A DNA stretch of 62,542 nt from an uncultured Bifidobacteriaceae bacterium (GTDB lineage Bacteria; Verrucomicrobiota; Verrucomicrobiia; Limisphaerales; UBA11358). The stretch spans positions 1 to 62,542 of the forward strand of contig CAYPSF010000004.1 of NCBI GenBank assembly GCA_964413165.1, in the 5' to 3' direction. The notes beneath the pieces are model-generated. The model worked only from the letters and a program-made list of their open reading frames with translations, did no database searches and was not told where the DNA came from. The position numbers and the translations under genes were made by a program. Positions 1 to 62,542 of the stretch are shown here, one piece after another; the stretch's first letter is position 1, and each line of letters starts with the position of its first letter.

Positions 1-146
1 ACATCGTCAAGATGGGCGATGAAATCTGGGTCAAATGCCTGGGCGTGGACGAAAAAGGCCGGGTACGGCTCTCCCGCAAGGCGGCGATGGAAGATCGCGA
101 CAAGCAGGAAGCGGGGAAAGAAGTGGCCGCGCCAGAAGCCAGGTAA
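1..146 (+). CDS. pnp: Polyribonucleotide nucleotidyltransferase, C-terminal S1 domain (partial, begins before the window)
   Basis: The frame from base 3 reads [35 protein letters not shown]...PEAR*, the typical PNPase S1 end. TAA is at 144-146, followed by a terminator. Not in the ORF track. Confidence 0.8.
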
Positions 147-164
147 TCCCGGCGAAATCAATTC

Positions 165-202
165 AAGCGCGAACGGCTATCCGTTCGCGCTTTTTTGTTT
201 TT
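165..202 (+). terminator. Intrinsic terminator of pnp
   Basis: Perfect 12-bp stem AAGCGCGAACGG-ctat-CCGTTCGCGCTT followed by a T tract. Confidence 0.9.
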
Positions 203-253
203 GGTATAGCAAAATCAAGTCATTGTTTGCCACCGGTTTAAGGTGTATAAGTA

Positions 254-3200
254 ATGACATTCGAATCGTTTGAGATTCCGATGCAAACAATCTTCAATTC
301 CTTCAAAGGATTTCTTTTCGGCGATGGTCTTATCGGTCAAATGAAACCTCAAGCAATGGCGCCAGTCGCCACTTTTCATTCCGGCAATGTCGGGCTCGTA
401 GTGGTGATCACGCTGTTGGTGTTCTCCAATTTCTGTTTGGCACAGGGGCAAGACGGTACGGTTGTGGCATGGGGGAGAAACGATTTGGGACAAGCTGATT
501 ATCCATTTAGCTTAACGAACGCAGTATCCATTGGCATCGGCTTTCAGAACAGCTTGGCCGCCCGGACCGATGGATCGGTTGTCGGATGGGGTGATATTTT
601 CGGCCAAGGGTTAATTCCTTCGGGCGCAACAAATGTAGTAAATGCAAAGCTTGGACAATCCTGGAATGTGGCATTAAGAATGACGGGACAACCATTTCCT
701 GGCCAACATGACAAGGAGGCGATACCAATATCCCTCCAAATTTGTCAAAGGTTGCTGAAATTGCCGCCAATGCAGAATTATTCCTGGCACGTTTGACCAA
801 CGGTTCCTTGGTTTCGTGGGGAACTGGCTTTAACGGCACTGGTTTTATTCCGGTAATACCACCATCGGGATTGACCGATGTGGTATCCATTGCTACCGGC
901 CAGGCTCATTCCGCCGCTCTCCGAAGTGATGGCACGGTGGTTGCCTGGGGTGACAATACCGTTGGTCAAACCAACGTTCCGGATGGTCTGACTAATGTTG
1001 TCGCTCTCTGTGCCGGTCAACATTTCACTTTGGCCCTGAAATTCGACGGTTCGGTAGCGGCATGGGGTGACAACGGTTCCGGTCAAACCAATGTTCCTGC
1101 TGCGGCGACTGATGTCGTGGCTATTGCTGCGGGCGCTTGGCATGGTTTGGTCCTGAGGAGTGATGGCGTCATCGTTGGATGGGGATCAGATTTATTTGGG
1201 GCTTACGATGTTCCGTCCGGTGTTACCAATGTCATTGATATTGCAGCCGGGGGGTGGAATGGCGCAGCAATAATGAACAGTGCTGTGTCGTTTGTTGGCA
1301 GGCAATCCTCCCGCCGTTTCGCCTACAGCGGTAGCTCCGTTATCTTGAAATCCGGGATCATCGGCATCGCACCATCAGCATTTCAATGGCAACGCGCCGG
1401 AACGAATATCAACGGGGCAAAAGGATCTCTGCTTTGCTTCACCAATGTGCAATCGATTGATGCCGGAAACTATTGTGTCATAGTCACAAACATCTATGGA
1501 ACCACGACCAGTTCGAACTTGGATCTGGTGGTAACGAATTCTTCCCCAGTCATTCTTAATCAACCGACAAACCAGACCGCGCCTCCTTTTACCGGTTCAT
1601 TTTTTGCCGTGAGTGTTGTCGGCTCCATGCCCTTCAGCTACCAATGGCGGTGCAATGGGACGAATATCATTGGAGCCACCAACGGAGTATTGAATCTCTC
1701 AAACGTGGAACCAGCCAATGACGGATATTATAGTGTTGTGGTCTCCAATAGTTATGGAATAACCACCAGTACGGACGCGTATTTGCATGTGTTGGATGCG
1801 GCGGATGCATTAAACGCGACTAACGTTACCTGGACTTCCGCCGGAGATGTGCCGTGGTTTGCAGAAACCAGTATCGTGCATGATGGCGCAATTGCCCTGC
1901 AAAGCGGAGCTCTCGCGGTCGGCCAGCAGTCGGTGCTTCAGACAACCGCCAATGGTCCCGGCACGTTGACGTTTTGGTGGAATGTCAGCTCCAAGACTGA
2001 AAGTAATTATCTCAATTTCTCGGTAAACGATGTGGAACAGGCCCGGATTTCCGGGGTCGTCATCGGTGGATTCTATGGCTGGGAACAGCAGACTGTTTAT
2101 ATCGGTGCCGGGCCCCAGATATTGCAATGGGCGTACATCAAGACCGACCCGGGTGTCAGTATCAGCGGGCGCGATTCCGGGTGGCTGGATGAAGTCAGCT
2201 TAGTTCCCGGTGGCGCGCCGCCGGTTATGATCCTGAATCCGACAAACCAGGTGGTGTTGCTGGGGTCGAATGCAACTTTGAATGCAGCCGCATTGGGCAC
2301 ACCGCCTTTGAATTATCAATGGCAGCTCAATCTCACCAATCTGGATGGCGCAACCAACGCGTCTTTGGTTCTGACGAACGTGCAGCTCACCGACGAGGGC
2401 AATTATACGTTGGTGGTCAGCAACGCGTTTGGAATTACCAACACTGCCACCGCTTATCTGAATGTCGTGGATTTCAACGAATCACTAAACGCAACCAACT
2501 TGACCTGGAGCATCGGAGGTGATCAACCGTGGTTTCCAGAAACGAGCATCACACATGATGGCATCGCCGCTTTACAGAGCGGAGCCATCGCCGGCAACCA
2601 TCAGTCCACCGCGTAGATCGCCGTCGACGGGCCGGCAACCTTGAGTTTCTGGTGGAAGGTTTCGTCGGAGACAAACAATGACTACGTACACTTTTCGGCG
2701 GATGGCGCGGAGCAGTTTCGGATTTCCGGCGCGGTCAGCTGGAAACAGGTAACTTATTCCGTCGCGCCAGGGACTCATGCCTTGGCCTGGAGCTATTCCA
2801 AGGATGGCGCCATCAATCAGGATGCGGATGCCGCATGGCTCGATCAGGTCAGCTATGTTCCTGGAGCTACGGCACCCGTAATTATAACCAATCCTGTCAG
2901 TCAAACATCACAGGGTGGTCAGACTATAAGCTTCCAGATTACTGCGTTCGGTACACCGCCGCTAAGTTATCAATGGCAGTTCAACGGCACCAATATTCTT
3001 GATGCAACCAATGCGATACTGAATGTGACCAACATTCCGTGGAACAGTGAAGGCAACTACAGTGTCGTTGTCAGCAATGCCTACGGTGTCGTGGTCAGTT
3101 CCAACGCCACATTGATATTGCCCCGTTCCCAGGTGGTTACGTGGGCTCGTTATAATGTTTATGGCCAGACTAACGTGCCGGTCTGGTTGACTAATGCCGT

Positions 3201-5337
3201 GACCATTGCCGCCGGTCCCCAAGATGATCTGGCGCTCCGGAGCGATGGGACAGTCGTGGGATGGGGAGAAAATGACTACGGGGAATCGACCCCACCTGCA
3301 GGATTAAGCAACGTGGTGGCCATTGCTGCCGGAGGAAGCTATTTCAGTCTGGCCTTGAAAAGAGATGGGACGGCAACCGTCTGGGGACTTGGCAGTGGTA
3401 ATACTTTAAAGGTGCCGATTGGTTTGAGCAATATTGTGGCGATTGCCGCAGGCGGCATGCATTGCCTCGCGTTGACGAGTTCGCACAACATCGTGGCGTG
3501 GGGAAACGGCTTCAATGGTGAAACCAATGTGCCAACCGGCTTGGCCAATGTGACGGAGGTTGCTGCCGGATCGGCCCACAGCCTTGCGCTTAGAAGCGAC
3601 GGGACAGTCGTTGCCTGGGGATACAATTATAACGGCGAGACGAATGTGCCTTCCGGGCTGACCAATGTCGTGGCCATTGCCGCCGGATGGTCCCACAACC
3701 TGGCACTTTTGAGCAATGGCGGAGTGGTTGCCTGGGGTGATAATAACGAAGGTCAGACCAATGTGCCGGCAGGGCTAAGCAATGTGGTGGCAATCGGAGC
3801 AGGGAGTTACCATTGTCTGGCCATCAAAAAGGATGGGAAAGTCATTGCGTGGGGGAGGAATGACGCCGGCCAGACGAATGTGCCGGCAGGCTTGAATGGG
3901 GTTGTGGCCGTGACCGGCGGGATGGAGCACAGCCTGGCGCTCGAAGAAGGGGGGCCATTGATCATTGCCAGCCAGCCGCCCAGCCAATCCGCCGTCGCTG
4001 GAACAAGCACCTACATCAGTGCAGTCGCGTTAGGCGCGCAACCGGTCGGGTACCAGTGGCAATTTAACGGGACGAACCTGACTGGTGCCACCAATGCATT
4101 GTTAAATTTCGCCAATGTGCAACCAGCCAATGCTGGAATTTACTGCCTGGTGGCAAGCAACAGCTTTGGAACCGTGACCAGCTCCAATGCAATTTTGACG
4201 GTTCTGACCTTCCCGCCTGCCATCACCACCCAACCCACCAACCAGACAGTTTTATTGGGGTCAAACACCACTTTTGCTGTTATGGGCACAGGAACCGCGC
4301 CTTTAACCTATCAATGGCAGTTTAATGGAACCAATATCGACTGGGCGACGAATGCCTCGTTGTTTTTGACCAACGTCCAGTTCGCGAATCAAGGCAGCTA
4401 TCAGGTCGTGGTCAGCAATGACTATGGGAGCGTCATCAGCTCCAATGTGGTATTGACCGTGATCAGCCTGGCCATGGCTTTGGACGCTCCGGATCTGGTC
4501 TGGACCAATGGTGGCAACGTGGCGTGGTTTGCCGAAACCAGAGTAACGCATGACGGCGTGGCCGCAGCGCAAAGCGGTCTGATCGCCAACGGCCAGACGT
4601 CAACGCTGCAGACTTCCGTTACCGGGCCCGGCACCTTGACTTTTTGGTGGCGCTTTTCATCAAATTTCATCCTGGATTCCTTGATTTTTTATGTCAATGG
4701 CACTCAACAAGCCGCTTCAAGCTCAGCCTGGCAGCAAAAAACTTTTTACCTTGGCAGTGGAACGCAAACCTTGCTGTGGACGTATTCGCGGAGCTCTTCT
4801 GCCTTCGGCAACATGAGCACCGGGTGGGTGGACCAGGTCGTCTATACCCCGGGAGGCACCCCTCCCATCGTCACTCTCGTGCCCGTCAGCAAATCCCTGA
4901 TGACTCGGGCCCGGGCAAGTTTTTCGTCCTCGGCGACAGGAACTCCCCCCATCAGCTATCAGTGGCAATTTAACGGGACCGACCTGGTCGGGGCCACCAA
5001 TAGTTCCCTGGTAATCGCCAATGTTCAACCGGTCAACTCCGGGACTTATGCGCTTACGATTACCAACTCCTACGGCAGATTCGTCACCAACGTCATGTTG
5101 TTTGTCCAGCCTTTCGTCCTTAACACCAGTTCGAACAATCCATGGCTGACCGCCAGCGGATTGCTGATGCAGGTTGACGGTGTCCTGACGCCAAACGGGC
5201 TGGTCATCTACGCATCCACCAATTTGACCAGCTGGCTGCCGATTTTGACGAATCCGCCGGTTACGGGTTCGGTGCGGGTTCTGGATTCATCGGCAACCAA
5301 TCTGCCATTCAGATTTTATCGGGCTGGCGAGCAATAA
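254..5337 (+). pseudogene. Disrupted large secreted protein with RCC1-like repeats, Ig-like domains, repeated beta-sandwich modules and a C-terminal module
   Basis: ORFs 254-796, 742-2616 and 2641-5337 join into one architecture. The lesions are an apparent 1-nt deletion at about 677-680 (LR|NDGT), an in-frame TGA at 709-711 and an in-frame TAG at 2614-2616. Repeats read ALRSDGTVVAWGxNxxGQTNVP and YQWQFNGTN. Confidence 0.8.
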
Positions 5338-5428
5338 ACCGTTCCCGATGGAGCGCGGCCCGGGAAGCAGCCGGGATACAGTCGCCCGTTGAATTAAAAG
5401 GATTTACGGCGCAAGCAGCCGTGGTCAT

Positions 5429-5468
5429 GCAGCCGGACTGATGTTTCAGTCCGGCTGTTTAATTTTTG
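5429..5468 (+). terminator. Hairpin terminator after the RCC1/Ig gene
   Basis: CAGCCGGACTGA-tgtt-TCAGTCCGGCTG followed by TTTAATTTTT. Confidence 0.75.
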
Positions 5469-5484
5469 CAGCAATACAAGGGGT

Positions 5485-5513
5485 TTGACTCGGCGGCTGG
5501 GCAAACGTAGATT
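5485..5513 (+). promoter_or_regulatory. Sigma70-type promoter for the polyprenyl synthase gene (near-leaderless)
   Basis: TTGACT-N17-TAGATT, with the ATG 8 nt downstream. Confidence 0.7.
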
Positions 5514-5521
5514 GCCCACGA

Positions 5522-6574
5522 ATGCTGGCTGTTGAATCAAAGGTGGCGAGTACGAATGCGGCGGACTCGCCGAACGCCAATCAGAATCGTTCCTGGAAAC
5601 AAATCGTGGAACCAGTGGAACCATTTCTGCTGGCGGTTTCACAGCAGTTGATCCGGCAGGTCAACGATTTTGATCCTCAGATCGTCCCCTACGCCCAGTA
5701 CGCCCTGAACGGCGGCGGAAAACATCTGCGCCCCACCATAGTGGCGCTGTCCGCCGGCACGCTCGGCGAAATCACCGACGCCCATGTGACGGCGGCGGTT
5801 ATCATCGAGATGGTGCACCTGGCTACGCTGGTGCATGACGACGTGATGGACGAGGCGGAAATCCGCCGAGACCGGCCCACCCTGGCGGCGAATTGGGGCA
5901 ACGAAATTGCCGTGTTGTTTGGCGATTGCCTGTTTGCGCAGGCGTTGAAGCTGGCGGCCGGTTTTCCCACGCCGGAAGTCTGCCGTACGGTGGCCATGGC
6001 GACCAACACGGTCTGTTCCGGGGAAATCCTGCAGACGCAACATCGCCGCAAGTTTCCCATCTCGCGGCGGGAGTATTTCCGCGTCATCGAAATGAAAACC
6101 GGTGAATTGTTCACCCTTTCATGCGATCTGGCGGCATTTTTGAGCGGGGCAACGCCGAAACGGCGCAATGCCCTGCGGGAGTTCGGCGCGGCCTTTGGCA
6201 TCGCGTACCAGGTTTACGATGATTGCGTGGATTTATTCGGGTCGGAGGCCTCGGCCGGCAAATCGCTGGGTACGGACCTGGCCAAGGGCAAATTGACCTG
6301 GCCGGTGTTGCTGGCGTGGGAACGGGCGACCGTCGCCGACCGGACCCGGCTGGAACAAATGGTGGAAAACTGGCAGCCGGAAAACCTGCCCGCCGTGAAC
6401 GAATTGCTGGCCCGATACGAAACGTTTGAGCCGTCGCAGGCGGTCATCGCCCGTTACCTGGAAGAGGCGCGCCGGGCGCTGCGGGCCCTGCCGGAGTCCG
6501 GGGGGCGCGCGGGATTGCTCGGCCTGGCCGATTTTTTAGCGCAACAAAGTGGCGCTTTGGCGGTTTGTATTTGA
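5522..6574 (+). CDS. ispB: Polyprenyl diphosphate synthase (IspB/HepT family)
   Basis: GGKHLRP, first Asp-rich motif LVHDDVMDEAEIRR, KTGELF, second motif QVYDD, GKSLGTDLAKGKLT. Confidence 0.88.
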   Translation: MLAVESKVASTNAADSPNANQNRSWKQIVEPVEPFLLAVSQQLIRQVNDFDPQIVPYAQYALNGGGKHLRPTIVALSAGTLGEITDAHVTAAVIIEMVHLATLVHDDVMDEAEIRRDRPTLAANWGNEIAVLFGDCLFAQALKLAAGFPTPEVCRTVAMATNTVCSGEILQTQHRRKFPISRREYFRVIEMKTGELFTLSCDLAAFLSGATPKRRNALREFGAAFGIAYQVYDDCVDLFGSEASAGKSLGTDLAKGKLTWPVLLAWERATVADRTRLEQMVENWQPENLPAVNELLARYETFEPSQAVIARYLEEARRALRALPESGGRAGLLGLADFLAQQSGALAVCI

Positions 6575-6581
6575 AGCAATC

Positions 6582-7202
6582 ATGACTATGTCGGCTCCAG
6601 TCATACGCACGGATGATTCAGAACCACCCGCGCCCGTGGAAGAAGAGGTGTTGGTGCGGGCGGCCCGGCAGGGGGATTTGGGGGCTTACGACGATCTGGT
6701 GCGGCGCTATCAGGAGCGCATTTACGCGACGATCTACCACATGACGGCCAATCATGAGGACGCCAATGACCTGGCCCAGGAGTCGTTCATCAAGGCTTTT
6801 CAGGCGTTGAAGTCCTTCAAAGGCGGTTCCAGCTTTTACACCTGGCTTTACCGGATTGCGGTCAACAAAACCATTAATTTCCTCAAACAGCGCAAAAATC
6901 GTATCCATTTAAGTCTCAATGACTTGGATTTTAACACCGAACATAACCCGGATTTGGTGGCCCTGATTTCAGAACAAACGCCGCGCCGGGAGATTAATTT
7001 GTCCGAGTTGCAGGAAAAATTGAACGCTGCGTTGCTCAAGCTGTCAGAACCTCATAGATTGGTTGTGGTTTTACATGATGTGCAGGGGATGCCCCATGAC
7101 GAAATCGCGAAAGTCATGGAATGTAATATCGGTACGGTGCGTTCGCGGCTGTTTTACGCCCGGCAGCAGTTACAGGCGTTATTGTCCGACTATTTGAAGT
7201 AA
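6582..7202 (+). CDS. ECF RNA polymerase sigma factor (RpoE-like)
   Basis: DANDLAQESFIKAF, FYTWLYRIAVN, EIAKVMECNIGTVRSRLFYAR. Start placed at ATG 6582 or 6588. Confidence 0.9.
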   Translation: MTMSAPVIRTDDSEPPAPVEEEVLVRAARQGDLGAYDDLVRRYQERIYATIYHMTANHEDANDLAQESFIKAFQALKSFKGGSSFYTWLYRIAVNKTINFLKQRKNRIHLSLNDLDFNTEHNPDLVALISEQTPRREINLSELQEKLNAALLKLSEPHRLVVVLHDVQGMPHDEIAKVMECNIGTVRSRLFYARQQLQALLSDYLK

Positions 7203-7212
7203 TTGAAATACT

Positions 7213-7710
7213 ATGAGCGAACACGAAGACAATTTTGAGCCGTTGCGCCGTTTGCTGGCTCTCAAGCGCCACGAAGTACCGCCTCCGGGCTATTTCAATA
7301 ATTTTTCCAGCCATGTACTGCAACAAATCCGGGCCGGACACAACAAGCAATCAGCCGGTGTCATGGAGGATTTGGCCGCGCAGTTGCCTTGGCTGTCAAA
7401 ATGGTTGCAGCTGTTTGGGCAGAAACCGGTCTTTGCGAGCGGATTTGCCGGGGCGCTTTGCATGTTGCTTCTGTTCGGCATTGTTTCTACCGAACGCCCG
7501 GATCTGGCGTCCCAGCCGCTTCTGGGATCCATCACCACTCCACTGGCCCCCATGTCATCGACCGCGCTGCCGCAATCGGCGGAGTCGATTGGGATCGTTT
7601 CCGTCTCCAGCACCAATCCCGTGCTCAGCCTGCAGCCGGTCACCGCGACCCTGGCCTTTGGGCAGCAAAATCCCCTGGCCCAGCCCGTCAGCTTCCAGTT
7701 TCCCCGGTAA
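7213..7710 (+). CDS. Probable membrane-anchored anti-sigma factor
   Basis: Directly follows the ECF sigma. N-terminal LRRLLALKRHEVPPPGYF, one central hydrophobic helix and a Ser/Pro-rich tail. Confidence 0.6.
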   Translation: MSEHEDNFEPLRRLLALKRHEVPPPGYFNNFSSHVLQQIRAGHNKQSAGVMEDLAAQLPWLSKWLQLFGQKPVFASGFAGALCMLLLFGIVSTERPDLASQPLLGSITTPLAPMSSTALPQSAESIGIVSVSSTNPVLSLQPVTATLAFGQQNPLAQPVSFQFPR

Positions 7711-7774
7711 TTGACTTGATCGGAAGCGCGTTGCGCGCTTGAAACCCGGGCTCACTTGCCATTAAATCGGGCGG

Positions 7775-8551
7775 GTGCCAACCAAAGTCATTGCGGTCGC
7801 CAACCAAAAAGGCGGCGTAGGTAAAACCACCACGGCCGTCAACCTGGCTGCCTGCCTCGCCGCGCTGGGTCAACGCGTTCTCCTGTTTGATCTCGATCCG
7901 CAGGCCAACGCTACCAGCGGCCTCGGCCTGGAAAAAATCGAGGGCGCCAGCGCCTATCGCGTCCTGTTGGGTGAGGGCAGCCTCCTCGAAAAAATCAAAC
8001 CCACCGCTTTCGAACGGCTGTCCGTCGTGCCCAGCGAGGTGGACCTGTGCGCCGCCGACCTCGAACTGGCCCGGACGGAAAATCATCTGCTTCGCCTGGC
8101 CGGGGTGCTGCAGCCGGTGCGGGAGTCACAACGCTTCGACGTGGTCCTGGTGGATTGTCCGCCCTCGCTGGGTATCCTTACCTTGAATGCCTTTGCCGCG
8201 AGCGACGGATTGCTCGTGCCGCTGCAATGCGAGTATTACTCGCTGGAGGGCATTTCCATGATGAACCGCGTGCTCGGCCAGTTGCGCGAAGCCGGCGTCA
8301 ATCCGCGCCTCGGCATCTTTGGCGTCGTGATGACCATGTTCGACGGCCGGACCAAGCTTTGCAACGAAGTCGTGGGTGAAGTCCGGAACCAGCTGGGCGA
8401 CCGCGTGTTTGAAACGCTGATTCCCCGCAGCACGCGCCTCGCCGAAGCTCCGAGTTTTGGCAAACCCATCATCCATTACGATAAATACAGCAGCGGCGCC
8501 GCCGCGTATGAACTGCTGGCGCAGGAAGTGTTAAAACGGCTGGGAGCTTAG
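7775..8551 (+). CDS. parA: ParA/Soj family ATPase
   Basis: NQKGGVGKTTT Walker A, DLDPQANAT, DCPPSLG, LAEAPSFG. GTG start. Confidence 0.93.
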   Translation: MPTKVIAVANQKGGVGKTTTAVNLAACLAALGQRVLLFDLDPQANATSGLGLEKIEGASAYRVLLGEGSLLEKIKPTAFERLSVVPSEVDLCAADLELARTENHLLRLAGVLQPVRESQRFDVVLVDCPPSLGILTLNAFAASDGLLVPLQCEYYSLEGISMMNRVLGQLREAGVNPRLGIFGVVMTMFDGRTKLCNEVVGEVRNQLGDRVFETLIPRSTRLAEAPSFGKPIIHYDKYSSGAAAYELLAQEVLKRLGA

Positions 8552-8566
8552 TTGTGGGGAATGCCT

Positions 8567-8616
8567 TGTAGCGTCGAGCCTCCGGCCCGAAATCGGCGCG
8601 CAGCGCTGACACTACA
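8567..8616. repeat. REP-like element with TGTAG...CTACA termini
   Basis: TGTAGCGTCG...GACACTACA inverted ends between convergent genes. Related copies at 17781 and 33761. Confidence 0.65.
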
Positions 8617-10021
8617 TTTTCTGCAAATAGCCGTCCATGGCCTTGGCTGCCCGCTTGCCGTCGCCCATGGCCAGGATGACCGTCGCCGCGCCGCGTACAA
8701 TGTCGCCTCCGGCGAAGACCCCCGGCAGGCTGGTCATGCCGTTTTCGGCCACCACAATGTTGCCGTATTTGTTCAGTTTTAAATCCGGGCAGGTGGCGGT
8801 GAGCAGCGGATTTGCCCGGGTGCCGATGGCGACCACTACCACGTCGCAGGCGAGAACAAATTCCGAACCCGCAACCGGTTCGGGTCGGGCCCGGCCGGAT
8901 GCGTCGGGCGCGCCGAGTTGCATCCGGACGCATTTGAGGCCGGTGACCCAGCGTTTATCACTGCCCAGGACCTCCACGGGTGCCGTGAGGAATTCAAATC
9001 GGATGCCTTCCTCTTCGGCGTGATGGGCCTCCTCGGCGCGGGCCGGCAGTTCGTGGCGGGTGCGGCGATAAACTATCATCGCCTCCTTCGCCCCGAGCCG
9101 TTTGGCCGTGCGCACGGCGTCCATGGCCACGTTGCCGCCGCCCACCACGGCCACGCGTTGCCCTTGCAGCACCGGCGTGTCCGAATCGGGAAACCGCCAG
9201 GCGGCCATCAGGTTGATCCGGGTGAGATATTCGTTGGCGGAGTAAACGCCCTTCAAGTTTTCACCTGGCACATTCATGAAAACCGGCAGGCCCGCGCCGT
9301 TGGCGATGAACACGGCGTCAAAACGTTCACACAACTCAGGCACGGTATAGGTGCGTCCGATGACCGTGTTGCATTCGATTTTCACACCCGATGCCTGAAG
9401 CCGTTCGACTTCCTGTGCCACGATTTTCTTGGGCAGCCGAAACTCGGGAATGCCATAGACGAGCACCCCGCCGGGTTTGTGCAGTGCTTCGAAAATTGTG
9501 ACGTCGTGTCCGCGTTTGACCAGTTCGCCGGCCGCGGTGAGGCCGGATGGACCCGAGCCGACAATGGCCACACTCCGTCCGCTGGGTTCCGTCTTGCCGT
9601 CCGCCAGTTGATCGGGATGCGTCCGCGCCCAATCGGCGACGTAACGTTCCAGGTAACCGATGCCCACCGGCTGGCCCTTGGCCCCGCGTACGCACTCGAT
9701 TTCGCATTGCGTTTCCTGCGGGCAAACGCGGCCGGTGACTCCGGGCAGAGCGTTGTCGCCGAGCAGGCACTGCGCGGCGTCGGCCATCCGGCCCTCGGCC
9801 AGCAGATTGAGAAATTTCGGAATGTTCACACTGACCGGGCAGCCCTGGATGCAACGCGGGTCCTTGCACTGCAGACAGCGGTCAGCTTCCAGCAGCGCGA
9901 GCTGTTCGGTGAAACCGAGGTTGACCTCCTCAAAATTTGCCGCGCGGGCGGCGGAATCCTGTTCCGGCATTTTTTGCCGGCTGATTTGCAGGCGTTGCTT
10001 GGTGGTGATTTTGCCGGGCAT
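8612..10021 (-). CDS. nfnB: NfnB / GltD-like NADPH-dependent oxidoreductase large subunit
   Basis: CLQCKDPRCIQGCP Fe-S motif, GRVCPQETQC, GSGPSG, GGGNVAMD, FAGGDIVRG. Paired with nfnA. Confidence 0.85.
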   Translation of the reverse strand: MPGKITTKQRLQISRQKMPEQDSAARAANFEEVNLGFTEQLALLEADRCLQCKDPRCIQGCPVSVNIPKFLNLLAEGRMADAAQCLLGDNALPGVTGRVCPQETQCEIECVRGAKGQPVGIGYLERYVADWARTHPDQLADGKTEPSGRSVAIVGSGPSGLTAAGELVKRGHDVTIFEALHKPGGVLVYGIPEFRLPKKIVAQEVERLQASGVKIECNTVIGRTYTVPELCERFDAVFIANGAGLPVFMNVPGENLKGVYSANEYLTRINLMAAWRFPDSDTPVLQGQRVAVVGGGNVAMDAVRTAKRLGAKEAMIVYRRTRHELPARAEEAHHAEEEGIRFEFLTAPVEVLGSDKRWVTGLKCVRMQLGAPDASGRARPEPVAGSEFVLACDVVVVAIGTRANPLLTATCPDLKLNKYGNIVVAENGMTSLPGVFAGGDIVRGAATVILAMGDGKRAAKAMDGYLQKM

Positions 10022-10027
10022 ATGGTT

Positions 10028-10861
10028 TCAATTCCTGATCCGGCAGGTGCCCTCCGCACAGGCCAGCGCCCGCTGCTCAAATTCACGATAGGTTGACAGC
10101 CGGTCCAGCAATTCTTCAAAATTGACCTGGTGGCCGTCAAATTCGGGGCCGTCCACGCACGCGAACCGGGTTTCATTCCCCACGGTCACCCGGCACCCGC
10201 CGCACATCCCCGTGCCGTCAATCATCACCGGGTTCAGCGACACGATGGTGCGCACCCCGGCCGGCCGGGTGAGTCCGACCACTGCGCGCATCATGGGCAC
10301 CGGCCCGACGGCATAAACGATGTCCACGCCCCCCGCAGTCAAAATGTCCTTCGCGGCGTCGGTGACAAAACCCTTCCGACCGTAACTGCCGTCGTCCGTA
10401 CAGACCAGGACTTCACCCAGTTTTTGGAGTTCCGGCTCGAAAATGACCCATTCCTTCGATCGTCCGCCGATGATGCTGGTGACTTTGACGCCGCGGCGGT
10501 GCAGGCCTTGGGCGATGGGATGCACCACAGCGGTGCCCACGCCGCCACCGATGCACAGCGCCCGGCCGTTGGCAATCAATTCCGTGGCGTGGCCCAGGGG
10601 GCCGACGATGTCGCGGATGGCATCGCCGGGCTGCAAGGCCACCAGGTCACGGGTGCTTTTGCCGACTGACTGGATGACCAGGGCGATGGAGCCGGCCGCC
10701 GGGTCGGCATCCGCAATGGTGAGGGGGATGCGTTCGGAATCATCTGCCCGGCGCACGATGACGAACTGCCCCGGCTGCCGGATTTGGGCAATGCGCGGGG
10801 CGCTCACGTCGAGCCGCGTGACGTTGGGACTGAGTTGTTGCCGTTTTAAAATGGTATGCAT
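10028..10861 (-). CDS. nfnA: NfnA / dihydroorotate dehydrogenase electron-transfer-like subunit
   Basis: PGQFVIVR, ERIPLTIAD, GPLG, GGGVG, DGTGMCGGCRV, CVDGPEF. Start at 10861 or 10873. Confidence 0.85.
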   Translation of the reverse strand: MHTILKRQQLSPNVTRLDVSAPRIAQIRQPGQFVIVRRADDSERIPLTIADADPAAGSIALVIQSVGKSTRDLVALQPGDAIRDIVGPLGHATELIANGRALCIGGGVGTAVVHPIAQGLHRRGVKVTSIIGGRSKEWVIFEPELQKLGEVLVCTDDGSYGRKGFVTDAAKDILTAGGVDIVYAVGPVPMMRAVVGLTRPAGVRTIVSLNPVMIDGTGMCGGCRVTVGNETRFACVDGPEFDGHQVNFEELLDRLSTYREFEQRALACAEGTCRIRN

Positions 10862-10998
10862 GGCATCCGCCAATCCTTCCAGCTGAAGTTTAATTATCCC
10901 CCACGGTCACCGGAAGGGCTATGACAGGATTGTCAAATCCAACGCAGAATTTGCCATTACGAATTGTTTCTTCCTCAGGAATCCGGCATGGTTCACGG

Positions 10999-12129
10999 AT
11001 GTTGAAACGGACGGCCCTTTTTGCCGCACACCAACGGCTCGGCGGCAAACTCATCGAGTTTGGCGGCTGGGAAATGCCCGTGCAATACACCAGCATCACG
11101 GACGAACACCTCGCCGTCCGCAGCGCGGCCGGCATTTTCGACATCTCCCACATGGGCGAAGTTACTGTCAGCGGCGCCGCCGCGGCGGAATTCCTCAATA
11201 TCATTCTTACCAACGACGTCCGGAAACTTGAACCCGGTGAGGGCCAGTACACCCTGATGGGCAACGAACGCGGTGGGGTGATTGACGACCTTTACGCCTA
11301 CCGGCTTTGTTACGAAGTGTTTCTGCTCATCATCAACGCCTCGCGCATTGAGCCCGATGTGGCCTGGTTGCAGGGCCAGGCTGCCCGGTTTGCCCGGTCG
11401 GGCGAATTGCGGTTGACCGACGCCTCGCACAATTACGCCGCCGTGGCCGTGCAGGGGCCCCGCGTGAAGGATTTTATCGAGGCCGGCATTCCCGGCGCTG
11501 CGGTTTCCGGCATGCGGGTGGACCGCGTAACCGGGTTGAAGAAAAATCAGATCGCCGGTTTTCCTTTTGCCAAAGCAGGCGTGCTCGTCTCCCGCACGGG
11601 TTACACCGGCGAGGACGGATTTGAAATCATGGGTTCGGACGAAGCCATCCAGCAGGTCTGGGACAAGCTGCTGGCCATCGGGCAGCCGGCGGGCATCAAG
11701 CCTTGCGGCCTGGGTGCGCGCGATACGTTGCGCACGGAAGTCTGCTATCCGCTGTATGGCCATGAACTCGACGAAAACACGACACCCATCGAAGCCGGTC
11801 TGGGCTTTTTTGTTTCCCTCGACAAGGGCGAATTCAATGGCCGCGCAGTTTTGGCGGCACAGAAGGCGGAGGGAACAAACAAGCAGCTGGTGGCGTTCAA
11901 GATGACCGACAAATGCGCGCCGCCCCGGCCGCAATATCCCCTCTGGGCGGGCGAAAAAAGCGTCGGTATTGTCACCAGCGGCACGCAAAGCCCGTCGATG
12001 GGCATCGGCATCGGGATGGGCTATGCGCCGCCGGAATCGGCGAAAGCCGGCGCGAATATTGAAATTGAGATCCGTGGCAAGCGCTTTGCGGCGGTCGTGG
12101 TGCCCAAGCCGATCTACAAAAAAAGTTAA
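10999..12129 (+). CDS. gcvT: Glycine cleavage system aminomethyltransferase T
   Basis: LKRTALFAAH, FGGWEMPVQY, FDISHMGE, SRTGYTGEDGFE, GLGARDTLRTE. Confidence 0.95.
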   Translation: MLKRTALFAAHQRLGGKLIEFGGWEMPVQYTSITDEHLAVRSAAGIFDISHMGEVTVSGAAAAEFLNIILTNDVRKLEPGEGQYTLMGNERGGVIDDLYAYRLCYEVFLLIINASRIEPDVAWLQGQAARFARSGELRLTDASHNYAAVAVQGPRVKDFIEAGIPGAAVSGMRVDRVTGLKKNQIAGFPFAKAGVLVSRTGYTGEDGFEIMGSDEAIQQVWDKLLAIGQPAGIKPCGLGARDTLRTEVCYPLYGHELDENTTPIEAGLGFFVSLDKGEFNGRAVLAAQKAEGTNKQLVAFKMTDKCAPPRPQYPLWAGEKSVGIVTSGTQSPSMGIGIGMGYAPPESAKAGANIEIEIRGKRFAAVVVPKPIYKKS

Positions 12130-12211
12130 ACCGTTGAATTGTTAAACCGTTGAATCGGGTGCGATTCTTGCGTTGCCACGGTTTAACGATTCACCCTTTC
12201 AACGGTTTGAC
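12125..12211. repeat. Octamer-array inverted repeat, copy 1
   Basis: GTTAAACC GTTGAATT GTTAAACC GTTGAATC - 23 nt - GGTTTAAC GATTCACC CTTTCAAC GGTTTGAC. Contains the gcvT stop. Confidence 0.85.
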
Positions 12212-12265
12212 GAAAAATGAATTTGAGAATATCCGCCAGCCGCGTATTCTGCGGGCCGAAAATTT

Positions 12266-12649
12266 ATGAGCAATGTTCCTTCCGATTTGAAATACACCAA
12301 ATCTCACGAGTGGGTGCGCGTCAGCGGTGACACGGCGACCGTCGGCATTTCCGACCACGCCCAGCACGAGCTGACCGACATCGTTTTTGTCGAGTTGCCC
12401 GACAAGGGGCGGAAGGTGAAGGCCGGCGAGGCTTGTGCCGTCGTGGAATCCGTCAAAACCGCCAGCGACATTTATTCGCCGATCAGCGGCGAGGTGCTCG
12501 AAACCAACCAGGCGGTGGTGGACAACCCGGCGCTGGCCAATACTGAACCCTATGGCGGCGGCTGGTTCTTCAAAATCAAATTGAGCAGTCCAGCCGAACT
12601 GAACGCGCTGCTGTTGCCGGAGGCTTACCAGAAGCAGATTGGCGGCTGA
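12266..12649 (+). CDS. gcvH: Glycine cleavage system H protein
   Basis: [27 protein letters not shown], lipoyl-Lys motif [19 protein letters not shown]. Confidence 0.96.
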
Positions 12650-12661
12650 CCAGGGCAAATC

Positions 12662-12901
12662 GTGAAAGTCCGCCTGTTTATCAAACCGTACTGCCCCTGG
12701 TGCGACAAGGCCATGCACTGGCTTGATGGCCAAGACATCCAATACGAAACCCTGGATGTCATTGCGGATGAAAAGGCGTATGCGGAGATGGTCCGGTTGT
12801 CCGGACAGGAACTCGCGCCGGTCATCGACGTGGATGGTAAAATCCTGGCCGATTTCGGCCCGGAAGAATTGGCAAAATTCTGGAAAACGTTAAACTGTTG
12901 A
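12662..12901 (+). CDS. Glutaredoxin family protein
   Basis: 79 aa, CPWC active site, cis-Pro motif LAPVIDVDG. Confidence 0.85.
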   Translation: MKVRLFIKPYCPWCDKAMHWLDGQDIQYETLDVIADEKAYAEMVRLSGQELAPVIDVDGKILADFGPEELAKFWKTLNC

Positions 12902-13005
12902 ATGGTTGAAACGTTAAATCGCAATATGATAACAGCACCCGGGAAACAATCCGACCAGCGAGCACCGTTGGCCGGTTCAACGGTTCAACGATTCACCAAT
13001 TCACG
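12889..13005. repeat. Octamer-array inverted repeat, copy 2 (overlaps grx stop and lipA 5' end)
   Basis: GTTAAACT GTTGAATG GTTGAAAC GTTAAATC ... GGTTCAAC GGTTCAAC GATTCACC AATTCACG. Confidence 0.8.
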
Positions 13006-13873
13006 CCCCCGGCTCCCCGATTGGCTGCGTATTACGCTGCCCACGTCGGACAGTTTCGCGCGCACGCGCAGCCTGCTGGACGAGCTGAAGCTGCACACGG
13101 TCTGCGAAAGCGCCAAGTGCCCGAATCATTGGGAATGCTGGAGCAAGGGCACGGCCACGTTCATGATTGCCGGCGACCGCTGCACCCGCGCCTGCGGTTT
13201 TTGCGCGGTGTCCACGGCCAAACCGTTGCCGCTCGAGGCGGACGAACCCCGGCGTGTGGCCGAGGCTACCCGGCGGATGAAGCTGCGGCATATCGTCATC
13301 ACCGCCGTCGCGCGCGACGATCTGGTGGACGGCGGGGCGGAACATTTCCGGCAAACGGTCGAGGCCGTGCGCGAGTTGAATCTAGGCATTGTCATTGAGG
13401 TGCTCGTGCCGGATTTCAATGACAGCGAAGTTGCCATTGACGCGGTGCTGGCGGCGAACCCTCACATTTTCAACCACAATCTCGAAACGGTGCGGCGGCT
13501 GACGCCGGACGTGCGCCACCGTGCCACGTACGACCGTTCGTTGCACGTGTTGCAGACGGTGAAGGCGAAGCGCGGCGACACAATTTACACCAAATCCGGC
13601 ATGATGCTCGGTCTGGGCGAGTCGGAAGCGGAAGTTCTGGTGGCAATGGAGGATTTGCGCCGGGCCGGGTGCGACATCCTCACCCTGGGCCAGTATCTCC
13701 AGCCGACGTTAAAGCATTTGCCGGTGGTGGAATTTATTTCCCCCGCGAAATTCGACGAATTGGGCCGGCGGGCCGGGGAGCTGGGCTTTGTCCACGTGGC
13801 CAGCGGGCCGATGGTGCGAAGTTCCTACCACGCCGACGAGTTCAACCTGCCGTCAATGTCCCGGCAGGGATAA
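12902..13873 (+). CDS. lipA: Lipoyl synthase
   Basis: CESAKCPNHWEC motif, radical-SAM CTRACGFC, NHNLETV, GQYLQP, RSSYHA. Exact start uncertain (12902 or 12926). Confidence 0.95.
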   Translation: MVETLNRNMITAPGKQSDQRAPLAGSTVQRFTNSRPRLPDWLRITLPTSDSFARTRSLLDELKLHTVCESAKCPNHWECWSKGTATFMIAGDRCTRACGFCAVSTAKPLPLEADEPRRVAEATRRMKLRHIVITAVARDDLVDGGAEHFRQTVEAVRELNLGIVIEVLVPDFNDSEVAIDAVLAANPHIFNHNLETVRRLTPDVRHRATYDRSLHVLQTVKAKRGDTIYTKSGMMLGLGESEAEVLVAMEDLRRAGCDILTLGQYLQPTLKHLPVVEFISPAKFDELGRRAGELGFVHVASGPMVRSSYHADEFNLPSMSRQG

Positions 13874-14476
13874 ATTGCGCCGTATAAAAATAAAAATGGC
13901 GAGGCCGATGCCGACAAAGCCCACGGCAAAGGCGATGAACATGATGGTCTTCGTCAGTGTGCGCGCCTGATCCAGCGTTTCGGCGGTGCGTTTTTTCTCC
14001 GCTTCCCGGAAGACCGCCAGTTCCTTTTCGACCGTGGCGATGGCTTCCTCGCTCTTGAGCTGGAAGGTAAGCCATTTTTCCCCGGACCCCTTCCATTCCC
14101 CGGGCCGGCGTTCGAGGGTTTCAAGCGAAGGAGGTTGGAAACCCCAGCGGGCCCAAAAAGGCGCGTCTTCCTGCGTCCATAGCCGGAGAACCCCATTGTG
14201 ACTGGCAATGGTCTGGATGCGTTCCCAGAACAACAACCGCGCGGCATCAGCTACGGAGAAATCCGTGTACCCTTCGCTGTGGAGCAGGGCGTGCGGGCCG
14301 TTTATTTGAAGGCCGATCGCGCCGACGATTTGTCCCTCGGCGGTTTCCACCACCTGGAATTCCGTAAAGCGCCTTTCCAATTCTTCCGCGGGAAAGCGCA
14401 TGGAATTCCAAAGCCCGCGCAGCGTTTGAAAATCGTCCGTGGTGGCACGGCGGATGCGAAGGGTGGACGGACTCAT
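13853..14476 (-). CDS. GNAT-fold protein with coiled coil and C-terminal transmembrane helix
   Basis: IRRATTDD, GQIVGAIGL and FWARWGF GNAT landmarks, hydrophobic IMFIAFAVGFVGIGLAIFIFI. Confidence 0.6.
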   Translation of the reverse strand: MSPSTLRIRRATTDDFQTLRGLWNSMRFPAEELERRFTEFQVVETAEGQIVGAIGLQINGPHALLHSEGYTDFSVADAARLLFWERIQTIASHNGVLRLWTQEDAPFWARWGFQPPSLETLERRPGEWKGSGEKWLTFQLKSEEAIATVEKELAVFREAEKKRTAETLDQARTLTKTIMFIAFAVGFVGIGLAIFIFIRRNLSLPGH

Positions 14477-14503
14477 GCCCGTCTTATAGCAAGTCCGCAG
14501 GCC

Positions 14504-16021
14504 TCATTGCAACAGGAGCAGGTAAAAGAGTATCGGTTTTGCCGGGCTGACGCCGTTGGTGAATTTGAAATTTCCGGCGGCGTCAAACGGGTTGGTGGAC
14601 AGGCGCCCCCAGTTGATGGCCGGCACGGTGAGATCGGTGCCGGTGAGAACGAGATAATGCCCGCTATGAGGGCCGTTGGTACCGCTGATGACGAGGTTCG
14701 TTCCCGCAAGAAAGACATTGGTAACGGAGGGGACGGTATTCGTGGTGATGATCCGTTGGATGATGGAGTTGTTGCCGCCCCGGAGGTTGGCATAAAGGAT
14801 GTCGCCGTTGCTCGGATCGGCGGCGAAAGCGGAAACCCCCGCATCGGCAAACAGAAACTGGTTGGCGGTCACATTTGTGCCGTCGTAGCGCAACGCCCAG
14901 ATTTCACCGCTGCCATAATCGCCGTAGAGGTAGGCTCCGGCCAACTGGGGCAGGCGTGAACCGTGGTAAACAATGCCGCCAATGATGGCAATCCGGGTGC
15001 CAAAGCCTCCGTTGGTGTGGCCGTAGTCAATGATAGGATCGGTCCAGACGAATCCGATCGGCGCCGATTTCGGCCCCACGACGGTGCCTTCGCGATAGGC
15101 CCAACCGTAGTTGCTGCCGCGCTGGAGAATGTCAATTTCTTCCCGCGCACTCTGGCCCACATCGGCAACATACCATCGGTCACTGGGCGGATCGTACGTC
15201 ACCCGCCAGGGGTTCCGGAATCCCACCGCCCAGAATTCCGTGCGCACCTGGTTGGAGTTGATGGTGATGCTGTTGAAGCTGGTCGTCCCGATGAACGGAT
15301 TGTCGGCCGGAATCGCATAATTGGTCGGCGAGATGATGGCGGGATGGGGATTGGGATTTAAATTGCCCGGCAGTTTGTCCACATCAATGCGCATAATGGC
15401 CGAAAAGAAGTCGTTCGTGATGAGCTGGCTGTTGTTCTGGTTGTCGTTAGCCCCGCCTTCGTCCCCCAGCGGCACATAGAGATATCCGTCCGGGCCGAAA
15501 TGAATGTCGCCGGCGTTGTGGTTGGGCTGGTCGTCCGATTGTTGGATGAGACGCACCTCGGAGGTTGCATCCCCCTGGTTGGTGTTGGCCACCGAAACCT
15601 GGAAACGGGACAGGGTATCGCTGCGCCCGCCCCCGTTGGTGCGCGTGTAAAAAACATAGAAGAAACCATTCGATGCGTAGTTGGGATGAAACGCCAGGCC
15701 CAGCAAACCTTCCTCGCCGTTGACATCGGTCGACTCGCTGCTGAAGCCGACATTCACCCGGCCCGAAATGTCCATGAAGATGGTGCGGGTCGGGTTGGCC
15801 AGGTTGGTGATGACGATAATGCGTCCGTGTTTTTCGACAATGAACAAACGATTCGTTTCGCCCGGGGGCGTTGTCATGCAGACCGGGTTGGAAAAGACCA
15901 GGCTGGGAAACGCATTGGTGGGACTATAAGCCCGGGCGTTTGGCGTGCCAAGGGAAAGACCGATGGCAATAATAGAGATGACGACACCACCCGCGAAAAT
16001 ACTCCAAAACCTCTCTTTCAT
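14504..16021 (-). CDS. Secreted PQQ-dependent sugar dehydrogenase-like (GSDH) beta-propeller protein
   Basis: Signal peptide, EEGLLGLAFHPNY, NHNAGDIHFGPDGYLY, GFRNPWR, DVGQSAREEID. Confidence 0.88.
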   Translation of the reverse strand: MKERFWSIFAGGVVISIIAIGLSLGTPNARAYSPTNAFPSLVFSNPVCMTTPPGETNRLFIVEKHGRIIVITNLANPTRTIFMDISGRVNVGFSSESTDVNGEEGLLGLAFHPNYASNGFFYVFYTRTNGGGRSDTLSRFQVSVANTNQGDATSEVRLIQQSDDQPNHNAGDIHFGPDGYLYVPLGDEGGANDNQNNSQLITNDFFSAIMRIDVDKLPGNLNPNPHPAIISPTNYAIPADNPFIGTTSFNSITINSNQVRTEFWAVGFRNPWRVTYDPPSDRWYVADVGQSAREEIDILQRGSNYGWAYREGTVVGPKSAPIGFVWTDPIIDYGHTNGGFGTRIAIIGGIVYHGSRLPQLAGAYLYGDYGSGEIWALRYDGTNVTANQFLFADAGVSAFAADPSNGDILYANLRGGNNSIIQRIITTNTVPSVTNVFLAGTNLVISGTNGPHSGHYLVLTGTDLTVPAINWGRLSTNPFDAAGNFKFTNGVSPAKPILFYLLLLQ

Positions 16022-16155
16022 AGAGCATCACATTGGCGCACTCATGTCCAAAAGTCAAAGTCACCATGCAAGAAAGTTATTAACAGCCTTGAGACGACGG
16101 TGTTTGCTTTTTGCCCGACTTGTGCAAATCTTTGCGGGCAGAATCTGACTTGAAC

Positions 16156-16806
16156 ATGAATAATATAACTACCCGGCAATTATTGGAATCCCTGCATTGG
16201 CGGTACGCCACCAAAGTCTTTGATGCGGCCAAAAAAATCCCCGCCGATCTCTGGCAAACCCTGGAGCAGGCGCTCGTGCTTACCCCGACTTCTTATGGTC
16301 TGCAGCCGTACCGTTTTCTCGTCATCAACAACCCGGCCAAACGCACCGAACTGCTGCCGCATTCGTGGAACCAAAAGCAGGTCGTGGACGCTTCCCATTT
16401 TGTCGTATTCGCCGCCCGCACCAAAATGACCCCGGCCGACGTGACCAAACTCATCCAACGCACCAGCGACGTCCGAAAAATCCCCGCCGAGTCGCTGGGC
16501 TTTTACCGTGACATGATGCTCGGCGACATCGTTAACGGTCCGCGAGGCAAGGCCGCCCATGAATGGGCGACGCGTCAGACCTACATCGCCCTAGGCAACC
16601 TGATGACTTGCGCCGCCGTGCTGGGCGTGGACGCCTGCCCGATGGAAGGGCTGGTGCCGGCCGAATACGACCGTGTGTTGGGCTTGACCGCCAGTGACTA
16701 CGCGACGGTGGTGGCCTGCGCGCTGGGTTATCGCTCCGCCAGCGACAAATACGCCGGCCTGACAAAAGTGCGTTATGAAACCAGTGAGCTCGTCCAACAA
16801 GTTTGA
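16156..16806 (+). CDS. NAD(P)H-dependent nitroreductase (NfsB-like)
   Basis: WRYATKVFD, LTPTSYGLQPY, LGVDACPMEG, ACALGYR. Confidence 0.9.
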   Translation: MNNITTRQLLESLHWRYATKVFDAAKKIPADLWQTLEQALVLTPTSYGLQPYRFLVINNPAKRTELLPHSWNQKQVVDASHFVVFAARTKMTPADVTKLIQRTSDVRKIPAESLGFYRDMMLGDIVNGPRGKAAHEWATRQTYIALGNLMTCAAVLGVDACPMEGLVPAEYDRVLGLTASDYATVVACALGYRSASDKYAGLTKVRYETSELVQQV

Positions 16807-16836
16807 CCGGGCATGATTTGATCCCGGAACCGATCC

Positions 16837-17112
16837 ATGAAAAGGTCCCTGCGCTTGATTGCGGCGCTGCTCATGGCCGGCGCCGTCGTTTTTTGGGCGG
16901 CCGCCGGGGCGAACCGCGGCTGGACGAAGACGCAAATTCCGATTAAAACCATGGACCCGGTGACGGGCCTGGAAGGAATTCAATGGCAGGCCAAATTTGT
17001 TCCGGGCGTTGATTTTCTGGGTGCCGCCTTGCTCGGATCGGGCATCCTGGCCGCCATTTCATTTTTTACATCACGAAAACCAAAACAACCGCCAATCGAA
17101 ACCAAAATATGA
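16837..17112 (+). CDS. Small two-helix membrane protein, function unknown
   Basis: 91 aa with two hydrophobic segments. Overlaps the YceI start (ATGA), consistent with an operon. Confidence 0.65.
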   Translation: MKRSLRLIAALLMAGAVVFWAAAGANRGWTKTQIPIKTMDPVTGLEGIQWQAKFVPGVDFLGAALLGSGILAAISFFTSRKPKQPPIETKI

Positions 17113-17717
17113 AAACGAAACTAGCCATCCTGGCCCTCATGGGCGCTACCGGCATTGCGTTTGCCGCGCCCCAGACGTTTGACTTCAAAGACCCCAAGGG
17201 CATCAATAACGCCGGATTCAAGCTCGATGCGCCGTTGGAGGCCATCAACGGCAACGCCAGTGGCGTTTCCGGCACGGTTACCTTTGACCCGGAGAATCCC
17301 GGGGCGACCAAAGGCAAAATCGTCGTGACCACCGCCTCGCTCATGCTGCCCAACCCGATGCAACGAACCCATATGTTGAGCGATAAATGGCTTGATGCCG
17401 CAAAATTTCCCGAAATCAGCTTTGAAGCGAAGGAGTTCAAGAATGTCCAGAGCGCCGGTGTCACTACGACAGCCGATGTGACGGGCACCTTCACGCTCAA
17501 GGGAGTGTCCAAGGAGCTCACCGTGCCGGTAAAACTGACTTATATGAAGGACAAGTTGAGTGATCGCGTGCCGAACCTGAAGGGCGATCTGCTGGTTATC
17601 CGAGCCGGCTTCAGCATCAAGCGCGGTGATTTCAACATCAACCCGGGCCAGTACGAGGACAAGGTTTCCGACACCATTGAGCTCACCTTGAGCATCGCCG
17701 GCGCGGCGCCGAAATAA
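17109..17717 (+). CDS. YceI family protein
   Basis: Signal peptide, DAAKFPEISF, GTFTLKGVSKELT, FSIKRGDFNI. Confidence 0.88.
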   Translation: MKTKLAILALMGATGIAFAAPQTFDFKDPKGINNAGFKLDAPLEAINGNASGVSGTVTFDPENPGATKGKIVVTTASLMLPNPMQRTHMLSDKWLDAAKFPEISFEAKEFKNVQSAGVTTTADVTGTFTLKGVSKELTVPVKLTYMKDKLSDRVPNLKGDLLVIRAGFSIKRGDFNINPGQYEDKVSDTIELTLSIAGAAPK

Positions 17718-17780
17718 CCGGAGCTCTCCGTCGAGGAGCAGTTCCGGCTGGTCGAGATCAGGTGTTGGGTCAATTTGAAC

Positions 17781-17974
17781 TGTAGCGTCGGCTGTTTCAG
17801 CCGACAGGGTGCTGAGGGCATCGCACACTACAACAAACTGACCTGCCACCAAAAGACATTTCCGCAGAGTTGCGTCGACGGACAAAGTCCGTCCGTTCCC
17901 CCGTTAAAAGGGAGTTATTCGCGCGGTGATGTTGGTGGCGGCTGAAACATGACGTTTAGCGTCATGTTCCAGCC
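17781..17974. repeat. Cluster of REP-like hairpins
   Basis: TGTAGCGTCGGCTG-ttt-CAGCCGAC...CACTACA (17781-17832), GCCACCAA/TTGGTGGC inverted pair, and GGCTGAAACATGACG-ttta-GCGTCATGTTCCAGCC (17940-17974). Confidence 0.65.
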
Positions 17975-18027
17975 AGAATGGCCAATGGATACTTATCCTC
18001 CCTGACAAGCTCGTCCCAAATCCCGAC

Positions 18028-18264
18028 TTAGGCGCGTTTCTTGGCTTTGACCTTGGCCCAGCGGGCTTTTTGGGCCGCAACAATCCTGGCCCGGCCGGCC
18101 GCGCTCATCTTCCGTTTCTTTCTTTTCGCCGGTTTGGTCGCCAGCGCTTTGAACGTACCGTTCAAGGCCTGGTCGATGGCTTGCAGACGCCCTTCCAATT
18201 TGGTTTTCTCCGCGGTCAAAGACCGACGCAGTTTGGTGTACTGTTTGAGTGAGTCGTGTTTCAT
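18028..18264 (-). CDS. Small basic putative DNA-binding protein (coiled coil plus KMSAAGRARIVAAQKARWAK tail)
   Basis: 78 aa, very Lys/Arg rich, with its own promoter at 18284-18313. Confidence 0.7.
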   Translation of the reverse strand: MKHDSLKQYTKLRRSLTAEKTKLEGRLQAIDQALNGTFKALATKPAKRKKRKMSAAGRARIVAAQKARWAKVKAKKRA

Positions 18265-18283
18265 AATAACAATTGAGCCGTGG

Positions 18284-18313
18284 AATCTATCAGAAATCCA
18301 CTCCCGATGGCAA
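18284..18313 (-). promoter_or_regulatory. Sigma70-type promoter of the small basic protein gene
   Basis: Minus strand TTGCCA-N18-TAGATT with an extended -10 TG. Confidence 0.6.
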
Positions 18314-18364
18314 TGGGAGTTTTGGGGTTTGACAGGTGGCGATGGGTCCTTGCTTGAAAATCAA

Positions 18365-18457
<93 letters not shown>

Positions 18458-18641
18458 GCCGGAAACGATATTTTGGCTGCGCGCCCCGCCGGGCGCAATC
18501 TTTTCCGTCGGATGGACAAATGAATTTAGCCAGCTTTGAATTTCTGCCGGATAAATCCGGCGTTCCTATTTCAATACACAGCGCTAACGGCTGAATCCAG
18601 AGTTCCGATGGCGATAGGAACGCCGCATTCCTGTGGCAGCG

Positions 18642-20909
18642 TTACACGCTCAGAATGGCGCCCTGGCTTGCGTTGGTCACCAGCTTCCGGTAGCGCGCCA
18701 GCCAGCCGGTCAGTTCGTGCTTCACCGGCTGCCAGGCCTTCTTGCGTTCCGCCAGCTCGGTTTCAGCCACCAGGATGTCCATCCGGCGGTTCGGGAAATC
18801 GATCCGGATGCGATCGCCTGCTTTCAACAACCCGATGGGTCCGCCCTCGGCTGCTTCGGGTGAAACGTGGCCGATGCAGGCGCCCGCCGTGCCGCCGCTG
18901 AACCGGCCGTCGGTGATCAACGCGCATTTGTCTCCCAGGCCCATGCCGGCGATGTAGCTGGTGGGCGAAAGCATCTCCTGCATGCCCGGCCCGCCTCGCG
19001 GACCTTCATTGCGGATGATGACGACGTCACCAGCCTTCACCTTGCCGGCCAGGATGCCCGCACAAGCGTCGTCCTGGCTTTCAAAAATGACGCACGGACC
19101 TTCAAACACGAAACCGGGTCCGCAATTGTTCTTGAACGTTTCGCTGATGCCGGCGGTTTTGACCACGCTGCCGTCGGGCGCCAGCTGGCCGTAGAGAATC
19201 GCCAGACCGCCGTCCGGCGTGTAAACGGTGTCCTGGCTGCGGATGCAATCTTTCGCGTCGAACATAAACGCCGAATCATAAGGCATCAGGCCGCTGGGCA
19301 GCACCTTGGCCAGGTGTTTCGGGTCGGTGTCAAATTCGGCCCGGCTGATGAGCCCTTTCTTCATTTTCTTGGCATGCACCAGGGCAAACGGCGTGCGCGT
19401 GCCGCCCTTGATGTAACGCCACATGAGCAGGACCGGCGTTTTGCGGAATTCGCCGAGTTCGGCGCGCACCAGGCCCTTCGACTCCTGGATCTGTTGTTCA
19501 ATGACCGGGCGTAACTGGTCATGTCCCCTGAGCACCACGCCGCCGGGCATCTTCACCACCACCTTGGGGTCATATAAGGCCAGTTGAGCCTCGACGTCGC
19601 CAACATTCCACGCGGCGCCATCACGCCAGAACGCGATGGCCAGCGGGTCGGCCGGGTAAAACATCATCGGCTTGGGCACGAGATTGCCGCCGGCTGTGCG
19701 CGCGGCGGAACCCATCTTGTCGTTGGGGTCCACCACGATCGCGGAGGCGCCGGAGATGCGCACGGTCTTCGCCAGCGTGCTGCATTTTTCCGAACGCACG
19801 TCCCATTCGTCGATGTTCTCGCCGAGGGTCTTGCCGGTGGCGGTTTTGCATTTCAAATTCAACACGCCCAGGCGCTTCAATTCACCGAGGATGGTGTGGA
19901 TGCCGCCGGCGCGATGCACGTCTTGCACGTGGTAGTTTGACGATGGCGAGACCTTGCACACGCAGGGAATGCGGCGCGAGATCCCGTCAATGCGCTTGAT
20001 GTCATATGCAATACCCGCTTCGCGCGCGATGGCGAGCGTGTGCAGGATGGTATTCGTCGAGCCGCCCATCGCCACGTCGAGCATCAGCGAATTGTCAAAT
20101 GCCTCCACCGTGGCGATGTCGCGCGGTTTCAAATCCAGTTCCACCAGCTTGATGATCGCCTGCGCGGCGCGTTGGTACAGCGCTTCGCGCTCCTTCGAGA
20201 CGGCGAGGATGGTGCCGTTGCCGGGCAGCGCGATGCCGAGCGCCTCGCACAGGCAGTTCATCGAGTTGGCCGTGAACATGCCGGAGCACGAACCGCACGT
20301 GGGGCAGGCAGTCTGCTCCAGTTTCTTCAATTGTTCTTCGGTGATCTTGCCCGCCTGGAGCTCGCCCACACCCTTGAAAACGGAAATCAAATCCGACTTG
20401 CCGGTCGCCGGCTGGAGATGCGCCGCAAGGTCTTCGTGCACGGCTTTCTGTTCGGTCGTGCCCGCCGCCATCGGCCCGCCGCTCACAAACACCGTCGGGA
20501 TGTTGACGCGCATTGCGCCCATCAACATGCCGGGGACGATCTTGTCGCAGTTCGGGATGCAAACCATGCCGTCAAAGCAATGGGCCTTGATGACGGTTTC
20601 AACACAATCGGCGATCAGTTCGCGCGAGGGTAGGGAATAGAGCATGCCGGAATGGCCCATGGCGATGCCGTCGTCCACGCCGATGGTATTGAAGATGAAC
20701 GGCACGCCGCCGGCCTCGCGGACGAGGCGTTTGACCAGCATGCCGACCTCGTTGAGGTGGGCGTGGCCGGGGATGCAATCGATGTAGCTGTTGCAGATGG
20801 CGATGAACGGCTTGTCCCAGTCAGCTTCGGACTCGATGGCGCCGGTGGCGCGAAGTAACGCGCGGTGCGGTGCACGTTCAAAGCCTTTTTTGATGATGTC
20901 GGAACGCAT
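18642..20909 (-). CDS. ilvD: Dihydroxy-acid dehydratase with an internal insertion of about 140 aa
   Basis: [62 protein letters not shown]. Confidence 0.95.
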
Positions 20910-21050
20910 GGCAATTTATGAATTCAATTATCGTCCGGTAATGTAGTCGTGAAGGGATGAGGTGTCACGCAATTGCGAAAGGGGCTCGCCAACCGGACCC
21001 GTTGGACTTAAACTGACAGGTGTTAGTCCATTCAACCCAAATCAAGACCT

Positions 21051-21494
21051 ATGAAGACGTATAATCAGGCAATCGCGCTGGCGGTACTGACGCTGGCGTT
21101 TAGCGTAACGGCCCGCGCCTGGGACAGTGCGACCGGTACCTGGAAAGGCCAGTTCGAGAGCCAAATCGGCCTCCAGAAGTACACCTTCGAGTTCAAGGTG
21201 AACGGCACCAACCTGACTGGCAAGGCCACCGGGGAACGGGTGATGGGAACGAACGATGTGGTCATCACCGAAGGCACGGTCGGCACGAACGGGATCTTCT
21301 TCGTCGAATCGCTCAAATTTGGCGATAATGATCTCCGGATCGAATACACCGGCAAGGTTTCCGGCGATGAGATCAAGTTTCACCGCAAGGTCGGTGACGT
21401 GGCCGAGGAAGATTTCGTCGCCAAACGGGTCAATCCCTCCGATGCCAAACCGGCGGCCAAAGCCGGCACGAATTCGCCGCCAGCTAAACCCTAA
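21051..21494 (+). CDS. Secreted beta-barrel-like hypothetical protein
   Basis: Signal peptide ending in ARA, then DSATGTWKGQF...YTFEFKVNGTNLTG...YTGKVSGDEIKF. Confidence 0.75.
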   Translation: MKTYNQAIALAVLTLAFSVTARAWDSATGTWKGQFESQIGLQKYTFEFKVNGTNLTGKATGERVMGTNDVVITEGTVGTNGIFFVESLKFGDNDLRIEYTGKVSGDEIKFHRKVGDVAEEDFVAKRVNPSDAKPAAKAGTNSPPAKP

Positions 21495-21547
21495 TACGTT
21501 TTCGAAATCAACGTTGTCACCTGAGTTTGATAGAATGGCGCGGCAGC

Positions 21548-21670
21548 TTTTGGACTGCGCTGGCAAAGCGTAGCGGCGACAGCGCTTTTTAGATGATCGC
21601 CAGCAGGGATTCGCCCTTTTTCCAAAGCGGCGTCGCTACCGCCTTGCGGGATTGCCGCCGCAGTCCAAAA
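21548..21670. repeat. 123-bp palindromic MITE/REP-like element
   Basis: Perfect termini TTTTGGACTGCG / CGCAGTCCAAAA plus inner GCGTAGCGGCGAC / GTCGCTACCGC, between convergent genes. Confidence 0.8.
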
Positions 21671-21744
21671 TTTCCCCACCCTCAATGCACATCCTCGGTT
21701 TCGACTTTCCTGGTCGGGTGCCGGGGCGGCCTAGTCGGCGTGTA

Positions 21745-22194
21745 TCAACCCGGCAACCCGCCGGAGATGTATTGCTCCATCTGGGCGATGGTTGCGTTCT
21801 GGGTGGAGATAATCCAGTTCACCAGGTCGCCGATGGAAACGAGGCCGACGACCTTTTCACTTTCCACGACCGGCAGATGTCGCGTGCGATGTTCGGTCAT
21901 CAGTCGCATGCATTCCTCGACGGTATCGTGCAGCCCCACGGAAATGATTTCGCTGGACACCACCTCCCGCACTTTGGCTTCCTTGGATGATTTTCCCTGC
22001 AGCGCAACCTTGCGCGTGTAATCGCGTTCGGTGAAAACCCCCGCCAGCTTCCCGTCCGACATCACCAGCAACGCGCCAATGTTCTTTTCCGCCATCATCT
22101 TGATGGCTTCAAAAACGGTGGTGTCCGGGGAGACCGAGAAGATATCCGATCCCTTGTTATGCAGTACCGCGCTCACTGTGCCGCTGGATTTCAT
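21745..22194 (-). CDS. CBS-domain protein
   Basis: AIKMMAEKNIGALLV, GVFTERDY, RHLPVV, GLVSIGDLV. Confidence 0.92.
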   Translation of the reverse strand: MKSSGTVSAVLHNKGSDIFSVSPDTTVFEAIKMMAEKNIGALLVMSDGKLAGVFTERDYTRKVALQGKSSKEAKVREVVSSEIISVGLHDTVEECMRLMTEHRTRHLPVVESEKVVGLVSIGDLVNWIISTQNATIAQMEQYISGGLPG

Positions 22195-22386
22195 AAGTTC
22201 GATAGTGCCTTTATCCGCATCTTCTGTGCCCGATTCAAGCAAATTATACCATCAAAATTAAATTTTTGAATAGGTGATTTGCGGAAAATGTACTTCCTTC
22301 CGGCGCCGGGTTGTGACTTGATGGGCCCCGTTCGGAATCCGGTCCCGCCGCGGGACGGGACGCCAAACCAAAACTGTTTACAAACT

Positions 22387-23589
22387 ATGGATGCTTTACC
22401 CACTGTCCTGCTCAAACCGGGCGAGGCCGACCGCATTGTGGCCGGCCATCCCTGGGTTTATCACACCGAAATCCTCCGGTTCAGCCAGCCTCCCGCCGAC
22501 GGCGAGCTCGTCCAGGTCAAGGACCATCGCCAGCGATTGATCGGGACCGGATTCTATAATTCCAGATCCAAAATCAACGTCCGCGTCCTGTCGCCGGAAC
22601 GCGTGGAGGTGAACGAGGTGTTTTTTGAGGAACGCATCCGCGCCGCGCTGGCCGTCCGGCAAAGACATTTGCCGGAGGCTACCTCGTTTCGGGTCGTCAA
22701 TGCCGAAAGCGATTTTCTGAGCGGCCTGATCGTCGACAAATATGAGGACGTGCTCGTGGTGCAGATTTCATCTCTGGGCATGGACCAACGCAAGGCGCAG
22801 ATCGTTTCGGTACTGCAGCGAATTTTTTCGCCGCGGGCCATTCTGGAGCGCAGTGACATGGCGTCGCGCAAGTTTGAGGGCCTGGCGGAGGCGAACGGCG
22901 TTCTGGCCGGGAAACTCGACGGACCGGTCACGGTCAATTTGAACGGGTTGAAGTTTGAGGCCGACCTTGTTGGCGGGCACAAGACCGGCCTGTATCTCGA
23001 CCAACAGGTGAATTACCAGGCGGCGGCGCAATACACGAAAGGGACGCAGGTGTTGGATTGCTTCAGCTTCCTCGGCGGGTTCGGCCTGCACGCGGCCCGC
23101 GCCGGCGCGGCCCATGTCCACCAACTCGACCAGAGTGCGGACGCCATTGCCGCAGCCATTCGCAACGCCGCGGCGAACGGGCTGACGGACAAATGTTCGT
23201 TTGAGGTGGTGAATGTTTTTGACTGGCTCAAGGCCAATACCGCGGTCCGGCCCCACGAAAAGGTTGTCCCGCGGTTTGACATGATCATTCTCGACCCGCC
23301 GTCATTCACGCGCAACCGCGCGTCGGTGCCCGATGCGCTGCGCGGCTACAAGGAAATCCATCTGCGGGCGCTGAAGCTGCTCCGGCCCGGCGGCACGCTG
23401 GCCACGTTCTGCTGCTCGCATCACGTGGACGCGTCGACTTTCCAGGATGTAATTCTTTCCGCCGCCTACGATACGCGGCACGTGCTGCGCCGCGTGGCAA
23501 CGTATTCCCAAAGTCCGGACCACCCGGTCATCCCGATGATTCCGGAGACGGAATACCTGAAGGGCTTTGCGTTTGAAGTGGTGCGGTAG
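22387..23589 (+). CDS. rlmI: 23S rRNA methyltransferase, RlmI family
   Basis: GHPWVY PUA domain, ESDFLSGLIVDKY, GHKTGLYLDQ, FDMIILDPPSF, ETEYLKG. Confidence 0.85.
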   Translation: MDALPTVLLKPGEADRIVAGHPWVYHTEILRFSQPPADGELVQVKDHRQRLIGTGFYNSRSKINVRVLSPERVEVNEVFFEERIRAALAVRQRHLPEATSFRVVNAESDFLSGLIVDKYEDVLVVQISSLGMDQRKAQIVSVLQRIFSPRAILERSDMASRKFEGLAEANGVLAGKLDGPVTVNLNGLKFEADLVGGHKTGLYLDQQVNYQAAAQYTKGTQVLDCFSFLGGFGLHAARAGAAHVHQLDQSADAIAAAIRNAAANGLTDKCSFEVVNVFDWLKANTAVRPHEKVVPRFDMIILDPPSFTRNRASVPDALRGYKEIHLRALKLLRPGGTLATFCCSHHVDASTFQDVILSAAYDTRHVLRRVATYSQSPDHPVIPMIPETEYLKGFAFEVVR

Positions 23590-23674
23590 GTTTCGCAATC
23601 CTCTGCGAGCCGCGGCGCGCACGGCTTGTCTCGCCATAGCTTGTGCGACGGCGGAAGTGCCGCGCCGTGCCAGC

Positions 23675-26341
23675 CTACTGCACGCCCACGCGATAGAAAA
23701 ACGGCCCGTCGCCCAGGGCGGTGGTGTCGAGCCAGCTCGTCGTGCCGGCCTGCCCGGCAATGTTGCTTTGAACCGTGGAAAACGACGGCGCGGACAAATT
23801 ACCGCTGCGTTGGATGAAATAAGTGATGCCGCTGACGCTTTGCCAGGTGATGGTGGTGCCGGAAATGGCATTGCTGGACGTAAGCATCTTCAACACGGAA
23901 GCCGGATCGTTGGGAACGGTGCCCGTGTGCCATTCCTGCCAGTTGTTCATGCCGTCGTTGTCCGAATCCGCGTAATCCGCGGTTCCATCCACGGGCAGCT
24001 CGTATTGTTGGGCCCAGGCGTAGGACAGGGTTGAGCCGGGCGATTGAAATTCGTAAGCGCCGAGGTCCGCCGTGCCGCCGGCAATGCGCGGGTTGCCTTC
24101 GAAGTCGTCGGCTCCGACAACACAACCATTGTTGCCGCTGTTGATGCAAGGTGAGTTGGATTGCAGATGAAAATCACCGCCGGCGGGATCCACAAATAGC
24201 GGCGCATTGGTAAAGACAACCAGGTCTCCAATGCGGGGAGTCATACAGGTGTAGGCTACGGCCTTGGTATTGTAGATATTTCCTCCATTATTATAGTAGA
24301 TGATGGAATTGGTCACGGCGCCATCCGCGGCGCCGCCGCCGAGCTGGCCGGCCGCCGTGTTGCTGACCACGGTACAATTGAGCAGCATGCTGAGACTCGC
24401 GCCGCCGCCGAGCGTGCTCGCCAGGTTGTTTTTCAATACACAATTGCTCAACCGGTTCGAATAAGCGCCGCCGCCGGCACCGAACGCCCGGTTGCTCGAG
24501 ATCAAGGAACGATCGGCGAACCCGGCGCAGACGCCGCCACCGGAAATGCCGGCATTGTTACTGACGACGCAACTGGACAACGTGCTGAAGCTCGCGCCGC
24601 CGCCCCCGCCGTTGCAACGGTTGGCGACGAGGAGGCAGTTGCTCAGCAGACAATAAATTGCGCCGCCGCCGCTGTCCAAGTTTTGGAAGGAAGCGAAATT
24701 TTTTGCCAGGGTGCACCCGACGAGCGTGTTGGAACAGGCGCCGCCGCCATGGCTGGCAGTGTTATTGGTCAGGAGGCAGTTGAACAAAGTGCCCTGAAAT
24801 GAGCCGCCCCCGAGGCTGGCGACATTTCCCGTAATCACGCAGTTCGTGACGACGGCACTGCTGCCCTCACACCAGACTCCTCCGCCACTGGCTTCGCGCA
24901 TCAGGTCGCTCAAGACAGGGGGCGTGCCGCCATTGGTTAAAGTGAATCCGTTCAATACCGCACTATTGGTCAGGTACACACAACGAATGCTCGGCCCGCC
25001 ACGAGTTAGCGGGGTGTAGACGCCCGCAATAATGGTTGCCGCCGCTCCATTGACGCTTTGCACCGTCACTACCTTGTCCACCGTCACGCGATTGGTTGCC
25101 GTGCCATAAACCGCGCGGCCGCCGCTGTTGTACGTGCCGTTCGAGACAACGATGAAATCCCCGGCATTCGCCGCGTCAATCGCATCCTGAATATTCGTCG
25201 CCGCGGTAATCCAGTTTGTAAAGGGCATCGCCGGTGTCGAATTGCCCAGGTTCACGTAGCGGATGAAGCCCTGGAATTCATAAGCCCCGGCGTCTGCCGT
25301 GCCGGCAAAGATGCGCGGGTTACCGTCAAAATCCAGGCTGTTGGCGATAAACGAATTGTTGCCCGTGTTGATGCAAGGAGACGAGGGTTGCAGATGGAAA
25401 TCGCCGGCGGGCAGATTCACAAATTGCGGAACGTTGGTGAAATTATTGAGGCCCGATAACGGAAGCGGGAAAATACAGCAATTGGTAAGGTTTCCTCCGC
25501 CATCGAGGGTATTATTGTGAGGAGAATTGTAATAAACGATGCAATTTTCGAGCGTGCTGTCGCTTGCGCCGTCTCCGATGTTATTGACCACGGTGCAATT
25601 GACCAAAGTGCTGTTGAGTGTGCCGCCGCACAAATATCCCGCGGCATTCCCGGCTACGATGCAATTGACCAAAGTGCAATTCTTTGCCGCCCCGCCGCGA
25701 TAATAGGCCTGGTTTCCAGCCAATAAACAATTGACCAAAGAACTCTGGTAAGCCCCGCCGCCTTCAGCCGGGCTGGAAATCGCAATATTGCCGGCCAAAG
25801 TGCAGTTCGCCAGCGTGCCGGAACCGGCGCCGCCACCATAGGCGTAGGCTGCGTTGCCGGTAATCACACAGTTCGTCACCACACAATTTGTGGAAACACA
25901 ATAAACACCCCCGCCAGTTGAAGAAGTCGAAGCCAGCGTTGCGCCATTCGTCAGAGTAAAACCGGAAAGCGTGGTATGGTCGCTCGCCATATAGACGCAG
26001 CGGATGGCAGCAGATCCATTGATTGTGCCCGGCACTTGATCTCCCTTGATGATCGTGACTGCCGGACCATTGACGCTTTGCACGGTGATGTTGAGGCCGG
26101 TCACAAAAACACGGTTCCCAAACCGGTTGCCGTATTCATAAATTCCATTCGTGACCAGGACCGTGTCGCCGGTTCCGACTATGAGCACCGCGTCCTGAAT
26201 GTTCGTCGCCGCCGTTTCCCAGCTGGTATAAGGCGAAACAGGATTGGTGCCGTCCACGTCCACATAATGGGTCACGGCGGATGAATCGAGAGCGAAAGCC
26301 AGTGAACCGATGACTGCCAATCGTAACACAAACTGTTTCAT
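23675..26341 (-). CDS. Secreted beta-helix protein with two tandem choice-of-anchor Q type modules
   Basis: Signal peptide [17 protein letters not shown]. Two modules run from YV...[11 protein letters not shown] to DFHLQxxSPCIN...DxGAYEFQ, then [12 protein letters not shown]. Start reset from the ORF track's 26878. Confidence 0.82.
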
Positions 26342-26506
26342 AGAAGCTCTTTCCTGAATTGTGGGCATGTTACCAATTGAACTGGTCTTGTTCAATGAAA
26401 ATTCCTGGAGTGGCTGCAGGTCAACGCGGGCGTTTTGCATCGAATTTTCAAGGTTTTGACGCCTTTCGCGTTGCGGCATCACGCGGCTGCCCTTTAACCT
26501 GACGGC

Positions 26507-26920
26507 ATGAGCGCGTTCCCTGTCAGCCTGGAAAAGGAAGCCCAACTCACGCAGCGCATGGCCGCGTTGGGCGTGCGCGAGGCTGACATCGAGGAAAGCT
26601 TTGTCCGCTCCGGCGGCCACGGCGGCCAGAATGTCAACAAAACCTCCACCTGCGTCATGCTGCTCCACCGCCCCACCGGCCTGCAGGTGAAATGTCAGGC
26701 CACCCGCCAGCAGGGACTCAACCGCTTCATCGCCCGCCGCCTGTTGCTGGACAAGATCGAAGCGCTGAAGCGCGGTTTCGTGGCCGCGCAGCGCGACGAG
26801 ATTGAAAAAATCCGCCGTCAGAAACGCCGGCGCAGCCGCCGGGCAAAAAACCGGATGCTCGCCGACAAGGCTCACCACGCCGACAAAAAAGCGTCACGCC
26901 GTTCCGTCGGGACGGAGTAA
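26507..26920 (+). CDS. Short GGQ-motif peptide release factor-like ribosome rescue protein
   Basis: [30 protein letters not shown], and a basic C-terminal tail [12 protein letters not shown]. Confidence 0.88.
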
Positions 26921-27024
26921 TTTGTTTTCACGGCTCATTCCCGTTCATCTGTCACGAAAAATAAAATCCGGATTTGTCGGTTTGTATGCTTGTGGTTCGG
27001 GAAAGTGTGGTACTATTTGGATTC

Positions 27025-27315
27025 ATGAACATACTTATTGAGGACGCCGAGACGCTGGAATATCTGGCCGGAGACAACAAGTGGACGAAGAAGGTTTCCG
27101 AGGGCCGGACTTTTAAGGCCACCGAAGCTGCCTACCAGGTCGCCAAGAAAGAGCCGATTGGCCGGTTTAACATTGTATTTTACATCGCCCAGACGGAACA
27201 ATTCATCAACATGAACCACGGTCGGGGCCGGGGTCCGGGTGAAGTCAGTCCGATTGCCGAGATTGCCCCAGCTGTGCAGATCGCCCCGGTAGTACAGGTC
27301 GCACCCGCCGTTTAG
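27025..27315 (+). CDS. Small hypothetical protein
   Basis: 96-aa ORF MNILIEDAETLEYL..., preceded by TG-n-TACTAT 8 nt before the ATG. Confidence 0.6.
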   Translation: MNILIEDAETLEYLAGDNKWTKKVSEGRTFKATEAAYQVAKKEPIGRFNIVFYIAQTEQFINMNHGRGRGPGEVSPIAEIAPAVQIAPVVQVAPAV

Positions 27316-27432
27316 TTGCGCTTGCCGGCTGGCAGCGTTACGCAACACCCGTTTGAGATTCTTCCGGTCCGCTGAGAAATCCGCGTCCGGTTGAAGGATT
27401 CTGCCGTGGACAGCAGCAATACTGCCCGTTGT

Positions 27433-28491
27433 TCAAGCCAGCAAAAATTCCCGCTGCCAGTTCATCAGTTCCGGTGCGTGCCGGTCCCAATCCCGCGCCA
27501 GGTCTCCGAGCGTGGCCCGGCTCGCGATCAATGTCGGATCCATCACCAGCCGGTGTGCGTGCGCGTCCCGGCGCCTTTCCAATTCGCGGTAACGCCGCAT
27601 CTCGGCCTCGGTGGGCCGGTTCGAAAAGTGCCGCGCTTTTTCCGGATGCCGGTCATGGGGCAGGGCCAAGCCGGCCCGGATGGCCCTCACCAGGGTGTCC
27701 CGGCGGCGCGGCGACATCCGCGGCGGCAAAAGCGGGTCAACCGCCTGGCGGGCGGCGGCGGCAGCGGCAAGTTCGACCATCTTTTCGTGGCTCAAAATGA
27801 AGAACGGTGGCCGGTTCGCGGCCAGGGCCTCGCTTTCCCGCCAATGCCACAACTCCCGCAGCACGGCCAGGGCGGCCCGGCTTAAGGCATGGCTGCCTTT
27901 CACCCGCCAGACAGAATCCATGTCCGTCACCGGCCGCTGCGAACAGTCCACGATCAGGCGCGCACAGGATTCCTGGTGCCAGGCCAGGCGGCCTTTATGC
28001 TGGAGCTCCTGCTTCAATCGGTCCGAAAGCGGTTTGAGGTGGTGCGTATCGTTGCGGGCATAGGATTCCATCTTTTCGGTGAGCGGCCGCCGCGCCCAGT
28101 CGGCCTTTTGCGACGCCTTGTCCAGCTTCACGCCAAGAAACTTTTCCACCAGTGAACTCAGGCCGAATTGCCGCTCGCCCAGTAACCGCGCCGCGAGCAT
28201 GGTGTCAAAAATAGTGCGCGGGACAAACTCGTGGTGCTTGCGCAGCAGGCGCAAATCATAGTCCGCGCCGTGCATGATGAGCTCATGGCCCGCCAGCGCC
28301 GCCAGCAAAGGGTCCAGACTGATCCCCGCCAGGGGATCAATCAGCCGGTCTCCGTCCACAGTGCTGATTTGAATCAGGCAGACCTTCTCGGGATAGGCGT
28401 GCAGGCTGTCGGCTTCGGTGTCGAGCGCCAGCCAGGCGGCCGATTGGAGCGCCGGCAGGAACGTCGCCAGCTTTGCGTCGGTGTCAATCAC
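27433..28491 (-). CDS. rnd: Ribonuclease D
   Basis: ALDTEADS, CLIQIS, HGADYDL, FDTMLAARLLG, DWARRPL, YARND and an HRDC domain. GTG start at 28491. Confidence 0.9.
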   Translation of the reverse strand: MIDTDAKLATFLPALQSAAWLALDTEADSLHAYPEKVCLIQISTVDGDRLIDPLAGISLDPLLAALAGHELIMHGADYDLRLLRKHHEFVPRTIFDTMLAARLLGERQFGLSSLVEKFLGVKLDKASQKADWARRPLTEKMESYARNDTHHLKPLSDRLKQELQHKGRLAWHQESCARLIVDCSQRPVTDMDSVWRVKGSHALSRAALAVLRELWHWRESEALAANRPPFFILSHEKMVELAAAAAARQAVDPLLPPRMSPRRRDTLVRAIRAGLALPHDRHPEKARHFSNRPTEAEMRRYRELERRRDAHAHRLVMDPTLIASRATLGDLARDWDRHAPELMNWQREFLLA

Positions 28492-28689
28492 GGCAGAAAT
28501 ATATTGGCTGGCGGGTGGCGGGGAAGCGAAAACACACGGACCGTTCACAAAATCATGTCTTTTACCCTGATTTAAATTGAATAATCCGGTGATGCCGGTG
28601 TAAAAAGACACCGCTTTTGGCAGAAACAGGTGGCGCGGGTTATCACGGAAAGGAAGCAACCGCCGGGTGTCATTGTAATTTGATGTTTT

Positions 28690-31600
28690 ATGGCGACGAT
28701 TGATTCATTGACCATCGACAGGCGGCCTGGCCGGCTGGGACGGGTGGTCTGGTTGGCCGCTTTGATTATCTTGTTACTGGGCATCCTTTTGATGGCGGCC
28801 TATTTGCTGGTGACCAGTTCCGGTTTCATCAAACGTGTTATCATACCCCGCATTGGCGCCGCGATTCATGCCGACATCACCGTTACCGAGATCTCCGTAC
28901 ATCCCTTCAGCAAAATCCTGATCCGGGGCCTGAAGGTGCAGGCCAAAGACCAGGAGCCGCTCCTCGCCGCGTCGGAAGTCAGCGCCAGCTACAGTTTGTG
29001 GAGCATCCTCCGCGGCAATCCCCGCATAGCCGAAATCGTGCTCGTGTCGCCAACCGTCATTGTGGTCGACAACCCCGACGGAACCAGCAACCTGGACGCG
29101 TTGTCGCAGGGCGCGGAGAAAAAACCGGCCAAATCTTCACGGCCGGCTGGGTCTGCCAAAACCATGCACATCGAGGTCGGGAAGGTCACGGTCAGCAACG
29201 CCACCTTGCGGAAAATTAAAAACTACCCTGGCAACCGGCGTGATTTCATGGAATTGGGGAACGTGAACCTGACGCTGGCCAACCTGAAAAACGGGCAGGC
29301 CGGGACCTTCCAGTTGGGCGCCCTCCTGCAAATTGACAGCAATCCGCCCAACGGCCGGTCGGGACATTTGCAGGCCGCCTTGAATGGCAACTTGAATTTT
29401 TCGCTGAGCGCCGATTTGCGGCCCGCGCCCGTTACCGGCCAGACCCGCCTGGATATTTCTCGCGCGGACGGCGGGTTCAGCGATTTTTCCCGCCTCAGCG
29501 CCGTGTTGGATTGTGACGTGACCCCGGAGGAAATCAAACAGGTGACGCTGCATTTTCAAAGGGCCGGCGCCCCGCTGGGTGAACTGGCTGTCAGCGGTCC
29601 GCTGAACATGCAAAAGATGGAGGGCCGGTTGAAGGTGGAACTTCGGGGCATCGACCGGCGATTGCTGAACCTGGCCGGCACCGAGGATGGAATTGATTTC
29701 GGCACCACGACCGTCAGCGCCAGCAGCCAGATTGACTTTACCAAGGCCGGCTCAGTCATCGACGTCACTGGCCGGTTGGAAGCCGGCAATGTGCAATTGA
29801 CCCGTGCGGGGCAGACTACCCCGACGGTCAATCTCATTGGCGCCTGTGCCGTCACTGTGGACACCCCGGCCCGGACGGCGCAACTGCGGAGCCTGAGCCT
29901 CACCGGCACACAGAACGGCCGGTCGTTGTTGACCGCGCACCTGTCCCAGCCCATGAATTTTGCCTGGGGCAGCCAGGCGGGCGGAGTGGGGGACTCTGCG
30001 CTCGACCTGGCCGTCACGGGATTGAACCTGACGGATTGGAAACCGTTCCTCGGCGAGGCCGCCGCGGGCAACCTGGATGCCTCCATGAAAGTGTCATCGC
30101 AGCAGGGCGGACAGCAATTGGTGTTCAATCTGAATTCGCAATTTGGAAATCCCGCGGCCCCCGGCGGCTTGTCCGGCACTTTCTCGGCCAACGGCCGCGT
30201 CGGCCAGAAACAACACACTCAAGCCTTCACCGGCAAACTGGTGCTCGCCGGCCTTACGGGAGCGGCAGGCAAAAACCGGTTCCGCAATTTCGGCGGTACG
30301 ATCGACTTCGACGTGGACAAAAGCGTGGAGCAAATTCAAATCAACAAAATCAGCGGCAAAGTGACGGGCGACGGGGCTGGCGGCGGCAGTTTTGAGGTTT
30401 CCGGCAAATACAATTCCGCGCGCAGTTCGGCGCAATTGACCGCCGCCCTGTCGGGCTTCAATCAAAACGGACTGCGACCGTTCCTGGAACCGCTCTTTGC
30501 CGGCAAAACCCTCACGTCCATCACGGTCAACGGCAACGCCGCCGTGCAGTACGATCCCAAGGCCAGTTCCACCATTAATGCCTCCTTGCAGGTGGCCAAT
30601 CTGGTCGTGAACGACCCGCAACGGCAGCTTCCGGCCACGCCGCTGGCCGCCAGCCTGCAGGTTGACACCACCGTGAAGACGGCGTCGGCCGACATCCGCC
30701 GGTTTCAAATCTCCCTCTCGCCCACCAAACGCGCGAAGAACGAGCTCCAATTTCAAGGCCAGGTGGACTATACCCAGACCAACGCGGTTCGCGGCAACCT
30801 CAAACTCACGGCCGATTCCCTCGATGTGACCAGTTACTACGATATCTTCGCCGGTGGCCCGAAAAGCAGCAATTCGCCGGCCGCCGACCAGCCGGGCGCA
30901 GCCGTCGGACGGGAACCGACGGCGATGATCCTGCCGTTGAAAAACTTTACCGTGACGGCCGACATCGGACGGTTTTATCTGCACGAAACTGAGATCACCG
31001 GCTGGCAGACAACGGTGGCCGCAGATGGCGGCCACGTGTTGATCAAGCCATTCAAGCTCGCGCTCAACGGTGCGCCGGTCAACGGCACGGCAGACCTGAA
31101 CCTGGGCGTGACCGGTTACCGTTACGATGTGGTCTTTGGCGCCGACCGCGTCCCGGTTGCTCCGCTGGTGAATACTTTTATGCCCGACCGTAAAGGTCAG
31201 ATGGGCGGGACTTTGACGGCGAACGCCCAGCTCAAGGGTGCGGGCATCACCGGCCCGAGCCTGCAAAAGAACCTCGCCGGCCAGTTCACGGTCGGCATCA
31301 CCAACCTGAACCTGGCGGTCGTTGACGCCCACAGCCCCATCCTCAAACTCGTCATCAATGTGGTGGCCATCATCCCCCAGATCCTGGTCAATCCCCAGAG
31401 CGCCATCACCTCGCTGATGGGGCAGGTGACCGGGTCGGGCGGCGGCCTGATGGACGCGCTGAAAGAATCGCCCATCCAGATCATCAACGCGCAAGTCAAG
31501 GCGGGGGGCGGACGGATTGATTTACAACAGGCCTCGGTACAGAGCACGGTCTTCAAGGCGGATGCCCAGGGCGGCATTATCCTGGCTCAGGTGCTGACCA

Positions 31601-31887
31601 ACTCCGCCATCAACATCCCGGTGGCCATTTCCTTGAGTCCGGCCGCAGCGCAACAGATCAATCTTACTTCTGCCGCCGCCAAATCTGGCGACGGGTTTGT
31701 TCCCATGCCGCAATTTCTGACCGTGAAAGGCACGATTGGCGTGCCCAAGCCGGAGATCAAAGAAACGGCTCTGGCTGGCCTGATGATCAAGTCGATCGGG
31801 ACCGGTCTCCTTAAAACGGCCACCAATACCACGTCCAACGTAGGGCATTTGCTGAACGACCTGCTGAAGACCGTCAAACCCAAATAA
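28690..31887 (+). CDS. AsmA family protein
   Basis: N-terminal membrane anchor, DGTSNLD, a long beta-rich body, and C-terminal [11 protein letters not shown]. Confidence 0.8.
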
Positions 31888-31923
31888 GCCGGTTCCCGCA
31901 TCGCTTGCAGCGATTGGTTAACC
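31888..31923 (-). mobile_element. Truncated attC-like site (left half)
   Basis: Minus strand GGTTAAC-CAATC-GCTGCAA, with the SnoaL gene's TAA inside the inverse core. Confidence 0.6.
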
Positions 31924-32328
31924 ATTTCGGGTCTCACGCTCGATTATCTTCACTCCTTCACTCCAATCCGCATAAACCTGCCAAACCTCGATCTTCTCTT
32001 CCGAAACAGTCGCTCTCCATGCGGCTGGCATTGTGATGCGAGCTTCGGGCACCGGACCACGCACGCCGCTAAACGTCCCGGTTGCATGGCCGAAGATCGC
32101 CACGGTGCCGCCACTGCTGATAAAAGTATCGGCCTCAATCTGGAAATCCGGAAACATTTTGAAGTATGCCGCCCACGCAGTGAGCATCGCATCGCGACCG
32201 GAAACCGACCTGTCCTGAGAATCTACGAAAACGTGATCGTCAGACATGAGCGCCCGGAGATCATCAATGGAGTGTCCGTTTATCGCCCGGATGAACGCCT
32301 GGCATACTGCAATGCAATCGGTTGACAT
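31918..32328 (-). CDS. SnoaL-like / NTF2 family protein (cassette gene)
   Basis: AFIRAINGHSIDDLRALMSDDHVFVDS...GRDAMLTAWAAYFKMFPD...WQVYAD. Confidence 0.85.
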   Translation of the reverse strand: MSTDCIAVCQAFIRAINGHSIDDLRALMSDDHVFVDSQDRSVSGRDAMLTAWAAYFKMFPDFQIEADTFISSGGTVAIFGHATGTFSGVRGPVPEARITMPAAWRATVSEEKIEVWQVYADWSEGVKIIERETRNG

Positions 32329-32336
32329 AGGCTGAT

Positions 32337-32452
32337 GGCTAACGCTCAGCCACCGCCGGGCCGCGAGCGTCGGACGCAAGTTTGTGGTTCAATCGATTCA
32401 TAATCATTAATCGCAGAATTTATCGGCGGTTCGCTGCGGCGGCTTCTTGGCG
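32337..32452 (-). mobile_element. Degenerate attC-like site
   Basis: Minus strand AAG-AAGCC-GCCGCAG-CGAACCGCCG ... CGGCGGT-GG-CTGAGC-GTTAGCC. The inverse core is mutated and the right spacer is missing. Confidence 0.55.
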
Positions 32453-32937
32453 GCATGCTCCTCATCGTCTTCCTCGTGCTCAAATTCCTCCTGCTCCGCT
32501 GGGCTGAGGGTAACCTTTTCCTTGCGACGCACCGCCGACCAAAACGTAAGCCAACCATAAAGCACGAGCGGCACACCAACTCCAAAACTGCTCAGTCCAA
32601 CCACAAAGCTCGGTCCGCTGTATTCTTTCTGTCGCTCTACGAATACGTTGTAGAGCACCCATCCGATGATTGCGACTCCGGCCACGAGACACACCAGGCC
32701 AAAAAACGCAAGCGGCCCACCGAACAGCAGATTGAAGATTCGGCTGAATAACGTTGTGCCATCATTTGTGTGATAAAAGTCGATCAGCTTCAATATCCCG
32801 AGCGGAACAAGAAGGAAAATGTAGACAATGCCCAACACCGCACCCACCGTCTGATTGGCAAGTTCGCCCGCCACGATTGGCACACCCAGATAAACCAGCA
32901 AGTAAACAGCTGCCCGAATTGATGTCTTCAAGTTCAT
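32407..32937 (-). CDS. Hypothetical membrane protein (cassette gene)
   Basis: About four hydrophobic segments, with a tail (KKPPQRTA) read through the attC-like site. Confidence 0.7.
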   Translation of the reverse strand: MNLKTSIRAAVYLLVYLGVPIVAGELANQTVGAVLGIVYIFLLVPLGILKLIDFYHTNDGTTLFSRIFNLLFGGPLAFFGLVCLVAGVAIIGWVLYNVFVERQKEYSGPSFVVGLSSFGVGVPLVLYGWLTFWSAVRRKEKVTLSPAEQEEFEHEEDDEEHAAKKPPQRTADKFCD

Positions 32938-32951
32938 CGCCAGAAAGTGTC

Positions 32952-33083
32952 ATCTAACCTTCAGATCTCAGGTGCACGGGAACTGTCCTGTCCTGCTGCA
33001 TAACTTCGGCAACGCAGGAAGCCGCCATCCCACGTTGCCCGCTGGTAACTTGAAAAGCAGATGATCTGCTGGATTTGTTAGCC
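32952..33083 (-). mobile_element. attC-like site, 132 bp
   Basis: Minus strand GGCTAAC (holds the upstream stop) ... CAGATC/GATCTG stem ... GTTAGAT core, 14 nt before the next ATG. Confidence 0.6.
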
Positions 33084-33317
33084 CACATGGCTCTCATCCT
33101 GTTTCAATCTCTCATCTTTTCGCTTTTGCCGCTTGCTCATAAAAAACTGAAAGGTTGCTCTGAAAATCACCGCCAGGACAATTACAACAAACATCATCCC
33201 CACGCCGCCACCAGTAGTTTTCGGCGTCCGAAAGATCAGGTTGGTGACAATGCCAGCCAGGATGATGCAAATTAGAAACACCCCCGAACTAGACCACCAT
33301 ATGGGACGATGTGTCAT
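33078..33317 (-). CDS. Small two-helix membrane protein (cassette gene)
   Basis: Two hydrophobic segments, with the stop inside GGCTAAC. Confidence 0.6.
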   Translation of the reverse strand: MTHRPIWWSSSGVFLICIILAGIVTNLIFRTPKTTGGGVGMMFVVIVLAVIFRATFQFFMSKRQKRKDERLKQDESHVG

Positions 33318-33346
33318 GCTTGCGTGTGAGATCAGGCGTGCATTTG

Positions 33347-33655
33347 TCAGACGGCAACTTTATGAGCGGGGCTCTTCCTTTCAAGAATAATACCACCGAT
33401 CCCGAAAACAAAAATCGCGGCGCTGCCACAGGCGACCACAATCCAACCCTTGCCTTTTCTGGCAATGCGATCAAGCCCCGCCTGGTGTGCCTGCTTTACG
33501 GCAGGCGTGTCCATCTCTGCCAGCATTCGCCGAACGTCTTCGACTTTGGCGAGAAACTCCTTCTCCTGGCGAATCTCGATAATAGAAAGTCCAAGTAGCA
33601 GTAAGGCCAGAACAGTGATGATGATGTATAGAATGCGCATAGTCACCTGACTCAT
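33347..33655 (-). CDS. Hypothetical two-helix membrane protein
   Basis: Hydrophobic termini around a charged helical loop. Same orientation as the neighbouring cassette genes. Confidence 0.6.
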   Translation of the reverse strand: MSQVTMRILYIIITVLALLLLGLSIIEIRQEKEFLAKVEDVRRMLAEMDTPAVKQAHQAGLDRIARKGKGWIVVACGSAAIFVFGIGGIILERKSPAHKVAV

Positions 33656-33749
33656 AGTGGGTTGACCATTTGCGGCCCGGCGCCGTTACATTACGAAGGT
33701 AGATTATCGTTGTAAACTGCATTTGTCCAGCTTACTCAGCCCGGGGTAG

Positions 33750-33826
33750 TCCTGATTTGATGCAGCATTGAGCCTCCGGCTCAACTATCGAGCCAGAGGC
33801 TCGACTTTACAGCAGGCAAATCAGGA
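33750..33826. repeat. REP doublet (REPIN-like) hairpin
   Basis: Inverted copies of TGYA-x-x-RTYGAGCCTCYGGCTC (33761-33782 and 33790-33811), flanked by TCCTGATTTG / CAAATCAGGA. Confidence 0.7.
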
Positions 33827-34002
33827 CAGCAGCCAGCCCGGATGCCTGCCGTCATGTGGCTTTGCGCGGTGTCAATCCGTGGCTAAAGATTGAGAGTTCG
33901 CAGAGATCGCCCCTCCGATTCCTCATCGGGGCTGGCTGAAGCCGGGACACCGAACGGGCGGGTCTTGCCAGTCGGCGGGGGTTTCCCGTAACGTCTGGCA
34001 CC

Positions 34003-35472
34003 ATGAACCTGGCCGCGGCGTTTGCCGCTTCGGTGCAAAAGCAGCCGGACAAGATCGCCCTGTACTGGGGCGACAGCGAATTCTCTTACTCCACGCTGTT
34101 CGCCCAATCCGAGGCTGTGGCCGCGGCGTTGACCGGCAAATACGGCGTGAAGCCCGGCGATCGGGTCGGGCTCTGGCTCAAAAATCGGCCGGAATTCGTC
34201 CCGGCGGTTTTCGGGGTCCTCGGCGCCGACGCCGTGCTCGTGCCCATCAATAATTTTCTCAAGCCGGACGAAGTAAATTACATCCTGAAGGATGCCGGCA
34301 TCGACGTGCTCATCACCGACGAAGAACTGGCCGTCCACGCCCCCGCGTTGATCGAGGCAAGGCCGCAGCTTAAAATCTTCAGAGTCGAAGACTTTCAGGC
34401 AGACAATCCTGAAATCGTAAATTGCGAGCGAAGCGAGCAGGACCTGGCAGTCATCATCTACACGTCCGGCACGACGGGCCGGCCGAAGGGGGCGATGCTG
34501 TCGCATGGCAACCTGCTGCACAACGTGGAGAGCTGCCGGATTGTACTGGAGACAGTGCGCGAGGACCGCATGGCGGTGTTGCTGCCGTTGTTCCACAGTT
34601 ACATGCTGACGGTGGGGATTTTCCTGCCGCTGATCATCGGCGGGACGATAGTGCTGGTGAAGTCGCTGAACCAGCCCCGGCAGATTTTGCAGGAAATGTG
34701 TGCGCGCCAGGCGACCATCCTGCCGGCCATCCCGCCATTTTACCGCACACTGGCCGGTTTGCCCGCATCCATCAAATTACCGTTTCGCCTTTGCATCAGC
34801 GGTTCGGCCCCGTTGCCGGTGCAGGTGTTGCAGGATTTTGAAGCGAAATTCGGCATCCCGCTGTTGGAAGGATACGGGTTGAGCGAGGCCAGCCCGGTGG
34901 TATCCAAGAACCCGATTCATGGCGTGCGCAAGCCGGGTTCGATTGGCCGGCCAATTCCGAACGTGGAGTTGAGCGCGCAGGATGAAGCGGGCAAAATCCT
35001 TGGGGTGGGTGAGATTGGCGAGCTTTGTGTGCGGGGTGGCAACGTGATGCAGGGCTATTGGAACCATCCGGAAGAAACGGCGCAGGCGCTGCGCAACGGC
35101 TGGTTGCTGACCGGCGACATCGGTTATCACGATGCAGACGGTTATTTTTACATCACGGACCGCAAAAAAGACATGTTGCTCGTGAATGGAATCAACGTCT
35201 ATCCGAGGGAGATCGAGGAGGTGATCTACCAGTATCCCGGGGTAAAGGAAGCGGCGGTGATTGGGGTGCCTGACGCGCGCAAAGGGGAGCTACCGGTGGC
35301 ATTTGTGGCGATGGAAGGGCCAAATCCCGAGGAAAAAGCCCTGTTGCAACATCTTCGTAACAAGCTGGCCGACTATAAAGTGCCCAAAAAGGTGGTTTTC
35401 AGGCCGGCTTTGCCTCGAAATGCCGCGGGTAAAATCCTCAAAACCACCCTCCGCCAACAGGACTTGGACTGA
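34003..35472 (+). CDS. fadD: Long-chain fatty acid-CoA ligase
   Basis: IYTSGTTGRPKGAMLSH, EGYGLSEASP, WLLTGDIG, DRKKDML, AAGKILK. The substrate is not determinable from sequence alone. Confidence 0.85.
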   Translation: MNLAAAFAASVQKQPDKIALYWGDSEFSYSTLFAQSEAVAAALTGKYGVKPGDRVGLWLKNRPEFVPAVFGVLGADAVLVPINNFLKPDEVNYILKDAGIDVLITDEELAVHAPALIEARPQLKIFRVEDFQADNPEIVNCERSEQDLAVIIYTSGTTGRPKGAMLSHGNLLHNVESCRIVLETVREDRMAVLLPLFHSYMLTVGIFLPLIIGGTIVLVKSLNQPRQILQEMCARQATILPAIPPFYRTLAGLPASIKLPFRLCISGSAPLPVQVLQDFEAKFGIPLLEGYGLSEASPVVSKNPIHGVRKPGSIGRPIPNVELSAQDEAGKILGVGEIGELCVRGGNVMQGYWNHPEETAQALRNGWLLTGDIGYHDADGYFYITDRKKDMLLVNGINVYPREIEEVIYQYPGVKEAAVIGVPDARKGELPVAFVAMEGPNPEEKALLQHLRNKLADYKVPKKVVFRPALPRNAAGKILKTTLRQQDLD

Positions 35473-35533
35473 GACTGGCATAAATTACAAACTATTTGTT
35501 TTCAACAAGTTGTATTGATTCGGCCTTTCCCAG

Positions 35534-35563
35534 TTGACGTGGCCAGACAGCCACCCTTAAGCT
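35534..35563 (+). promoter_or_regulatory. Sigma70-type promoter
   Basis: TTGACG-N18-TAAGCT upstream of the zinc-ribbon/ndk genes. Confidence 0.55.
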
Positions 35564-35606
35564 TATAGACCGTCCGGCGCATGAAGCGCAGGGCGGTATA
35601 GATTTT

Positions 35607-35795
35607 ATGGCCGAAGGATATTGCGTTAAGTGCAAAGCCAAGAAAGAAATCGCCAACGGCGTCGAAGAGACGATGAAAAACGGGCGCAAGGCGATCAAGG
35701 GCAAATGCCCGACCTGTGGCACGGTCATGTTCAAAATTTTAGGTGGCAAAGCCGCTGTCGGCGCAACGCCGGTCAATCCGCCGACCACCAGCTAA
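35607..35795 (+). CDS. Small zinc-ribbon protein (DUF5679-like)
   Basis: YCVKCK...MKNGRKAIKGKCPTCGTVMFKI. Confidence 0.8.
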   Translation: MAEGYCVKCKAKKEIANGVEETMKNGRKAIKGKCPTCGTVMFKILGGKAAVGATPVNPPTTS

Positions 35796-35799
35796 AATT

Positions 35800-36972
35800 A
35801 TGGCTCAACAACTCGCTTATGTCATCATCACGCCCCATTCCCTGTATAAATCACGCACGGGGGGCATCCTAAGCCGGCTGATTTCGCGGACGGGTCTGGA
35901 CCTGGCGGCGGCGCGCATGTTCGCTCCCAGCATCGAGCTGGTGAAGGAATATTCCGAGACCATTGTTTCCGCCCGGGACCCGCAGGACCGGCGCATTCAG
36001 GAATTGCTTCAGCAGTATGTCCTCCAGAAATTCTCGCCCGACCCCAAGACCGGGCGTCGGCGGCGGGTCATGACGTTGCTGTTCCGCGGCGAGGATGCCG
36101 TGCGCAAGGTCCGTTCGGTGGTCGGCAATCTCACCCCGGAGCGGCGCGTGGGGGAAACGATCCGCGACACTTATGGTGACTTGGTGGTGGAAGACGACGG
36201 CCAGGTCCGCTATTTTGAACCAGCGGTGCTGGCAGCGCCAAACATGGAGGAGGCGGACGCCAAAATCAAACTGTGGGCGCGTCATTCCGACCAGGACGGT
36301 GGCGTGTTGGAAAACGTCATCGCCTATCCTCCCGGCGAAACCGGCGAACGGACGCTGGTGCTCATCAAGCCTGACAACTTCCGTTTCGCCACCGGACGGC
36401 CCGGCAACGTCATCGACTTTTTTTCGCGCACCGGCCTGTTTATCGTCGGCATCAAGGTGCACCGCATGAGCGTGGCCCAGGCGATGGAATTTTACGGTCC
36501 CGTGCGCGAGGTGCTTCGCACCAAGCTCAAAGACATGGTGGGGGCCAAGGCCAAGACGGTGCTGGAAAAGGAATTCGGCTTCAAAATCCCCGCGGCCGAG
36601 GAAAAGCAACTGGGCGACGTTCTCGGCCCGACCTTCGGCGACAATCAATTCGAGAACATCGTCCGTTTCATGTCGGGCCATGCGCCGTCGGAATTGCCGC
36701 AGGAGGAATGGACCCGGTCCGGCACGGAAAAGTGCATTGCGCTGGCCTATGAAGGCGTTAATGCCGTCGCCAAAATCCGCGATGTGCTGGGGCCGACTGA
36801 TCCATCCAAGGCGCCGCCCGGGTCAATCCGGCGCGAATTCGGCTCGACCATCATGGTGAATGCTGCGCACGCCAGCGACTCGTCCGAGAACGCCCACCGT
36901 GAAATGGGCATTGTCAAGGTGGGCGAAAACAACTTCCGTCAGATCATTGAAGAGGTTTACGGGAAGGTGTGA
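35800..36972 (+). CDS. ndk: Nucleoside-diphosphate kinase with two tandem NDK domains
   Basis: The C-terminal domain has TLVLIKPD, GPTDP..APPGSIRREFG and NAAHASDS. The N-terminal domain is homologous but lacks the catalytic His. Confidence 0.85.
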   Translation: MAQQLAYVIITPHSLYKSRTGGILSRLISRTGLDLAAARMFAPSIELVKEYSETIVSARDPQDRRIQELLQQYVLQKFSPDPKTGRRRRVMTLLFRGEDAVRKVRSVVGNLTPERRVGETIRDTYGDLVVEDDGQVRYFEPAVLAAPNMEEADAKIKLWARHSDQDGGVLENVIAYPPGETGERTLVLIKPDNFRFATGRPGNVIDFFSRTGLFIVGIKVHRMSVAQAMEFYGPVREVLRTKLKDMVGAKAKTVLEKEFGFKIPAAEEKQLGDVLGPTFGDNQFENIVRFMSGHAPSELPQEEWTRSGTEKCIALAYEGVNAVAKIRDVLGPTDPSKAPPGSIRREFGSTIMVNAAHASDSSENAHREMGIVKVGENNFRQIIEEVYGKV

Positions 36973-37020
36973 GAATTCTGGTGGCGCGGAAGAAGGCCCG
37001 CTTCCGTTTGCGCTCTTGTT

Positions 37021-37105
37021 CTGCCGCCCCTGCCGGGGCTTTAGTTCGCTCTCCTTTTAACTCACGGCGACGCCGTGGGCTACTTTGTTTCGCCGCTCCG
37101 CGGCT
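37021..37105. repeat. Palindromic intergenic element (GCCGTGGGCTAC type)
   Basis: GCCCCTGCCGGGGC, CTCACGGCGACGCCGTGGG and CGCCGCTCCGCGGC hairpins between convergent genes. Confidence 0.6.
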
Positions 37106-37117
37106 GCCGCTTCAATC

Positions 37118-37519
37118 TCAGGCCCACAATGCCGGCGAATTTTGCAGCTTTTGCAGCAACCGCGCGTCCGCGGCGGGAAATTCGTAATCGGCCAGTTCCG
37201 GTCCGGCCACCCATTGCAGGGCCTCGCAGCCGAGCGGTCGCGGCTCGCCGGCGGGCAATCGACAGATGAAGAACTCCAGGCGGACGGTCTTCTCCGGGTA
37301 GGCGTGGGTAATGGATTCAAACCGGCCGCCAACGGCGATGGCCACGCCGAGTTCCTCGTGGATTTCGCGGACGAGGCATTGTTCGAAGGTTTCGTGCGGC
37401 TCACGCTTGCCGCCCGGAAATTCCCACAGTCCGCCGAGATGCGCCCGGGCTTGGCGCCGGGTGATCAGCAGTTTGCCGTCCCGGAAAATCAAAGCTGCAG
37501 CGACATCGATGGTTTGCAT
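37118..37519 (-). CDS. mutT: 8-oxo-dGTP diphosphatase
   Basis: HLGGLWEFPGGKREPHETFEQCLVREIHEELG Nudix box, HAYPEKTVRL, FPAAD. Confidence 0.9.
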   Translation of the reverse strand: MQTIDVAAALIFRDGKLLITRRQARAHLGGLWEFPGGKREPHETFEQCLVREIHEELGVAIAVGGRFESITHAYPEKTVRLEFFICRLPAGEPRPLGCEALQWVAGPELADYEFPAADARLLQKLQNSPALWA

Positions 37520-37523
37520 CGCA

Positions 37524-37612
37524 GTTAAATTGCTGAACCGTTACATCGTTGAACCGGCCCGGACAGCGTTGAATTTTCACGGTTAAACGAATACACCGTT
37601 CAACGGTTCAAC
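37524..37612. repeat. Octamer-array inverted repeat, copy 3
   Basis: GTTAAATT GCTGAACC GTTACATC GTTGAACC ... GGTTAAAC GAATACAC CGTTCAAC GGTTCAAC. Contains the ugd stop. Confidence 0.85.
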
Positions 37613-38897
37613 GACCAACGCTCTTGTAAACCCAGCCAAGCCGTTTCATTTCCGCGGGGTCGAACAGGTTGCGGCCATCGAACATGATGGGATGGGAGAG
37701 TGATTTGCGAGCGCGTTCGAGATCGAGCTTTTTGAACTCGTCCCACTCGGTGGCCACGACCAGCGCGTCACAACCCTCGGCCACGGCGTTCATATCGTCC
37801 ACGTAGGTCACATTCATGAGCACGGCTTTGGCCTTGTCGATGGCTTTGGGATCGTGCACGCGCAGGGCCGCGCCCTCCTTTTGCAGGCGCTGGCAAAGGT
37901 CAATGGCCGGGGACATCCGGACGTCGTCGGTGTTTTGTTTGAAGGCGAGGCCGAGCACGCCGATGGTTTTATCCTTGAGCACCCAGAGGGTGTCGGTGAT
38001 TTTTTTGACAAAGCGCTCCATTTGCTCCGCATTGATGTGCTGGACTTCGCGGAGCAGGCGGAAATCGTAGCCGTTTTGCTCGGCAATTTTGATGAAGGCG
38101 CTGAGGTCTTTGGGAAAACAGCTGCCGCCGAAGCCGATGCCCGCGTTCAAGAAGCGGCGGCCGATGCGTTCGTCCAGGCCCACGCCGGCGGCGACTTCCT
38201 GGACATTGGCCCCGGTGGCCTCACAAATGGCGGCGATGGCGTTGATGTAGGAGATCTTGAGGGCGAGGAAGGAATTCGAGGCGTGCTTGATGAGCTCGGC
38301 GGAACTGATGTCGGTGACCACAATCGGCGCGTTAAATGGCGCGTAGACCTCCTTCATGGCGGCAATGGGCCGCTCGGAGCGAACCCCAATGACCACGCGG
38401 TCGGGTTTCATCAAATCGCCGACGGCGAAGCCTTCGCGCAGAAACTCGGGGTTGCTGACCACATCGCAGTCCACCTTGGCCGGGCAATAGCGTTTGATGG
38501 TTTCGGCGACTTTTTCGCCGGTCCGGACGGGCACGGTGCTTTTGTCCACGACAATTTTATAAGTGGTCATGGCAGCGGCGATATCGCGGGCGACCCGTTC
38601 GATGAAGCTCAAATCCACCGAACCGTCGGCCTGGGGCGGCGTGGGCACGGCGATGAAGATCACCTCGGATTTCTGGACGCCCTCGGCGGTGCTGCTGGTG
38701 AAGGCCAGCCGGCCGGCGGCGACATTCTTTTTCACCAATTCCTCGAGCCCCGGCTCATAGATCGGTATGCCGCCCGACTGGAGCAGCTTGACCTTGGCCG
38801 TGTCGTTATCCACGCACAGGACCTGGTGGCCGACTTCGGCGAAGCAGGCGCCGGTGACCAGTCCAACGTAACCGGTACCGATAAGGGTGAGCTTCAT
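37608..38897 (-). CDS. ugd: UDP-glucose 6-dehydrogenase
   Basis: GTGYVG, KSTVP, SNPEFLREG, GFGGSCFPKD, GLAFKQNTDD. Confidence 0.95.
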   Translation of the reverse strand: MKLTLIGTGYVGLVTGACFAEVGHQVLCVDNDTAKVKLLQSGGIPIYEPGLEELVKKNVAAGRLAFTSSTAEGVQKSEVIFIAVPTPPQADGSVDLSFIERVARDIAAAMTTYKIVVDKSTVPVRTGEKVAETIKRYCPAKVDCDVVSNPEFLREGFAVGDLMKPDRVVIGVRSERPIAAMKEVYAPFNAPIVVTDISSAELIKHASNSFLALKISYINAIAAICEATGANVQEVAAGVGLDERIGRRFLNAGIGFGGSCFPKDLSAFIKIAEQNGYDFRLLREVQHINAEQMERFVKKITDTLWVLKDKTIGVLGLAFKQNTDDVRMSPAIDLCQRLQKEGAALRVHDPKAIDKAKAVLMNVTYVDDMNAVAEGCDALVVATEWDEFKKLDLERARKSLSHPIMFDGRNLFDPAEMKRLGWVYKSVGR

Positions 38898-38900
38898 GGC

Positions 38901-39599
38901 TCAGGGGGTGGGCTTGAACGAAACCGCGGGCGTGGTGACGGTCGAAGCCGACGGTTGTTTTATTTTCAATTCCATGATGCGCAACCCGGCCTCCGCGGCG
39001 AGCGGGCTGTTGGGCATGGCGCGCATGATATCCTGATAAAGATTGATGGCGTCGGTTACTTTGCCCTGGCGTTCATTGATTTGAGCCATACCAAACCTGG
39101 CCATATTGACCGGCATCTCCTCGGTATAGGTGTTATAAATCCGCTGGTAAGTGCCGGCGGCCAGATCCGCCTTGCCCTGGGCGTCCTGGCTGGAGGCCAG
39201 CCCGAGTGAGGCCTGGGCGGCGAAGAAACTGCTCGGGTATTGATTGAGAAACTCCTGGAACTGCGTCTGGGCGTCGGCATAGTTTCCGGCCTCAAACAAC
39301 AGCGTGGCGCTTTGCAACAGGGCCCGTTCTCCGGCGGTCGTGTTGGGATAGTCCCGGGCAATTTTCAGGAACAGGCTGGCCTGCTGTCCGGGCCCGGCAC
39401 TGCGCTGGTCCGACAACATCAGTTGCGTCAACGCCTGGCCGGCGGTGATCTGCTTTTGATTCTGCTGCCAGGTGTAAAAGTAAATCACACCGGCGGCGAC
39501 AATGACGATGCCGCCGGCTGCCATCAGCCGGGTCTTGTTGGCTTCAAACCAGGGCCACAGTTTAAATAAAAAGGTCGCCGGTGCGTCTTGCAATTCCAT
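38901..39599 (-). CDS. Membrane-anchored tetratricopeptide-repeat protein (YfgM-like)
   Basis: N-terminal transmembrane helix, then helical repeats (GNYADAQTQFQEFLNQYP, GKVTDAINLYQDI). Confidence 0.8.
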   Translation of the reverse strand: MELQDAPATFLFKLWPWFEANKTRLMAAGGIVIVAAGVIYFYTWQQNQKQITAGQALTQLMLSDQRSAGPGQQASLFLKIARDYPNTTAGERALLQSATLLFEAGNYADAQTQFQEFLNQYPSSFFAAQASLGLASSQDAQGKADLAAGTYQRIYNTYTEEMPVNMARFGMAQINERQGKVTDAINLYQDIMRAMPNSPLAAEAGLRIMELKIKQPSASTVTTPAVSFKPTP

Positions 39600-39669
39600 A
39601 AAGAATCAACAGTTTTTCGTTCAAAGCCCCAAAAAACAAGCCTGAAATCAATCGAACTGAAGCATCAGG

Positions 39670-40491
39670 CTAAAACCCCCTCAAATTGGTGCTGGAACGC
39701 TGGGGCAAACCGGGGGCGGGGACGCGCTTGAGCACGAGGTATGCGATGCCGTTCTTTTCGCAATACTCGCGTTTGCCGCCCTTGTCGCCGTCCTCGTTCA
39801 CCGCATATATGTCCGGTTTCAGGCACCGGATTTCCGGATCGGCATCCAGCCAGCCGTCGCCGCTGGAAATCAGCGCCTGCTTGACGTATTTGATGGATCC
39901 GACGAGGTAGCGGCGTTCGGCCTGGGGCAGGAGGGGATGCCCCTCGCCTTTGAGCAACCGGATGTTGGCGTCGTGACCGACGACGACATAAAGGTCGCCA
40001 TAAGCGCTGATCTCCTCGAAAAAGCGCACGTGGCCGGAGTGAAACCAGTCGTAAGTACCGGTGGCGATCACCTTTTTTCGGCCGGGGACGGCGGGCAAGG
40101 GCGCCGGTTCGGGAAAACCCTTCAATTGATCCTCACCCAGCACGCAATATTCGAGGCCTTGCCGCCGACAAAACGCCTGCCGCGCTTCGTTGTCCGGACC
40201 GGCTTCATCCACCCACATTTGAGGTGGAGAATCATTCGCGGCCGGAAGTTCATCGCGAGTCACCGGGCCGGTAACGGGCAGGACCCGGCTGACGTAACGC
40301 ATGGCGCTGAGAAAGTAAAGACGTTCGGCTTCGGGAAATTTCGGCGGCTGACCGGTGAGCTCCCGAATCGTGCGATCCGGCCATAGCCGCACGGTCAGTG
40401 CGCCCAGCGTCGCGGCCGCTTCCAGGAAACGCACGTGCTGCGAGCGGAGATCATCGAACGCGCCGGTGACGACAACTTGGCGGGAATTCAT
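39670..40491 (-). CDS. Tandem-domain cytidylyl/adenylyltransferase family protein
   Basis: The C-terminal domain has GTYDWFHSGH (HxGH). The N-terminal domain has a degenerate GAFDDLRSQH. Confidence 0.8.
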   Translation of the reverse strand: MNSRQVVVTGAFDDLRSQHVRFLEAAATLGALTVRLWPDRTIRELTGQPPKFPEAERLYFLSAMRYVSRVLPVTGPVTRDELPAANDSPPQMWVDEAGPDNEARQAFCRRQGLEYCVLGEDQLKGFPEPAPLPAVPGRKKVIATGTYDWFHSGHVRFFEEISAYGDLYVVVGHDANIRLLKGEGHPLLPQAERRYLVGSIKYVKQALISSGDGWLDADPEIRCLKPDIYAVNEDGDKGGKREYCEKNGIAYLVLKRVPAPGLPQRSSTNLRGF

Positions 40492-41285
40492 CGGTGGGTG
40501 GTGCGAACAGTGACTTGAAATGACCCCGGGACTTTTTCCTTTGAGGCGACGAGCAGGTAGCCGCCGCCGCAGCCGGAGAACATCGCGCCGGGAAAATTAT
40601 TCTGGTAAACCTTCAACAGCGCCTTCAAGTCGCACTTGATGAGCGGGTGCTGGACGACGTGCGGCAGGAGTTTTTCCCAGCAAAGCATGGTTTGGTTGAG
40701 GGAGGTCCCCAACGCGTTTACGTCCATCTGCCGGATTGCGTCAAAACAATCCTTGCCGGTTTGGCCCAGCCGGAGGATCCACTTCGGGTCGAGATTTTTC
40801 CTGCCCAACGGACTGTAGCCATCCGGGCGCGGTTCGACCGGCAGCAGGTGCAGGATTTTTTCCAGCCAGCGAGCCGGTCGCATCCGGTCCAGAGTCTCGA
40901 TGTGTGACGGGAACACGCCGCCGTTGGCCGCGAAATCGTAATCCAAGCGGTTGATGCCCGGATAAACCAGGCCGATCATGTCCTGGGACCCGCTGGGTTC
41001 GGCCTTGCCATGGTTTTCGGCCTCGTAAAGTTCACGGACCAGTTCCTCCGGCGGGCGGGCGGGCAGGCGGCCCCGCCATAATTTTGTGGCTACGGCCCGC
41101 GTTCCGCTGGCGCAACCGGACCGGTCCATCACCCGAAAAGTCGGTTCCAGCGCCACGACAACCATGGAACCGGGTGGCCGGGGATTCAGCCGGGAGACGA
41201 AAGGCTGGTCAATCCAGCCACCCGCCAGTTGCAAGCGGTTGGGAATGGCACCGATGACCTCGGTGACCAACGGCGTTTTTTTCAT
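40488..41285 (-). CDS. GHMP-family sugar kinase-like protein
   Basis: PNRLQLAGGWID, GSQD and FSGCGGGYLL resemble HddA-type kinases. The ATP loop is atypical. Confidence 0.7.
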   Translation of the reverse strand: MKKTPLVTEVIGAIPNRLQLAGGWIDQPFVSRLNPRPPGSMVVVALEPTFRVMDRSGCASGTRAVATKLWRGRLPARPPEELVRELYEAENHGKAEPSGSQDMIGLVYPGINRLDYDFAANGGVFPSHIETLDRMRPARWLEKILHLLPVEPRPDGYSPLGRKNLDPKWILRLGQTGKDCFDAIRQMDVNALGTSLNQTMLCWEKLLPHVVQHPLIKCDLKALLKVYQNNFPGAMFSGCGGGYLLVASKEKVPGSFQVTVRTTHR

Positions 41286-42325
41286 TCCACAACGCGTTTG
41301 CCCTTCTTCCGGTCATGATATTGCTCTTTGATCCACTTGTAAGTGGCGGCCAGCCCGTCGTCCAACGACGTTTTCGGCTCCCACTTGAGCGTCTTTTTGA
41401 TGAAAGTGTTGTCGCTGTTGCGGCCGGCCACACCGCGCGGCGCCGTCAGGTCGTAATGCCGCTTGAGTTTGACGCCCGCAATCTTTTCCACCTTGGAAAG
41501 CAGTTCGTTGATGGAGACGAGTTCGCTGGAACCGAGGTTGATCGGCGTCGCAATCAGGTCATCGCAATGCATGATCATGTCGATGCCCTTCACACAATCG
41601 TCGATGTACATGAAACTGCGCGTCGCCGTGCCGTCGCCCCAGATGGTGATGTTCATGTCCTGCTTGTCGATGGCGGCGATGACCTTGCGGCACAGGGCGG
41701 CGGGGGCTTTTTCGCGGCCGCCATCCCAGGTGCCGTGCGGGCCATAGACGTTGTGGAAGCGGGCGATGGCGGTTTTCATGCCGCGTTCAGCCCAGTATTC
41801 CTGGCAAAACATTTCGGAAACGAGCTTCTCCCAGCCGTAGCCGCGCTCGGCCATGGCCGGATAGGCGTCGGATTCCTTCAACGCGCGAACTTTCGGGTCC
41901 TGTTGCAGCAGAATATTGTAGGCGCACGCCGACGATGAATAAAAATAGCGGCGGACGCCCGCCTGATAGGCCGCCTCGACCATATGGGTGTTGATCAGGA
42001 TGCTGCGCAGGCACTCCACGCGGAACCGCTCGATGAAGCCCATGCCGCCCATGTCGGCGGCCAGCTGATACACCTCGACGGCGCCTTCACAAACGCGCCG
42101 GCAATTTTCCTCGTGGCTGACATCCAGGCAAATGGATTCGACCCCCGGCACCTTCAGATACCATTCATAAAGCGGTTTCTTGTCCACCGCCCGGATGCGG
42201 GTGAAGCCCTTGTTTTTGAAATACAGGGCCAGATTGCCGGCAATGAAGCCGCCGGCGCCGGTGATGACAATCAAATCGTCTTTTTGCAACTGGGGATCTT
42301 TTTCGATGAGCCGTTTCTTTTCCAT
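41282..42325 (-). CDS. GDP-mannose 3,5-epimerase-like NAD-dependent epimerase
   Basis: GAGGFIA, LAADMGGMGFI, YSSSACAY, GYGWEKL, GTWDGGREKAPAALCRK, GRNSDN. Confidence 0.88.
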   Translation of the reverse strand: MEKKRLIEKDPQLQKDDLIVITGAGGFIAGNLALYFKNKGFTRIRAVDKKPLYEWYLKVPGVESICLDVSHEENCRRVCEGAVEVYQLAADMGGMGFIERFRVECLRSILINTHMVEAAYQAGVRRYFYSSSACAYNILLQQDPKVRALKESDAYPAMAERGYGWEKLVSEMFCQEYWAERGMKTAIARFHNVYGPHGTWDGGREKAPAALCRKVIAAIDKQDMNITIWGDGTATRSFMYIDDCVKGIDMIMHCDDLIATPINLGSSELVSINELLSKVEKIAGVKLKRHYDLTAPRGVAGRNSDNTFIKKTLKWEPKTSLDDGLAATYKWIKEQYHDRKKGKRVVE

Positions 42326-42481
42326 ATTACCTTTCCATTTTAATCTGGTTCAAGATGTCTGCCGTCATTCGTTTTCAAAAACTGGTCGTTCATACTATCC
42401 GCCATCAGCCCCCGCTGCAATAGCGTTCCTCGCCAAAACCGCCGTATTTTCAGCCGATTTTGGACATTTCTGTCTTATTTC

Positions 42482-42510
42482 TTGACACAGTAATAGCGGT
42501 GAACTATTAG
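42482..42510 (+). promoter_or_regulatory. Sigma70-type promoter with an overlapping inverted repeat
   Basis: TTGACA-N17-TATTAG, with TAATAG-N7-CTATTA covering the spacer and -10. Confidence 0.5.
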
Positions 42511-42709
42511 TAAGCTTCCCCGCTATGCAGGGAGGAGAAAGTTTGATTAGTTGCCGGACGTAATGATGATGTCGATTTGGTGCTGGAGGAACGACTAAGC
42601 AATCATTCGTATGATTTGTTCGGGTCATTTATAAACAACTTATGACAGGCAAGAGTGGCGGGAATCAAACAGCCAATCACGGAAACAACAAGAAATACAT
42701 TTTGCGGCA

Positions 42710-43750
42710 ATGCTTTACAACAAACCTGTTTCTTTAATCTTTGCGATTCTGACTTCGGTTATCCTTGGGGGCAACGCCAGCCAGGCCGATACGGTTTACG
42801 TGTCCAACACCGGCGCGGGCACCATTTCGCGAATTGGTCCCAGTGGCGCCTCATCCATCTTTGCCAGCGGCCTGGACAGTCCCAAGGACCTGGTTTTCGA
42901 CGGTGCGGGCAATCTCTACGTTGCGGATTCCGGCGACGGAACCATTTTGAAATTCGACCTGGCTGGAAACATGTCCACCTTTGCCACCGGCTTGAACGGC
43001 CCTTCGGCGCTGGCTTTCGACCCGTTCGGCAACCTTTATGCCGGCAGCCAAGGTAGCCAGACGATCTCAAAAATCGATTCCAGCGGGCATGTCTCCAGCT
43101 TTGCCACGGGAATAAGCTTCTGTTCCGATGGCGCTTATCTGGCCGCAGACAACGCCGGGAATATCTTTGCCAACACCCTTCGCACCGTTGAACAATTTAA
43201 TTCCACCGGGACCCGGTCCACGCTGATGAGTTCTTTCAGTTCGGTCGAGGGGATGGCGGTTGACGTCGCCGGACATTTTTACCTGGCCTTGCAGAACGGA
43301 TGTAATATCCATGGCAATGGCGGTCTGTTGACCAGCATCGCCGACTATCCGGCTCCTTACGGCAGCAGCGGCGCTCCTCCGCCCGGCAGCATCGACACCC
43401 CCTGCGATCTTGTTTTTGACCTGGATGGCAATCTTTTTGCCACCTTTGCGAGCATGTACAATGACGGAATCGGCGGGCCGACCATGGATAACAACGTCCT
43501 GATCAGGTTCGGTGCCGACGGGCACAACAGTGTTGTCGCCACCGACATTGGCGGAACGTACATAGCTGTTATGGGGGGCGTTCAGTCCGTGCCGGAACCG
43601 GGAATTTGGGCGTTGGCCGGTGGGATGGCGGCCATCCTGATTGTCCGGAAACGGCTGATGGGTCTGCTTCACCCGGGGCTGGTGCTTGAATCTATTCCGA
43701 CCTGCGTCCAAAACTCTGAACGTCGCCGCAAAACCTGCCTCCGTTCTTGA
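42710..43750 (+). CDS. NHL/SMP-30-like beta-propeller protein with a PEP-CTERM signal
   Basis: Signal peptide, repeats FDGAGNLYVAD and FDPFGNLYAG, then VPEP-GIWALAGGMAAILIV-RKR. Confidence 0.85.
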   Translation: MLYNKPVSLIFAILTSVILGGNASQADTVYVSNTGAGTISRIGPSGASSIFASGLDSPKDLVFDGAGNLYVADSGDGTILKFDLAGNMSTFATGLNGPSALAFDPFGNLYAGSQGSQTISKIDSSGHVSSFATGISFCSDGAYLAADNAGNIFANTLRTVEQFNSTGTRSTLMSSFSSVEGMAVDVAGHFYLALQNGCNIHGNGGLLTSIADYPAPYGSSGAPPPGSIDTPCDLVFDLDGNLFATFASMYNDGIGGPTMDNNVLIRFGADGHNSVVATDIGGTYIAVMGGVQSVPEPGIWALAGGMAAILIVRKRLMGLLHPGLVLESIPTCVQNSERRRKTCLRS

Positions 43751-43802
43751 CTCTCCAATCGCAATTGCCAGACTGTTTGAACCAGTCAGGATGGTTTCCG
43801 GT

Positions 43803-43894
43803 GGAGAGATGGCCGAGTGGCTGAAGGCGACGGTTTGCTAAACCGTTATACGGGTTAAACCGTATCGGGGGTTCGAATCCCCCTCTCTCCGCCA
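43803..43894 (+). tRNA. tRNA-Ser(GCT)
   Basis: GGAGAGATGGCCGAGTGG, anticodon arm ACGGT-TTGCTAA-ACCGT, long variable arm, GGTTCGAATCC, encoded CCA. Confidence 0.97.
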
Positions 43895-43945
43895 TCCCGT
43901 TTTTTTGGATTTTAGCTTCCCGCGGCCTGAAAGCACTTTGTGGAA

Positions 43946-43974
43946 TTGACATCGGCCGCCTGCATCCCTAGCCT
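43946..43974 (+). promoter_or_regulatory. Sigma70-type promoter of purA
   Basis: TTGACA-N17-TAGCCT. Confidence 0.75.
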
Positions 43975-43980
43975 CTTTTT

Positions 43981-44026
43981 GCAAAGACACGCGCTTTGCC
44001 CCGAATTCACGTTCGGGGATTTTTGT
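43981..44026 (+). promoter_or_regulatory. Two-hairpin leader with a terminator-like structure upstream of purA
   Basis: GCAAAG-N7-CTTTGC, then CCCGAA-N6-TTCGGG-GATTTTTGTT. Confidence 0.5.
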
Positions 44027-44041
44027 TGCCGCGGGCGACAC

Positions 44042-44112
44042 GTTAAATCGTTGAACCGCTCCATGGTTGAACCGGCGGGCGATTTAACGGTTAAACGATT
44101 TGACGGTTCAAC
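44042..44112. repeat. Octamer-array inverted repeat, copy 4
   Basis: GTTAAATC GTTGAACC GCTCCATG GTTGAACC - 7 nt - GATTTAAC GGTTAAAC GATTTGAC GGTTCAAC. Confidence 0.85.
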
Positions 44113-44120
44113 GAACAAAT

Positions 44121-45389
44121 ATGGCAAATACAATTCTGGTTGGCGCCCAGTGGGGCGACGAAGGCAAAGGAAAAATCATCGACGTGCTGACGGAAGACGC
44201 GGACATTGTCGTCCGCTACGCCGGCGGCAACAACGCCGGGCATACCGTTTTCATCGGCAAGCAAAAATACGTCCTGCACCTCGTGCCGTCAGGCATCCTG
44301 CGCAAAAGCAAATTGTGCGTCATCGGCAACGGCGTGGTCATCGATCCCGTCGGCCTCGTCAGCGAAATCGAGGGGCTCCGCAAGCTCGGCGTCAAGATCA
44401 GCCACAACCTGGTCGTGAGCGAGACCGCGCACGTCGTTCTGCCGTATCATCGCGAGCTGGACGCGCAGCGGGAGGTGCTCAAGGGCAAAAACAAGATCGG
44501 CACCACCAAGCGCGGCATCGGGCCGGCCTATGGCGACAAGGCGGCGCGGGTCGGGTTGCGGATGATCGACCTGGTAAACCCGGCGCGGTTCGAGGAAAAG
44601 CTGCGGCTGCGGATCAAGGAAAACAACGAGGTGCTGCGCGCGCTCGGCGCCAAACCGCTCTCGTTCAAGCAGGTCCTGGCCGAATACCGGGCGGCCGGCA
44701 AATACCTGAAGCCATTCACCGCCAACACGGTCGTACTGCTGCACCAGGCCACGCGACGGGGTGACAATATTCTGTTCGAGGGCGCTCAAGGCACATTCCT
44801 CGACATCGACCACGGCACGTACCCGTTCGTCACGTCATCGAACACGACCGCCGGCGGCGCGTCCACGGGTTCCGGTGTGGCGCCCAATAAGATGGACGAC
44901 GTGGTCGGCGTGATGAAGGCGTACACGACGCGGGTGGGGGAGGGGCCGTTGCCGACGGAGGATGCTGTGGTTGCGGACATGTTGCACGCGATGGGGCGCG
45001 AATTCGGCGCCACGACCGGGCGGGCGCGGCGTTGCGGCTGGTTTGACAGCGTGGCGACGCGGCACGCGACCATGGTCAATGGCATTGACGAGCTCGCGGT
45101 CACCAATCTCGACGGCCTGGACACGGTGGAGACCATCAAGGTCTGTGTTGCGTATCGCCACGGCCGGGCGCGTTACGATTTTGTTCCCAACGATGCCCAG
45201 ACACTGGCGGAATGCGAACCCGTGTACGCGGAATTCTCCGGCTGGCGCGCGCCCACCGACAAGGCGCGGACGTGGAAGCAACTGCCGCCAAAGGCCCGCG
45301 CGTATTTGAAGGCGATTGCCGAATTGACCGGGGCCAAACTGGCCATCGCCTCGGTCGGCCCGAGTCGCGACCAGACGATTTTTGTCTAA
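44121..45389 (+). CDS. purA: Adenylosuccinate synthetase
   Basis: QWGDEGKGK, GGNNAGHT, EGAQGTFLDIDHGTYPFVTSS, GATTGRARRCGW. Confidence 0.97.
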   Translation: MANTILVGAQWGDEGKGKIIDVLTEDADIVVRYAGGNNAGHTVFIGKQKYVLHLVPSGILRKSKLCVIGNGVVIDPVGLVSEIEGLRKLGVKISHNLVVSETAHVVLPYHRELDAQREVLKGKNKIGTTKRGIGPAYGDKAARVGLRMIDLVNPARFEEKLRLRIKENNEVLRALGAKPLSFKQVLAEYRAAGKYLKPFTANTVVLLHQATRRGDNILFEGAQGTFLDIDHGTYPFVTSSNTTAGGASTGSGVAPNKMDDVVGVMKAYTTRVGEGPLPTEDAVVADMLHAMGREFGATTGRARRCGWFDSVATRHATMVNGIDELAVTNLDGLDTVETIKVCVAYRHGRARYDFVPNDAQTLAECEPVYAEFSGWRAPTDKARTWKQLPPKARAYLKAIAELTGAKLAIASVGPSRDQTIFV

Positions 45390-45400
45390 CGCTAGAGTCC

Positions 45401-45469
45401 CCGCAGATATCGCGGATTAACGCGATTTTTTTGCAGTTTTGAAATCGGCACAATCGGCATAATCTGCGG
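45401..45469. repeat. Inverted element built from about 9-bp tandem units (CCGCAGAT...ATCTGCGG)
   Basis: CCGCAGAT ATCGCGGAT TAACGCGAT ... ATCGGCACA ATCGGCATA ATCTGCGG between purA and uppS. Confidence 0.65.
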
Positions 45470-45477
45470 ATCGAACA

Positions 45478-46215
45478 ATGAGTCCCGCACCTCTAAATCT
45501 GAGCGCCGAGGCCAAAGCGTCGCTGCCGCAGCACGTTGCGGTGATCATGGACGGCAACGGCCGTTGGGCCAAGCAGCGCAGCCTGCCGCGCATCGAGGGT
45601 CACCGGCAGGGGGCGGAGTCGGCGCGCATCATCATCCGTACCTCGGGCGAACTGGGGATTAAATATCTCACGCTTTACGCCTTTTCCGCCGAGAACTGGA
45701 ACCGGCCGAAGGACGAGGTGGATGCGCTGATGAAGTATCTCATCCACTATCTCAAGAGCGAGACGCCGGAGTTGAACAAGAACAACGTGCGGCTGGAAGT
45801 CATTGGCCAGATCTATCGCCTGCCGGAAAATGTGCAGGAGCACCTCCGCAAATCCATGGCCACCCTGGCCAAAAACAACGGCCTGACGCTGGTCATGGCC
45901 TTGAGTTACGGCAGCCGCATTGAAATCGTGGATGCCGTGCGGGGCATCGCTGAGAAGGTGAAGCGGGGCAAGCTCGATCCGGCGGACATCACCGAACAGG
46001 TTTTCGCCCAGCATTTGTACACGCGGAATATTCCGGACCCGGACCTGTTGATTCGCACGAGCGGCGAGATGCGGGTGAGCAATTTCCTGTTATGGCAGAT
46101 TTCCTATGCCGAACTGGTCATCACCCCCACACTCTGGCCGGACTTTCGCAAGCCGCAATTCTTTGCCGCGCTGGAGGAATATGCGCGCCGGCATCGCCGG
46201 TTTGGCGGCGTCTAG
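45478..46215 (+). CDS. uppS: Undecaprenyl diphosphate synthase
   Basis: HVAVIMDGNGRW, YAFSAENWNRP, DPDLLIRTSGEMRVSNFLLWQ. Confidence 0.96.
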   Translation: MSPAPLNLSAEAKASLPQHVAVIMDGNGRWAKQRSLPRIEGHRQGAESARIIIRTSGELGIKYLTLYAFSAENWNRPKDEVDALMKYLIHYLKSETPELNKNNVRLEVIGQIYRLPENVQEHLRKSMATLAKNNGLTLVMALSYGSRIEIVDAVRGIAEKVKRGKLDPADITEQVFAQHLYTRNIPDPDLLIRTSGEMRVSNFLLWQISYAELVITPTLWPDFRKPQFFAALEEYARRHRRFGGV

Positions 46216-46240
46216 GTGGACTCTCCTGCGGCGTGGAAAT

Positions 46241-46690
46241 TTACGCGGCAGCCGGCAATTCATTGGCCACGCTTTCACCAAGCGCGACGCGAATGGAGGA
46301 CAGCAATGCAAGATGATCAATCGGCTTGGCGAAGAAGGCCACCGCCCCGGCGTCCAGGGCGCGTTGATGGTCTTTCTTCAGGTGGTTCGCCGAGATGATG
46401 ATAATCGGGATGTTCTCCGCTTCACCCATGCGGCGGAGCCATTCCATGATAAAAAAGCCGTCCTGCAACGCCCCGCCCACATTCATCGCGTCCGGGGGGA
46501 ACTGGAGGTCCAGCAGGATCAAATCCGGTTTTTTCCCGGAAACGAAACTGGCGGCTCCCGGACCATCGGTGGTTGTGAATACCTGATAACCCACATTGGT
46601 GAGCACCATGGACAACGTCCTCAAAATGACCTTGTCGTCATCCACAACCAGGATCTTTCTGGCATTTGGTTTGGTCATGTTTTCATTCAT
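46241..46690 (-). CDS. Single-domain response regulator
   Basis: ILVVDDD, PDLILLD, IIIISA, FFAKP. Confidence 0.9.
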   Translation of the reverse strand: MNENMTKPNARKILVVDDDKVILRTLSMVLTNVGYQVFTTTDGPGAASFVSGKKPDLILLDLQFPPDAMNVGGALQDGFFIMEWLRRMGEAENIPIIIISANHLKKDHQRALDAGAVAFFAKPIDHLALLSSIRVALGESVANELPAAA

Positions 46691-46872
46691 GACTTTTATT
46701 TGTTGACCAACCTGAATTAACATACCTTCTGTTATTGAAAAATCAACCTGGAATTCATCCCTAAGCAGGTCAATTTCAGGTCTTTGGCGGGAAAACGAGA
46801 AGCGAAGTTGCGGATTTCCCCAGTAAACGGGCCGGTTTGATTTCGCGGGTGAAACGCCGACCCGGCCGAAAT

Positions 46873-47322
46873 TCAGGCTGGTTTCGGCTTCTGACCGGCG
46901 CCCGCTCCGCCCAGCACCCTGGCAATAGCGGCCAGCAAGGCGGTGGTATCAATCGGTTTGGTAAAGAAGTCCACCGCTCCTGCGTCCATGGACCGTTGTT
47001 TGTCTTTCGTCGAGTTGTCCCCGGAAATGACGATGATGGGAATGCCCTCCGCTTCGCCCATGCGGCGGAGCCACTGAATGATGAAAAATCCGTCCTGCAA
47101 CGCCCCGCCTACGTTTGCCGCATCGACCGGGAAAACAATATCCAGCAGGATCAAATCTGGCTTTTCCCGGGTAACGACGCGGACGGCTTCGGGGCCGTCG
47201 GCTGCCAGATAAACGTAATAGCCATTGGAACTCAGGGTAATGGACAACGTTCTCAGAATGACTTCATCGTCATCCACCACCAAAATCTTTTTGGCATTTG
47301 GTGGGGTCGTGGGCTCGCTCAT
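46873..47322 (-). CDS. Single-domain response regulator (paralog of the neighbour)
   Basis: ILVVDDD, PDLILLD, IIVISG, FFTKP. Confidence 0.9.
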   Translation of the reverse strand: MSEPTTPPNAKKILVVDDDEVILRTLSITLSSNGYYVYLAADGPEAVRVVTREKPDLILLDIVFPVDAANVGGALQDGFFIIQWLRRMGEAEGIPIIVISGDNSTKDKQRSMDAGAVDFFTKPIDTTALLAAIARVLGGAGAGQKPKPA

Positions 47323-47448
47323 AAATATCGCGGAATGGACAAACTTATGGCCAAGCCGTTCTTTACGCAACAGGAAATCAACTGCATTTTTATCGCCGGT
47401 TTCGGTGATGTTGCCGGGCGCGGTTGAAATCCGGCCCGGTCAGGGGGT

Positions 47449-49911
47449 TTAGTCGTCACTGGGATTGGCAGCCGCCGAGAGATTTTTTCCGTCCTGGAAA
47501 TGGATTTCCCGCAGCACCCGGCCATCGATGTCCCAATCGGTTGTCAGTCCCTGCGCCCAGCTGTCCCGCCAGTGCGATTCGGACTTCTTCTTTCCATTGG
47601 GCCAGTAAGTGGTCCAGACCATTTCGCCGTCCGGTTGGTAGTCACGCGTCCACTGCTTCGAGCCGTCCCGGCGGAAGTATGCCTCGTGGCTGATTTTCTT
47701 CCCGTTCTCGCGGGTCACGACATATTGCTGGTCGCCATTTTCATAGCACCAGGTTTCCTTGCCCTGCAGCACGGGTGTTCCGTTCGCCGCCCTGAACCAG
47801 CTCCAGTCTAACCGGGTCCGGCCATTCGGCCATTTTTCCGTTTCCCGGATGATTTTTTTGCCCTTGGATTCGGTCACCTGACTGGCTTCGCCGGTTTCCG
47901 GGGAGAGGATCCACGCTTCGTTCATCGCGAAGTGCATCGAGGGTCTGCCTTTGCTGGTCATCAGATGAACCAGCCCATCCGGCGTCTGCACGGCATCACA
48001 ATAGCCCAGCGTGCCGTACCCATGTTGCGGTTTGCCGTTTCCCGGCGGCGGCTTGCCCGTCCAGCCGTTGTGTGGGGTCGCCAGCGCCAGGCGCTTGATG
48101 GTCCAGGTCTGGCCTTCATCGCTCGAAAGCGCCACATAAGAGCCGCGTTCCGTGATATCGGCCGGCGGCGGTGAGCTGATCAGCCGGATGTTCTGGAAAT
48201 CACCGGCAAAGAAGAGTTTGCCGTCCGCCAGCCGGAGGATTTTGGGTCGTTGATTGCTGCCCAGAGCTGCGAACGGTGTTTTTTCCGAAGCGCTCCAGGT
48301 GCGGCCGAAATCCGACGAGTAGCTTTTGGGCATGTATCCCTCCACTGAGCTGTCCTTGCCCCCCATGCCGAGGATGCGGCCATCCTTGAGCAGCACAAAA
48401 GTCGTGTGTCGTCCGCCCGTCCGGCCGCCAGTGTCCTGCCACGTTTTTCCCCCGTCCTTGCTGGCCCAGAGCAGACTCTTTGCACCCCGGGAATCAGTGG
48501 CCACGTAGATGGTACCGTCCGGTCCGCGGAAGGCGCTGGTGATGGGCTGGGCGGTGAAGGAACCGGTCGCACCGCTAACCACCGCCGGCTGCAATTCGCT
48601 CCACGTTGCGCCGCTGTCCGTGCTGATAGTGAACCGGAAGGGGACCTGCCCCAGGTCCCGGCCGCCGCCGAAGAACCAGATCGTCCCGTTGTCGTTCCAG
48701 AGGAGCCCGCTCTGGTCGTTCAGGCCGGAAAGTTTGTAAAACAATTCGGGCAGGTCCCATTGCTCCGCTCCGCGCCGGAGCCGCGTTACCACCATGCACG
48801 TGTTGGGCGCCGATTCGCTCTTGCCCGGGCTGGATGAAAATGAGATTGCCAGCAAATCACCGTTCGGTGCATAGGTAATGCCGCCGCTGTGGACCTTACC
48901 CTGTACCGCCCGGCTGTAGCCAACCGCCGCACAATCTTCGGCGCTTGTAAAGTCCGGCGGGCTGGGGATGATAACGCGTGCCTTGAAATAAGGCTTTTGC
49001 GCATCCGGCCCGGCCGACCAGTCCGCAGGTTGCTGTTTCACTCCCTGCAACGGCAATTCCGGCGTCCAGGGCAGCGGCGGGGTCTTCGGCCAATCGCCTT
49101 CCACCACCCGAAAACCGACGAACTGGCAGATGTGGTTCGTATCGTACGGCGGCGTGTCGGGCATCAGGCTGCAGCGGTTCGCGCTCCGGCGCCACACCGG
49201 CGCGGGGTCCGGCTGGACGTCCTCGCTGCCACCGGCATTTTTCACTGTCACTGATCGCACCGCGCCGCCCCGGACGACTTTTGCCCAGCCGGCGGCATAG
49301 CCGACCGGATCGGTTTGTTCCGTTGCGGGATATTCGCCGTGCCAGTCATAGCACCATTCGGCCGGGCCGGACTGCATGTCTTTCAAACCCCAGGGGTTCA
49401 CGTCATCCTTTGGCGGCCGGTCGCCGCTCCAGAAAATTGTTTTTGTGCCGGCGCGGCAGGCATACTCCCATTCCGCCTCGGTCGGCAGGCGATAGGTTTT
49501 GCCTTCCCGGACGCTTAACCATTTGCAAAACGCCATCGCCTCGGCCCAACTCACGCCGGTGGCATAGGGCGCGAAGGCGCCGGTCGGCTGGAAATCCGGC
49601 CGGAATTGCCGGAATTGTTCCGTGGTCACCTCCTGTTCGCTCATGCGGAATCCGTGGGTGAGGGTTACTTTATGCCGCGGGATTTCGTCCCAGGCCGGCC
49701 CGTCCTTGGATTCAGCGGTTTTCGGCCCGAGGTCGAATTCATTTGTCTCGGCACCCATCACAAACGAGCCCGGGACAACGGCCACCAGCTTCATGCCGAG
49801 ACCGTTCACCGAACTTACCGCGTTGCGGTCGGCAGCCCCGCTGTTTTGGACCAGGAAACTGGAAAGGAAGGTCAGACCACTGAAAAAGAATCCACGGAAG
49901 CGGTGTTTCAT
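47449..49911 (-). CDS. Secreted FGE-sulfatase (SUMF1-like) domain + BNR/sialidase-like propeller + MORN-variant repeats
   Basis: YRLPTEAEWEYACRAG, Asp-boxes STDSGATW, SKDGGKTW, SSDFGRTW and SSDEGQTW, then EKWPNG, YENG and YWPNGKKKSE repeats. Confidence 0.85.
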   Translation of the reverse strand: MKHRFRGFFFSGLTFLSSFLVQNSGAADRNAVSSVNGLGMKLVAVVPGSFVMGAETNEFDLGPKTAESKDGPAWDEIPRHKVTLTHGFRMSEQEVTTEQFRQFRPDFQPTGAFAPYATGVSWAEAMAFCKWLSVREGKTYRLPTEAEWEYACRAGTKTIFWSGDRPPKDDVNPWGLKDMQSGPAEWCYDWHGEYPATEQTDPVGYAAGWAKVVRGGAVRSVTVKNAGGSEDVQPDPAPVWRRSANRCSLMPDTPPYDTNHICQFVGFRVVEGDWPKTPPLPWTPELPLQGVKQQPADWSAGPDAQKPYFKARVIIPSPPDFTSAEDCAAVGYSRAVQGKVHSGGITYAPNGDLLAISFSSSPGKSESAPNTCMVVTRLRRGAEQWDLPELFYKLSGLNDQSGLLWNDNGTIWFFGGGRDLGQVPFRFTISTDSGATWSELQPAVVSGATGSFTAQPITSAFRGPDGTIYVATDSRGAKSLLWASKDGGKTWQDTGGRTGGRHTTFVLLKDGRILGMGGKDSSVEGYMPKSYSSDFGRTWSASEKTPFAALGSNQRPKILRLADGKLFFAGDFQNIRLISSPPPADITERGSYVALSSDEGQTWTIKRLALATPHNGWTGKPPPGNGKPQHGYGTLGYCDAVQTPDGLVHLMTSKGRPSMHFAMNEAWILSPETGEASQVTESKGKKIIRETEKWPNGRTRLDWSWFRAANGTPVLQGKETWCYENGDQQYVVTRENGKKISHEAYFRRDGSKQWTRDYQPDGEMVWTTYWPNGKKKSESHWRDSWAQGLTTDWDIDGRVLREIHFQDGKNLSAAANPSDD

Positions 49912-49976
49912 TTTGAATTAAGACGTTGGAAAAATGTTCTGGTTACGGGTGACAACGAAGGGGCGGGGGGGTGGCT

Positions 49977-50657
49977 TCAAACGCAAAGGACGGTCAGCTT
50001 TTTCGGGCCGTGCGCGCCGAGCACGAGGATGCGTTCGATGTCGCCGGTGCGGCTCGGGCCGGTGATGAATGAAATCATGCTCGGATAATCGCTGCCGTAT
50101 TCCGCTTTCAACAAATCAAACGCAGCAGGCAAATCGGCCACGAGCTGATCGCGCCGGGCCAGCACCACATGATGCGGCGGCAATATGGACAGGGCGCGTC
50201 CGCCCGCGCTGCGGCTCGTCAGCAGCACACTGCCGGTCTGCGCGATGAGCGCATCGCATTCGCTGATGCCCACGTCGCACTGCTCCAACTCGCGAACGTC
50301 ATAAGCTTTGTCGGTCTTGAACATCTGGATGCCCAGCGCCGGGCAGATGGCGTCCGGCAACATGCCGGAGTGACAGGCGGCACGTTTCCAGCCTTCGGCG
50401 TCACGCAACCGGAGCAGCATCTGCCGCATTTCATCGCTGGAACTCATCAGGTGAAATTCAAACTTCAAATCGACGGCGTTTTTGCTGAACCGTTCCACCC
50501 AATCCTTGAAATCATGACCGACCGGCGGCAGCCAGTGATGCGCGCCGGCCACCGGTGGCTCCGGCAGCGGGTCGTCGCCATCAGGCATCGCGGGTCGAAG
50601 CGTTTTTATTTTCAGCGCTTCGCGCACCCGGCCCAGAATATTTTCGCGTTCAGTCAT
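49977..50657 (-). CDS. lutC: Lactate utilisation protein C (LUD domain)
   Basis: IAQTGSVL, LSILPPHHVV, ITGPSRTGDIERILVLGAHGP. Confidence 0.88.
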   Translation of the reverse strand: MTERENILGRVREALKIKTLRPAMPDGDDPLPEPPVAGAHHWLPPVGHDFKDWVERFSKNAVDLKFEFHLMSSSDEMRQMLLRLRDAEGWKRAACHSGMLPDAICPALGIQMFKTDKAYDVRELEQCDVGISECDALIAQTGSVLLTSRSAGGRALSILPPHHVVLARRDQLVADLPAAFDLLKAEYGSDYPSMISFITGPSRTGDIERILVLGAHGPKKLTVLCV

Positions 50658-50684
50658 TGGATCCGCCGCATCGCGGCCAGGGGT

Positions 50685-52079
50685 TCATTTTCGTTTCCGC
50701 CACCAATCCTTGAACGATTCCTTCGCCAGCGGCGGCAGATCGCGGGTTTTGGTCCAGGACCGCGCCGGGTCGAATACGCTGCCCTTCACCAGGCGATTCA
50801 GCGGCTGGACGAGGCGCCCGAACGTTTTTGCCAGCGACCACAACACCGGGTGGTTCACCAGCGACGCGAAGAGGTCATACCCGAATTGTTCGAGGATCGA
50901 CGCCTTCTGTCTCACGGCATTGCGGCGGTTCTGCAGCAGGTGATGGTGCAGGTTGATCTTCACCGGGCACGCTGCGGTGCAGGCGCCGCACAGTGACGAC
51001 GCGCTGGACAGATGCTTCCAATCCTGCAAGCCGCGCAGGTGCGGCGTGATGACCGAGCCGATCGGGCCGGAGTAGGTGGTGTTGTACGTTTGGCCACCGA
51101 CACTGCGGAAAACCGGGCAGACGTTCAGGCACGCACCGCAACGGATGCAATAGAGCGCGTCGCGCTGTTCCGGGTCGGCGAGCAGCCGGGTGCGGTGGTT
51201 GTCGAGCAGCACCACGTGAAATTCCACCGGCCCGTCACTCTCGCCCTGCAGGTGCGGGCCGCCATAAAGCGTGTTGTAACCCGTCATCGGCTGCCCGGCG
51301 CCGGCAGTCGCCAGCATCGGCAGAAATAACGCGAGGTCCGCCATGCGCGGCAAGATCTTCTCGATGCCCAGCAGGGTGATCATTGTCTTCGGCAGGGCGG
51401 CGGTCAGCCGGGCGTTGCCTTCGTTTTCCGTGATGGAAATCATGCCGGTCTCGGCGATGGCGAAATTCGCGCCGGTAATGCCGACGTCGGCGGTTAGGAA
51501 TTTTTCGCGGAGAACGCGGCGGGCGATCAGGGTGAGGTCCTCGGGATTGTCCGAGGGCGCGTTGCCGAGCTTGCTCTGGAACAATTCCTTGATCTGGCCG
51601 CGGGTCAGGTGCATCGAGGGAAATACGATGTGATACGGCGCCTCGTGGCGAAGCTGGACGATGAACTCGCCCAGGTCGCTTTCAATCACCTCAAATCCGG
51701 CGCGTTGCAATGCCTCGTTCAGATGAATCTCCTCGGCGGTCATGGCCTTGGACTTGATGATGGTGCGCGCAGCTTTGTCGCGCGCGATATCGATGATGAT
51801 ATCGCGCGCCTGTTTGTCGGTGCTGGCCCAGTGGACATTGGTCCCGCGCGCGGTGAGTCTGGTGGTAAATTCTTCGAGATGCCGGTCGAGGTGGTTGATG
51901 GCTTCCCATTTCGTTTCGGCGGCGGCCTGGCGCGCGGTTTCCCAGTCCCGGAACGCGGCCTGGCGCTGGTCGCGGGCGATTTCGTAATTGCCTAGGGCGG
52001 TGCGGATGGCCTGGCGCTGGCGCAAATCGGCGGTGACGAGCGCGGCGTCCTTCAGAAATTTTGCGGCGTTACCGGTCAT
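50685..52079 (-). CDS. lutB: Lactate utilisation protein B
   Basis: KSKAMTAEEI, ESDLGEFIVQL, ENEGN, CIRCGACLNVCP, SSLCGACTAACP. Confidence 0.93.
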   Translation of the reverse strand: MTGNAAKFLKDAALVTADLRQRQAIRTALGNYEIARDQRQAAFRDWETARQAAAETKWEAINHLDRHLEEFTTRLTARGTNVHWASTDKQARDIIIDIARDKAARTIIKSKAMTAEEIHLNEALQRAGFEVIESDLGEFIVQLRHEAPYHIVFPSMHLTRGQIKELFQSKLGNAPSDNPEDLTLIARRVLREKFLTADVGITGANFAIAETGMISITENEGNARLTAALPKTMITLLGIEKILPRMADLALFLPMLATAGAGQPMTGYNTLYGGPHLQGESDGPVEFHVVLLDNHRTRLLADPEQRDALYCIRCGACLNVCPVFRSVGGQTYNTTYSGPIGSVITPHLRGLQDWKHLSSASSLCGACTAACPVKINLHHHLLQNRRNAVRQKASILEQFGYDLFASLVNHPVLWSLAKTFGRLVQPLNRLVKGSVFDPARSWTKTRDLPPLAKESFKDWWRKRK

Positions 52080-52093
52080 GCCAAATGGGTTTT

Positions 52094-52310
52094 AACCACG
52101 GATGGGAACGAATGAACACGAATGAACCCGGAATGGCAGGATGCTTTTCCCCTCGCCCCGCCCAAGCGGGGAGAGGGACAGGGTGAGAGGATTTGAGCTT
52201 GACGCGCCACCTCACCCCGACCCTCTCCCCCAACTCCGTTGGCGGAGAGGGAGCAAACGCAGCAGCGCCTTTCGGCAATCCAGCCGAGTTCATCCGTGTT
52301 GATCCATAGT
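52094..52310. repeat. Composite intergenic element: CCACGGAT/ATCCGTG tandem arms enclosing two CCCTC...GAGAGGG hairpins
   Basis: Left arm CCACGGATGGGAACGAATGAACACGAAT, right arm GTTCATCCGTGTTGATCCATAGT. Inside are CCCCTCGCCCCGCCCAAGCGGGGAGAGGG and CCCTCTCCCCCAACTCCGTTGGCGGAGAGGG. Confidence 0.7.
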
Positions 52311-52320
52311 AAAAAGGATT

Positions 52321-53037
52321 TCATTTCTGGGCGAGCACCTCGGCGAGGTGGATGGTTTTGATTTTGCCGCCCTGCCGGCTCAGCAAGCCCTGGAGATGCA
52401 TCAGGCAGCTTGAATCGCCTGACACAATGTAATCCGCGCCGGTCTCGACGGCGGAGGCGCATTTCACGTCGCCCATGGCGGTGGAAATCATGGGGAACTT
52501 TGTCGCAAACGTGCCGCCGAAACCGCAGCACGTCTCGGCCTCGGACATCTCGACGAGTTCCAGGTCGCGGACCTCCGCCAGCAACGTTCGCGGCGGGGTC
52601 TTGATGCCGAGTTCGCGCAGGCCGTGACAACCGTCGTGAAACGTCACCCGGGCTGGGAACCGTGCGTCGAGGTCGGTCACCTTCAATTTGTTGACGAGGA
52701 AATCGGAAAATTCCCAGGTGCGCGCGGCGACCTGGTTGGCCAGCTCCTCGTGCCGGGTCTCGGCGAACAATTCCGGATAAAACTTTTTGACCATGGCGCC
52801 GCAGGAGCCGGAACCAATGACGACAGCCTCGGCGTTCCGGAGCGCCTGCAGGGTTTTGATGGCGACGGGCCAGGCCTCGTTCCAGTAACCGGAGTTGAAG
52901 GCGGGCTGGCCGCAACAGATGAGGTTCGACGGGCAAACGACCTTGTGGCCGAGCTTTTCGAGAATTTGCACCATGCTGATGCCTGCGCGCGGAAACAGCG
53001 CGTCCACATAACAGGGAATGAACAGCGTGACGGTCAT
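52321..53037 (-). CDS. lutA: Lactate utilisation protein A (CCG Fe-S oxidoreductase)
   Basis: FIPCYVD, CCGQPAFNSG, SGSC, TFHDGCH, CCGFGGTFA, DSSCLMH. Confidence 0.93.
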   Translation of the reverse strand: MTVTLFIPCYVDALFPRAGISMVQILEKLGHKVVCPSNLICCGQPAFNSGYWNEAWPVAIKTLQALRNAEAVVIGSGSCGAMVKKFYPELFAETRHEELANQVAARTWEFSDFLVNKLKVTDLDARFPARVTFHDGCHGLRELGIKTPPRTLLAEVRDLELVEMSEAETCCGFGGTFATKFPMISTAMGDVKCASAVETGADYIVSGDSSCLMHLQGLLSRQGGKIKTIHLAEVLAQK

Positions 53038-53154
53038 GCGTTCCCCGAGCATTGTTCACTCCGCGGGGCGCAGTGTCATCAAAAAAATCTCGCAAAAAAC
53101 AAACTTCATTCGTGGTTTGACAAACCGGGGCCGCGGCCCAAATGTTACCGGGTC

Positions 53155-53643
53155 ATGGCCAATTCGTTCCCGCCAGAGATCAAACGGTTCCGGACGTCAA
53201 TTGGGGCGGTTTTTCTTTTCGAATTTGTCGGCGGGATGTCCGGTGCCTTCGTGCTGGCACTGGGTCTCGTTGTTCGCCATTACGGAGCGGCCAACCTTCA
53301 TTGGAGGTCGTTCCTGATCGCCGGCGGGTGGACGGTGATATTTTTTGGAATCCCATTTTCCGTCTTGTTGGCTTTGACGATCAACAGGTTTTTCCCCGTC
53401 GGTTTTTCCCCGGATGGGATTTTCGGCCATTCGCTTTGGGGGCGGCGCTCTTTGGTCCGCTGGCAGGACATCTCGATGGTGCGGAAGTTCAACCTGGCAA
53501 ATCTGGCATACCTTCGAATTTATTCCGGCCCGGGCGGAAAAACTATCTGGTTGCCGCTGTTTCAGTCACGTTCGGCTGAATTTCAGGAAGAGATCCGGAA
53601 ACTTGCGCCTGCCAATTGCCCCATTCTGAGCTATCTCAAATAA
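53155..53643 (+). CDS. Hypothetical membrane protein with a PH-like C-terminal part
   Basis: Two hydrophobic segments, then GIFGHSLWG...VRWQDIS. Preceded by TTGACA-N17-AAATGT. Confidence 0.65.
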   Translation: MANSFPPEIKRFRTSIGAVFLFEFVGGMSGAFVLALGLVVRHYGAANLHWRSFLIAGGWTVIFFGIPFSVLLALTINRFFPVGFSPDGIFGHSLWGRRSLVRWQDISMVRKFNLANLAYLRIYSGPGGKTIWLPLFQSRSAEFQEEIRKLAPANCPILSYLK

Positions 53644-53671
53644 TCACGTTCAGTGAACTTCTTGCCAAGGC

Positions 53672-56203
53672 TTAAGGTCCGATTTGAATGCGATAAAAGC
53701 GCATGGGTGCCGCTGAATTGGAAACTTCCAGGCTGAGCGGCATTCCGGGTGAGTTCGTAATGCCAATCACCTGCCATCCGCTCATCAGGTTGGTGCTCGT
53801 CAGCAGAGTATAATCCGGTCCTTGCCCGCCATCGACCTCAAGACTTATCCCGGCGTCCGATACGTTGATTGAACTGATTTTCGGGAGGGTCAGAGGATTG
53901 ACCACAATTACGAAATTATTGGTCGCCCCAAGATTGGGCGCTCCGTTTTCGGCCACTTGTACGGTAATCAGGTTGGTAGTGCTGGCCTGGCTGACCATCG
54001 GACGCCAGGCAAAGACCGCGTCGGTATTGTTGAGCGGCGTCAAGGTGGCATTGGTCGGGGCGTTAAGGAAATTAAATGCCAGGGTAGGAGGCGGTTGGTT
54101 GGCATCGGTGGCTGTGTTAGTGATCATCAGGGTAAATCCAACATCGATGCTGCGGTTGGCAACCGGCGCCAGTGTGGGCGGGGTACTGGCGCTGCCCTGG
54201 CCGGTGAAGGTGGTCACGCTCAAAGGGGGCAGGGCAAAAGTGAAGGAAGAATCCACCACGCTGACAATGGATTGTCCCGCCAATGAGAGATTGCTGGAAG
54301 TGATCCACGGGGTCACCGATGTCACCGCGGGGAAATGGGTCAAATTAAAAATCTGGGTGATGCTGGCGGAATTGGGATTGATGGCAGCAATGGCGAACCC
54401 CAGGGAATTGGTATCCTGATAGGCGCTGACCGAAATAAAAGCATTGTTGGAGACGCCGATGCAGTAACTGCCCGGCCGGACAAACCGACTGTAATTGCCC
54501 AGGGTAAACAGCCGTTTGGTGATCGCGGCATTGTTATCCAACAATCCCTGGTTTCCGCCCGAGCCGCTGATGAGCCACCAGTAATGCCAGGCGTTTACCC
54601 GGGCGACGGTCATGAAAAGATGGATCCGCTGGGCATAGTAGATGCCATTGTTGATGCTGCCATCGCTGCCGGACAACAGGGAAACTTCCGTTTGCCAAAG
54701 GGATTTGCCATAATTGTTTTTGGTCAGCTGAGCCGGGCCGTTGTTGCCATCATAATTGTGGTCGGCGACGATGCCGACTTCGGCGGCAACGTTGGGGTCG
54801 TTCATGGCGGTGGCGGCGAGATTGGAATAATCCTGCCAGTTTTGGCTTTCCGGCAGCATGATTTTGGTTGAAGCGACGTTGCTGGCGGTGAGTGCCGCGT
54901 AAAGGTACGGGACAAAATCGTGAATTTGTTGAGCGGTCCAGTTGCAGGACTCGTAGGTGGTGACCCGGGCATCCGGTTCATTTTGGACCGAGAGCGCATA
55001 GAGGTTGACTCCGTACTGGTGTTGCATGTTGGCCACATAGCCGGCCAGCTGCGAGGCGTAGGCCTGATAATTGGTCAGGGTCCCCAGAAAACCGCCGCCA
55101 TTGACATTGGCGTTGCTCTTGAAGGGCACGGCAGCCGGGCTCCAGGGTGTGCTCCAGACTTTGGCGCCGCGGGCCTGGGCCATCTGCATAATGGTGTTTT
55201 CCACTGTGGTTCCACCCGGTGCAATCCGGGTCCGTAACAGCGAGAGGCCCACTCCATTGTTGGTGGTTTTCTTTCCCAGGTTGTCGGTGTACACAATGCC
55301 ACTATTCGTGGAAAACAACAGGTCAGCCTGGGCGGTGGTCCAGATGCTTTGCCAGGCGGATGAGGCGCCAAACCCGTCGATTTTCTGGTGCACGTCATTC
55401 CAATCCACAACGCAGTTGTTGACGACAGGAACCGGACCGACAAAACGGATATTATCCACCCACAATGTCGTGCTGCCATTCAACGCGGGGGAGGTGTACG
55501 GCCCAAAAATATGGATCAGCACGCTGTAGATGTTCTGCAGGCTGGTGTAGGTAACCGGGTCAATGGGAATGCTGACATGAACCCAGTTGGAGTTGGTGGC
55601 GGCGATATCGACGCCGTAACTGGGGCCGCCAAAAAAGGCCTGACCGCCGAGGGCTGTGCTGGTGCCGAATTGCAGATGGCCAAACGTGGCAACTCCGCCG
55701 ATCACGGCCGTGGCCGATCCGGGCGCAAAGCGGACATCACATTGAAAATTCGTGTAGAACAACCCGATCAAAGCCGGGGTGATGCCATTCAGGCCATTGT
55801 AAACCGCAAATTGATTACTCGTGCCATTGAAGGCTGCGGTGATCTTCAGGGAACCCGACGCGGGGCTGGTATCGGCATCGCTGGTGGAATCCCAACTCAC
55901 GCTGGTGAACGCGGTCCCAAACCAATTGCCCCAGACATTGGTAATCTGGCCGCTGGCGTAATTGTTGCCGCCGGTTCCCGATGGGTCAAACTGGTCAAGC
56001 ACATAAGCCGTCTGGGCCAGGACCGTTTCAACGGATGCGAGGAGGACGAGCAGAGCAAAAAAATTCAGGGCGAAGAGCGATCGGATCAGGCAAAGGCTTT
56101 TTTTATTGGAATTAAAAAACGGCGCCGACAGCGGCGCCGTTCCACTGCTGCCACCGGTTGCCACCGGTGCCGGAAGATATGTTGGTAGTTTGGGGTTTGC
56201 CAT
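53672..56203 (-). CDS. Secreted GH30 glycoside hydrolase with an N-terminal unknown module and a C-terminal cadherin-like domain
   Basis: GFGAS, LSLLRTRI, WSTPWSP, acid/base QNEP, nucleophile LWQTEV, NAWHYWW. Start at 56203 or 56251. Confidence 0.88.
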   Translation of the reverse strand: MANPKLPTYLPAPVATGGSSGTAPLSAPFFNSNKKSLCLIRSLFALNFFALLVLLASVETVLAQTAYVLDQFDPSGTGGNNYASGQITNVWGNWFGTAFTSVSWDSTSDADTSPASGSLKITAAFNGTSNQFAVYNGLNGITPALIGLFYTNFQCDVRFAPGSATAVIGGVATFGHLQFGTSTALGGQAFFGGPSYGVDIAATNSNWVHVSIPIDPVTYTSLQNIYSVLIHIFGPYTSPALNGSTTLWVDNIRFVGPVPVVNNCVVDWNDVHQKIDGFGASSAWQSIWTTAQADLLFSTNSGIVYTDNLGKKTTNNGVGLSLLRTRIAPGGTTVENTIMQMAQARGAKVWSTPWSPAAVPFKSNANVNGGGFLGTLTNYQAYASQLAGYVANMQHQYGVNLYALSVQNEPDARVTTYESCNWTAQQIHDFVPYLYAALTASNVASTKIMLPESQNWQDYSNLAATAMNDPNVAAEVGIVADHNYDGNNGPAQLTKNNYGKSLWQTEVSLLSGSDGSINNGIYYAQRIHLFMTVARVNAWHYWWLISGSGGNQGLLDNNAAITKRLFTLGNYSRFVRPGSYCIGVSNNAFISVSAYQDTNSLGFAIAAINPNSASITQIFNLTHFPAVTSVTPWITSSNLSLAGQSIVSVVDSSFTFALPPLSVTTFTGQGSASTPPTLAPVANRSIDVGFTLMITNTATDANQPPPTLAFNFLNAPTNATLTPLNNTDAVFAWRPMVSQASTTNLITVQVAENGAPNLGATNNFVIVVNPLTLPKISSINVSDAGISLEVDGGQGPDYTLLTSTNLMSGWQVIGITNSPGMPLSLEVSNSAAPMRFYRIQIGP

Positions 56204-56297
56204 TTCAGATTCAGGAGGGGCGGGCATTTGCCGGTGGACGGCAAAAGCCACGCCCCACCCGATTTTAACGGTGGAATATTGATGATTGGCCGGTCGA

Positions 56298-57887
56298 TCA
56301 GTTGTTGAGCGGTGGATTGGATAACCGGAAGAAAGTCGTTTTGCTGGTGTTGCCCAGATTGGAGGGGAGGATATCGGGCGTCACCAGCAGCCAATGCTTG
56401 AGGCCGTATTGAGCGGGTGTTCCATCGTTGCCAAAAAAGCCATTGTAAAAACCCGGTAAATGCCAATCGGCGGAGTTGGTCAAATCCGGGCTGATCGCCA
56501 GACCAAAACCGGTATCGGGCAAGGTCCAGCTGACCCAATAAGGATTGTTGGTGGTTACGAGAGCGAGGCTGGCGCCCTGCTGCGACATGTTGTTCCAACT
56601 GCCGGATACGCTGGTCTCCTTCGTGAAATCTTCCGACACATTGGCTCCCACGACGTTCGTGATGGAAATGGAGGCCCAATCTTCAAATTGCCCTTCGCCG
56701 GCCGTGGAATTCGGTTGCAGCCCAAAATAAGCGACCAACGGATTGGCGAAGTCGGTGGCGACGGTCCCGTTGGTGATGGTGAAGGTAACCGGACTGGCGT
56801 TCGGCGCGGTCAAGGTTCCGGTATTGGGACCGGTGAAAGACAGCTTCCAGGTGCCAATCGCCGTCGAATTGGTGATTTTGAGGGCGTTGTTGCCACCGGC
56901 GTCGAACGCATTGGCGCCCGGCAGGTTGGTCTTCCAATAAATATTGGCAACCACGCTTCCGGCAGTGGGGCCCGGGCCGAGCGTCAGCCACAGGCCGTTG
57001 GTTGCCGTATAATCAACCCCATTGTAGCCGTAGGGATCGGCGCCCGGGGTGGAGTTCACCGGCACCAGGAAGAGATGGGTCTGATTGATGCTGTTGGGGT
57101 AGCTGAGCAGGGTGAAGGTATAACTTACCGGGTAAGTGCCACCGATCCAGGACTGGTTCTGGTCAACCGTGGCCAATTCTTCGCGGGAAAATTGATTTCC
57201 GGTATCGCCGGCGAATATCCGCAGGGCGGGCCGGGTGCGTTCAATGCTCAGGGTCGGCGGCGGATTGGTCGGCACGACCGCCGGACCGGTGAATTTGATG
57301 TTATCGACGTACATGGTGGACGTTCCATTCATGGTGGTTCCGAACGTATGAATCTGGAACCCGATGGTAGGGATGCTGACCAACGCCGGCTGGGCGATCG
57401 CGTTGATGGCTATTTGAAAGTGCACCCAATTCAAATTGCTGGCCGGGATGGAAGTGTAATTACCGAGTTGAACCGGATTGAAACTGCCGTCGCGTGTCCA
57501 AAAAGCCAGGCCGCCGAAGGTGCCATTGCCGGCAACTGCCGAAGTGGGATCGAAGCGGATGTCGAATTCAAGGTTGGTGATCGTGTTGCCGTCCAGGGGC
57601 GGAGCAAAACCAGAACCGCCTTTCCAGACCAGCAATTGCTGGCTGGCACCGGTAAAAGCGCCGACAATTTGCAGAGAACCGGAAGCGGCATTGGTCTGGG
57701 CATCGTTGGAGCTCCACATATTGGTCGTGTATTGGGCTCCGAACCAGTTGGTCCAACCGGTTACGGTATCAGGCGTGTCAAAGGTAATGTTAGTGATGAT
57801 GGTTTGTGCGGGGCTGGACACTCCAAAGGCGATTAACGCGAGCATGGCCAGTAATCCCGGTGTTTGCTTGATCTTGGTTATTTTCAT
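56298..57887 (-). CDS. Secreted non-catalytic protein sharing the N-terminal module of the GH30
   Basis: Signal peptide MKITKIKQ...SSPA, then WTNWFG...SGSL...DIRF...YVDNIKF. Asn/Thr rich. Confidence 0.78.
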   Translation of the reverse strand: MKITKIKQTPGLLAMLALIAFGVSSPAQTIITNITFDTPDTVTGWTNWFGAQYTTNMWSSNDAQTNAASGSLQIVGAFTGASQQLLVWKGGSGFAPPLDGNTITNLEFDIRFDPTSAVAGNGTFGGLAFWTRDGSFNPVQLGNYTSIPASNLNWVHFQIAINAIAQPALVSIPTIGFQIHTFGTTMNGTSTMYVDNIKFTGPAVVPTNPPPTLSIERTRPALRIFAGDTGNQFSREELATVDQNQSWIGGTYPVSYTFTLLSYPNSINQTHLFLVPVNSTPGADPYGYNGVDYTATNGLWLTLGPGPTAGSVVANIYWKTNLPGANAFDAGGNNALKITNSTAIGTWKLSFTGPNTGTLTAPNASPVTFTITNGTVATDFANPLVAYFGLQPNSTAGEGQFEDWASISITNVVGANVSEDFTKETSVSGSWNNMSQQGASLALVTTNNPYWVSWTLPDTGFGLAISPDLTNSADWHLPGFYNGFFGNDGTPAQYGLKHWLLVTPDILPSNLGNTSKTTFFRLSNPPLNN

Positions 57888-57942
57888 GGGTTTTATGGTT
57901 TGAGGGTTGAAGGAGAAAGTCTTGCTGGGTGAGGTTTGCGGT

Positions 57943-58755
57943 TTAATAAAAGTTCGGATAAGCACCAGCGCCGCCGGACATTTGCCATTGCACGTTGATG
58001 CGGCTGTGAGTGTCCACATGGCCATCAGCAAAGCCCACATTCACGGAGTGAAGCGTATTGTTATAAAAATGGGCCTCAGCTTTTGAAATGGAATCCACAC
58101 TGGTGGAGCTGCCCTCCGCCAGGTCGCTGATGATCGGTGCGGCGGCGGCGGTTGTTTCACTGGTCTTCAGCGGCCAACCTCCGGTGGCGCCCGCGGGAAA
58201 AACCTCCTGCGAGGCGCTCAGCGCTGGAAACAATTCGACCCCGGTACCGAGCGATTGCGGCCGGGGCACCCACCAGGCATGCAACAGTTTTCCATAACCT
58301 CCATTGAGCGAACGCCCGCCGGTTTTGGTCGAGCTGAAATAATTGCTCAGGTCTGAATTCAAGAGCATGGGACGATGAAAGTTCAGCTGGTACCAGTCGT
58401 TCGCCGTGTCAAAGTCGGCAGGCCGGACCGGACAGAAATACATCGGGATGGTCATGCCGTAAGGAATCAAGATGGCAACGAAATTAGTTGAGACGTCTGA
58501 TGGATTTTCACCGGACTTCGACACGGGGAAAGACGGCATTTTGCTTTGCATATCATCGTTGGCATAAATGTTCGCCATCGTAGTCCATTGCTTGAAATTG
58601 GCTGTGCAATTGACGGTCCGGGCGCGAAATTTTGAGCTGGCCAATGCCGGCAACAACAGCGCCGCCAGGATGGCAATGATGGCAATCACGACGAGCAATT
58701 CAATCAGGGTAAAGCCGTCGCGCGGGCGTTTTTTATTATTGAATTCACCATTCAT
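57943..58755 (-). CDS. Prepilin-type N-terminal cleavage protein with a C-terminal H-X9-DG-like motif
   Basis: [25 protein letters not shown], then [19 protein letters not shown]. Confidence 0.92.
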
Positions 58756-58765
58756 AAAATCCAGA

Positions 58766-59317
58766 TCATCGAAGCGGCATCCGGTCAGAAGGTCGAAGTT
58801 TATTCGGGTGCATTTTTTGGCGTTGAGCGGAGGTCGGGTCCGAGCCGGGTTGGCCTGATGCGAGAGGTCGAAAAAGGCTGAAGCTGATTCGGCAATCCCG
58901 GGCCGGTTGATTGGGGTTTTTCCTGAGCCGGCGGTACCCGCTGGGCGACGTGCGGTTGACCGATTTGAACACGCGGGAAAAATAGAACGGGTCGTCGTAT
59001 CCGAGCGTGGCGGCAATTTCCTTCACGCTTAACATCGTCACATCCAGCAAATGGCGGGCGTATTCCATGCGCAGCCGGATGAAGTAGTCGATGGGTGTAT
59101 GACCCATCTGGTTTTTGAACACGGCAAAGAAACGTGACGGAGAAATATTGACTTGCGCGGCCAGCGTAGCCACCTGCAGCGGTTCATTCAGGTGCCGCAA
59201 CATGTAAGCGACGGTTTGTTCAATCTTGCGGACCATTTCCGACTCCCGGGACTCCGGTGAATAGCCGGGCAGCCTTTGCCAGGCCGTTTCCGGTGCTTCG
59301 ATTTCGATGGTTCTCAT
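58766..59317 (-). CDS. AraC-family regulator, DNA-binding domain only
   Basis: [39 protein letters not shown]. No effector domain. Confidence 0.9.
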
Positions 59318-59330
59318 TAATTTGGCGGTA

Positions 59331-59355
59331 AATTAGTTCGACGTACGAACAAAAT
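59331..59355. promoter_or_regulatory. Candidate ROK (XylR-type) operator upstream of araC
   Basis: Palindrome AATTAGTTCG-N5-CGAACAAAAT. Confidence 0.55.
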
Positions 59356-59391
59356 GACTCATCGCTGCCGCTTCAGTTATGTTTATCCGGG

Positions 59392-60603
59392 TCATGCGAT
59401 GAGGGGGGCGCCAAAGTGTTTTTGCAGGACGAGGGCGATGGTGCCCCGCAACCGGGGCTGCGCTACGGGATCCGTCGGAACTATCCGGGTCACCGCCTGG
59501 GTGAAGGAGCGGCGCGTGACCGCTTCGGCCACAACCGGTCCCACCTTGTCCCAAACCTGGGTCACCTCGCCGACGACGACCAATACGTCCGGCGCCAGAA
59601 CGGAGACCAGCATGGCAATGCCTTCGCCCAAATGTTGGGCCATGTGATTCAATGCCTGGCAGGCCCGGGAGTCATTCTGCGCCACCAATCGCAAAATATC
59701 GCTGAAGGGAGGCTTGGCCATGTCGCTTTTGGATCCCACTTCGCCCTTGCGGACCGAAGCCGATTCTGTATAGCGGCGCACCGCAGCGGCATTGGATGCC
59801 AATCCTTCCCAACAGGCATTGTTGCCGCCCCGGCACCGGGGCCCGTCCGTTGACCGTGTCCCCTGGCCGAATTCCCGCATGGTGCCCCGCGAACCCCGCA
59901 GCAACTGGCCGTTCATAATCATCCCCACTCCGATATCGTCCGACACGGTAATCGCCACGAGATTGCGCACCGCGTCCCCATGTCTCCCGGACCACAATTC
60001 GGCCAGGGCGCAGGCGTTGGCCGCATTCTCCAACTCCACCGGCAGCCCGATGCTTTGCTCCAGCCGGGTTTTCAGGTCTAATCCTCTCCACCCCAGGGTC
60101 GGAGCAAAAATCAATTGTTCCGTTGACGAATCGATCCAGCCGGGAACGCTGATGCCGATGCCCTCATACGAATTCTTGGGATAGGCCCGCATCAAATCCT
60201 TGATCCGGCGGTTCAGTCGGGCGATGAATTCCTCCGGATTCTTTTCCGTGGGCACGGACTCCTGCGCCAGGAACTCGCTTTCCATGCTGGAAATCGCCAG
60301 GGTGGTTTTGGCCGGCTGAATATCCACCCCCGCCACGCCACAGCGCTCCGTATTCAGATGAAGGAAAGTCGGTTTGCGACCCCGGGGCAAATCTCCCATC
60401 GCTCCTTCTCTCAGCCAACGCTCGGCAATCAACCGCTCGGCAATCGCCGATACGGTGCTGCGTTGCAACCCCGAATAACGCATCAAATCCGCCCGCGACA
60501 CCGGCTGATGCTTGCGGACCAGGTTAAGCATGATCCGGCTGTTGATATCTCGGGCCGTCTCACTGGTTGCCACCTGAAAATTGTTTAAATCAATTTTGCG
60601 CAC
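59392..60603 (-). CDS. ROK-family transcriptional regulator (XylR/NagC-like)
   Basis: HTH SRADLMRYSGLQRSTVS, GRKP, GIGISVPG, VELENAANACALAE. GTG start at 60603. Confidence 0.9.
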   Translation of the reverse strand: MRKIDLNNFQVATSETARDINSRIMLNLVRKHQPVSRADLMRYSGLQRSTVSAIAERLIAERWLREGAMGDLPRGRKPTFLHLNTERCGVAGVDIQPAKTTLAISSMESEFLAQESVPTEKNPEEFIARLNRRIKDLMRAYPKNSYEGIGISVPGWIDSSTEQLIFAPTLGWRGLDLKTRLEQSIGLPVELENAANACALAELWSGRHGDAVRNLVAITVSDDIGVGMIMNGQLLRGSRGTMREFGQGTRSTDGPRCRGGNNACWEGLASNAAAVRRYTESASVRKGEVGSKSDMAKPPFSDILRLVAQNDSRACQALNHMAQHLGEGIAMLVSVLAPDVLVVVGEVTQVWDKVGPVVAEAVTRRSFTQAVTRIVPTDPVAQPRLRGTIALVLQKHFGAPLIA

Positions 60604-60612
60604 AACATGGGC

Positions 60613-60631
60613 TTGTTTGATAGGCAACCTA
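60613..60631. promoter_or_regulatory. Second candidate ROK operator (autoregulation)
   Basis: TTGTTTG-N5-CAACCTA, the same geometry as the site at 59331. Confidence 0.4.
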
Positions 60632-60796
60632 CCAACTCGATTGCTGTTTGAACATGGGTGGAAACACCTATGAACCGGTCCCGGCAGCGCTATTGGCAAT
60701 GATTTCAGGACGGTCCACGCCTCAATATTTTCTGCCGTGGTCAAAAATGTTGACTTGTTGTTCTTCGCGAGCGCAGCCTGACGGGACGTTTTCGAT

Positions 60797-62542
60797 ATGA
60801 GCAGTTGCCATCCATCTGTCCCCTTCATGCTTCGTGGTTGGCGCTGCCTTTTTTGCGGCGTGGGGCTGAGCCAGCTGATTCTGCTGGCCGTCACAACGAG
60901 TGTGCCGTTCCGGGCCATGGCTGCCGATTTGACCCCCCCGTCGGCTTCACCGGCGACCATCACCAATGTCAGTCAATTCAGAACATTGCCCGGCGGCGAC
61001 TTGCGTAAATTTCCGTTTCACCTGGCGGGCACCGTCACTTTGGTGGATCGGGATCGTAACTTGCTGGTTCTGCAGGATGCGACCGGAGCGGTGGCAGTAA
61101 ATCTGGCATTGACGAATATTTCCGTTCAAGCGGGACAAAAAGTATTGATCGCGGGCGCGGGCGCCGTTCCCTATGTCGATAGTTTTCCCGATTATCCTTA
61201 TCGGCCGTCGGGCGGGGACCTGCAGCCGTCTTTTGAAGCTCCCGTGAATTGGGGGGATTATCATTTAACCCGGATGCGAGGTTACCTGCGCCCTCCGGCC
61301 ACCGGAGATTATGTTTTTTGGATTGCGAGTGATAATTCGTCCGAGTTGTGGATCAGCCCGGATGAGGATCCGGCCAACGGGAAAAAAATCGCTTCGGTTA
61401 AGCAGGGTGATTGGGTCGACCCGCATGAATGGTCTCGCTACCCGTCACAACGTTCCGAGGCGATCTCTTTGAGCGCAGGACATGCCTATTATATCGAGGC
61501 GTTTCAGGAGCAGACAATTCTCGCCGATCATATCTCAGTTGCCTGGAAGGGGCCCGGCCTGAGCCAGGCGGTCATCGACGGTCAATACCTTACGCCCTGG
61601 ACCGAAAATGCCGGTCCAACACAATTTTCCGGCACGAACGGGATTTTACGGGAATATTGGACCAATTATTCTGCCGGCGGTCTGACCGGGATAACTGGAA
61701 CCAAACGATTTGAGTCCGCAATTACCGCGAAGGAAACCCATCTGACCGTTCTTTCCGGGCCGGGAATCCTGCCGGAGCCCTGCCTGATCGTCCTGGGCCA
61801 GCCCTTGCGACCGGAAGACAATTATCGTTGGGCTGAAATTGAAGGCTCGGTCAGTTTTGCCGCCGCCGATGCGGCATCGGCAATTCTGGAAGTGAATGAC
61901 GGTCCTGCCCAGGCCCGGGTTTACCTGTCCACCCGCAACCAAGCCTGGGTGCGCCGCGTCCAGAATGAACGAATCCGAATTCGCGGTGTCTGCGAGGGCG
62001 CCTATGATTCAAAACGGCAATTGGTTCCGGGTCTGATTTGGGTGCCGACGGAAAATGATATCCAGATTGTCGAATCGTCTGCCACGAATTTAACCGCCCT
62101 GGCCACTTCTTCGTCGGACCGCGACGCAACACCGGCCGATACGAATGTTCTAGGAGGATACTATTACACCCATGGGGTGGTGACGTTCAGCGACCGGGTT
62201 TTTGACAAAAATTGCATCTTCATTCAGGATGAAAATGGAGGGATTTTTGTAGCTCAAGCCGAACGGCCCATCGGGCCTGGATTTCAACTGGGGCAGATGG
62301 TTGAAATCGGAGGCTATCTGTTGCCGGGCAAGTATGCTCCCCATCTTCAGCCTCTGTTTGTAACTACCTGGGGCTGGGGAGTAATGCCCGAACCGACCCC
62401 GGGGCCTACGGACATCGCGGTGGCGGAAAACCGGGATAACCGATGGACGGAAGTGGAAGGGGTCGTGCATTCAGTGAACACCAACGGCACCGTGGAAGTC
62501 GTCGGCAGGAAAGGCTCGGTTTCGGTCTGGATCGGTCAGGTT
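60797..62542 (+). CDS. Extracytoplasmic part of a probable sensor protein: OB-fold-like repeats with an inserted PA14 domain (partial, runs off the window)
   Basis: Open frame from ATG 60797 or 60827 to the window end, absent from the ORF track. PA14 motif RMRGYLRPPATGDYVFWIASD...HISVAW, repeats RWAEIEGSV and RWTEVEGVV. Confidence 0.75.
   Translation, partial: MSSCHPSVPFMLRGWRCLFCGVGLSQLILLAVTTSVPFRAMAADLTPPSASPATITNVSQFRTLPGGDLRKFPFHLAGTVTLVDRDRNLLVLQDATGAVAVNLALTNISVQAGQKVLIAGAGAVPYVDSFPDYPYRPSGGDLQPSFEAPVNWGDYHLTRMRGYLRPPATGDYVFWIASDNSSELWISPDEDPANGKKIASVKQGDWVDPHEWSRYPSQRSEAISLSAGHAYYIEAFQEQTILADHISVAWKGPGLSQAVIDGQYLTPWTENAGPTQFSGTNGILREYWTNYSAGGLTGITGTKRFESAITAKETHLTVLSGPGILPEPCLIVLGQPLRPEDNYRWAEIEGSVSFAAADAASAILEVNDGPAQARVYLSTRNQAWVRRVQNERIRIRGVCEGAYDSKRQLVPGLIWVPTENDIQIVESSATNLTALATSSSDRDATPADTNVLGGYYYTHGVVTFSDRVFDKNCIFIQDENGGIFVAQAERPIGPGFQLGQMVEIGGYLLPGKYAPHLQPLFVTTWGWGVMPEPTPGPTDIAVAENRDNRWTEVEGVVHSVNTNGTVEVVGRKGSVSVWIGQV

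Follow-up and report, generated by a model that had tools for sequence, protein, structure and literature searches.

Four loci in the window, by which we mean the whole 62,542-nt stretch of DNA analysed here, are best explained as ORF-less representatives of a hairpin-element class in which each arm is an array of short tandem units, inverted relative to the other arm, a reading to which we assign even odds (probability about 0.5). Full-size members of this class would carry a small PF05635/TIGR02436 four-helix-bundle gene in the loop, and the class would be widespread and barely studied, with the ORF-bearing 23S rRNA intervening sequences as its sole studied case. The host is a Pedosphaera-like Verrucomicrobium of rhizosphere and peat metagenomes, and the elements are located at transcribed gene junctions within its housekeeping operons.

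Architecture of the elements

The initial annotation had described four dispersed elements with inverted arms of four octamers each. On re-reading of the window, their coordinates were confirmed, and every copy parses as a 32-nt left arm of four GTTRAAYN units, a spacer and a 32-nt right arm of four NRTTYAAC units. Copy 1 spans 12125-12211 (left arm 12125-12156, spacer 12157-12179, right arm 12180-12211), copy 2 spans 12889-13005 (12889-12920, 12921-12973, 12974-13005), copy 3 spans 37524-37612 (37524-37555, 37556-37580, 37581-37612) and copy 4 spans 44042-44112 (44042-44073, 44074-44080, 44081-44112). The spacers, of 23, 53, 25 and 7 nt, had been described as not conserved, and sequence comparison agrees that they are unrelated to one another. 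The left-arm units of copy 1 read GTTAAACC GTTGAATT GTTAAACC GTTGAATC, an additional GTTGAATT lies in the spacer of copy 3, and degenerate units such as GCTCCATG, GTTACATC and GTGTATTC are present in the arms. Tandem Repeats Finder reports a 16-nt super-period (GTTAAAYN GTTGAAYN) in three arms.

The units are strongly concentrated in these loci. A scan for the two-unit motif GTTRAAYSGTTRAAY, with up to 2 mismatches allowed and 100 shuffles as the control, gave 24 matches in the window against 2.04 ± 1.5 in the shuffles, none of which (0/100) reached 24, and 22 of the 24 matches fall inside the four elements. No 4-unit arm was found elsewhere in the 62.5 kb at a scan threshold of at least 22/28 matches. 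Constancy of unit number, another feature of the original description, holds within the window but not elsewhere, where an array may hold anything from 3 to at least 14 units, and where in some cases only a single arm is present. Relative to shuffles, the predicted fold is clearly more stable for copy 1 (z -4.8 and -3.5), and the effect is weak for copies 2-4 (z -1.2 to -2.3). In-register arm pairing at variable unit positions amounts to 135/276, compared with 127.6 ± 6.3 for arms swapped between elements (p = 0.14); since this is no better than swapped arms achieve, there is no covariation evidence for a selected RNA helix beyond the unit consensus.

A fifth hairpin at 45401-45469 has the same architecture built from a different unit family (CGCAGATAT / CGCGGATTAA / CGCGATTTT ... 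AATCGGCAC AATCGGCAT AATCTGCGG). It fills the purA|uppS junction, ending 8 nt before the ATG at 45478, and its right-hand array is kept in two relatives (L212 and L215).

Gene junctions and their orthologues

The neighbour genes of all four copies were confirmed by Pfam and translation, and with them the earlier placement of three stop codons inside elements and of one element in the purA leader. The plus-strand gcvT gene (10921-12129; GCV_T and GCV_T_C domains) shares its last codon and its stop, TAA 12127-12129 in unit 1, with copy 1; its true start is probably later than 10921, as the caller gave 376 aa. Downstream of this copy, a gcvH promoter-like site lies at 12223-12250. Copy 1 has an orthologue at the same junction in L129, and in four further contigs (L150, L164, L180 and L202) an element adjoins the gcvH ATG.

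The glutaredoxin gene grx (12662-12901, plus strand) takes its last four codons (TLNC) and its stop, TGA 12899-12901 in unit 2, from units 1-2 of copy 2. The only usable in-frame starts of lipA (12902-13873, plus strand; LIAS_N and Radical_SAM domains) also lie within copy 2: ATG 12902 abuts the grx stop (TGAATG), and ATG 12926 sits in the spacer. The first 27-35 codons of lipA are element-derived, with the right arm translated as GSTVQRFTNS, N-terminal to the conserved RPRLPDW of LipA. This copy is orthologous in at least six contigs (the window, L140, L159, L202, L181 and L178), and in L140, L159 and L202 the lipA ATG lies in the hairpin loop. Among the four orthologues compared, conservation is high (about 90%) at unit positions 1-3, 5 and 6, and positions 4, 7 and 8 vary, as does the spacer. 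A long hairpin occupies the grx|lipA junction in nearly every relative, built from lineage-specific unit families (GTTRAAYN, CACAGAT, CATCGAA and ATTCAAC).

Copy 3 holds the stop of the minus-strand UDP-glucose dehydrogenase gene ugd (37608-38897), with TGA 37608-37610 in the outermost unit of its right arm, and the NUDIX hydrolase gene (37118-37519, minus strand) begins at ATG 37517-37519, 4 nt beyond the end of copy 3. At 37524, the left arm of this copy is also joined by other contigs, whose flanks differ. Copy 4 has the conserved purA leader hairpin (43999-44027) with its U-run on one side and ATG 44121 of purA (44121-45389, plus strand) on the other, and ends 8 nt before that start codon.

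Comparison of orthologous junctions revealed a presence/absence polymorphism, which is clear at copy 4 only. All relatives compared (L208-L217; 88-94% PurA identity) lack copy 4 at the purA site, and no element was found around purA in roughly 100 kb of non-redundant sequence from relatives. Related populations of the same metagenomes have 14-34 nt in its place. At this site relatives have a small hairpin whose GC-rich centre is bordered on either side by a single unit-like half-site, and some relatives carry other, unrelated palindromes there. In-situ arm expansion of such a pre-existing small hairpin fits copy 4 as well as insertion does. No clean target-site duplication is evident at the elements.

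A search for further copies found them both in relatives and in other phyla. Density in relatives is low (9 in 577 kb), and the GTTRAAYN architecture also occurs in several Verrucomicrobial MAGs, Acidobacteria, Bacteroidota and Gammaproteobacteria. The arms have a fixed polarity, with GTTRAAY first at 23 loci against 4, compared with only 4 and 2 in a viral control of 99 loci. Gene boundaries again adjoin these elements: one lies just 5' of an ATG whose product starts MKIDVLTLFP (L042), presumably trmD, another abuts an ATG (L077), and in L087 two convergent ORFs both terminate within the arms. One-armed arrays lie between divergent gene starts in L100, L055 and L037.

Related systems and alternative explanations

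One earlier suggestion was that the window copies are possibly an emptied version of an element with a small gene between its arms in other places, four-helix-bundle genes being one example to look for. This holds in kind, as octamer arms flank four-helix-bundle genes in Bacteroidota; no counterpart was found in the host-lineage sequence covered. GTTRAAYN-family arms flank PF05635/TIGR02436 genes in Hymenobacter (L087), Pontibacter (L329) and Chitinophagaceae (L330, where the gene sits between sdhA and sdhB), and in the Hymenobacter contig an ORF-less copy with a unit family matching the gene-flanking arms lies about 900 bp away. All 14 of the four-helix-bundle genes examined lie between tandem 7-8-mer arrays, which are clearly inverted in 11 of the 14, and the set includes a true 23S rRNA intervening sequence from Azospirillum (L223; units GACAGAG/GACGGAT). 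In Nostoc, Anabaena, Aulosira, Calothrix and Geminocystis plasmids, the arrays that flank four-helix-bundle genes consist of short tandem units (7 nt). No other type of ORF was found between the arms in any locus examined. The window, about 1.1 Mb of contigs from related Pedosphaerales and the Verrucomicrobial pattern matches yielded no four-helix-bundle gene, and the link between gene and arms is therefore cross-phylum only. PF05635/TIGR02436 is the 'S23p' family of proteins from 23S rRNA intervening sequences, and Avd of diversity-generating retroelements is a homologue of this family.

Among known systems, the 23S rRNA intervening sequences (Coxiella, Leptospira and the Azospirillum example) share a long terminal inverted repeat with a stem of about 28-32 bp, arms of tandem 7-8-nt units in variable number and a loop with a PF05635 gene or none; they are regarded as selfish elements. 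In Coxiella the stem of the intervening sequence is reported to measure 28 bp and to be cut by RNase III, and the number of its tandem GACAGAT heptamers to vary (PMC4990558). The window copies differ in that they lie in mRNA junctions rather than rRNA helices, are ORF-less and use the octamer GTTRAAYN, and RNase III cleavage of them is a prediction. REP, BIME and REPIN sequences are likewise dispersed intergenic palindromes between co-directional genes, with lineage-specific families, inverted pairing and proposed mRNA-stability roles. REP stems, however, measure 5-13 bp, carry a conserved tetranucleotide tag (GTAG/CGTC), are associated with RAYT genes and lack tandem-unit arms (Di Nocera, 2013; PMC3733652). 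The unit also fits the integron attC core site GTTRRRY, its complement fits RYYYAAC, and both systems form imperfect hairpins; attC, however, has RYYYAAC 5' and GTTRRRY 3' with two boxes per arm. This identity was rejected, as the box order is reversed, four units stand at 8-nt spacing and there is no cassette array or integrase. Cyanobacterial short tandemly repeated repetitive (STRR) heptamers, described as direct arrays and typing markers, are similar in that they are intergenic and built from a short tandem unit, here of 7 nt; neither an inverted 4+4 hairpin form nor a four-helix-bundle link was found stated in the literature searched. Rickettsia palindromic elements and mycobacterial MIRUs are small repeats tolerated in or between genes, translated in frame or overlapping stops and starts, but their sequence and architecture are different, without tandem-octamer inverted arms. 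The initial view that the elements are neither a CRISPR, a terminator nor a classical REP is supported: they are not intrinsic terminators because they have no GC stem plus U-run, and they have no GTAG/CGTC tag. No Rfam family matched them. A typical MITE was also rejected, given that the four copies are not near-identical and their spacers are unrelated.

An unlikely alternative is that these are host cis-regulatory hairpins evolving in place, not mobile, and under selection for a role in translational coupling or in the processing or stability of mRNA. The upstream stop would lie in one arm and the next start in the loop or just past the other arm, a terminating ribosome would melt the stem and thereby expose the next initiation region, and replication slippage with arm-on-arm templating would lengthen and homogenise the arms. 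The grx|lipA junction suits this, given its near-universal hairpin with lineage-specific units, the TGAATG overlap and the lipA starts in loops, as do the arms that stop 4-12 nt short of ATGs, the small hairpin with half-sites already at the relatives' copy 4 site, the range of unit numbers (3 to 14) and the one-armed arrays. Heptamer number also differs among Coxiella strains (PMC4990558). Evolution in place is harder to reconcile with one octamer at four unrelated junctions of one genome and in several phyla, with GTTRAAYN-type arms that enclose a four-helix-bundle gene in Bacteroidota, with copy 1, which precedes a separate promoter-like site and no start codon, with the L087 element between convergent genes, and with the absence of pairing covariation.

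Still less probable is a non-autonomous transposable element of conventional type, with arms that act as terminal repeats bound by a transposase. It could be a MITE belonging to an unidentified IS, or a REP/REPIN-like sequence moved by a RAYT-type tyrosine transposase. In its favour are the terminal inverted arms of fixed polarity, the presence/absence polymorphism in the purA leader, contigs that break or are chimerically joined within the repeat, and several palindrome families in the same intergenic niches, as in REP families. The unrelated spacers and lack of a clear target-site duplication argue against it, as do the missing tag, arms far longer than REP stems, the restriction of ORFs between arms to the four-helix-bundle gene and the stability of some copies over deep divergence; unlike recently transposed MITEs or REPINs, the four elements include no near-identical copies. 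We consider it very improbable that the arms are a phased array on duplex DNA, bound for example by a nucleoid-associated or regulatory protein at eight GTTNAAC near-palindromes 8 bp apart. Every unit is indeed near-palindromic, five unit positions are conserved with pairing that lacks covariation, and one-armed arrays occur between divergent gene starts. Yet one arm has exclusively R at the central base and the other exclusively Y, a strand-specific polarity irrelevant to a protein that reads a palindrome on duplex DNA, and with 8-bp spacing neighbouring sites would point to different faces of the helix. No candidate for such a protein emerged, and the copies are located within operons and the ends of coding sequences, not in regulatory regions.

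Proposed behaviour in housekeeping operons

On either strand an element's first-met arm is rich in TAA/TGA: for a ribosome entering from outside, 5 of the 8 arms have stops in all three frames and the other 3 close two frames, and an upstream reading frame therefore terminates after a few codons at most. The far arm stays open: it is itself translated, or it stops 4-12 nt short of the next start codon. With a stop-rich first arm and an open far arm, tight junctions can therefore be occupied without destroying the neighbour genes. Copies would have arisen by insertion, and a cognate four-helix-bundle protein may recognise the tandem units and mobilise or maintain copies in trans. The transcript would form a stem of about 30 bp with imperfect pairing, and by analogy with intervening sequences the elements are probably RNase III substrates in mRNA, whose cleavage would separate or destabilise the flanking cistrons. 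At least one copy, in the purA leader, is lineage-specific, and some copies are old and co-opted, as seen where grx draws its stop, and lipA its start codon and the N-terminus of its product, from element sequence.

Octamer-armed hairpins at four gene junctions

The four elements proposed in the initial annotation are present at 12125-12211, 12889-13005, 37524-37612 and 44042-44112 (copies 1-4), and each is parsed as four GTTRAAYN units, a spacer and four NRTTYAAC units. As had been claimed, the spacers are not conserved: at 23, 53, 25 and 7 nt, they have nothing in common among the four copies. In every copy the paired inverted arms could form a single stem, and they agree with the hairpin class of four-helix-bundle genes (PF05635/TIGR02436) and intervening sequences, whose arms measure about 25-35 nt and comprise at least three tandem units of 7-9 nt. 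A two-unit motif, with up to two mismatches allowed, occurs 24 times in the window as opposed to 2.0 +/- 1.5 times in shuffled sequence, and 22 of these matches lie inside the four elements; a four-unit arm scan of the 62.5 kb found no arm outside them. In three arms, GTTAAAYN alternates with GTTGAAYN, giving a 16-nt super-period. The predicted RNA hairpin of copy 1 is clearly better than shuffled controls (z -4.8 and -3.5), while those of copies 2-4 (z -1.2 to -2.3) are not clearly better than them. Between purA and uppS lies a fifth hairpin, with units of the GCAGAT/GCGGAT kind.

The neighbouring genes were identified by Pfam as gcvT and gcvH (copy 1), glutaredoxin (grx) and lipA (copy 2), ugd and a NUDIX gene (copy 3), and purA (copy 4). 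The PurA homologues that share 86-88% identity carry the names Pedosphaera sp., Verrucomicrobiia or Verrucomicrobiae, and rhizosphere and peat metagenomes contain near-identical contigs; the sequencing runs listed as containing the sequence are all DNA metagenomes. In the strain contig L003, the element region is identical, with every difference from the window clustered after position 14294, which makes this comparison uninformative. The elements are packed tightly into their junctions. Unit 1 of copy 1 contains the gcvT stop, and the grx reading frame extends for four codons into copy 2 before ending at the TGA of its unit 2. The ugd stop belongs to the outermost copy 3 unit, with the NUDIX ATG 4 nt past the opposite end; the purA ATG is 8 nt beyond the end of copy 4. 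Since the period is 8 and every unit contains T-R-A, arms read from the outside in present TAA or TGA in three frames (five of eight arms) or in two (the other three), and in the opposite direction they are mostly open. Long ORFs often terminate within an arm at loci outside the clade as well.

Other repeats and RNAs were seen in the window. An Acido-Lenti-1 RNA (RF01687) at 37061-37105 (+), scoring 38.0 against a gathering threshold of 37, follows closely on the 3' side of the NUDIX gene but is encoded by the other strand. A further palindrome family, GGGGAGAGGG...CCCTCTCCCC, occurs at 52150-52250 with an adjacent partial repeat, its motif being found in contigs L055 and L133 too, and a 26-nt inverted repeat (81% complementary, arms 44 nt apart) is located at 18544-18639 between tRNA-Ser(GGA) and an ilvD-like gene.

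Persistence and turnover among relatives

Copy 2 contributes to the N-terminus of LipA. In relatives that have no octamer element at this site, LipA starts as MTTTELKPRPRLPEW, and homology of the window LipA begins at RPRLPDW, directly after the right arm. In-frame starts are limited to ATG 12902, right after the grx stop (TGAATG), and ATG 12926 in the spacer, and the right arm is therefore translated, as GSTVQRFTNS. In four related contigs (L140, L159, L202 and L181), unit 2 again provides the grx stop and the right arm encodes (D/G)ST(I/V)Q.F... in the same phase, with the lipA ATG placed in the loop in the first three and in a degenerate left arm in L181; in a fifth, L178, a copy-2-type element stands upstream of an intact lipA start. 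As copy 2 is shared with lineages at only ~80-86% GcvH identity, it is older than their divergence. Across the four orthologues compared, left-arm unit positions 1-3, 5, and 6 are almost invariant, and variation falls at positions 4, 7, and 8 and in the spacer. Almost all relatives feature a long hairpin at grx/lipA, built from differing unit families: GTTRAAYN, CACAGAT/CACGGAT, CATCGAA, or ATTCAAC...GTTGAAT with the polarity reversed.

At gcvT/gcvH, an orthologue of copy 1 is followed in L129 by the same promoter-like TTGAGA-N16-TAWTCT, L178 also carries an octamer element, and in six further contigs (L150, L180, L162, L164, L202 and L155) the element is flush with the gcvH ATG. In the majority of the remaining relatives, this junction has palindromes of another kind or nothing. 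Octamer elements are of low density in the relatives, with 9 in 577 kb, and none was found around purA in about 100 kb of their non-redundant sequence. Directly 5' of the gcvH and uppS starts, many relatives have three tandem 9-mers AATCYGCGN (window 12223-12256 and 45440-45469; also L132, L134, L146, L212 and L215) that overlap a promoter-like TTGNNN-N16/17-TAWTCT; these arrays may represent either a form of promoter particular to the clade or a repeat array with a single arm. Contig L007 departs from the window within copy 1 at its end (positions 1-26, CGTTGAATCGTTAAATCGTTGCCTCGGCCA), which is an assembly join via another repeat copy: assemblies break at these elements.

Copy 4 illustrates turnover. 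The purA leader is kept in relatives at 88-94% PurA identity and runs from 43946 to 44027 in the window: TTGACA (43946-43951), a 17-nt gap, TAGCCT (43969-43974), the hairpins GCAAAG...CTTTGC and CCCCGAA...TTCGGGG, and a U-run. Its layout suggests a transcription attenuator, not a terminator for the tRNA-Ser gene that precedes it. In the stretch from the U-run to the purA ATG, the window has copy 4, while the relatives have an unrelated palindrome, GTGGGACAGGC... (L208), another palindrome, TTTTGGGGACGGCG... (L212-L217), GCCGTCCGACGGCTTAACGAAACACAAC only (L209 and L210), or 9 nt (L211). Related populations from the same metagenomes likewise lack copy 4 and have 14-34 nt in its place, e.g., TGAACCTCCGGCGCGGCTTTGGACGAAACAT. 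The comparison of orthologous junctions for empty sites, as the initial annotation had proposed, thus finds copy 4 missing at purA in relatives; with other sequence in its place there, copy 4 is lineage-specific. Both of its junctions bear an imperfect likeness to the L209 empty-site sequence CGACGGCTTAAC, and no target-site duplication is evident at copies 1-3. In L208 (1-9911), the closest purA relative fetched (94% PurA identity), the upstream region is replaced by transposase genes, namely three DDE_Tnp_1 copies and two Transposase_20 genes (IS110-type).

The octamer unit and the four-helix-bundle gene beyond the clade

When one genome per species was scanned with a three-unit pattern, at least 119 loci matched, counted on the GTTRAAYN pattern only and many of them plain tandem arrays. 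Further inverted copies exist outside the window in several phyla, with about four units per arm, a figure that is partly an ascertainment effect of the four-unit window of the arm scanner. They were found in Verrucomicrobial MAGs (L042, L054, L062, L078, L088, L092, L094, L077 and L037), an acidobacterial MAG (L048), Bacteroidota (L021, a Pontibacter; L034; L044; L087, a Hymenobacter; L111; L124) and a gammaproteobacterial MAG (L074); all gene calls outside the window are ORF-based. The GTTRAAY arm comes first at 23 loci versus 4, the latter being complex multi-array loci. Among 99 viral pattern-match loci, polarity was 4 versus 2, inverted pairs were few and no four-helix-bundle gene was found; this set therefore served as a control only. 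In a Verrucomicrobial MAG (L090), a one-armed GTTGAATC array of 14 units (7176-7302) and a shorter array (2613-2659), 4.5 kb apart, are both followed by the same ~40-nt sequence (gttttactccg..agcgat.ccggaagaaag...), which suggests a larger repeat.

Some octamer arms enclose a gene. In the Hymenobacter locus L087, arms of the form GTTAAATG GTTGAATT GTTAAATG ... CCATTTGA CCATTTAG x2 surround a 131-aa ORF encoding a four-helix-bundle protein (PF05635/TIGR02436), and about 900 bp away lies another element with units of this family that is ORF-less, having no gene between its arms. The closest homologues of this protein are from Cytophagales or Chitinophagaceae throughout; its named homologues are all Bacteroidota and none is Verrucomicrobial. 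Both homologues fetched, from Pontibacter (L329) and Chitinophagaceae (L330), have octamer-family flanks, so that PF05635 genes stand within GTTAAAYN...NRTTTAAC arms at three loci. The octamer unit thus occurs with and without the bundle gene across phyla. In the initial annotation, the window copies had been read as possibly the empty form of a gene-bearing element; this pairing upholds that reading in part, while the window and about 1.1 Mb of contigs from relatives yielded no bundle gene. With a query that joined the bundle consensus to DSTIQRFN, a peptide encoded by the arm, 0 of the top 120 matches had a GATTCAAC-arm tail. Between the arms, where REP/REPIN families would have a RAYT (Y1 transposase) gene, no ORFs other than four-helix-bundle genes were found at any locus.

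The association extends to other units. Tandem 7-8-mers flank 14 of the 14 bundle genes sampled, clearly inverted in 11, and include TCAGGAG, ACAGGTG, AAGGGAA, AGCTAAA, GGGTGTA, GACAGAA, and TACGTAA. One member of the sample is a genuine intervening sequence of 23S rRNA on an Azospirillum plasmid, with GACAGAG/GACGGAT units. The PF05635 proteins are homologous to Avd, and many matches also fit PF22296 (bAvd). The Coxiella intervening sequence has a 28-bp terminal stem with tandem GACAGAT heptamers, whose number is strain-dependent, and is cleaved by RNase III inside the stem (PMC4990558). An Erysipelotrichaceae locus (L118) has GTTGAATN arrays only upstream of its bundle gene, a more distant homologue; in reverse-complement coordinates, its intergenic region at 775-1000 has four different arrays in succession, GTTGAATN x4, ATCTTCAA x3, CTTGCTA xn, and TCAATTA x4. 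Bundle genes with repeat arms also sit between sdhA and sdhB in Chitinophagaceae (L330, 3001-3381) and between two aconitase-family ORFs in Bacteroidales (L327, 1501-1851), sites that are operon junctions, as for the ORF-less copies in the window. Two cyanobacterial plasmids, from Pseudanabaena (L218, 601-960) and Anabaena sp. 90 (L221, 595-963), carry a bundle gene between cas6 and cas4, their heptamer arrays differing (CTAAAAG and ACAGGTG).

Nature and significance of the elements

In 23 Verrucomicrobial elements, unit positions 1-3, 5, and 6 are conserved at 84-97%, position 4 is R, position 7 is mostly T, and position 8 is mostly C. At positions 4, 7, and 8, in-register identity between arms (135/276) is not above that of arms swapped between elements (127.6 +/- 6.3, p = 0.14) or of shifted registers. 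Arm complementarity therefore stems from a shared unit consensus in opposite orientation and not from compensatory evolution of a helix, so several pairing registers are available to the stem, and compensatory-looking changes between the window and L129 are, given this p value, anecdotal. The lack of excess pairing is consistent with recognition, or generation, of the unit itself.

Several described classes do not fit. A strict 23S rRNA intervening sequence (helix 9, 25 or 45) is rejected, as the copies lie between protein-coding genes and the window has no rRNA. The initial annotation was right to set the elements apart from CRISPRs, which have direct repeats of 24-48 nt and unique spacers of similar length, the arms here being inverted with one pair per locus; from intrinsic terminators, which have a GC-rich stem and then a U-run on the transcribed strand, the arms here being AT-rich with no terminator-like call at copies 1, 2 and 4 and, at copy 3, a minus-strand call limited to a 5-bp sub-stem; and from classical REP/REPIN sequences. 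The latter are single imperfect palindromes of 20-40 nt with a 5-13-bp stem and a GTAG or CGTC tag, whereas the present arms are 32-nt tandem octamers with no conserved tag. Integron attC sites (RYYYAAC 5', GTTRRRY 3', in cassette arrays) have the reverse order to 23 of the 27 loci, and the window copies have housekeeping genes as neighbours. Arms acting as sigma-70 promoters were discarded, with no promoter call at the elements. Rfam searches at gathering and permissive thresholds returned no family, only sub-threshold miRNA-model matches on the hairpins, and searches of the literature for the exact arm sequences found no paper. As far as we know, CtrA, ArgR, LexA, IHF, and Ter-like sites misfit in spacing or consensus.

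The best-supported reading is that the window copies are ORF-less members of a class of tandem-repeat-armed hairpins that carries the bundle gene elsewhere. The main rival holds that they are host regulatory hairpins that evolved in situ for translational coupling, processing or stability. This would account for the universal grx/lipA hairpin and for the small hairpin resembling a seed at purA, where the short alternatives in relatives have a GC-rich centre flanked on each side by a sequence resembling a unit half-site; insertion into such a hairpin and its growth in situ fit equally. However, in-situ evolution leaves unexplained why one octamer recurs across several phyla and at four junctions that are unrelated, and why arms of this kind enclose a four-helix-bundle gene. 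A conventional MITE/REP mechanism is less likely: terminal inverted repeats are present, but the spacers are unrelated and no parent element was found with which internal sequence could be shared. An array bound as duplex DNA is likewise less probable. If the copies are ORF-less members of the bundle-gene class, they would originate by insertion, the bundle protein may act in trans, and, by analogy with intervening sequences, RNase III would process element transcripts.

PF05635/TIGR02436 is among the large bacterial protein families that have no known function. To our knowledge, the family has been studied only in the setting of 23S rRNA intervening sequences and, via the homologue Avd, of diversity-generating retroelements. 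These observations suggest that the natural habitat of the bundle gene is the loop of a hairpin with short-tandem-repeat arms, that ORF-less copies occupy operon junctions in several phyla, and that copies can turn into parts of host genes, as stop codons, start codons, and N-termini. Since gene starts and stops at such junctions are derived from the element, start-codon calls (e.g., lipA here) are error-prone, and annotators should be aware that assemblies break at octamer repeats. Binding of tandem units is offered as a hypothesis for the function of the bundle family. We consider it rather unlikely that tandem-repeat-armed hairpins and Avd-like bundle proteins form one widespread, undescribed element class of which 23S intervening sequences are the visible tip, with each unit family (GTTRAAYN, GACAGAN, TCAGGAG, and others) read by a cognate pentameric bundle protein that spreads or maintains in trans many ORF-less junction copies providing stops, starts, and RNase III sites. 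Were this true, the bundle-protein system would parallel RAYT/REPIN by a different, possibly RNA-mediated, mechanism.

Follow-up and report, generated by a model that had tools for sequence, protein, structure and literature searches.

A probable relic integron cassette array with eroded attC sites between asmA and fadD in a soil Verrucomicrobiota genome

The 62.5-kb stretch of DNA analysed here (the window) very probably contains a relic integron cassette array: four formerly separate cassettes, with eroded attC sites, occupy a block of ~1.8 kb (31885–33651) between asmA and fadD, and no integrase is encoded in the 62.5 kb. The array is a degenerate relic resembling a CALIN, a cluster of attC sites lacking an integron integrase (IntegronFinder; Cury et al, 2016, PMC4889954). 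Relics of this type, in which captured genes become fixed chromosomal genes, are already known. The initial annotation had proposed a decayed CALIN-like array at this position, composed of four co-oriented minus-strand genes of lower GC, and both an attC model match and the lack of synteny of the four genes support this proposal. The four minus-strand ORFs encode a SnoaL-like protein and membrane proteins of 176, 79 and 102/97 aa (TM176, TM79 and TM102), and the GC content is 0.49–0.55 over the four-ORF region versus ~0.60 in the flanks. The word "decayed" was also apt: R″ is gone at one site, two sites have internal deletions, and the last is truncated.

On the minus strand, the order is TM102, TM79, TM176 and SnoaL, which would once have been four independent cassettes. 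In this arrangement, each ORF would begin a few nt past a GTTRRRY-type R′ core and have its stop codon inside a RYYYAAC-type R″ core, and the attCs would be the sites that IntI folds and cuts, here apparently eroded to differing degrees. Every ORF in the array is of cassette origin. An R′ core lies just upstream of SnoaL (GTTAGCC), TM176 (GTTAGAT) and TM102 (GTCAGGT), and for TM79 this end is represented by the leader only. R″ is found at the stop codon of SnoaL, TM79 and TM102; that of TM176 has decayed and is canonical in its L105 homologue. The same units recur in other arrays, namely SnoaL in L026, TM79 in L110/L111 and TM102 in L108/L113. All motifs quoted in the initial annotation were confirmed, none more than 1 nt away from the position it gave: stop codons inside the inverse cores GGTTAAC, GGCTAAC and GTCTGAC (SnoaL, TM79 and TM102), cores GTTAGCC and GTTAGAT 8 and 14 nt before the ATGs of SnoaL and TM176, and the L-boxes GCTGCAA, GCCGCAG and CTGAGC.

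Remnants of attC sites lie between the array ORFs. To detect them we used a covariance model, R1, trained on 60 independent Verrucomicrobial attCs, a profile of the attC 5′ arm, and Smith–Waterman comparison with 106 real attCs. For three spacers, the similarity to real attCs exceeds that of shuffled sequences (z 3.8, 6.0 and 4.5), and the two best matches to the 5′-arm profile in the window are where the SnoaL and TM176 genes have their 3′ ends. A search with an attC model had been put forward as a check in the initial annotation; the top R1 match of the whole window fell in the TM176/SnoaL spacer, on the expected strand (28.3 bits, E 6.9e-6; 32440–32344, minus strand; model positions 13–109). 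The same match was found at the TM176 attC in a 99.5%-identical contig (L015). A second R1 match, at 4062–4107 (E 0.004), lies inside an 898-aa RCC1/Ig-repeat ORF and was rejected as a false positive.

The TM176 ORF (32407–32937, minus strand) encodes a 176-aa membrane protein with four hydrophobic segments by hydropathy and an acidic tail, and has 105 homologues. Its R′ core, GTTAGAT (32958 to 32952), is 14 nt ahead of the ATG. The eroded attC of this cassette spans 32337–32451 (minus strand) and is similar to real attCs with z 6.0. Its L″-VTS-L′ portion is kept (32440 to 32344) and the R′ core GTTAGCC is intact, the 8-nt spacer ahead of R′ has been deleted, and R″ has decayed to GCCAAGA (32451 to 32445) with loss of the stop codon. 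Because the stop codon was lost along with R″, the ORF runs 13 codons into the attC (32448 to 32410). The proposal that the protein's tail KKPPQRTA is translated attC holds, as R1 aligns over those codons and 28 of the 105 family members stop 13 residues sooner, at …EEHAA. The commonest length in the family is 163 aa, also ending in …EEHAA, and the tails are variable. In the L105 homologue, R′ (GTTAGAC) is 13 nt ahead of the ATG and the stop codon is inside GTCTAAC, followed by CAGGGCGCTGCAGCGAACCGCCG; this gene has both cores and sits outside an array. The minimum free energy (MFE) fold of the TM176 attC keeps the L-box stem and not the R-box, and forcing the R box costs +3.8 kcal/mol.

SnoaL (31918–32328, minus strand; 136 aa, SnoaL/NTF2-like; Pfam SnoaL_2, 8.5e-16) is 87% identical in amino acids and 88% in nucleotides to a gene within the array of integron L026. 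This homology is limited to window positions 31923–32345 and stops exactly at the GTTAGCC and GGTTAAC cores. An attC (E 4e-5) lies directly upstream of the L026 homologue, and the L026 intI is 92% identical to that of the relative L007, discussed below. With a dN/dS of 0.18, SnoaL is under purifying selection. R′ (GTTAGCC, 32343 to 32337) is 8 nt ahead of the SnoaL ATG and R″ (GGTTAAC, 31923 to 31917) holds its TAA stop codon. The truncated attC (31885–31923, minus strand) retains R″, the spacer and L″ as GGTTAACCAATCGCTGCA (31923 to 31906), after which ~18 nt of unmatched sequence lead to the asmA stop codon (31885–31887). This remnant is the best match to the 5′-arm profile in the whole window and resembles real attCs with z 3.8 (p ~0.015); its TAACCAATCGCTGCA matches positions 4–18 of a real attC from L039 at 15/15 positions. 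Orthology of this terminal attC with the one beside asmA in relatives was considered and dropped, as MAFFT did not back the alignment made by eye.

TM79 (33078–33317, minus strand) encodes a 79-aa protein with two hydrophobic segments and has 11 homologues. In L110/L111, a homologue with 68% identity forms a single cassette whose flanking attCs score E ~1e-14 to 1e-18 and whose stop codon lies in GCCTAAC; that array has 17 canonical attC matches in 8.3 kb. The TM79 leader, CACACGCAAGC-ATG, matches L110, and its own R′ has been deleted. The rearranged attC of this cassette is 132 nt long (32952–33083, minus strand) with both R″ GGCTAAC and R′ GTTAGAT intact; R″ (33083 to 33077) holds the TAA stop codon. 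Compared with the L007/L110 attC type, ~26 nt have been inserted into the interior and ~25 nt deleted from it, and matches in consistent register are CTAACAAATC, GGCAACGTGGGATGGC and AAGGTTAGAT. Similarity to the 106 real attCs was significant (z 4.5, p≤0.005), the best partner being the L007 attC. R1 did not detect this site and no single-hairpin fold was found; the fold with a paired R box costs +2.5 kcal/mol above the MFE.

The longest ORF for TM102 (33347–33655, minus strand) is 102 aa with two hydrophobic segments. Judging from homology, it probably starts at the ATG at 33640, giving 97 aa, which is the length of most of its eight homologues. These belong to the cassette arrays L108 and L113, where the 5′ ends of the cassettes are identical; the gene start reads GTTAGGTGACTATGCGC in L113 and GTCAGGTGACTATGCGC in the window. 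GTCTGAC (33352 to 33346) holds the TGA stop codon. Between TM102 and TM79, the attC is a stub (33318–33352, minus strand) in which the R″-type GTCTGAC, CAAATGCAC and GCCTGA are kept and the centre and R′ are deleted. By eye, the stub aligns to L113 (ACCTGACCAATCGCAGGCAAGG…GCCTGAGCCCTGGCGTTAGTC) and L110 (GCCTGAGCTCTGGACGTTAGGCCACATCGCACGCGAGCATG); on its own it had no significant similarity to the 106 real attCs (Smith–Waterman, p 0.7). The upstream boundary of the array is a decayed R′ core, GTCAGGT (33645–33651, minus strand), identified by direct comparison with L113/L114. It lies 4 nt ahead of the probable TM102 start and differs by one change from the canonical GTTAGGT of L113.

Upstream of the array, a 280-nt lineage-specific spacer (33656–33935) reaches to the conserved fadD leader, with homology to relatives resuming only at ~33935. 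We did not detect attC, attI or intI similarity in this spacer, or any match to it among the loci compared. A promoter scan of the 280 nt upstream of TM102 found no sigma-70-like site, using a consensus that may not be the host's. The spacer contains a nested palindrome (33749–33827; fold z-score −4.3) that is multi-copy in metagenomes; its depth is 4–5 times that of the flanks, and other flanks join at 33764–33829.

Counted alone, the core motifs are at chance level. On the gene strand there were no exact RYYYAAC (1.8 expected) and four exact GTTRRRY (1.5 expected), and with one mismatch seven RYYYAAC versus 8.8 expected and 12 GTTRRRY versus 8.1. We consider the motifs to be more than chance because they are in register with the ORF ends, because the lineage model matches with E 6.9e-6, and because homologous cassettes share the core positions. 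A generic attC test, in which RYYYAAC…GTTRRRY pairs 50–150 nt apart were scored as bottom-strand hairpins against seven class-1 control attCs, gave 16 R″..R′ pairings in the window, none of which folds like the controls. This test was too strict for eroded sites and was superseded by the lineage-specific model. Window sites have 0–4 symmetric pairs and no R-box pairs versus 22–32 and 5–6 in the controls, and none forms a canonical attC hairpin or outscores shuffled sequence in folding. Forcing the R box costs 0–1.4 kcal/mol in real attC sites and more than that in the TM79 and TM176 sites. No window site adopts the functional attC fold, with its R box, unpaired spacers, L box with extrahelical bases and variable loop. 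Rfam 15, which lacks an attC family, had no match in the array region, and a repeat search there revealed no repeated spacer family. For the three membrane proteins, all Pfam and NCBIfam matches were below threshold, and PADLOC matched none of the four array proteins to a defence system.

We then compared the locus in 14 relatives, which share the order RNaseD-AsmA-[gap]-FadD-DUF5679-NDK-like-MutT-UDPGDH. The asmA-fadD gap varies from 466 bp to >8 kb between syntenic flanking genes. None of the 14 has any of the four window genes in the gap, so the lack of conserved synteny on which the initial annotation had staked its reading is borne out. As it had also stated, intI is absent from the window: tblastn with IntI1, L007 IntI and L026 IntI (E≤0.1) found neither the gene nor a fragment in the 62.5 kb, and no intI_Cterm/TIGR02249 gene of the kind that marks a complete integron adjoins the array. 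One relative of the 14, L007, encodes an intact integron integrase (TIGR02249 436 bits, cut-off 265) 1.3 kb from the asmA stop codon together with a canonical attC; apart from this locus, R1 found nothing in the AsmA-locus relatives at E≤1. The L007 cassettes read away from asmA, opposite to the window array, and the window is therefore not simply the L007 integron minus its integrase. In eight relatives, we found a 95-nt element, present in single copy and specific to this locus, whose end falls exactly at …CTRG/TTAG and which is followed by a minus-strand gene that differs between species and then by an attC-like R″-spacer-GCTGCAGC remnant beside the asmA stop codon. This element never adjoins intI in 185,579 genomes, and we did not find it in the window (p 0.6).

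How the four cassettes came to lie here can be read in more than one way. That they are an ordinary small operon with attC-like motifs arising by chance is scarcely credible and already contradicted. Motif counts at chance level, the absence of canonical hairpins and of significant folding z-scores, and the spurious R1 match in the unrelated ORF at 4062–4107 would fit such an operon; the R1 top match, with spacer and strand both as expected, the homologues of each ORF inside attC arrays with the same boundaries, and the absence of the genes from all 14 syntenic relatives do not. An array that still works as a CALIN, its cassettes excised and inserted at these sites by an IntI acting in trans from another part of the genome, is improbable. 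Excision requires a pair of foldable attCs, of which the array plausibly has no more than one: TM176 has had its R″ destroyed, only a stub is left between TM102 and TM79, and the attC of SnoaL is truncated. In favour of a working array, the TM79 attC has both cores, an L-like stem (CAGATC/GATCTG) and the small R-box penalty given above. Three junctions also have an intact GTT core at R′, related Verrucomicrobia commonly carry IntI genes, and the differing single genes past the conserved …G/TTAG junction in relatives suggest recombination without an adjacent intI. Contigs from four metagenomes showed no cassette-loss joints and no cassette-lacking form, which is weak evidence against ongoing excision because contigs hide rare variants.

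A more serious contender, although we still judge it unlikely, is that the cassettes were never part of a local integron and were inserted singly or as a block by an integrase that used a secondary GTT (attG-like) site beside asmA; the asmA-fadD locus would then be a docking hotspot and not a beheaded integron. Secondary-site insertion is a known route to CALINs (PMC4889954). No intI pseudogene or attI-like remnant lies upstream of TM102, the 95-nt element of the relatives ends at G/TTAG and precedes different genes with no intI as neighbour, and the window array has the orientation of the single-gene relatives, opposite to the L007 integron. Nevertheless, L007 demonstrates that this locus can accommodate a complete integron, an attI-fed array accounts more readily for four consecutive cassettes, and the window lacks the 95-nt element entirely, so that its upstream junction is uninformative. 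It is conceivable, if rather doubtful, that the asmA-fadD gap is a conserved cassette docking site without its own integrase across the whole Limisphaerales-like clade. If an IntI encoded elsewhere serves the 95-nt element, the element would be a detached attI-like site, and the four-gene array its multi-cassette, now eroded form. Besides the chance-level motif counts, the lack of canonical folds, the stub aligned by eye and the L007 orientation described above, some further points sit less easily with a relic array. The covariance model detects just one of the four sites, an intI may lie in the genome outside the 62.5 kb analysed, and the neighbourhoods of three TM176 homologues are non-array, though at least two of these have attC remnants.

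On the relic reading, which we favour, the locus would display several successive stages of attC erosion. The TM79 attC has kept both cores around a rearranged interior. The TM176 attC would have kept its L-box stem and R′ and lost R″ together with the stop codon, extending the ORF. The attC between TM102 and TM79 appears to have been deleted down to a stub of ~35 nt, so the two cassettes are now probably fused, and the SnoaL attC seems to have been cut off after R″-spacer-L″ at the asmA stop. The array is predicted to be immobile: because two foldable attCs are lacking, excision and shuffling of the four cassettes should no longer be possible, and they would behave as ordinary fixed chromosomal genes. 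The ORFs may still be expressed and functional; all four are intact and SnoaL is under purifying selection, and these two features suggest the domestication that the initial annotation had envisaged. The locus provides concrete examples of integron cargo turning into ordinary chromosomal genes, and it assigns three small membrane protein families of unknown function to the integron cassette pool. Tools that need a detectable attC will undercount relics of this sort.

The array shares with CALINs its co-oriented, promoterless-looking small ORFs with attC-derived sites between them, a cargo of unknown function rather than antibiotic resistance, and the absence of intI within 4 kb, here extending to 28 kb on either side of the array within the window. 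IntegronFinder defines a CALIN by at least two model-detected attCs on one strand, <4 kb apart, with no integrase within 4 kb. In the window, even a lineage-specific model detects a single site; of the others, one is rearranged, one truncated and one a stub. The term therefore holds evolutionarily but not operationally, and decay has gone one step further here than in a CALIN. It resembles the cassettes of class 1 mobile integrons in the R″/R′ core consensus and in cassette logic. In contrast to the class 1 controls (including aadA1, aacA4, catB2, blaVIM-1 and blaIMP-1), which form one imperfect hairpin with a paired R box, no window site does so.

Integrons have already been recorded in Verrucomicrobia (PMC4889954). 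We compared the window with sedentary chromosomal arrays of peat and soil Verrucomicrobia (L027, L038, L039, L042, L053, L084 and L110). They share the attC family RYCTAAC-CAnGCGaTGcAGCcAACCGC … GCGGTGGCTcAtCTTGTTCTC-GTTAGRY, the TM79, TM102 and SnoaL families, and the positions that start and stop codons take with respect to the cores. In the peat and soil arrays, almost every ORF is followed by one of a homogeneous set of foldable attCs of 96–129 nt (E 1e-9 to 1e-18), and intI adjoins the array wherever the contig extends far enough, whereas the window has neither feature.

The closest precedent is the remnants of ilvD-linked integrons in Xanthomonas. These chromosomal integrons and their remnants were reportedly described by Gillings et al in 2005. 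Our locus, like theirs, is a fixed chromosomal position by a housekeeping gene that is found clade-wide in different states. At the ilvD locus, some genomes have an intact integrase and others have integrase-less arrays (PMC12444791), the same end state as here. Unlike Xanthomonas, the phylum is Verrucomicrobiota, the anchors are asmA and fadD, intI is present in only one of 14 relatives and is oriented differently, and most relatives have a single gene past the conserved G/TTAG junction in place of intI. With these differences, the Xanthomonas-type pattern, in which intact, beheaded and eroded states occur at one housekeeping-linked locus, would extend to soil and peat Verrucomicrobiota.

All four of the co-oriented ORFs that the initial annotation had placed on the minus strand between asmA and fadD were found: TM102 (longest ORF 102 aa, two hydrophobic segments; 33347-33655), TM79 (79 aa, two hydrophobic segments; 33078-33317), TM176 (176 aa, four hydrophobic segments and an acidic tail; 32407-32937) and a SnoaL-like ORF (31918-32328; Pfam SnoaL_2, 8.5e-16). 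They are flanked by plus-strand genes for an AsmA/DUF748 protein of 1065 aa (28690-31887) and for the AMP-binding acyl-CoA ligase FadD (34003-35472). Going by its homologues, TM102 probably starts at 33640, giving 97 aa. The lower GC content ascribed to the four genes was confirmed (0.49-0.55 in the region versus ~0.60 on either side), and each of the reported core motifs lay where it had been placed or at most one base away. Public gene calls of the same sequence (L015:3590-3829, L016:1611-1880) miss the SnoaL ORF, with an antisense 79-aa ORF in one assembly and only the last 89 codons in another, so that this cassette is hidden by automated annotation.

The genome belongs to the Verrucomicrobiota, and the MAGs closest to it, Limisphaerales-like and recovered from peat, bog and soil, have an AsmA that is ~68% identical. 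Among relatives the order RNaseD-AsmA-[gap]-FadD-DUF5679-NDK-like-MutT-UDPGDH is retained, and the gap measures 466 bp in L009, ~0.9-1.3 kb in L006, L008, L010 and L011, ~6 kb in L001 and L004, and >8 kb in L005, L007 and L014. At asmA-fadD the four genes are missing from every syntenic relative, so the conserved synteny that had been named as the contrary outcome does not hold; they do occur in contigs 99.5-100% identical to the window. DNA homology to the relatives restarts only at ~33935, within the fadD leader. Because the gap sizes differ and the relatives are without the four genes, the locus is a variable spot. In L001 the 6.5-kb gap also contains two extra fadD 5′ ends (12065-12157, 31 codons, 81% identical to the window FadD; 16274-16447, 58 codons, 57%) among glycoside hydrolase and PEP-CTERM genes, which suggests repeated insertions, each duplicating the fadD start, as a second kind of hotspot at the locus.

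Integrases were searched by tblastn, with IntI1 as the first query, in the window and its relatives. No intI or intI fragment was found in the 62.5-kb window with three IntI queries, in agreement with the initial annotation. In the relative L007 an integron integrase gene is intact (12771-13847, minus strand); it lies 1.3 kb downstream of the stop of asmA and encodes a full-length IntI1 homologue (51% identity), and a second intI C-terminal fragment of 31 aa is also present (12012-12104). Its IntI scores 436 bits against TIGR02249 'integron integrase' (cut-off 265), and that of L026, a locus fetched around IntI relatives, is 92% identical and scores 433 bits. The L007:11440-13847 region has short tandem repeat blocks (ATGTTGAATGTTGGATG...), and two elements interrupt the L007 array, part of a DDE transposase and an IS200-like Y1 transposase, a pair also seen in L026.

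L026 contains a SnoaL gene within its cassette array, 5 kb upstream of intI and on the opposite strand, that is 87% identical to the window SnoaL in amino acids and 88% in nucleotides (dN/dS 0.18). Nucleotide homology is limited to 31923-32345. It starts at a common GTTAGCC, upstream of which the two sequences are unrelated and at which an attC (E 4e-5) terminates in L026, and it ends one base short of the window GGTTAAC; these limits bear out the proposal that GTTAGCC and GGTTAAC are the ends of the SnoaL cassette. In metagenome X2, from the rhizosphere, the SnoaL 3′ end (window 31928-32005) has 11 substitutions in 78 nt on an otherwise near-identical contig, and a 151-nt contig with the same variants in X1, a second such metagenome, begins exactly at 31922, in the R″ core. 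The variants may reflect gene conversion from another SnoaL cassette copy.

The other three ORFs also have homologues in arrays or with cassette ends. Among 11 TM79 homologues, one (68% identical) is a single cassette on L110, an 8.3-kb peat contig with 17 attCs detected by the lineage-specific model R1 (below): an attC (E 2.7e-14) terminates 16 nt upstream of its ATG, and its stop codon, inside GCCTAAC, is where a second one (E 2.7e-18) starts. The L110 cassettes recur in L111 beside a different neighbour, an instance of cassette shuffling. TM102 has eight homologues, located in arrays L108 and L113. Its start reads GTCAGGTGACTATGCGC in the window versus GTTAGGTGACTATGCGC in L113, and its end GCCGTCTGACAAATGCAC versus GCCACCTGACCAATCGCAGGC followed by a full attC; by this comparison GTCTGAC, initially regarded as a weaker core, is the native R″ of the family. 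The rest of the TM102 attC is missing in the window, and past TM102 the sequence GCCTGA-TCT-CACACGCAAGC-ATG matches an attC 3′ end plus the TM79 leader as in L110. Since these remain without an R′ core, the TM102 and TM79 cassettes appear, in a by-eye alignment, to have been fused.

TM176 has 105 homologues, most commonly 163 aa long with the C-terminus ...EEHAA; a second group is 176 aa long with mutually unrelated tails after AA(K) (P0001-P0106). In L105, GTTAGAC lies 13 nt upstream of the ATG of the homologue, whose stop falls inside GTCTAAC, followed by CAGGGCGCTGCAGCGAACCGCCG. In the window this stop is lost and KKPPQRTADKFCD reads through the attC, as had been proposed for the tail of the protein. 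The family as a whole suggests that loss of the R″ stop has repeatedly led to read-through into attC. On long contigs, three homologues lie in unrelated housekeeping neighbourhoods, so the TM176 cassette also occurs stranded in many cases.

Core motifs by themselves are not above chance. On the gene strand of the region, with expectations from the whole window, exact RYYYAAC occurred 0 times versus 1.8 expected and exact GTTRRRY four times versus 1.5; with one mismatch the counts were 7 versus 8.8 and 12 versus 8.1. Of seven class-1 attCs from plasmid integrons, used as positive controls, all but IMP-1, whose loop is branched, folded into a single imperfect hairpin in which the R box was paired and 22-32 pairs were symmetric. 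None of the 16 R″..R′ pairings in the region gave this canonical hairpin (0-4 symmetric pairs, R box unpaired), and they folded no better than window background; Rfam had no match in the region and no repeat family common to its spacers was found. With these results the case for attC sites seemed weak, but this generic hairpin test is too stringent for eroded sites and was overtaken by a lineage-specific model. In the IntI-relative loci, 91 hairpin-forming R″..R′ sites were collected that lie upstream of IntI and on the strand opposite to it, and model R1 (124 positions, 23 pairs) was built on alignment A2 of 60 sites from Verrucomicrobial arrays. R1 recovers every array site in the integron loci (E 1e-9 to 1e-18) and has no match at E<=1 in AsmA-locus relatives outside L007. 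Its top match in the whole 62.5-kb window, on both strands with filters off, lies in the TM176/SnoaL spacer (32440->32344, minus strand; 28.3 bits, E 6.9e-6; model positions 13-109, L″-loop-L′), so that the absence of any attC match, the other contrary outcome envisaged, was not observed. The second match (4062-4107; 18.6 bits, E 0.004), 46 nt of the form ATTTAAC...GTTAAAT inside an 898-aa RCC1/Ig-like repeat ORF (2641-5337), is most likely spurious and thereby calibrates R1 and the trust to be placed in weaker evidence.

With an nhmmer profile built for the attC 5′ arm, the two best window matches fell on the minus strand, at the TM176 site (32441-32423) and directly past the SnoaL stop (31920-31906), where TAACCAATCGCTGCA agrees in every base with positions 4-18 of a real attC. 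Local alignment to a set of 106 real attCs, with 200 dinucleotide shuffles as background, gave similarity for the TM176/SnoaL spacer (z 6.0), the TM79/TM176 spacer (z 4.5, best partner an L007 attC) and the sequence downstream of SnoaL (z 3.8, p ~0.015); similarity to these attCs was not significant for the TM102/TM79 spacer (29 nt) or for what lies upstream of TM102. At the TM176/SnoaL site the usual 8-nt L′-R′ spacer is absent, GTTAGCC adjoins L′, and the 5′ side reads GCCAAGA in place of the expected GCCTAAC. Its MFE fold keeps the L-box stem with the R box unable to pair. In the TM79 site (33083->32952), R″ GGCTAAC, spacer AAATC, GGCAACGTGGGATGGC and ...CCTGAGATCTGAAGGTTAGAT keep the register of the L007/L110 attC type, with ~26 nt extra past the spacer and ~25 nt of the centre missing; when its R box is made to pair, the fold comprises R box and spacer, an L-like stem of 6 bp and a loop that branches. 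The energy penalty of such pairing is +3.8 kcal/mol at the TM176 site and +2.5 at the TM79 site, versus 0-1.4 for four real sites. Excision would be unlikely, since two foldable sites are needed and at most one is predicted here. Contigs of four rhizosphere metagenomes with the sequence include no cassette-lacking form, which is weak evidence as contigs hide rare variants.

Upstream of TM102 lies a 79-nt near-perfect nested palindrome (33749-33829; also 33701-33741) with arms GTCCTGATTTG...CAAATCAGGAC and inner GAGCCTCCGGCTC/GAGCCAGAGGCTC and no R″/R′ cores. Its depth in metagenome contigs is 4-5x that of its flanks, other flanks join it, and assemblies break there; 33740-33945 has a fold z of -4.3. 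It looks like a REP/MITE-like multi-copy repeat.

In eight relatives (L001, L003, L005, L006, L008, L009, L010 and L011; alignment A3) a 95-nt element (AAATTGACATGGACAGGCCGGAAAGCCGGGAATAGAGTCCAAATCGTGAACCGGGATAGACAAC...CTRG|TTAG; e.g. L006:12102-12198, minus strand) separates fadD from a variable small gene and is conserved up to ...CTRG|TTAG, beyond which sequences diverge except in genomes with a common downstream gene. The gene is a small minus-strand ORF that differs among species and is absent from L009. Past it comes an attC 5′ arm made up of AGCTAAC/AGCTGAC, a spacer and GCTGCAGC, and after this arm a conserved 55-nt piece that adjoins the asmA stop. The window array has the orientation of these single genes, opposite to the L007 cassettes. 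We read the asmA-fadD locus of the clade as a putative cassette insertion spot. Among 185,579 genomes the element was confined to this locus, in single copy; it was not found in the window, and Rfam gave sub-threshold matches only. Candidate identities for it are an attI-like junction, a secondary GTT site, an unrelated regulatory or RNA element, or another feature that happens to border insertions. Within the 55-nt piece of nine relatives (e.g. L006:11451-11510), CTCCTATGAGGGTTCATCGGTCAAG adjoins the asmA stop, and the TM102 homologue in array L108 ends in codons of the same sequence (SYEGSSVK; L108:2859-2886); this sequence is either shared attC interior or a TM102-like gene remnant.

The four-ORF block is thus, very probably, a relic and immobile cassette array, and the initial interpretation as an integron-like cassette array is supported. 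It shows attC erosion and cassette fixation in well-resolved form, in a phylum that is under-sampled; the clade-wide docking-site reading attached to it is more speculative. Verrucomicrobia are listed among integron-bearing phyla, and CALINs have been described with loss of intI, rearrangement and secondary-site insertion as possible origins (PMC4889954). With R1 the window array falls below the two-attC threshold of a CALIN, yet it is clearly cassette-derived, and it is of a kind already known, the integrase-less attC clusters, rather than a new one.

Follow-up and report, generated by a model that had tools for sequence, protein, structure and literature searches.

A translationally coupled epimerase, compact GHMP kinase and tandem nucleotidyltransferase as a candidate L-galacto-sugar module in a Limisphaerales genome

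Three overlapping genes in a stretch of 62,542 nucleotides (the window, by which the whole stretch of DNA analysed is meant) encode a homologue of GDP-mannose 3,5-epimerase (GM35E, or GME), a compact GHMP-type kinase and a tandem nucleotidyltransferase. On balance, the trio seems to form a nucleotide-sugar module for L-galacto-configured sugars that is joined to GDP-mannose. It is very likely that the kinase and the transferase act on an L-fucose/L-galactose-type sugar, the configuration to which conserved residues and the gene context of relatives most likely narrow the substrate, and the product of this pair is quite probably a GDP-sugar. A preliminary description, made from the sequence of the window, had likened the trio to an L-sugar salvage route matching no described pathway, and this view still holds: no description of GME coupled to a kinase and a transferase, of a fucokinase-plus-GME operon, of an HxGH-fold fucose-1-phosphate transferase or of L-galactose catabolism via GDP-sugars was found in the literature.

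Thousands of database proteins of the kinase family are labelled as hypothetical and match no curated model, so that genome annotation misses an entire step of sugar activation. If the predicted chemistry is true, the kinase would be the founder of a new, minimal family of GHMP enzymes, bacteria would salvage fucose and L-galactose far more widely than a view based on FKP implies and would do so with a different transferase fold, and the coupling to GME would be the first bacterial route linking free L-galactose and mannose metabolism. Such a route would help to explain the use of L-galacto-sugars by abundant soil and rhizosphere Verrucomicrobia with many GH29 enzymes, and it bears on the processing of plant and microbial glycans by rhizosphere and peat Verrucomicrobia.

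Organization of the locus

The genes follow one another in the order epimerase, kinase, transferase (Table 1), and the 4-nt stop/start overlaps noted in the preliminary description are present as ATGA at both junctions, GTGGAATGAAAAAA and CACCGATGAATTCC. The gene ugd, previously placed just downstream of the trio, does lie downstream, but two genes away, separated from the trio by a TPR/YbgF-like gene and by a hairpin and U-run resembling a terminator, and the link is not conserved. The trio is followed by TPR and ugd in the window and its two closest relatives; among 80 related loci the arrangement was found just twice. Because of this low conservation and the intervening hairpin, ugd was ruled out as a member of the unit. 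The loop of the hairpin exceeds the length range of the consensus terminator scan, and the promoter/terminator scan of the window performed no better than shuffles.

The window has the three core genes alone, with no GH29, FucP, FucU or AraC gene within its 62 kb, and the identity of the sugar therefore rests on relatives. The sequencing runs listed as containing the source stretch are all DNA runs, from rhizosphere, peat and permafrost metagenomes, with no RNA run among them.

Table 1. Features of the trio and its 3' flank (positions are those of the window)
Feature	Position	Strand	Basis or remark
Epimerase, GM35E/GME homologue, 347 aa	41282-42325	minus	phmmer E = 1e-80 to plant GME structures 2c59 and 8sg0
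Compact fucokinase-type GHMP anomeric sugar kinase (predicted), 265 aa, in no annotated family	40488-41285	minus	family profile and AF2 model
Kinase motif I, PNRLQLAGGWIDQP, residues 15-28 (R17, W24, D26, Q27)	41202-41243	minus	aligned to FKP SPVRIDMAGGWTDTP
Variant phosphate-binding loop RSGCASGTR, residues 55-63, replacing PxGSGLGSS	41097-41123	minus	consensus R-S-G-m-A-T-S-T-R
GSQD, residues 99-102, with Q101 as predicted ligand of the C4-OH and D102 as predicted general base	40980-40991	minus	aligned to FKP G759-W-Q761-D762
GHMP motif III SGCGGGY, residues 237-243	40557-40577	minus	aligned to FKP GAGGGGY
Tandem HxGH (cytidylyltransferase-fold) nucleotidyltransferase, 273 aa	39670-40491	minus	Pfam CTP_transf_like, two stretches
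Degenerate N-terminal transferase domain, residues 1-127, FDDLRSQH replacing HxGH	40111-40491	minus	orthologue consensus
Predicted catalytic C-terminal transferase domain, residues 137-273, HSGH and RSSTNLRGF (residues 265-273)	39673-40083	minus	motifs kept in orthologues
HSGH, residues 151-154	40030-40041	minus	
Terminator-like hairpin and U-run, right after the transferase stop	39630-39671	minus	RNA fold -18.3 kcal/mol, z = -2.29
TPR/YbgF-like gene	38901-39599		between transferase and ugd
ugd	37608-38897		two genes 3' of the trio

The three enzymes

The epimerase appears from its residues to be of the true GDP-mannose 3,5-epimerase type, in agreement with the preliminary description. It keeps 8/8 GM35E hallmark residues, with S132, C134, Y163 and K167 aligning to At S143, C145, Y174 and K178, and N192, K206, R236 and R302 to At N203, K217, R243 and R306. 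These cover the S/Y/K triad and the conserved Asn, an acid/base pair of the Cys-Lys kind where GMER has Cys-His, and two Arg residues, one acidifying and one binding the diphosphate. A homologue search with the epimerase yielded annotations only. Its nearest described counterparts are the plant enzyme of the Smirnoff-Wheeler ascorbate route and the GME of Methylacidiphilum fumariolicum SolV, a verrucomicrobial homologue that has already been characterised (PMC6678494). The setting differs, since plant GME serves ascorbate and wall synthesis and the Methylacidiphilum gene is flanked by a glycosyltransferase and a methyltransferase (PMC6678494), whereas the epimerase of the trio is accompanied by a kinase and a transferase.

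Single-sequence searches with the kinase gave no match in Pfam (even at E = 10, which includes GHMP_kinases_N), NCBIfam or the PDB, and its placement was resolved only by a family profile and the predicted structure. Searched against the PDB, the profile retrieved the L-fucokinase domain of FKP at E = 4.6e-15, eight orders of magnitude ahead of an HddA-like kinase at 2e-7. The AF2 model (pLDDT 91.9) shows the two-domain GHMP fold, and its Foldseek matches are GHMP sugar kinases (probability 1.0, TMq 0.62-0.68), among them WcbL, HddA-like 3k85, mevalonate kinase, FKP and galactokinases. The protein is accordingly modelled as a GHMP sugar kinase nearest to the L-fucokinase domain of Bacteroides FKP. 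With 265 aa it is shorter than a full-length fucokinase core (~370 aa), lacks ~80 of the residues that usually make up the GHMP N-domain and matches no NCBIfam or Pfam fucokinase model. PRK13412 is touched by a 70-residue stretch of one distant fusion only (45 bits vs 721), and GHMP_kinases_C exceeds its cut-off only in the distant fused member P0235 (29.1 bits vs 21). The family is large, with 6933 matches at 90% clustering and 646 clusters at 50%.

Invariance was judged from a diverse alignment of 21 kinases (A1). In the profile alignment, R17, W24, D26 and Q27 of motif I correspond to FKP R592, W599, D601 and T602, Q27 being a substitution, and P15, R17, G22, W24 and D26 are invariant, as are G99, Q101 and D102 further on. 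The catalytic Asp/Arg of fucokinase and its W599/D601/Q761 contacts are therefore kept as D102, R17, W24, D26 and Q101 in all 21 diverse members. The roles of FKP R592, W599, D601, T602, Q761 and D762 are as given in PMC11982464, in which the D762A mutant was without activity. The glycine-rich loop of motif III (GAGGGG) is recognizable, with G238, G240, G241 and G242 nearly invariant. The site of the phosphate loop is taken up by MDRSGCASGTR (residues 53-63), confirming the earlier description of a short, atypical GHMP kinase; the canonical motif II P-x-G-S-G-L-G-S-S is absent, G57 and R63 are invariant and R55 and T62 nearly so. This non-canonical loop and the missing N-domain residues are points against the proposed function. 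No alignment columns were found that separate GME-linked from gmd/fcl-linked kinases and might reflect L-Gal versus L-Fuc specificity.

The transferase had been described as a tandem enzyme with a degenerate N-terminal domain and an HxGH C-terminal domain, and the contrast of FDDLRSQH with HSGH holds in 66 orthologues, in which the N-terminal consensus is FDd..srdlRF, without His. The C-terminal domain carries both HxGH and R-x-x-[ST]-T (PF01467, 51.4 bits vs a cut-off of 21), neither of which is found as such in the N-terminal domain. In relatives in which a CT domain is fused to the kinase, the active CT domain is 42-47% identical to the C-terminal domain and 31-37% identical to the N-terminal one. 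Sequence and model (pLDDT 91.6) point to an ECT-like tandem HxGH enzyme with catalytic motifs in its C-terminal half only. The sole full-length structural match is human ECT (CTP:phosphoethanolamine cytidylyltransferase, 3elb/4xsv; TMq 0.75-0.78), which likewise has two tandem CT domains as a pseudo-dimer, while HldC and TagD match as single domains. ECT is, however, eukaryotic and uses phosphoethanolamine and CTP, whereas the enzyme of the trio has lost the N-terminal HxGH and has a sugar kinase as its partner. The NTP_transferase (GT-A-like) fold and beta-helix of GFPP are absent from this HxGH Rossmann tandem, which is not a GFPP member, though it can be pictured as working in a GFPP-like manner.

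For FKP, the nearest solved relative of the kinase, the chemistry is the one predicted here, with beta-L-fucose phosphorylated at the anomeric position and a nucleotide then transferred. FKP also accepts L-galactose and D-arabinose, and it has in common with the kinase the Arg/Asp of catalysis and the Trp/Asp/Gln that contact the sugar. The trio departs from it in a kinase that is ~100 residues shorter, with a variant phosphate loop and no matching Pfam/NCBIfam model, in tandem HxGH Rossmann domains instead of an NTP_transferase domain plus beta-helix, in genes that are separate or fused in the reverse order (transferase-kinase), and in the coupling to GME, which FKP lacks.

Gene neighbourhoods among relatives

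Genome loci were gathered with a closer kinase set (A2) and metagenome loci with a separate, distant set (A3), the diverse alignment A1 being too variable. The kinase occurs in at least 527 genome stretches, and genomes of the Limisphaerales type carry the trio repeatedly. The transferase is found near the kinase in 72 of the 77 loci with room downstream (directly downstream in 61) and the epimerase in 53 of the 72 with room upstream (directly upstream in 47), a co-occurrence far above chance; since its genes co-occur so widely, the trio of the preliminary description survives the neighbourhood analysis. All lineages sampled have the kinase next to the transferase or fused to it, CT-kinase fusions accounting for 79/80 loci of the distant clade, and other kinase fusions include mutarotase or glycosyltransferase domains.

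In half of 80 related loci the trio is accompanied by GH29 fucosidase/L-galactosidase-type genes, FucP permease or FucU mutarotase, and an AraC regulator is additionally present in 24 of the 80. Recurring architectures include AraC next to GME-KIN-NT-FucU-FucP-GH29; the order GME-KIN-NT-FucU-FucP-GH29 is that of loci L003 and L030, FucU follows the transferase also in L034 and L043, and in 11 loci GH29 is inserted between kinase and transferase. The permeases score 308.9 and 404 against a FucP equivalog cut-off of 280.4. FucP and GH29 also follow a rhaM-CT-KIN fusion in a Bacteroidota-like locus, which likewise favours a fucose-type sugar. For the operon GH29s, the nearest solved relative is the exo-alpha-L-galactosidase BpGH29 (E = 1e-74 to 1e-77), whose O6-binding Asp is kept in 28/34. 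GME adjoins the kinase in clade 1, in ~10 clade 2 loci and in L081, and gmd and fcl adjoin the fused kinase-transferase in 5 other loci. GME looks like a functional alternative to gmd/fcl, because the distant-clade fusion stands beside one or the other and never beside both. No recurrent HxHxQ (VTC2-like) family was found among the neighbours in 160 loci.

Proposed pathway and alternative readings

In the proposed pathway, the kinase would phosphorylate beta-L-galactose and/or beta-L-fucose at O1 with ATP; as the conserved residues suggest, D102 would act as the base, R17 would stabilise the leaving group, and W24, D26 and Q101 would grip C3-C6 of the sugar. The obligate coupling and fusion of the two genes suggest that the tandem HxGH enzyme would then attach a nucleotide to the sugar-1-phosphate, its C-terminal domain being catalytic and its dead N-terminal domain serving as a built-in dimer partner. 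GTP is the probable nucleotide donor, since every partner elsewhere belongs to GDP-sugar metabolism, be it GME or the pair gmd and fcl. The epimerase, with its full set of catalytic residues, would equilibrate GDP-L-galactose with GDP-D-mannose. As the equilibrium of GME is published as favouring GDP-mannose (PMC6678494), the three enzymes, if co-expressed, would drain activated L-galactose into the GDP-mannose pool. The physiological direction may, very roughly, be assimilation in a Leloir-like manner, which is tentatively preferred, or provision of the cell's own glycans with GDP-L-Gal/GDP-L-Fuc, which is slightly less probable, with both directions or other uses making up the remainder.

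In the more specific form of this proposal, which we put forward tentatively, the cassette would be the core of an undescribed and widespread Leloir-like catabolic route from L-galactose via L-galactose-1-P, GDP-L-galactose and GDP-D-mannose to mannose phosphates. The Leloir pathway and its pyrophosphorylase (Isselbacher) variant employ GalM, GalK, GalT or UDP-sugar pyrophosphorylase, and GalE; by functional analogy, the fuller operons of relatives encode together a mutarotase, a GHMP anomeric kinase, a nucleotidyltransferase and an SDR epimerase directed towards a mainstream nucleotide sugar, of which the window has the three core genes only. The proposed route differs in that GDP takes the place of UDP, an L-sugar that of a D-sugar, a 3,5-epimerase that of the 4-epimerase and an HxGH enzyme that of HIT-family GalT.

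Of the alternatives, the one that survives best is supply without carbon gain, in which GME makes GDP-L-galactose de novo, and kinase and transferase scavenge L-galactose/L-fucose for the cell's own surface glycans; we regard it as somewhat unlikely. Such scavenging would resemble that by FKP in Bacteroides, and a biosynthetic role is suggested by the distant-clade fusions beside gmd and fcl (de novo GDP-fucose synthesis, irreversible and clearly biosynthetic) or GME, by a tandem CT-CT-KIN fusion inside an LPS-core/lipid A cluster, by LpxK and HldE adjoining the module in L113, by the TPR-ugd arrangement described above, and by a Bacteroidota-like locus in which a rhaM-CT-KIN fusion is followed by FucP and GH29 without GME or catabolic follow-up. 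However, the genes that recur beside the module in the 80 clade-1 loci include no glycosyltransferase, flippase or polymerase; they are instead GH29 (up to 4 copies per operon), GH43, GH31, FucP and FucU, an esterase and an AraC regulator that is divergent, with GH5, LacI and CE2 in L138, and the GME equilibrium would push most of the salvaged L-galactose to GDP-mannose. The cell-envelope purpose assumed in the preliminary description is doubtful for the same reason, namely that the recurrent neighbours elsewhere are sugar-scavenging genes, not glycosyltransferases.

In another reading, which is unlikely, the product of the transferase would be an L-sugar linked to CDP or ADP, or its substrate a non-sugar phosphate, and the epimerase would be a mere operon neighbour acting on the ordinary GDP-mannose pool. 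The best family matches of the transferase (rfaE domain II, TagD and ECT) are ATP- or CTP-using enzymes, as are all characterised HxGH cytidylyltransferase-like members retrieved, and we know of no HxGH-fold guanylyltransferase. Against this reading stand the translational coupling through ATGA overlaps, the recurrence of the GME link in several independent kinase sub-clades, fused and unfused, and the fact that gmd/fcl, the partners found in place of GME, likewise belong to GDP-sugar metabolism.

In plant and microbial glycans, L-fucose occurs far more often than L-galactose. In the pathway proposed here this commoner sugar gets no obvious metabolic outlet from GME, which counts against the proposal. 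A reading built on L-fucose, in which the epimerase turns GDP-L-fucose into GDP-D-rhamnose or other GDP-6-deoxyhexoses for glycans, would suit the abundance of the sugar, the rhizosphere origin of metagenomes with the source DNA and the neighbouring FucP, FucU and GH29, which are classical fucose genes. It is nevertheless improbable, as the epimerase has every GM35E hallmark and matches the plant enzymes at 1e-80, a review derives 6-deoxy GDP-sugars from dedicated epimerase/reductases after gmd and not from GM35E, and no D-rhamnosyltransferase context was seen.

Heptose activation, which the preliminary description had offered as an alternative to an L-sugar and had itself named, as standard HddA/HldE-type synthesis, among the findings that would overturn its view, would make kinase and transferase an NDP-heptose-forming pair and the SDR a heptose epimerase, and was rejected as highly improbable on scores, conserved residues and fucose-gene context. 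The general plan of sugar kinase, sugar-1-P nucleotidyltransferase and SDR epimerase is indeed shared with HldE and HddA-HddC, HldE domain II and HldC set a precedent for the HxGH fold acting on sugar-1-phosphates, the top NCBIfam match of the transferase is rfaE domain II (heptose-1-P adenylyltransferase), the structure and profile searches with the kinase also bring up HddA-like and WcbL heptokinases, and one distant fusion adjoins a GT9 heptosyltransferase-family gene. The scores, however, lie far under the cut-offs (rfaE domain II, 69.3 vs 181.5; HldE, 57.6 vs 521; heptose epimerase model, 50.9 vs 274.6), and the epimerase matches heptose 6-epimerase at 1e-13 only, against 1e-80 for GME. 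Neither a PfkB or HddA kinase nor an ADP-heptose 6-epimerase is found in the trio, whose kinase profile favours FKP over HddA by eight orders of magnitude and whose kinase retains the fucose contacts. The recurrent neighbours are fucose genes, with gmhA/gmhB not seen among them, and in L113 a canonical PfkB+CT HldE is encoded separately beside the module.

Conservation of the three genes and transferase-kinase fusions

The three overlapping genes recognized in the preliminary description are confirmed as minus-strand ORFs, for an epimerase, a kinase and a transferase, arranged head to tail with an ATGA stop/start overlap at both junctions. Directly 3' of the transferase stop codon, RNA folding yields a hairpin (-18.3 kcal/mol, z = -2.3) followed by a U-run, so the trio probably terminates its own transcript at this point. 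Occurrence of the window DNA is almost restricted to rhizosphere metagenomes. By the names attached to its nearest homologues, the organism belongs among Limisphaerales-type Verrucomicrobia.

Positions of the trio and of adjacent features
Feature	Position	Strand	Description
ugd	37608-38897	minus	starts 3 nt beyond the TPR/YbgF-like gene
TPR/YbgF(CpoB)-like gene	38901-39599	minus	N-terminal membrane helix; next gene after the trio
Transferase	39670-40491	minus	273 aa ORF
Kinase	40488-41285	minus	265 aa ORF
Epimerase	41282-42325	minus	347 aa ORF
Upstream stretch	42326-42709		380 nt, non-coding, AT-richer
PEP-CTERM protein gene	42710-43750		followed by tRNA-Ser

The kinase gene is present in at least 527 stretches of a one-genome-per-species collection, and the best 80 of these at least 527 loci (clade 1) share 67-82% identity. 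The transferase gene is found in 72 of the 77 loci with room downstream of the kinase and the epimerase gene in 53 of the 72 with room upstream; the three genes belong together. The suggested link to ugd is not conserved, with the TPR gene and ugd following the trio in only 2 of the 80 loci, which rules out a role of ugd in the unit. The TPR/YbgF-like and ugd pair, with MutT and a double NDK gene, is shared with the two closest relatives (L001 and L007) and absent from the other 78 loci. Several MAGs in which the verrucomicrobial-type operon is 70-80% identical (L002, L011, L019, L020, L023, L030, L034 and others) bear the names Acidobacteriaceae, Bifidobacteriaceae, Limnocylindrales or Methylomirabilota, probably through errors of binning or naming.

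In the distant clade 2, sampled as 80 metagenome loci at 30-38% identity, 79 loci encode the transferase and the kinase as a single fused ORF, and in other representatives the kinase-transferase pair is fused to an L-rhamnose-mutarotase-family, glycosyltransferase or phosphorylase-superfamily domain. Among the library representatives P0235, P0211, P0213 and P0166, the kinase domain is fused to PNP_UDP_1 phosphorylase-superfamily and transferase domains, to GT2 or to other glycosyltransferase-like domains. On two short contigs (L086:3063-4706 and L087), a 547-aa fusion of tandem transferase and kinase adjoins a Fis1-type TPR gene. This points to a eukaryotic origin of the contigs, as transcriptome-derived sequence, and the kinase family may accordingly extend beyond bacteria.

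Properties of the three proteins

The epimerase matches the plant GDP-mannose 3,5-epimerase (GME or GM35E) structures at E = 1e-80, all other matches being at 1e-24 or worse. It keeps all eight residues (S132, C134, Y163, K167, N192, K206, R236 and R302) that distinguish GM35E from GDP-fucose synthase and GalE (reviewed in PMC8787198), and is by sequence a GM35E member with the corresponding predicted activity.

As a single sequence, the kinase had no match in NCBIfam or the PDB, nor in Pfam even at E = 10. Its family comprises 6933 clusters at 90% identity and 646 representatives at 50% identity, and the source names among the 90%-cluster matches listed are all "hypothetical". In an alignment of 21 diverse members, conservation falls into four blocks: P-x-R-x-x-L-A-G-G-W-x-D-Q-P, R-S-G-m-A-T-S-T-R, S-G-S-Q-D and S-G-A-G-G-G-G-Y. 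The atypical loop noted earlier, MDRSGCASGTR, proved to be the form that the variant phosphate loop of the family takes in this protein. The profile of this alignment matches the L-fucokinase domain of Bacteroides fragilis FKP, the fucokinase/GDP-fucose pyrophosphorylase, at E = 4.6e-15, with weaker matches to HddA-like heptose kinases (2e-7) and mevalonate kinases (1e-3), and a Foldseek search with the confident AlphaFold model (pLDDT 91.9) returned exclusively GHMP kinases at probability 1.0. In FKP, R592 and D762 act in catalysis and W599, D601, T602 and Q761 bind fucose, and L-galactose and D-arabinose are also accepted (PMC11982464). In the profile alignment these six residues correspond to R17, D102, W24, D26, Q27 and Q101 of the window kinase, all invariant across the 21 sequences except Q27, which stands in place of T602. 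The kinase thus has the GHMP fold and catalytic features and lacks the canonical motif II. The FKP-like profile match, the fold and the kept catalytic and sugar-binding residues identify it as a predicted, pared-down fucokinase-type GHMP anomeric kinase, approximately 100 residues short of the usual length; its family would form a new minimal GHMP kinase family.

The transferase contains two CTP_transf_like stretches (Pfam). Its C-terminal half carries HSGH and a terminal RSSTNLRGF, and its N-terminal half has FDDLRSQH at the HxGH position, where the histidines never occur in 66 orthologues. The structure model (pLDDT 91.6) is matched over its whole length by human phosphoethanolamine cytidylyltransferase, itself a tandem-domain pseudo-dimer (Foldseek, TMq 0.75-0.78), and the single halves match HldC, TagD and CCT. 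HldC and domain II of HldE provide a precedent for this fold acting on sugar-1-phosphates; it is a fold not known for the predicted sugar-activation job. A full-text literature search retrieved the FKP and GME literature, no paper on the family of the 265-aa kinase, and no description of an HxGH-fold fucose-1-P transferase or of an operon joining the kinase family and HxGH transferase to GME.

The predicted sugar and nucleotide

Of the 80 clade-1 loci, 42 encode a GH29 enzyme, a mutarotase of the RbsD/FucU type or an MFS permease, and in 38 of these 42 one or more such genes share the strand of the kinase and are no more than 6 kb away from it. The score of the permease exceeds the NCBI FucP equivalog cut-off. 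In 11 loci a GH29 gene separates the kinase gene from that of the transferase, a single operon contains four GH29 copies, and a divergent AraC regulator precedes the epimerase in 24 loci, the typical architecture being AraC, GME, kinase, transferase, FucU, FucP and GH29. On a Bacteroidota-like contig, FucP and GH29 come after a fusion of mutarotase, transferase and kinase, and GME is absent. None of the scavenging genes that neighbor the module in relatives is found within the 62 kb window. Where relatives have the divergent AraC gene, the window has the non-coding stretch upstream of the epimerase, with the PEP-CTERM protein gene and tRNA-Ser beyond it. Some fuller operons (L003:14226-15740, L009:11134-12570 and L043:13160-15382) are followed by genes that resemble, judged by N-terminal sequences alone, L-arabinose isomerase, a FucI-like isomerase, FGGY kinase and LutA, so classical deoxy-sugar catabolic genes can adjoin the module.

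The closest solved relative of the operon GH29s is the exo-alpha-L-galactosidase BpGH29 (E = 1e-74 to 1e-77). Among 34 operon GH29s, 28 conserve, as WQTDT, the Asp with which BpGH29 holds O6 of L-galactose; the Thermotoga fucosidase has Thr at this position. This points towards L-galactose, and since xyloglucan fucosidases belong to the same GH29 subgroup, the evidence is a leaning and not proof.

GME adjoins the kinase-transferase unit in clade 1, in L081 (GME 54% identical) and in about 10 clade-2 loci, while gmd and fcl adjoin it in five others; the two never occur together, and GME-linked and fcl-linked members are interspersed across several sub-clades of the kinase tree. Every one of these partners is a GDP-sugar enzyme, and this association argues for GDP as the predicted product nucleotide. 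In 6-7 loci (among them L006, L050, L053, L058, L060 and L080), a 299-aa NTP_transferase-like protein is encoded beside AraC/GME on the opposite strand; it matches the uncharacterised structure 3pnn at 1e-102 and may be an additional nucleotidyltransferase in this pathway.

The unusual sugar-nucleotide route proposed earlier is therefore partly supported, sharpened to a predicted L-fucose/L-galactose activation module tied to GDP-mannose via GME. The heptose alternative is ruled out by model scores, residue conservation, context and the separate canonical HldE in L113.

Possible roles: assimilation or supply of donor sugars

In the proposed pathway, the kinase would phosphorylate the sugar at O1, the transferase would attach the nucleotide to the phosphorylated sugar, and the epimerase would equilibrate GDP-L-galactose with GDP-mannose. 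Figures in PMC6678494 imply a GME equilibrium of approximately 80:15:5 for Man:L-Gal:L-Gul, at which the co-translated enzymes would shift most of the activated L-galactose to the GDP-mannose pool. A Leloir-like assimilation of this kind is favored by the inducible-looking, CAZyme-rich context, by the absence of glycosyltransferases from the recurrent neighbors and by GH5, LacI and CE2 genes near the module in L138, and there is a realistic chance that the module is a new catabolic route with the predicted steps. Supply of donor sugars has similar odds; in its favor, GME and gmd/fcl are alternative partners of the unit, a tandem-fusion homologue lies inside an LPS-core cluster, and LpxK and HldE adjoin the module in L113.

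The homologue in question, a 539-aa tandem-transferase and kinase fusion, occurs on many contigs (L082-L084:8001-9620) in a lipid A/LPS-core cluster with GT9, LpxD, LpxI, a Kdo kinase, several GTs and an MsbA-like ABC exporter, and may act on a different sugar from the one used in the window's clade. On the single metagenome contig L113 (4252-11657), GME is flanked by two kinase-transferase fusions, followed by FucP, LpxK and HldE; in the kinase tree, one of these fusions takes a position intermediate between the clade of the window and the fused clade.
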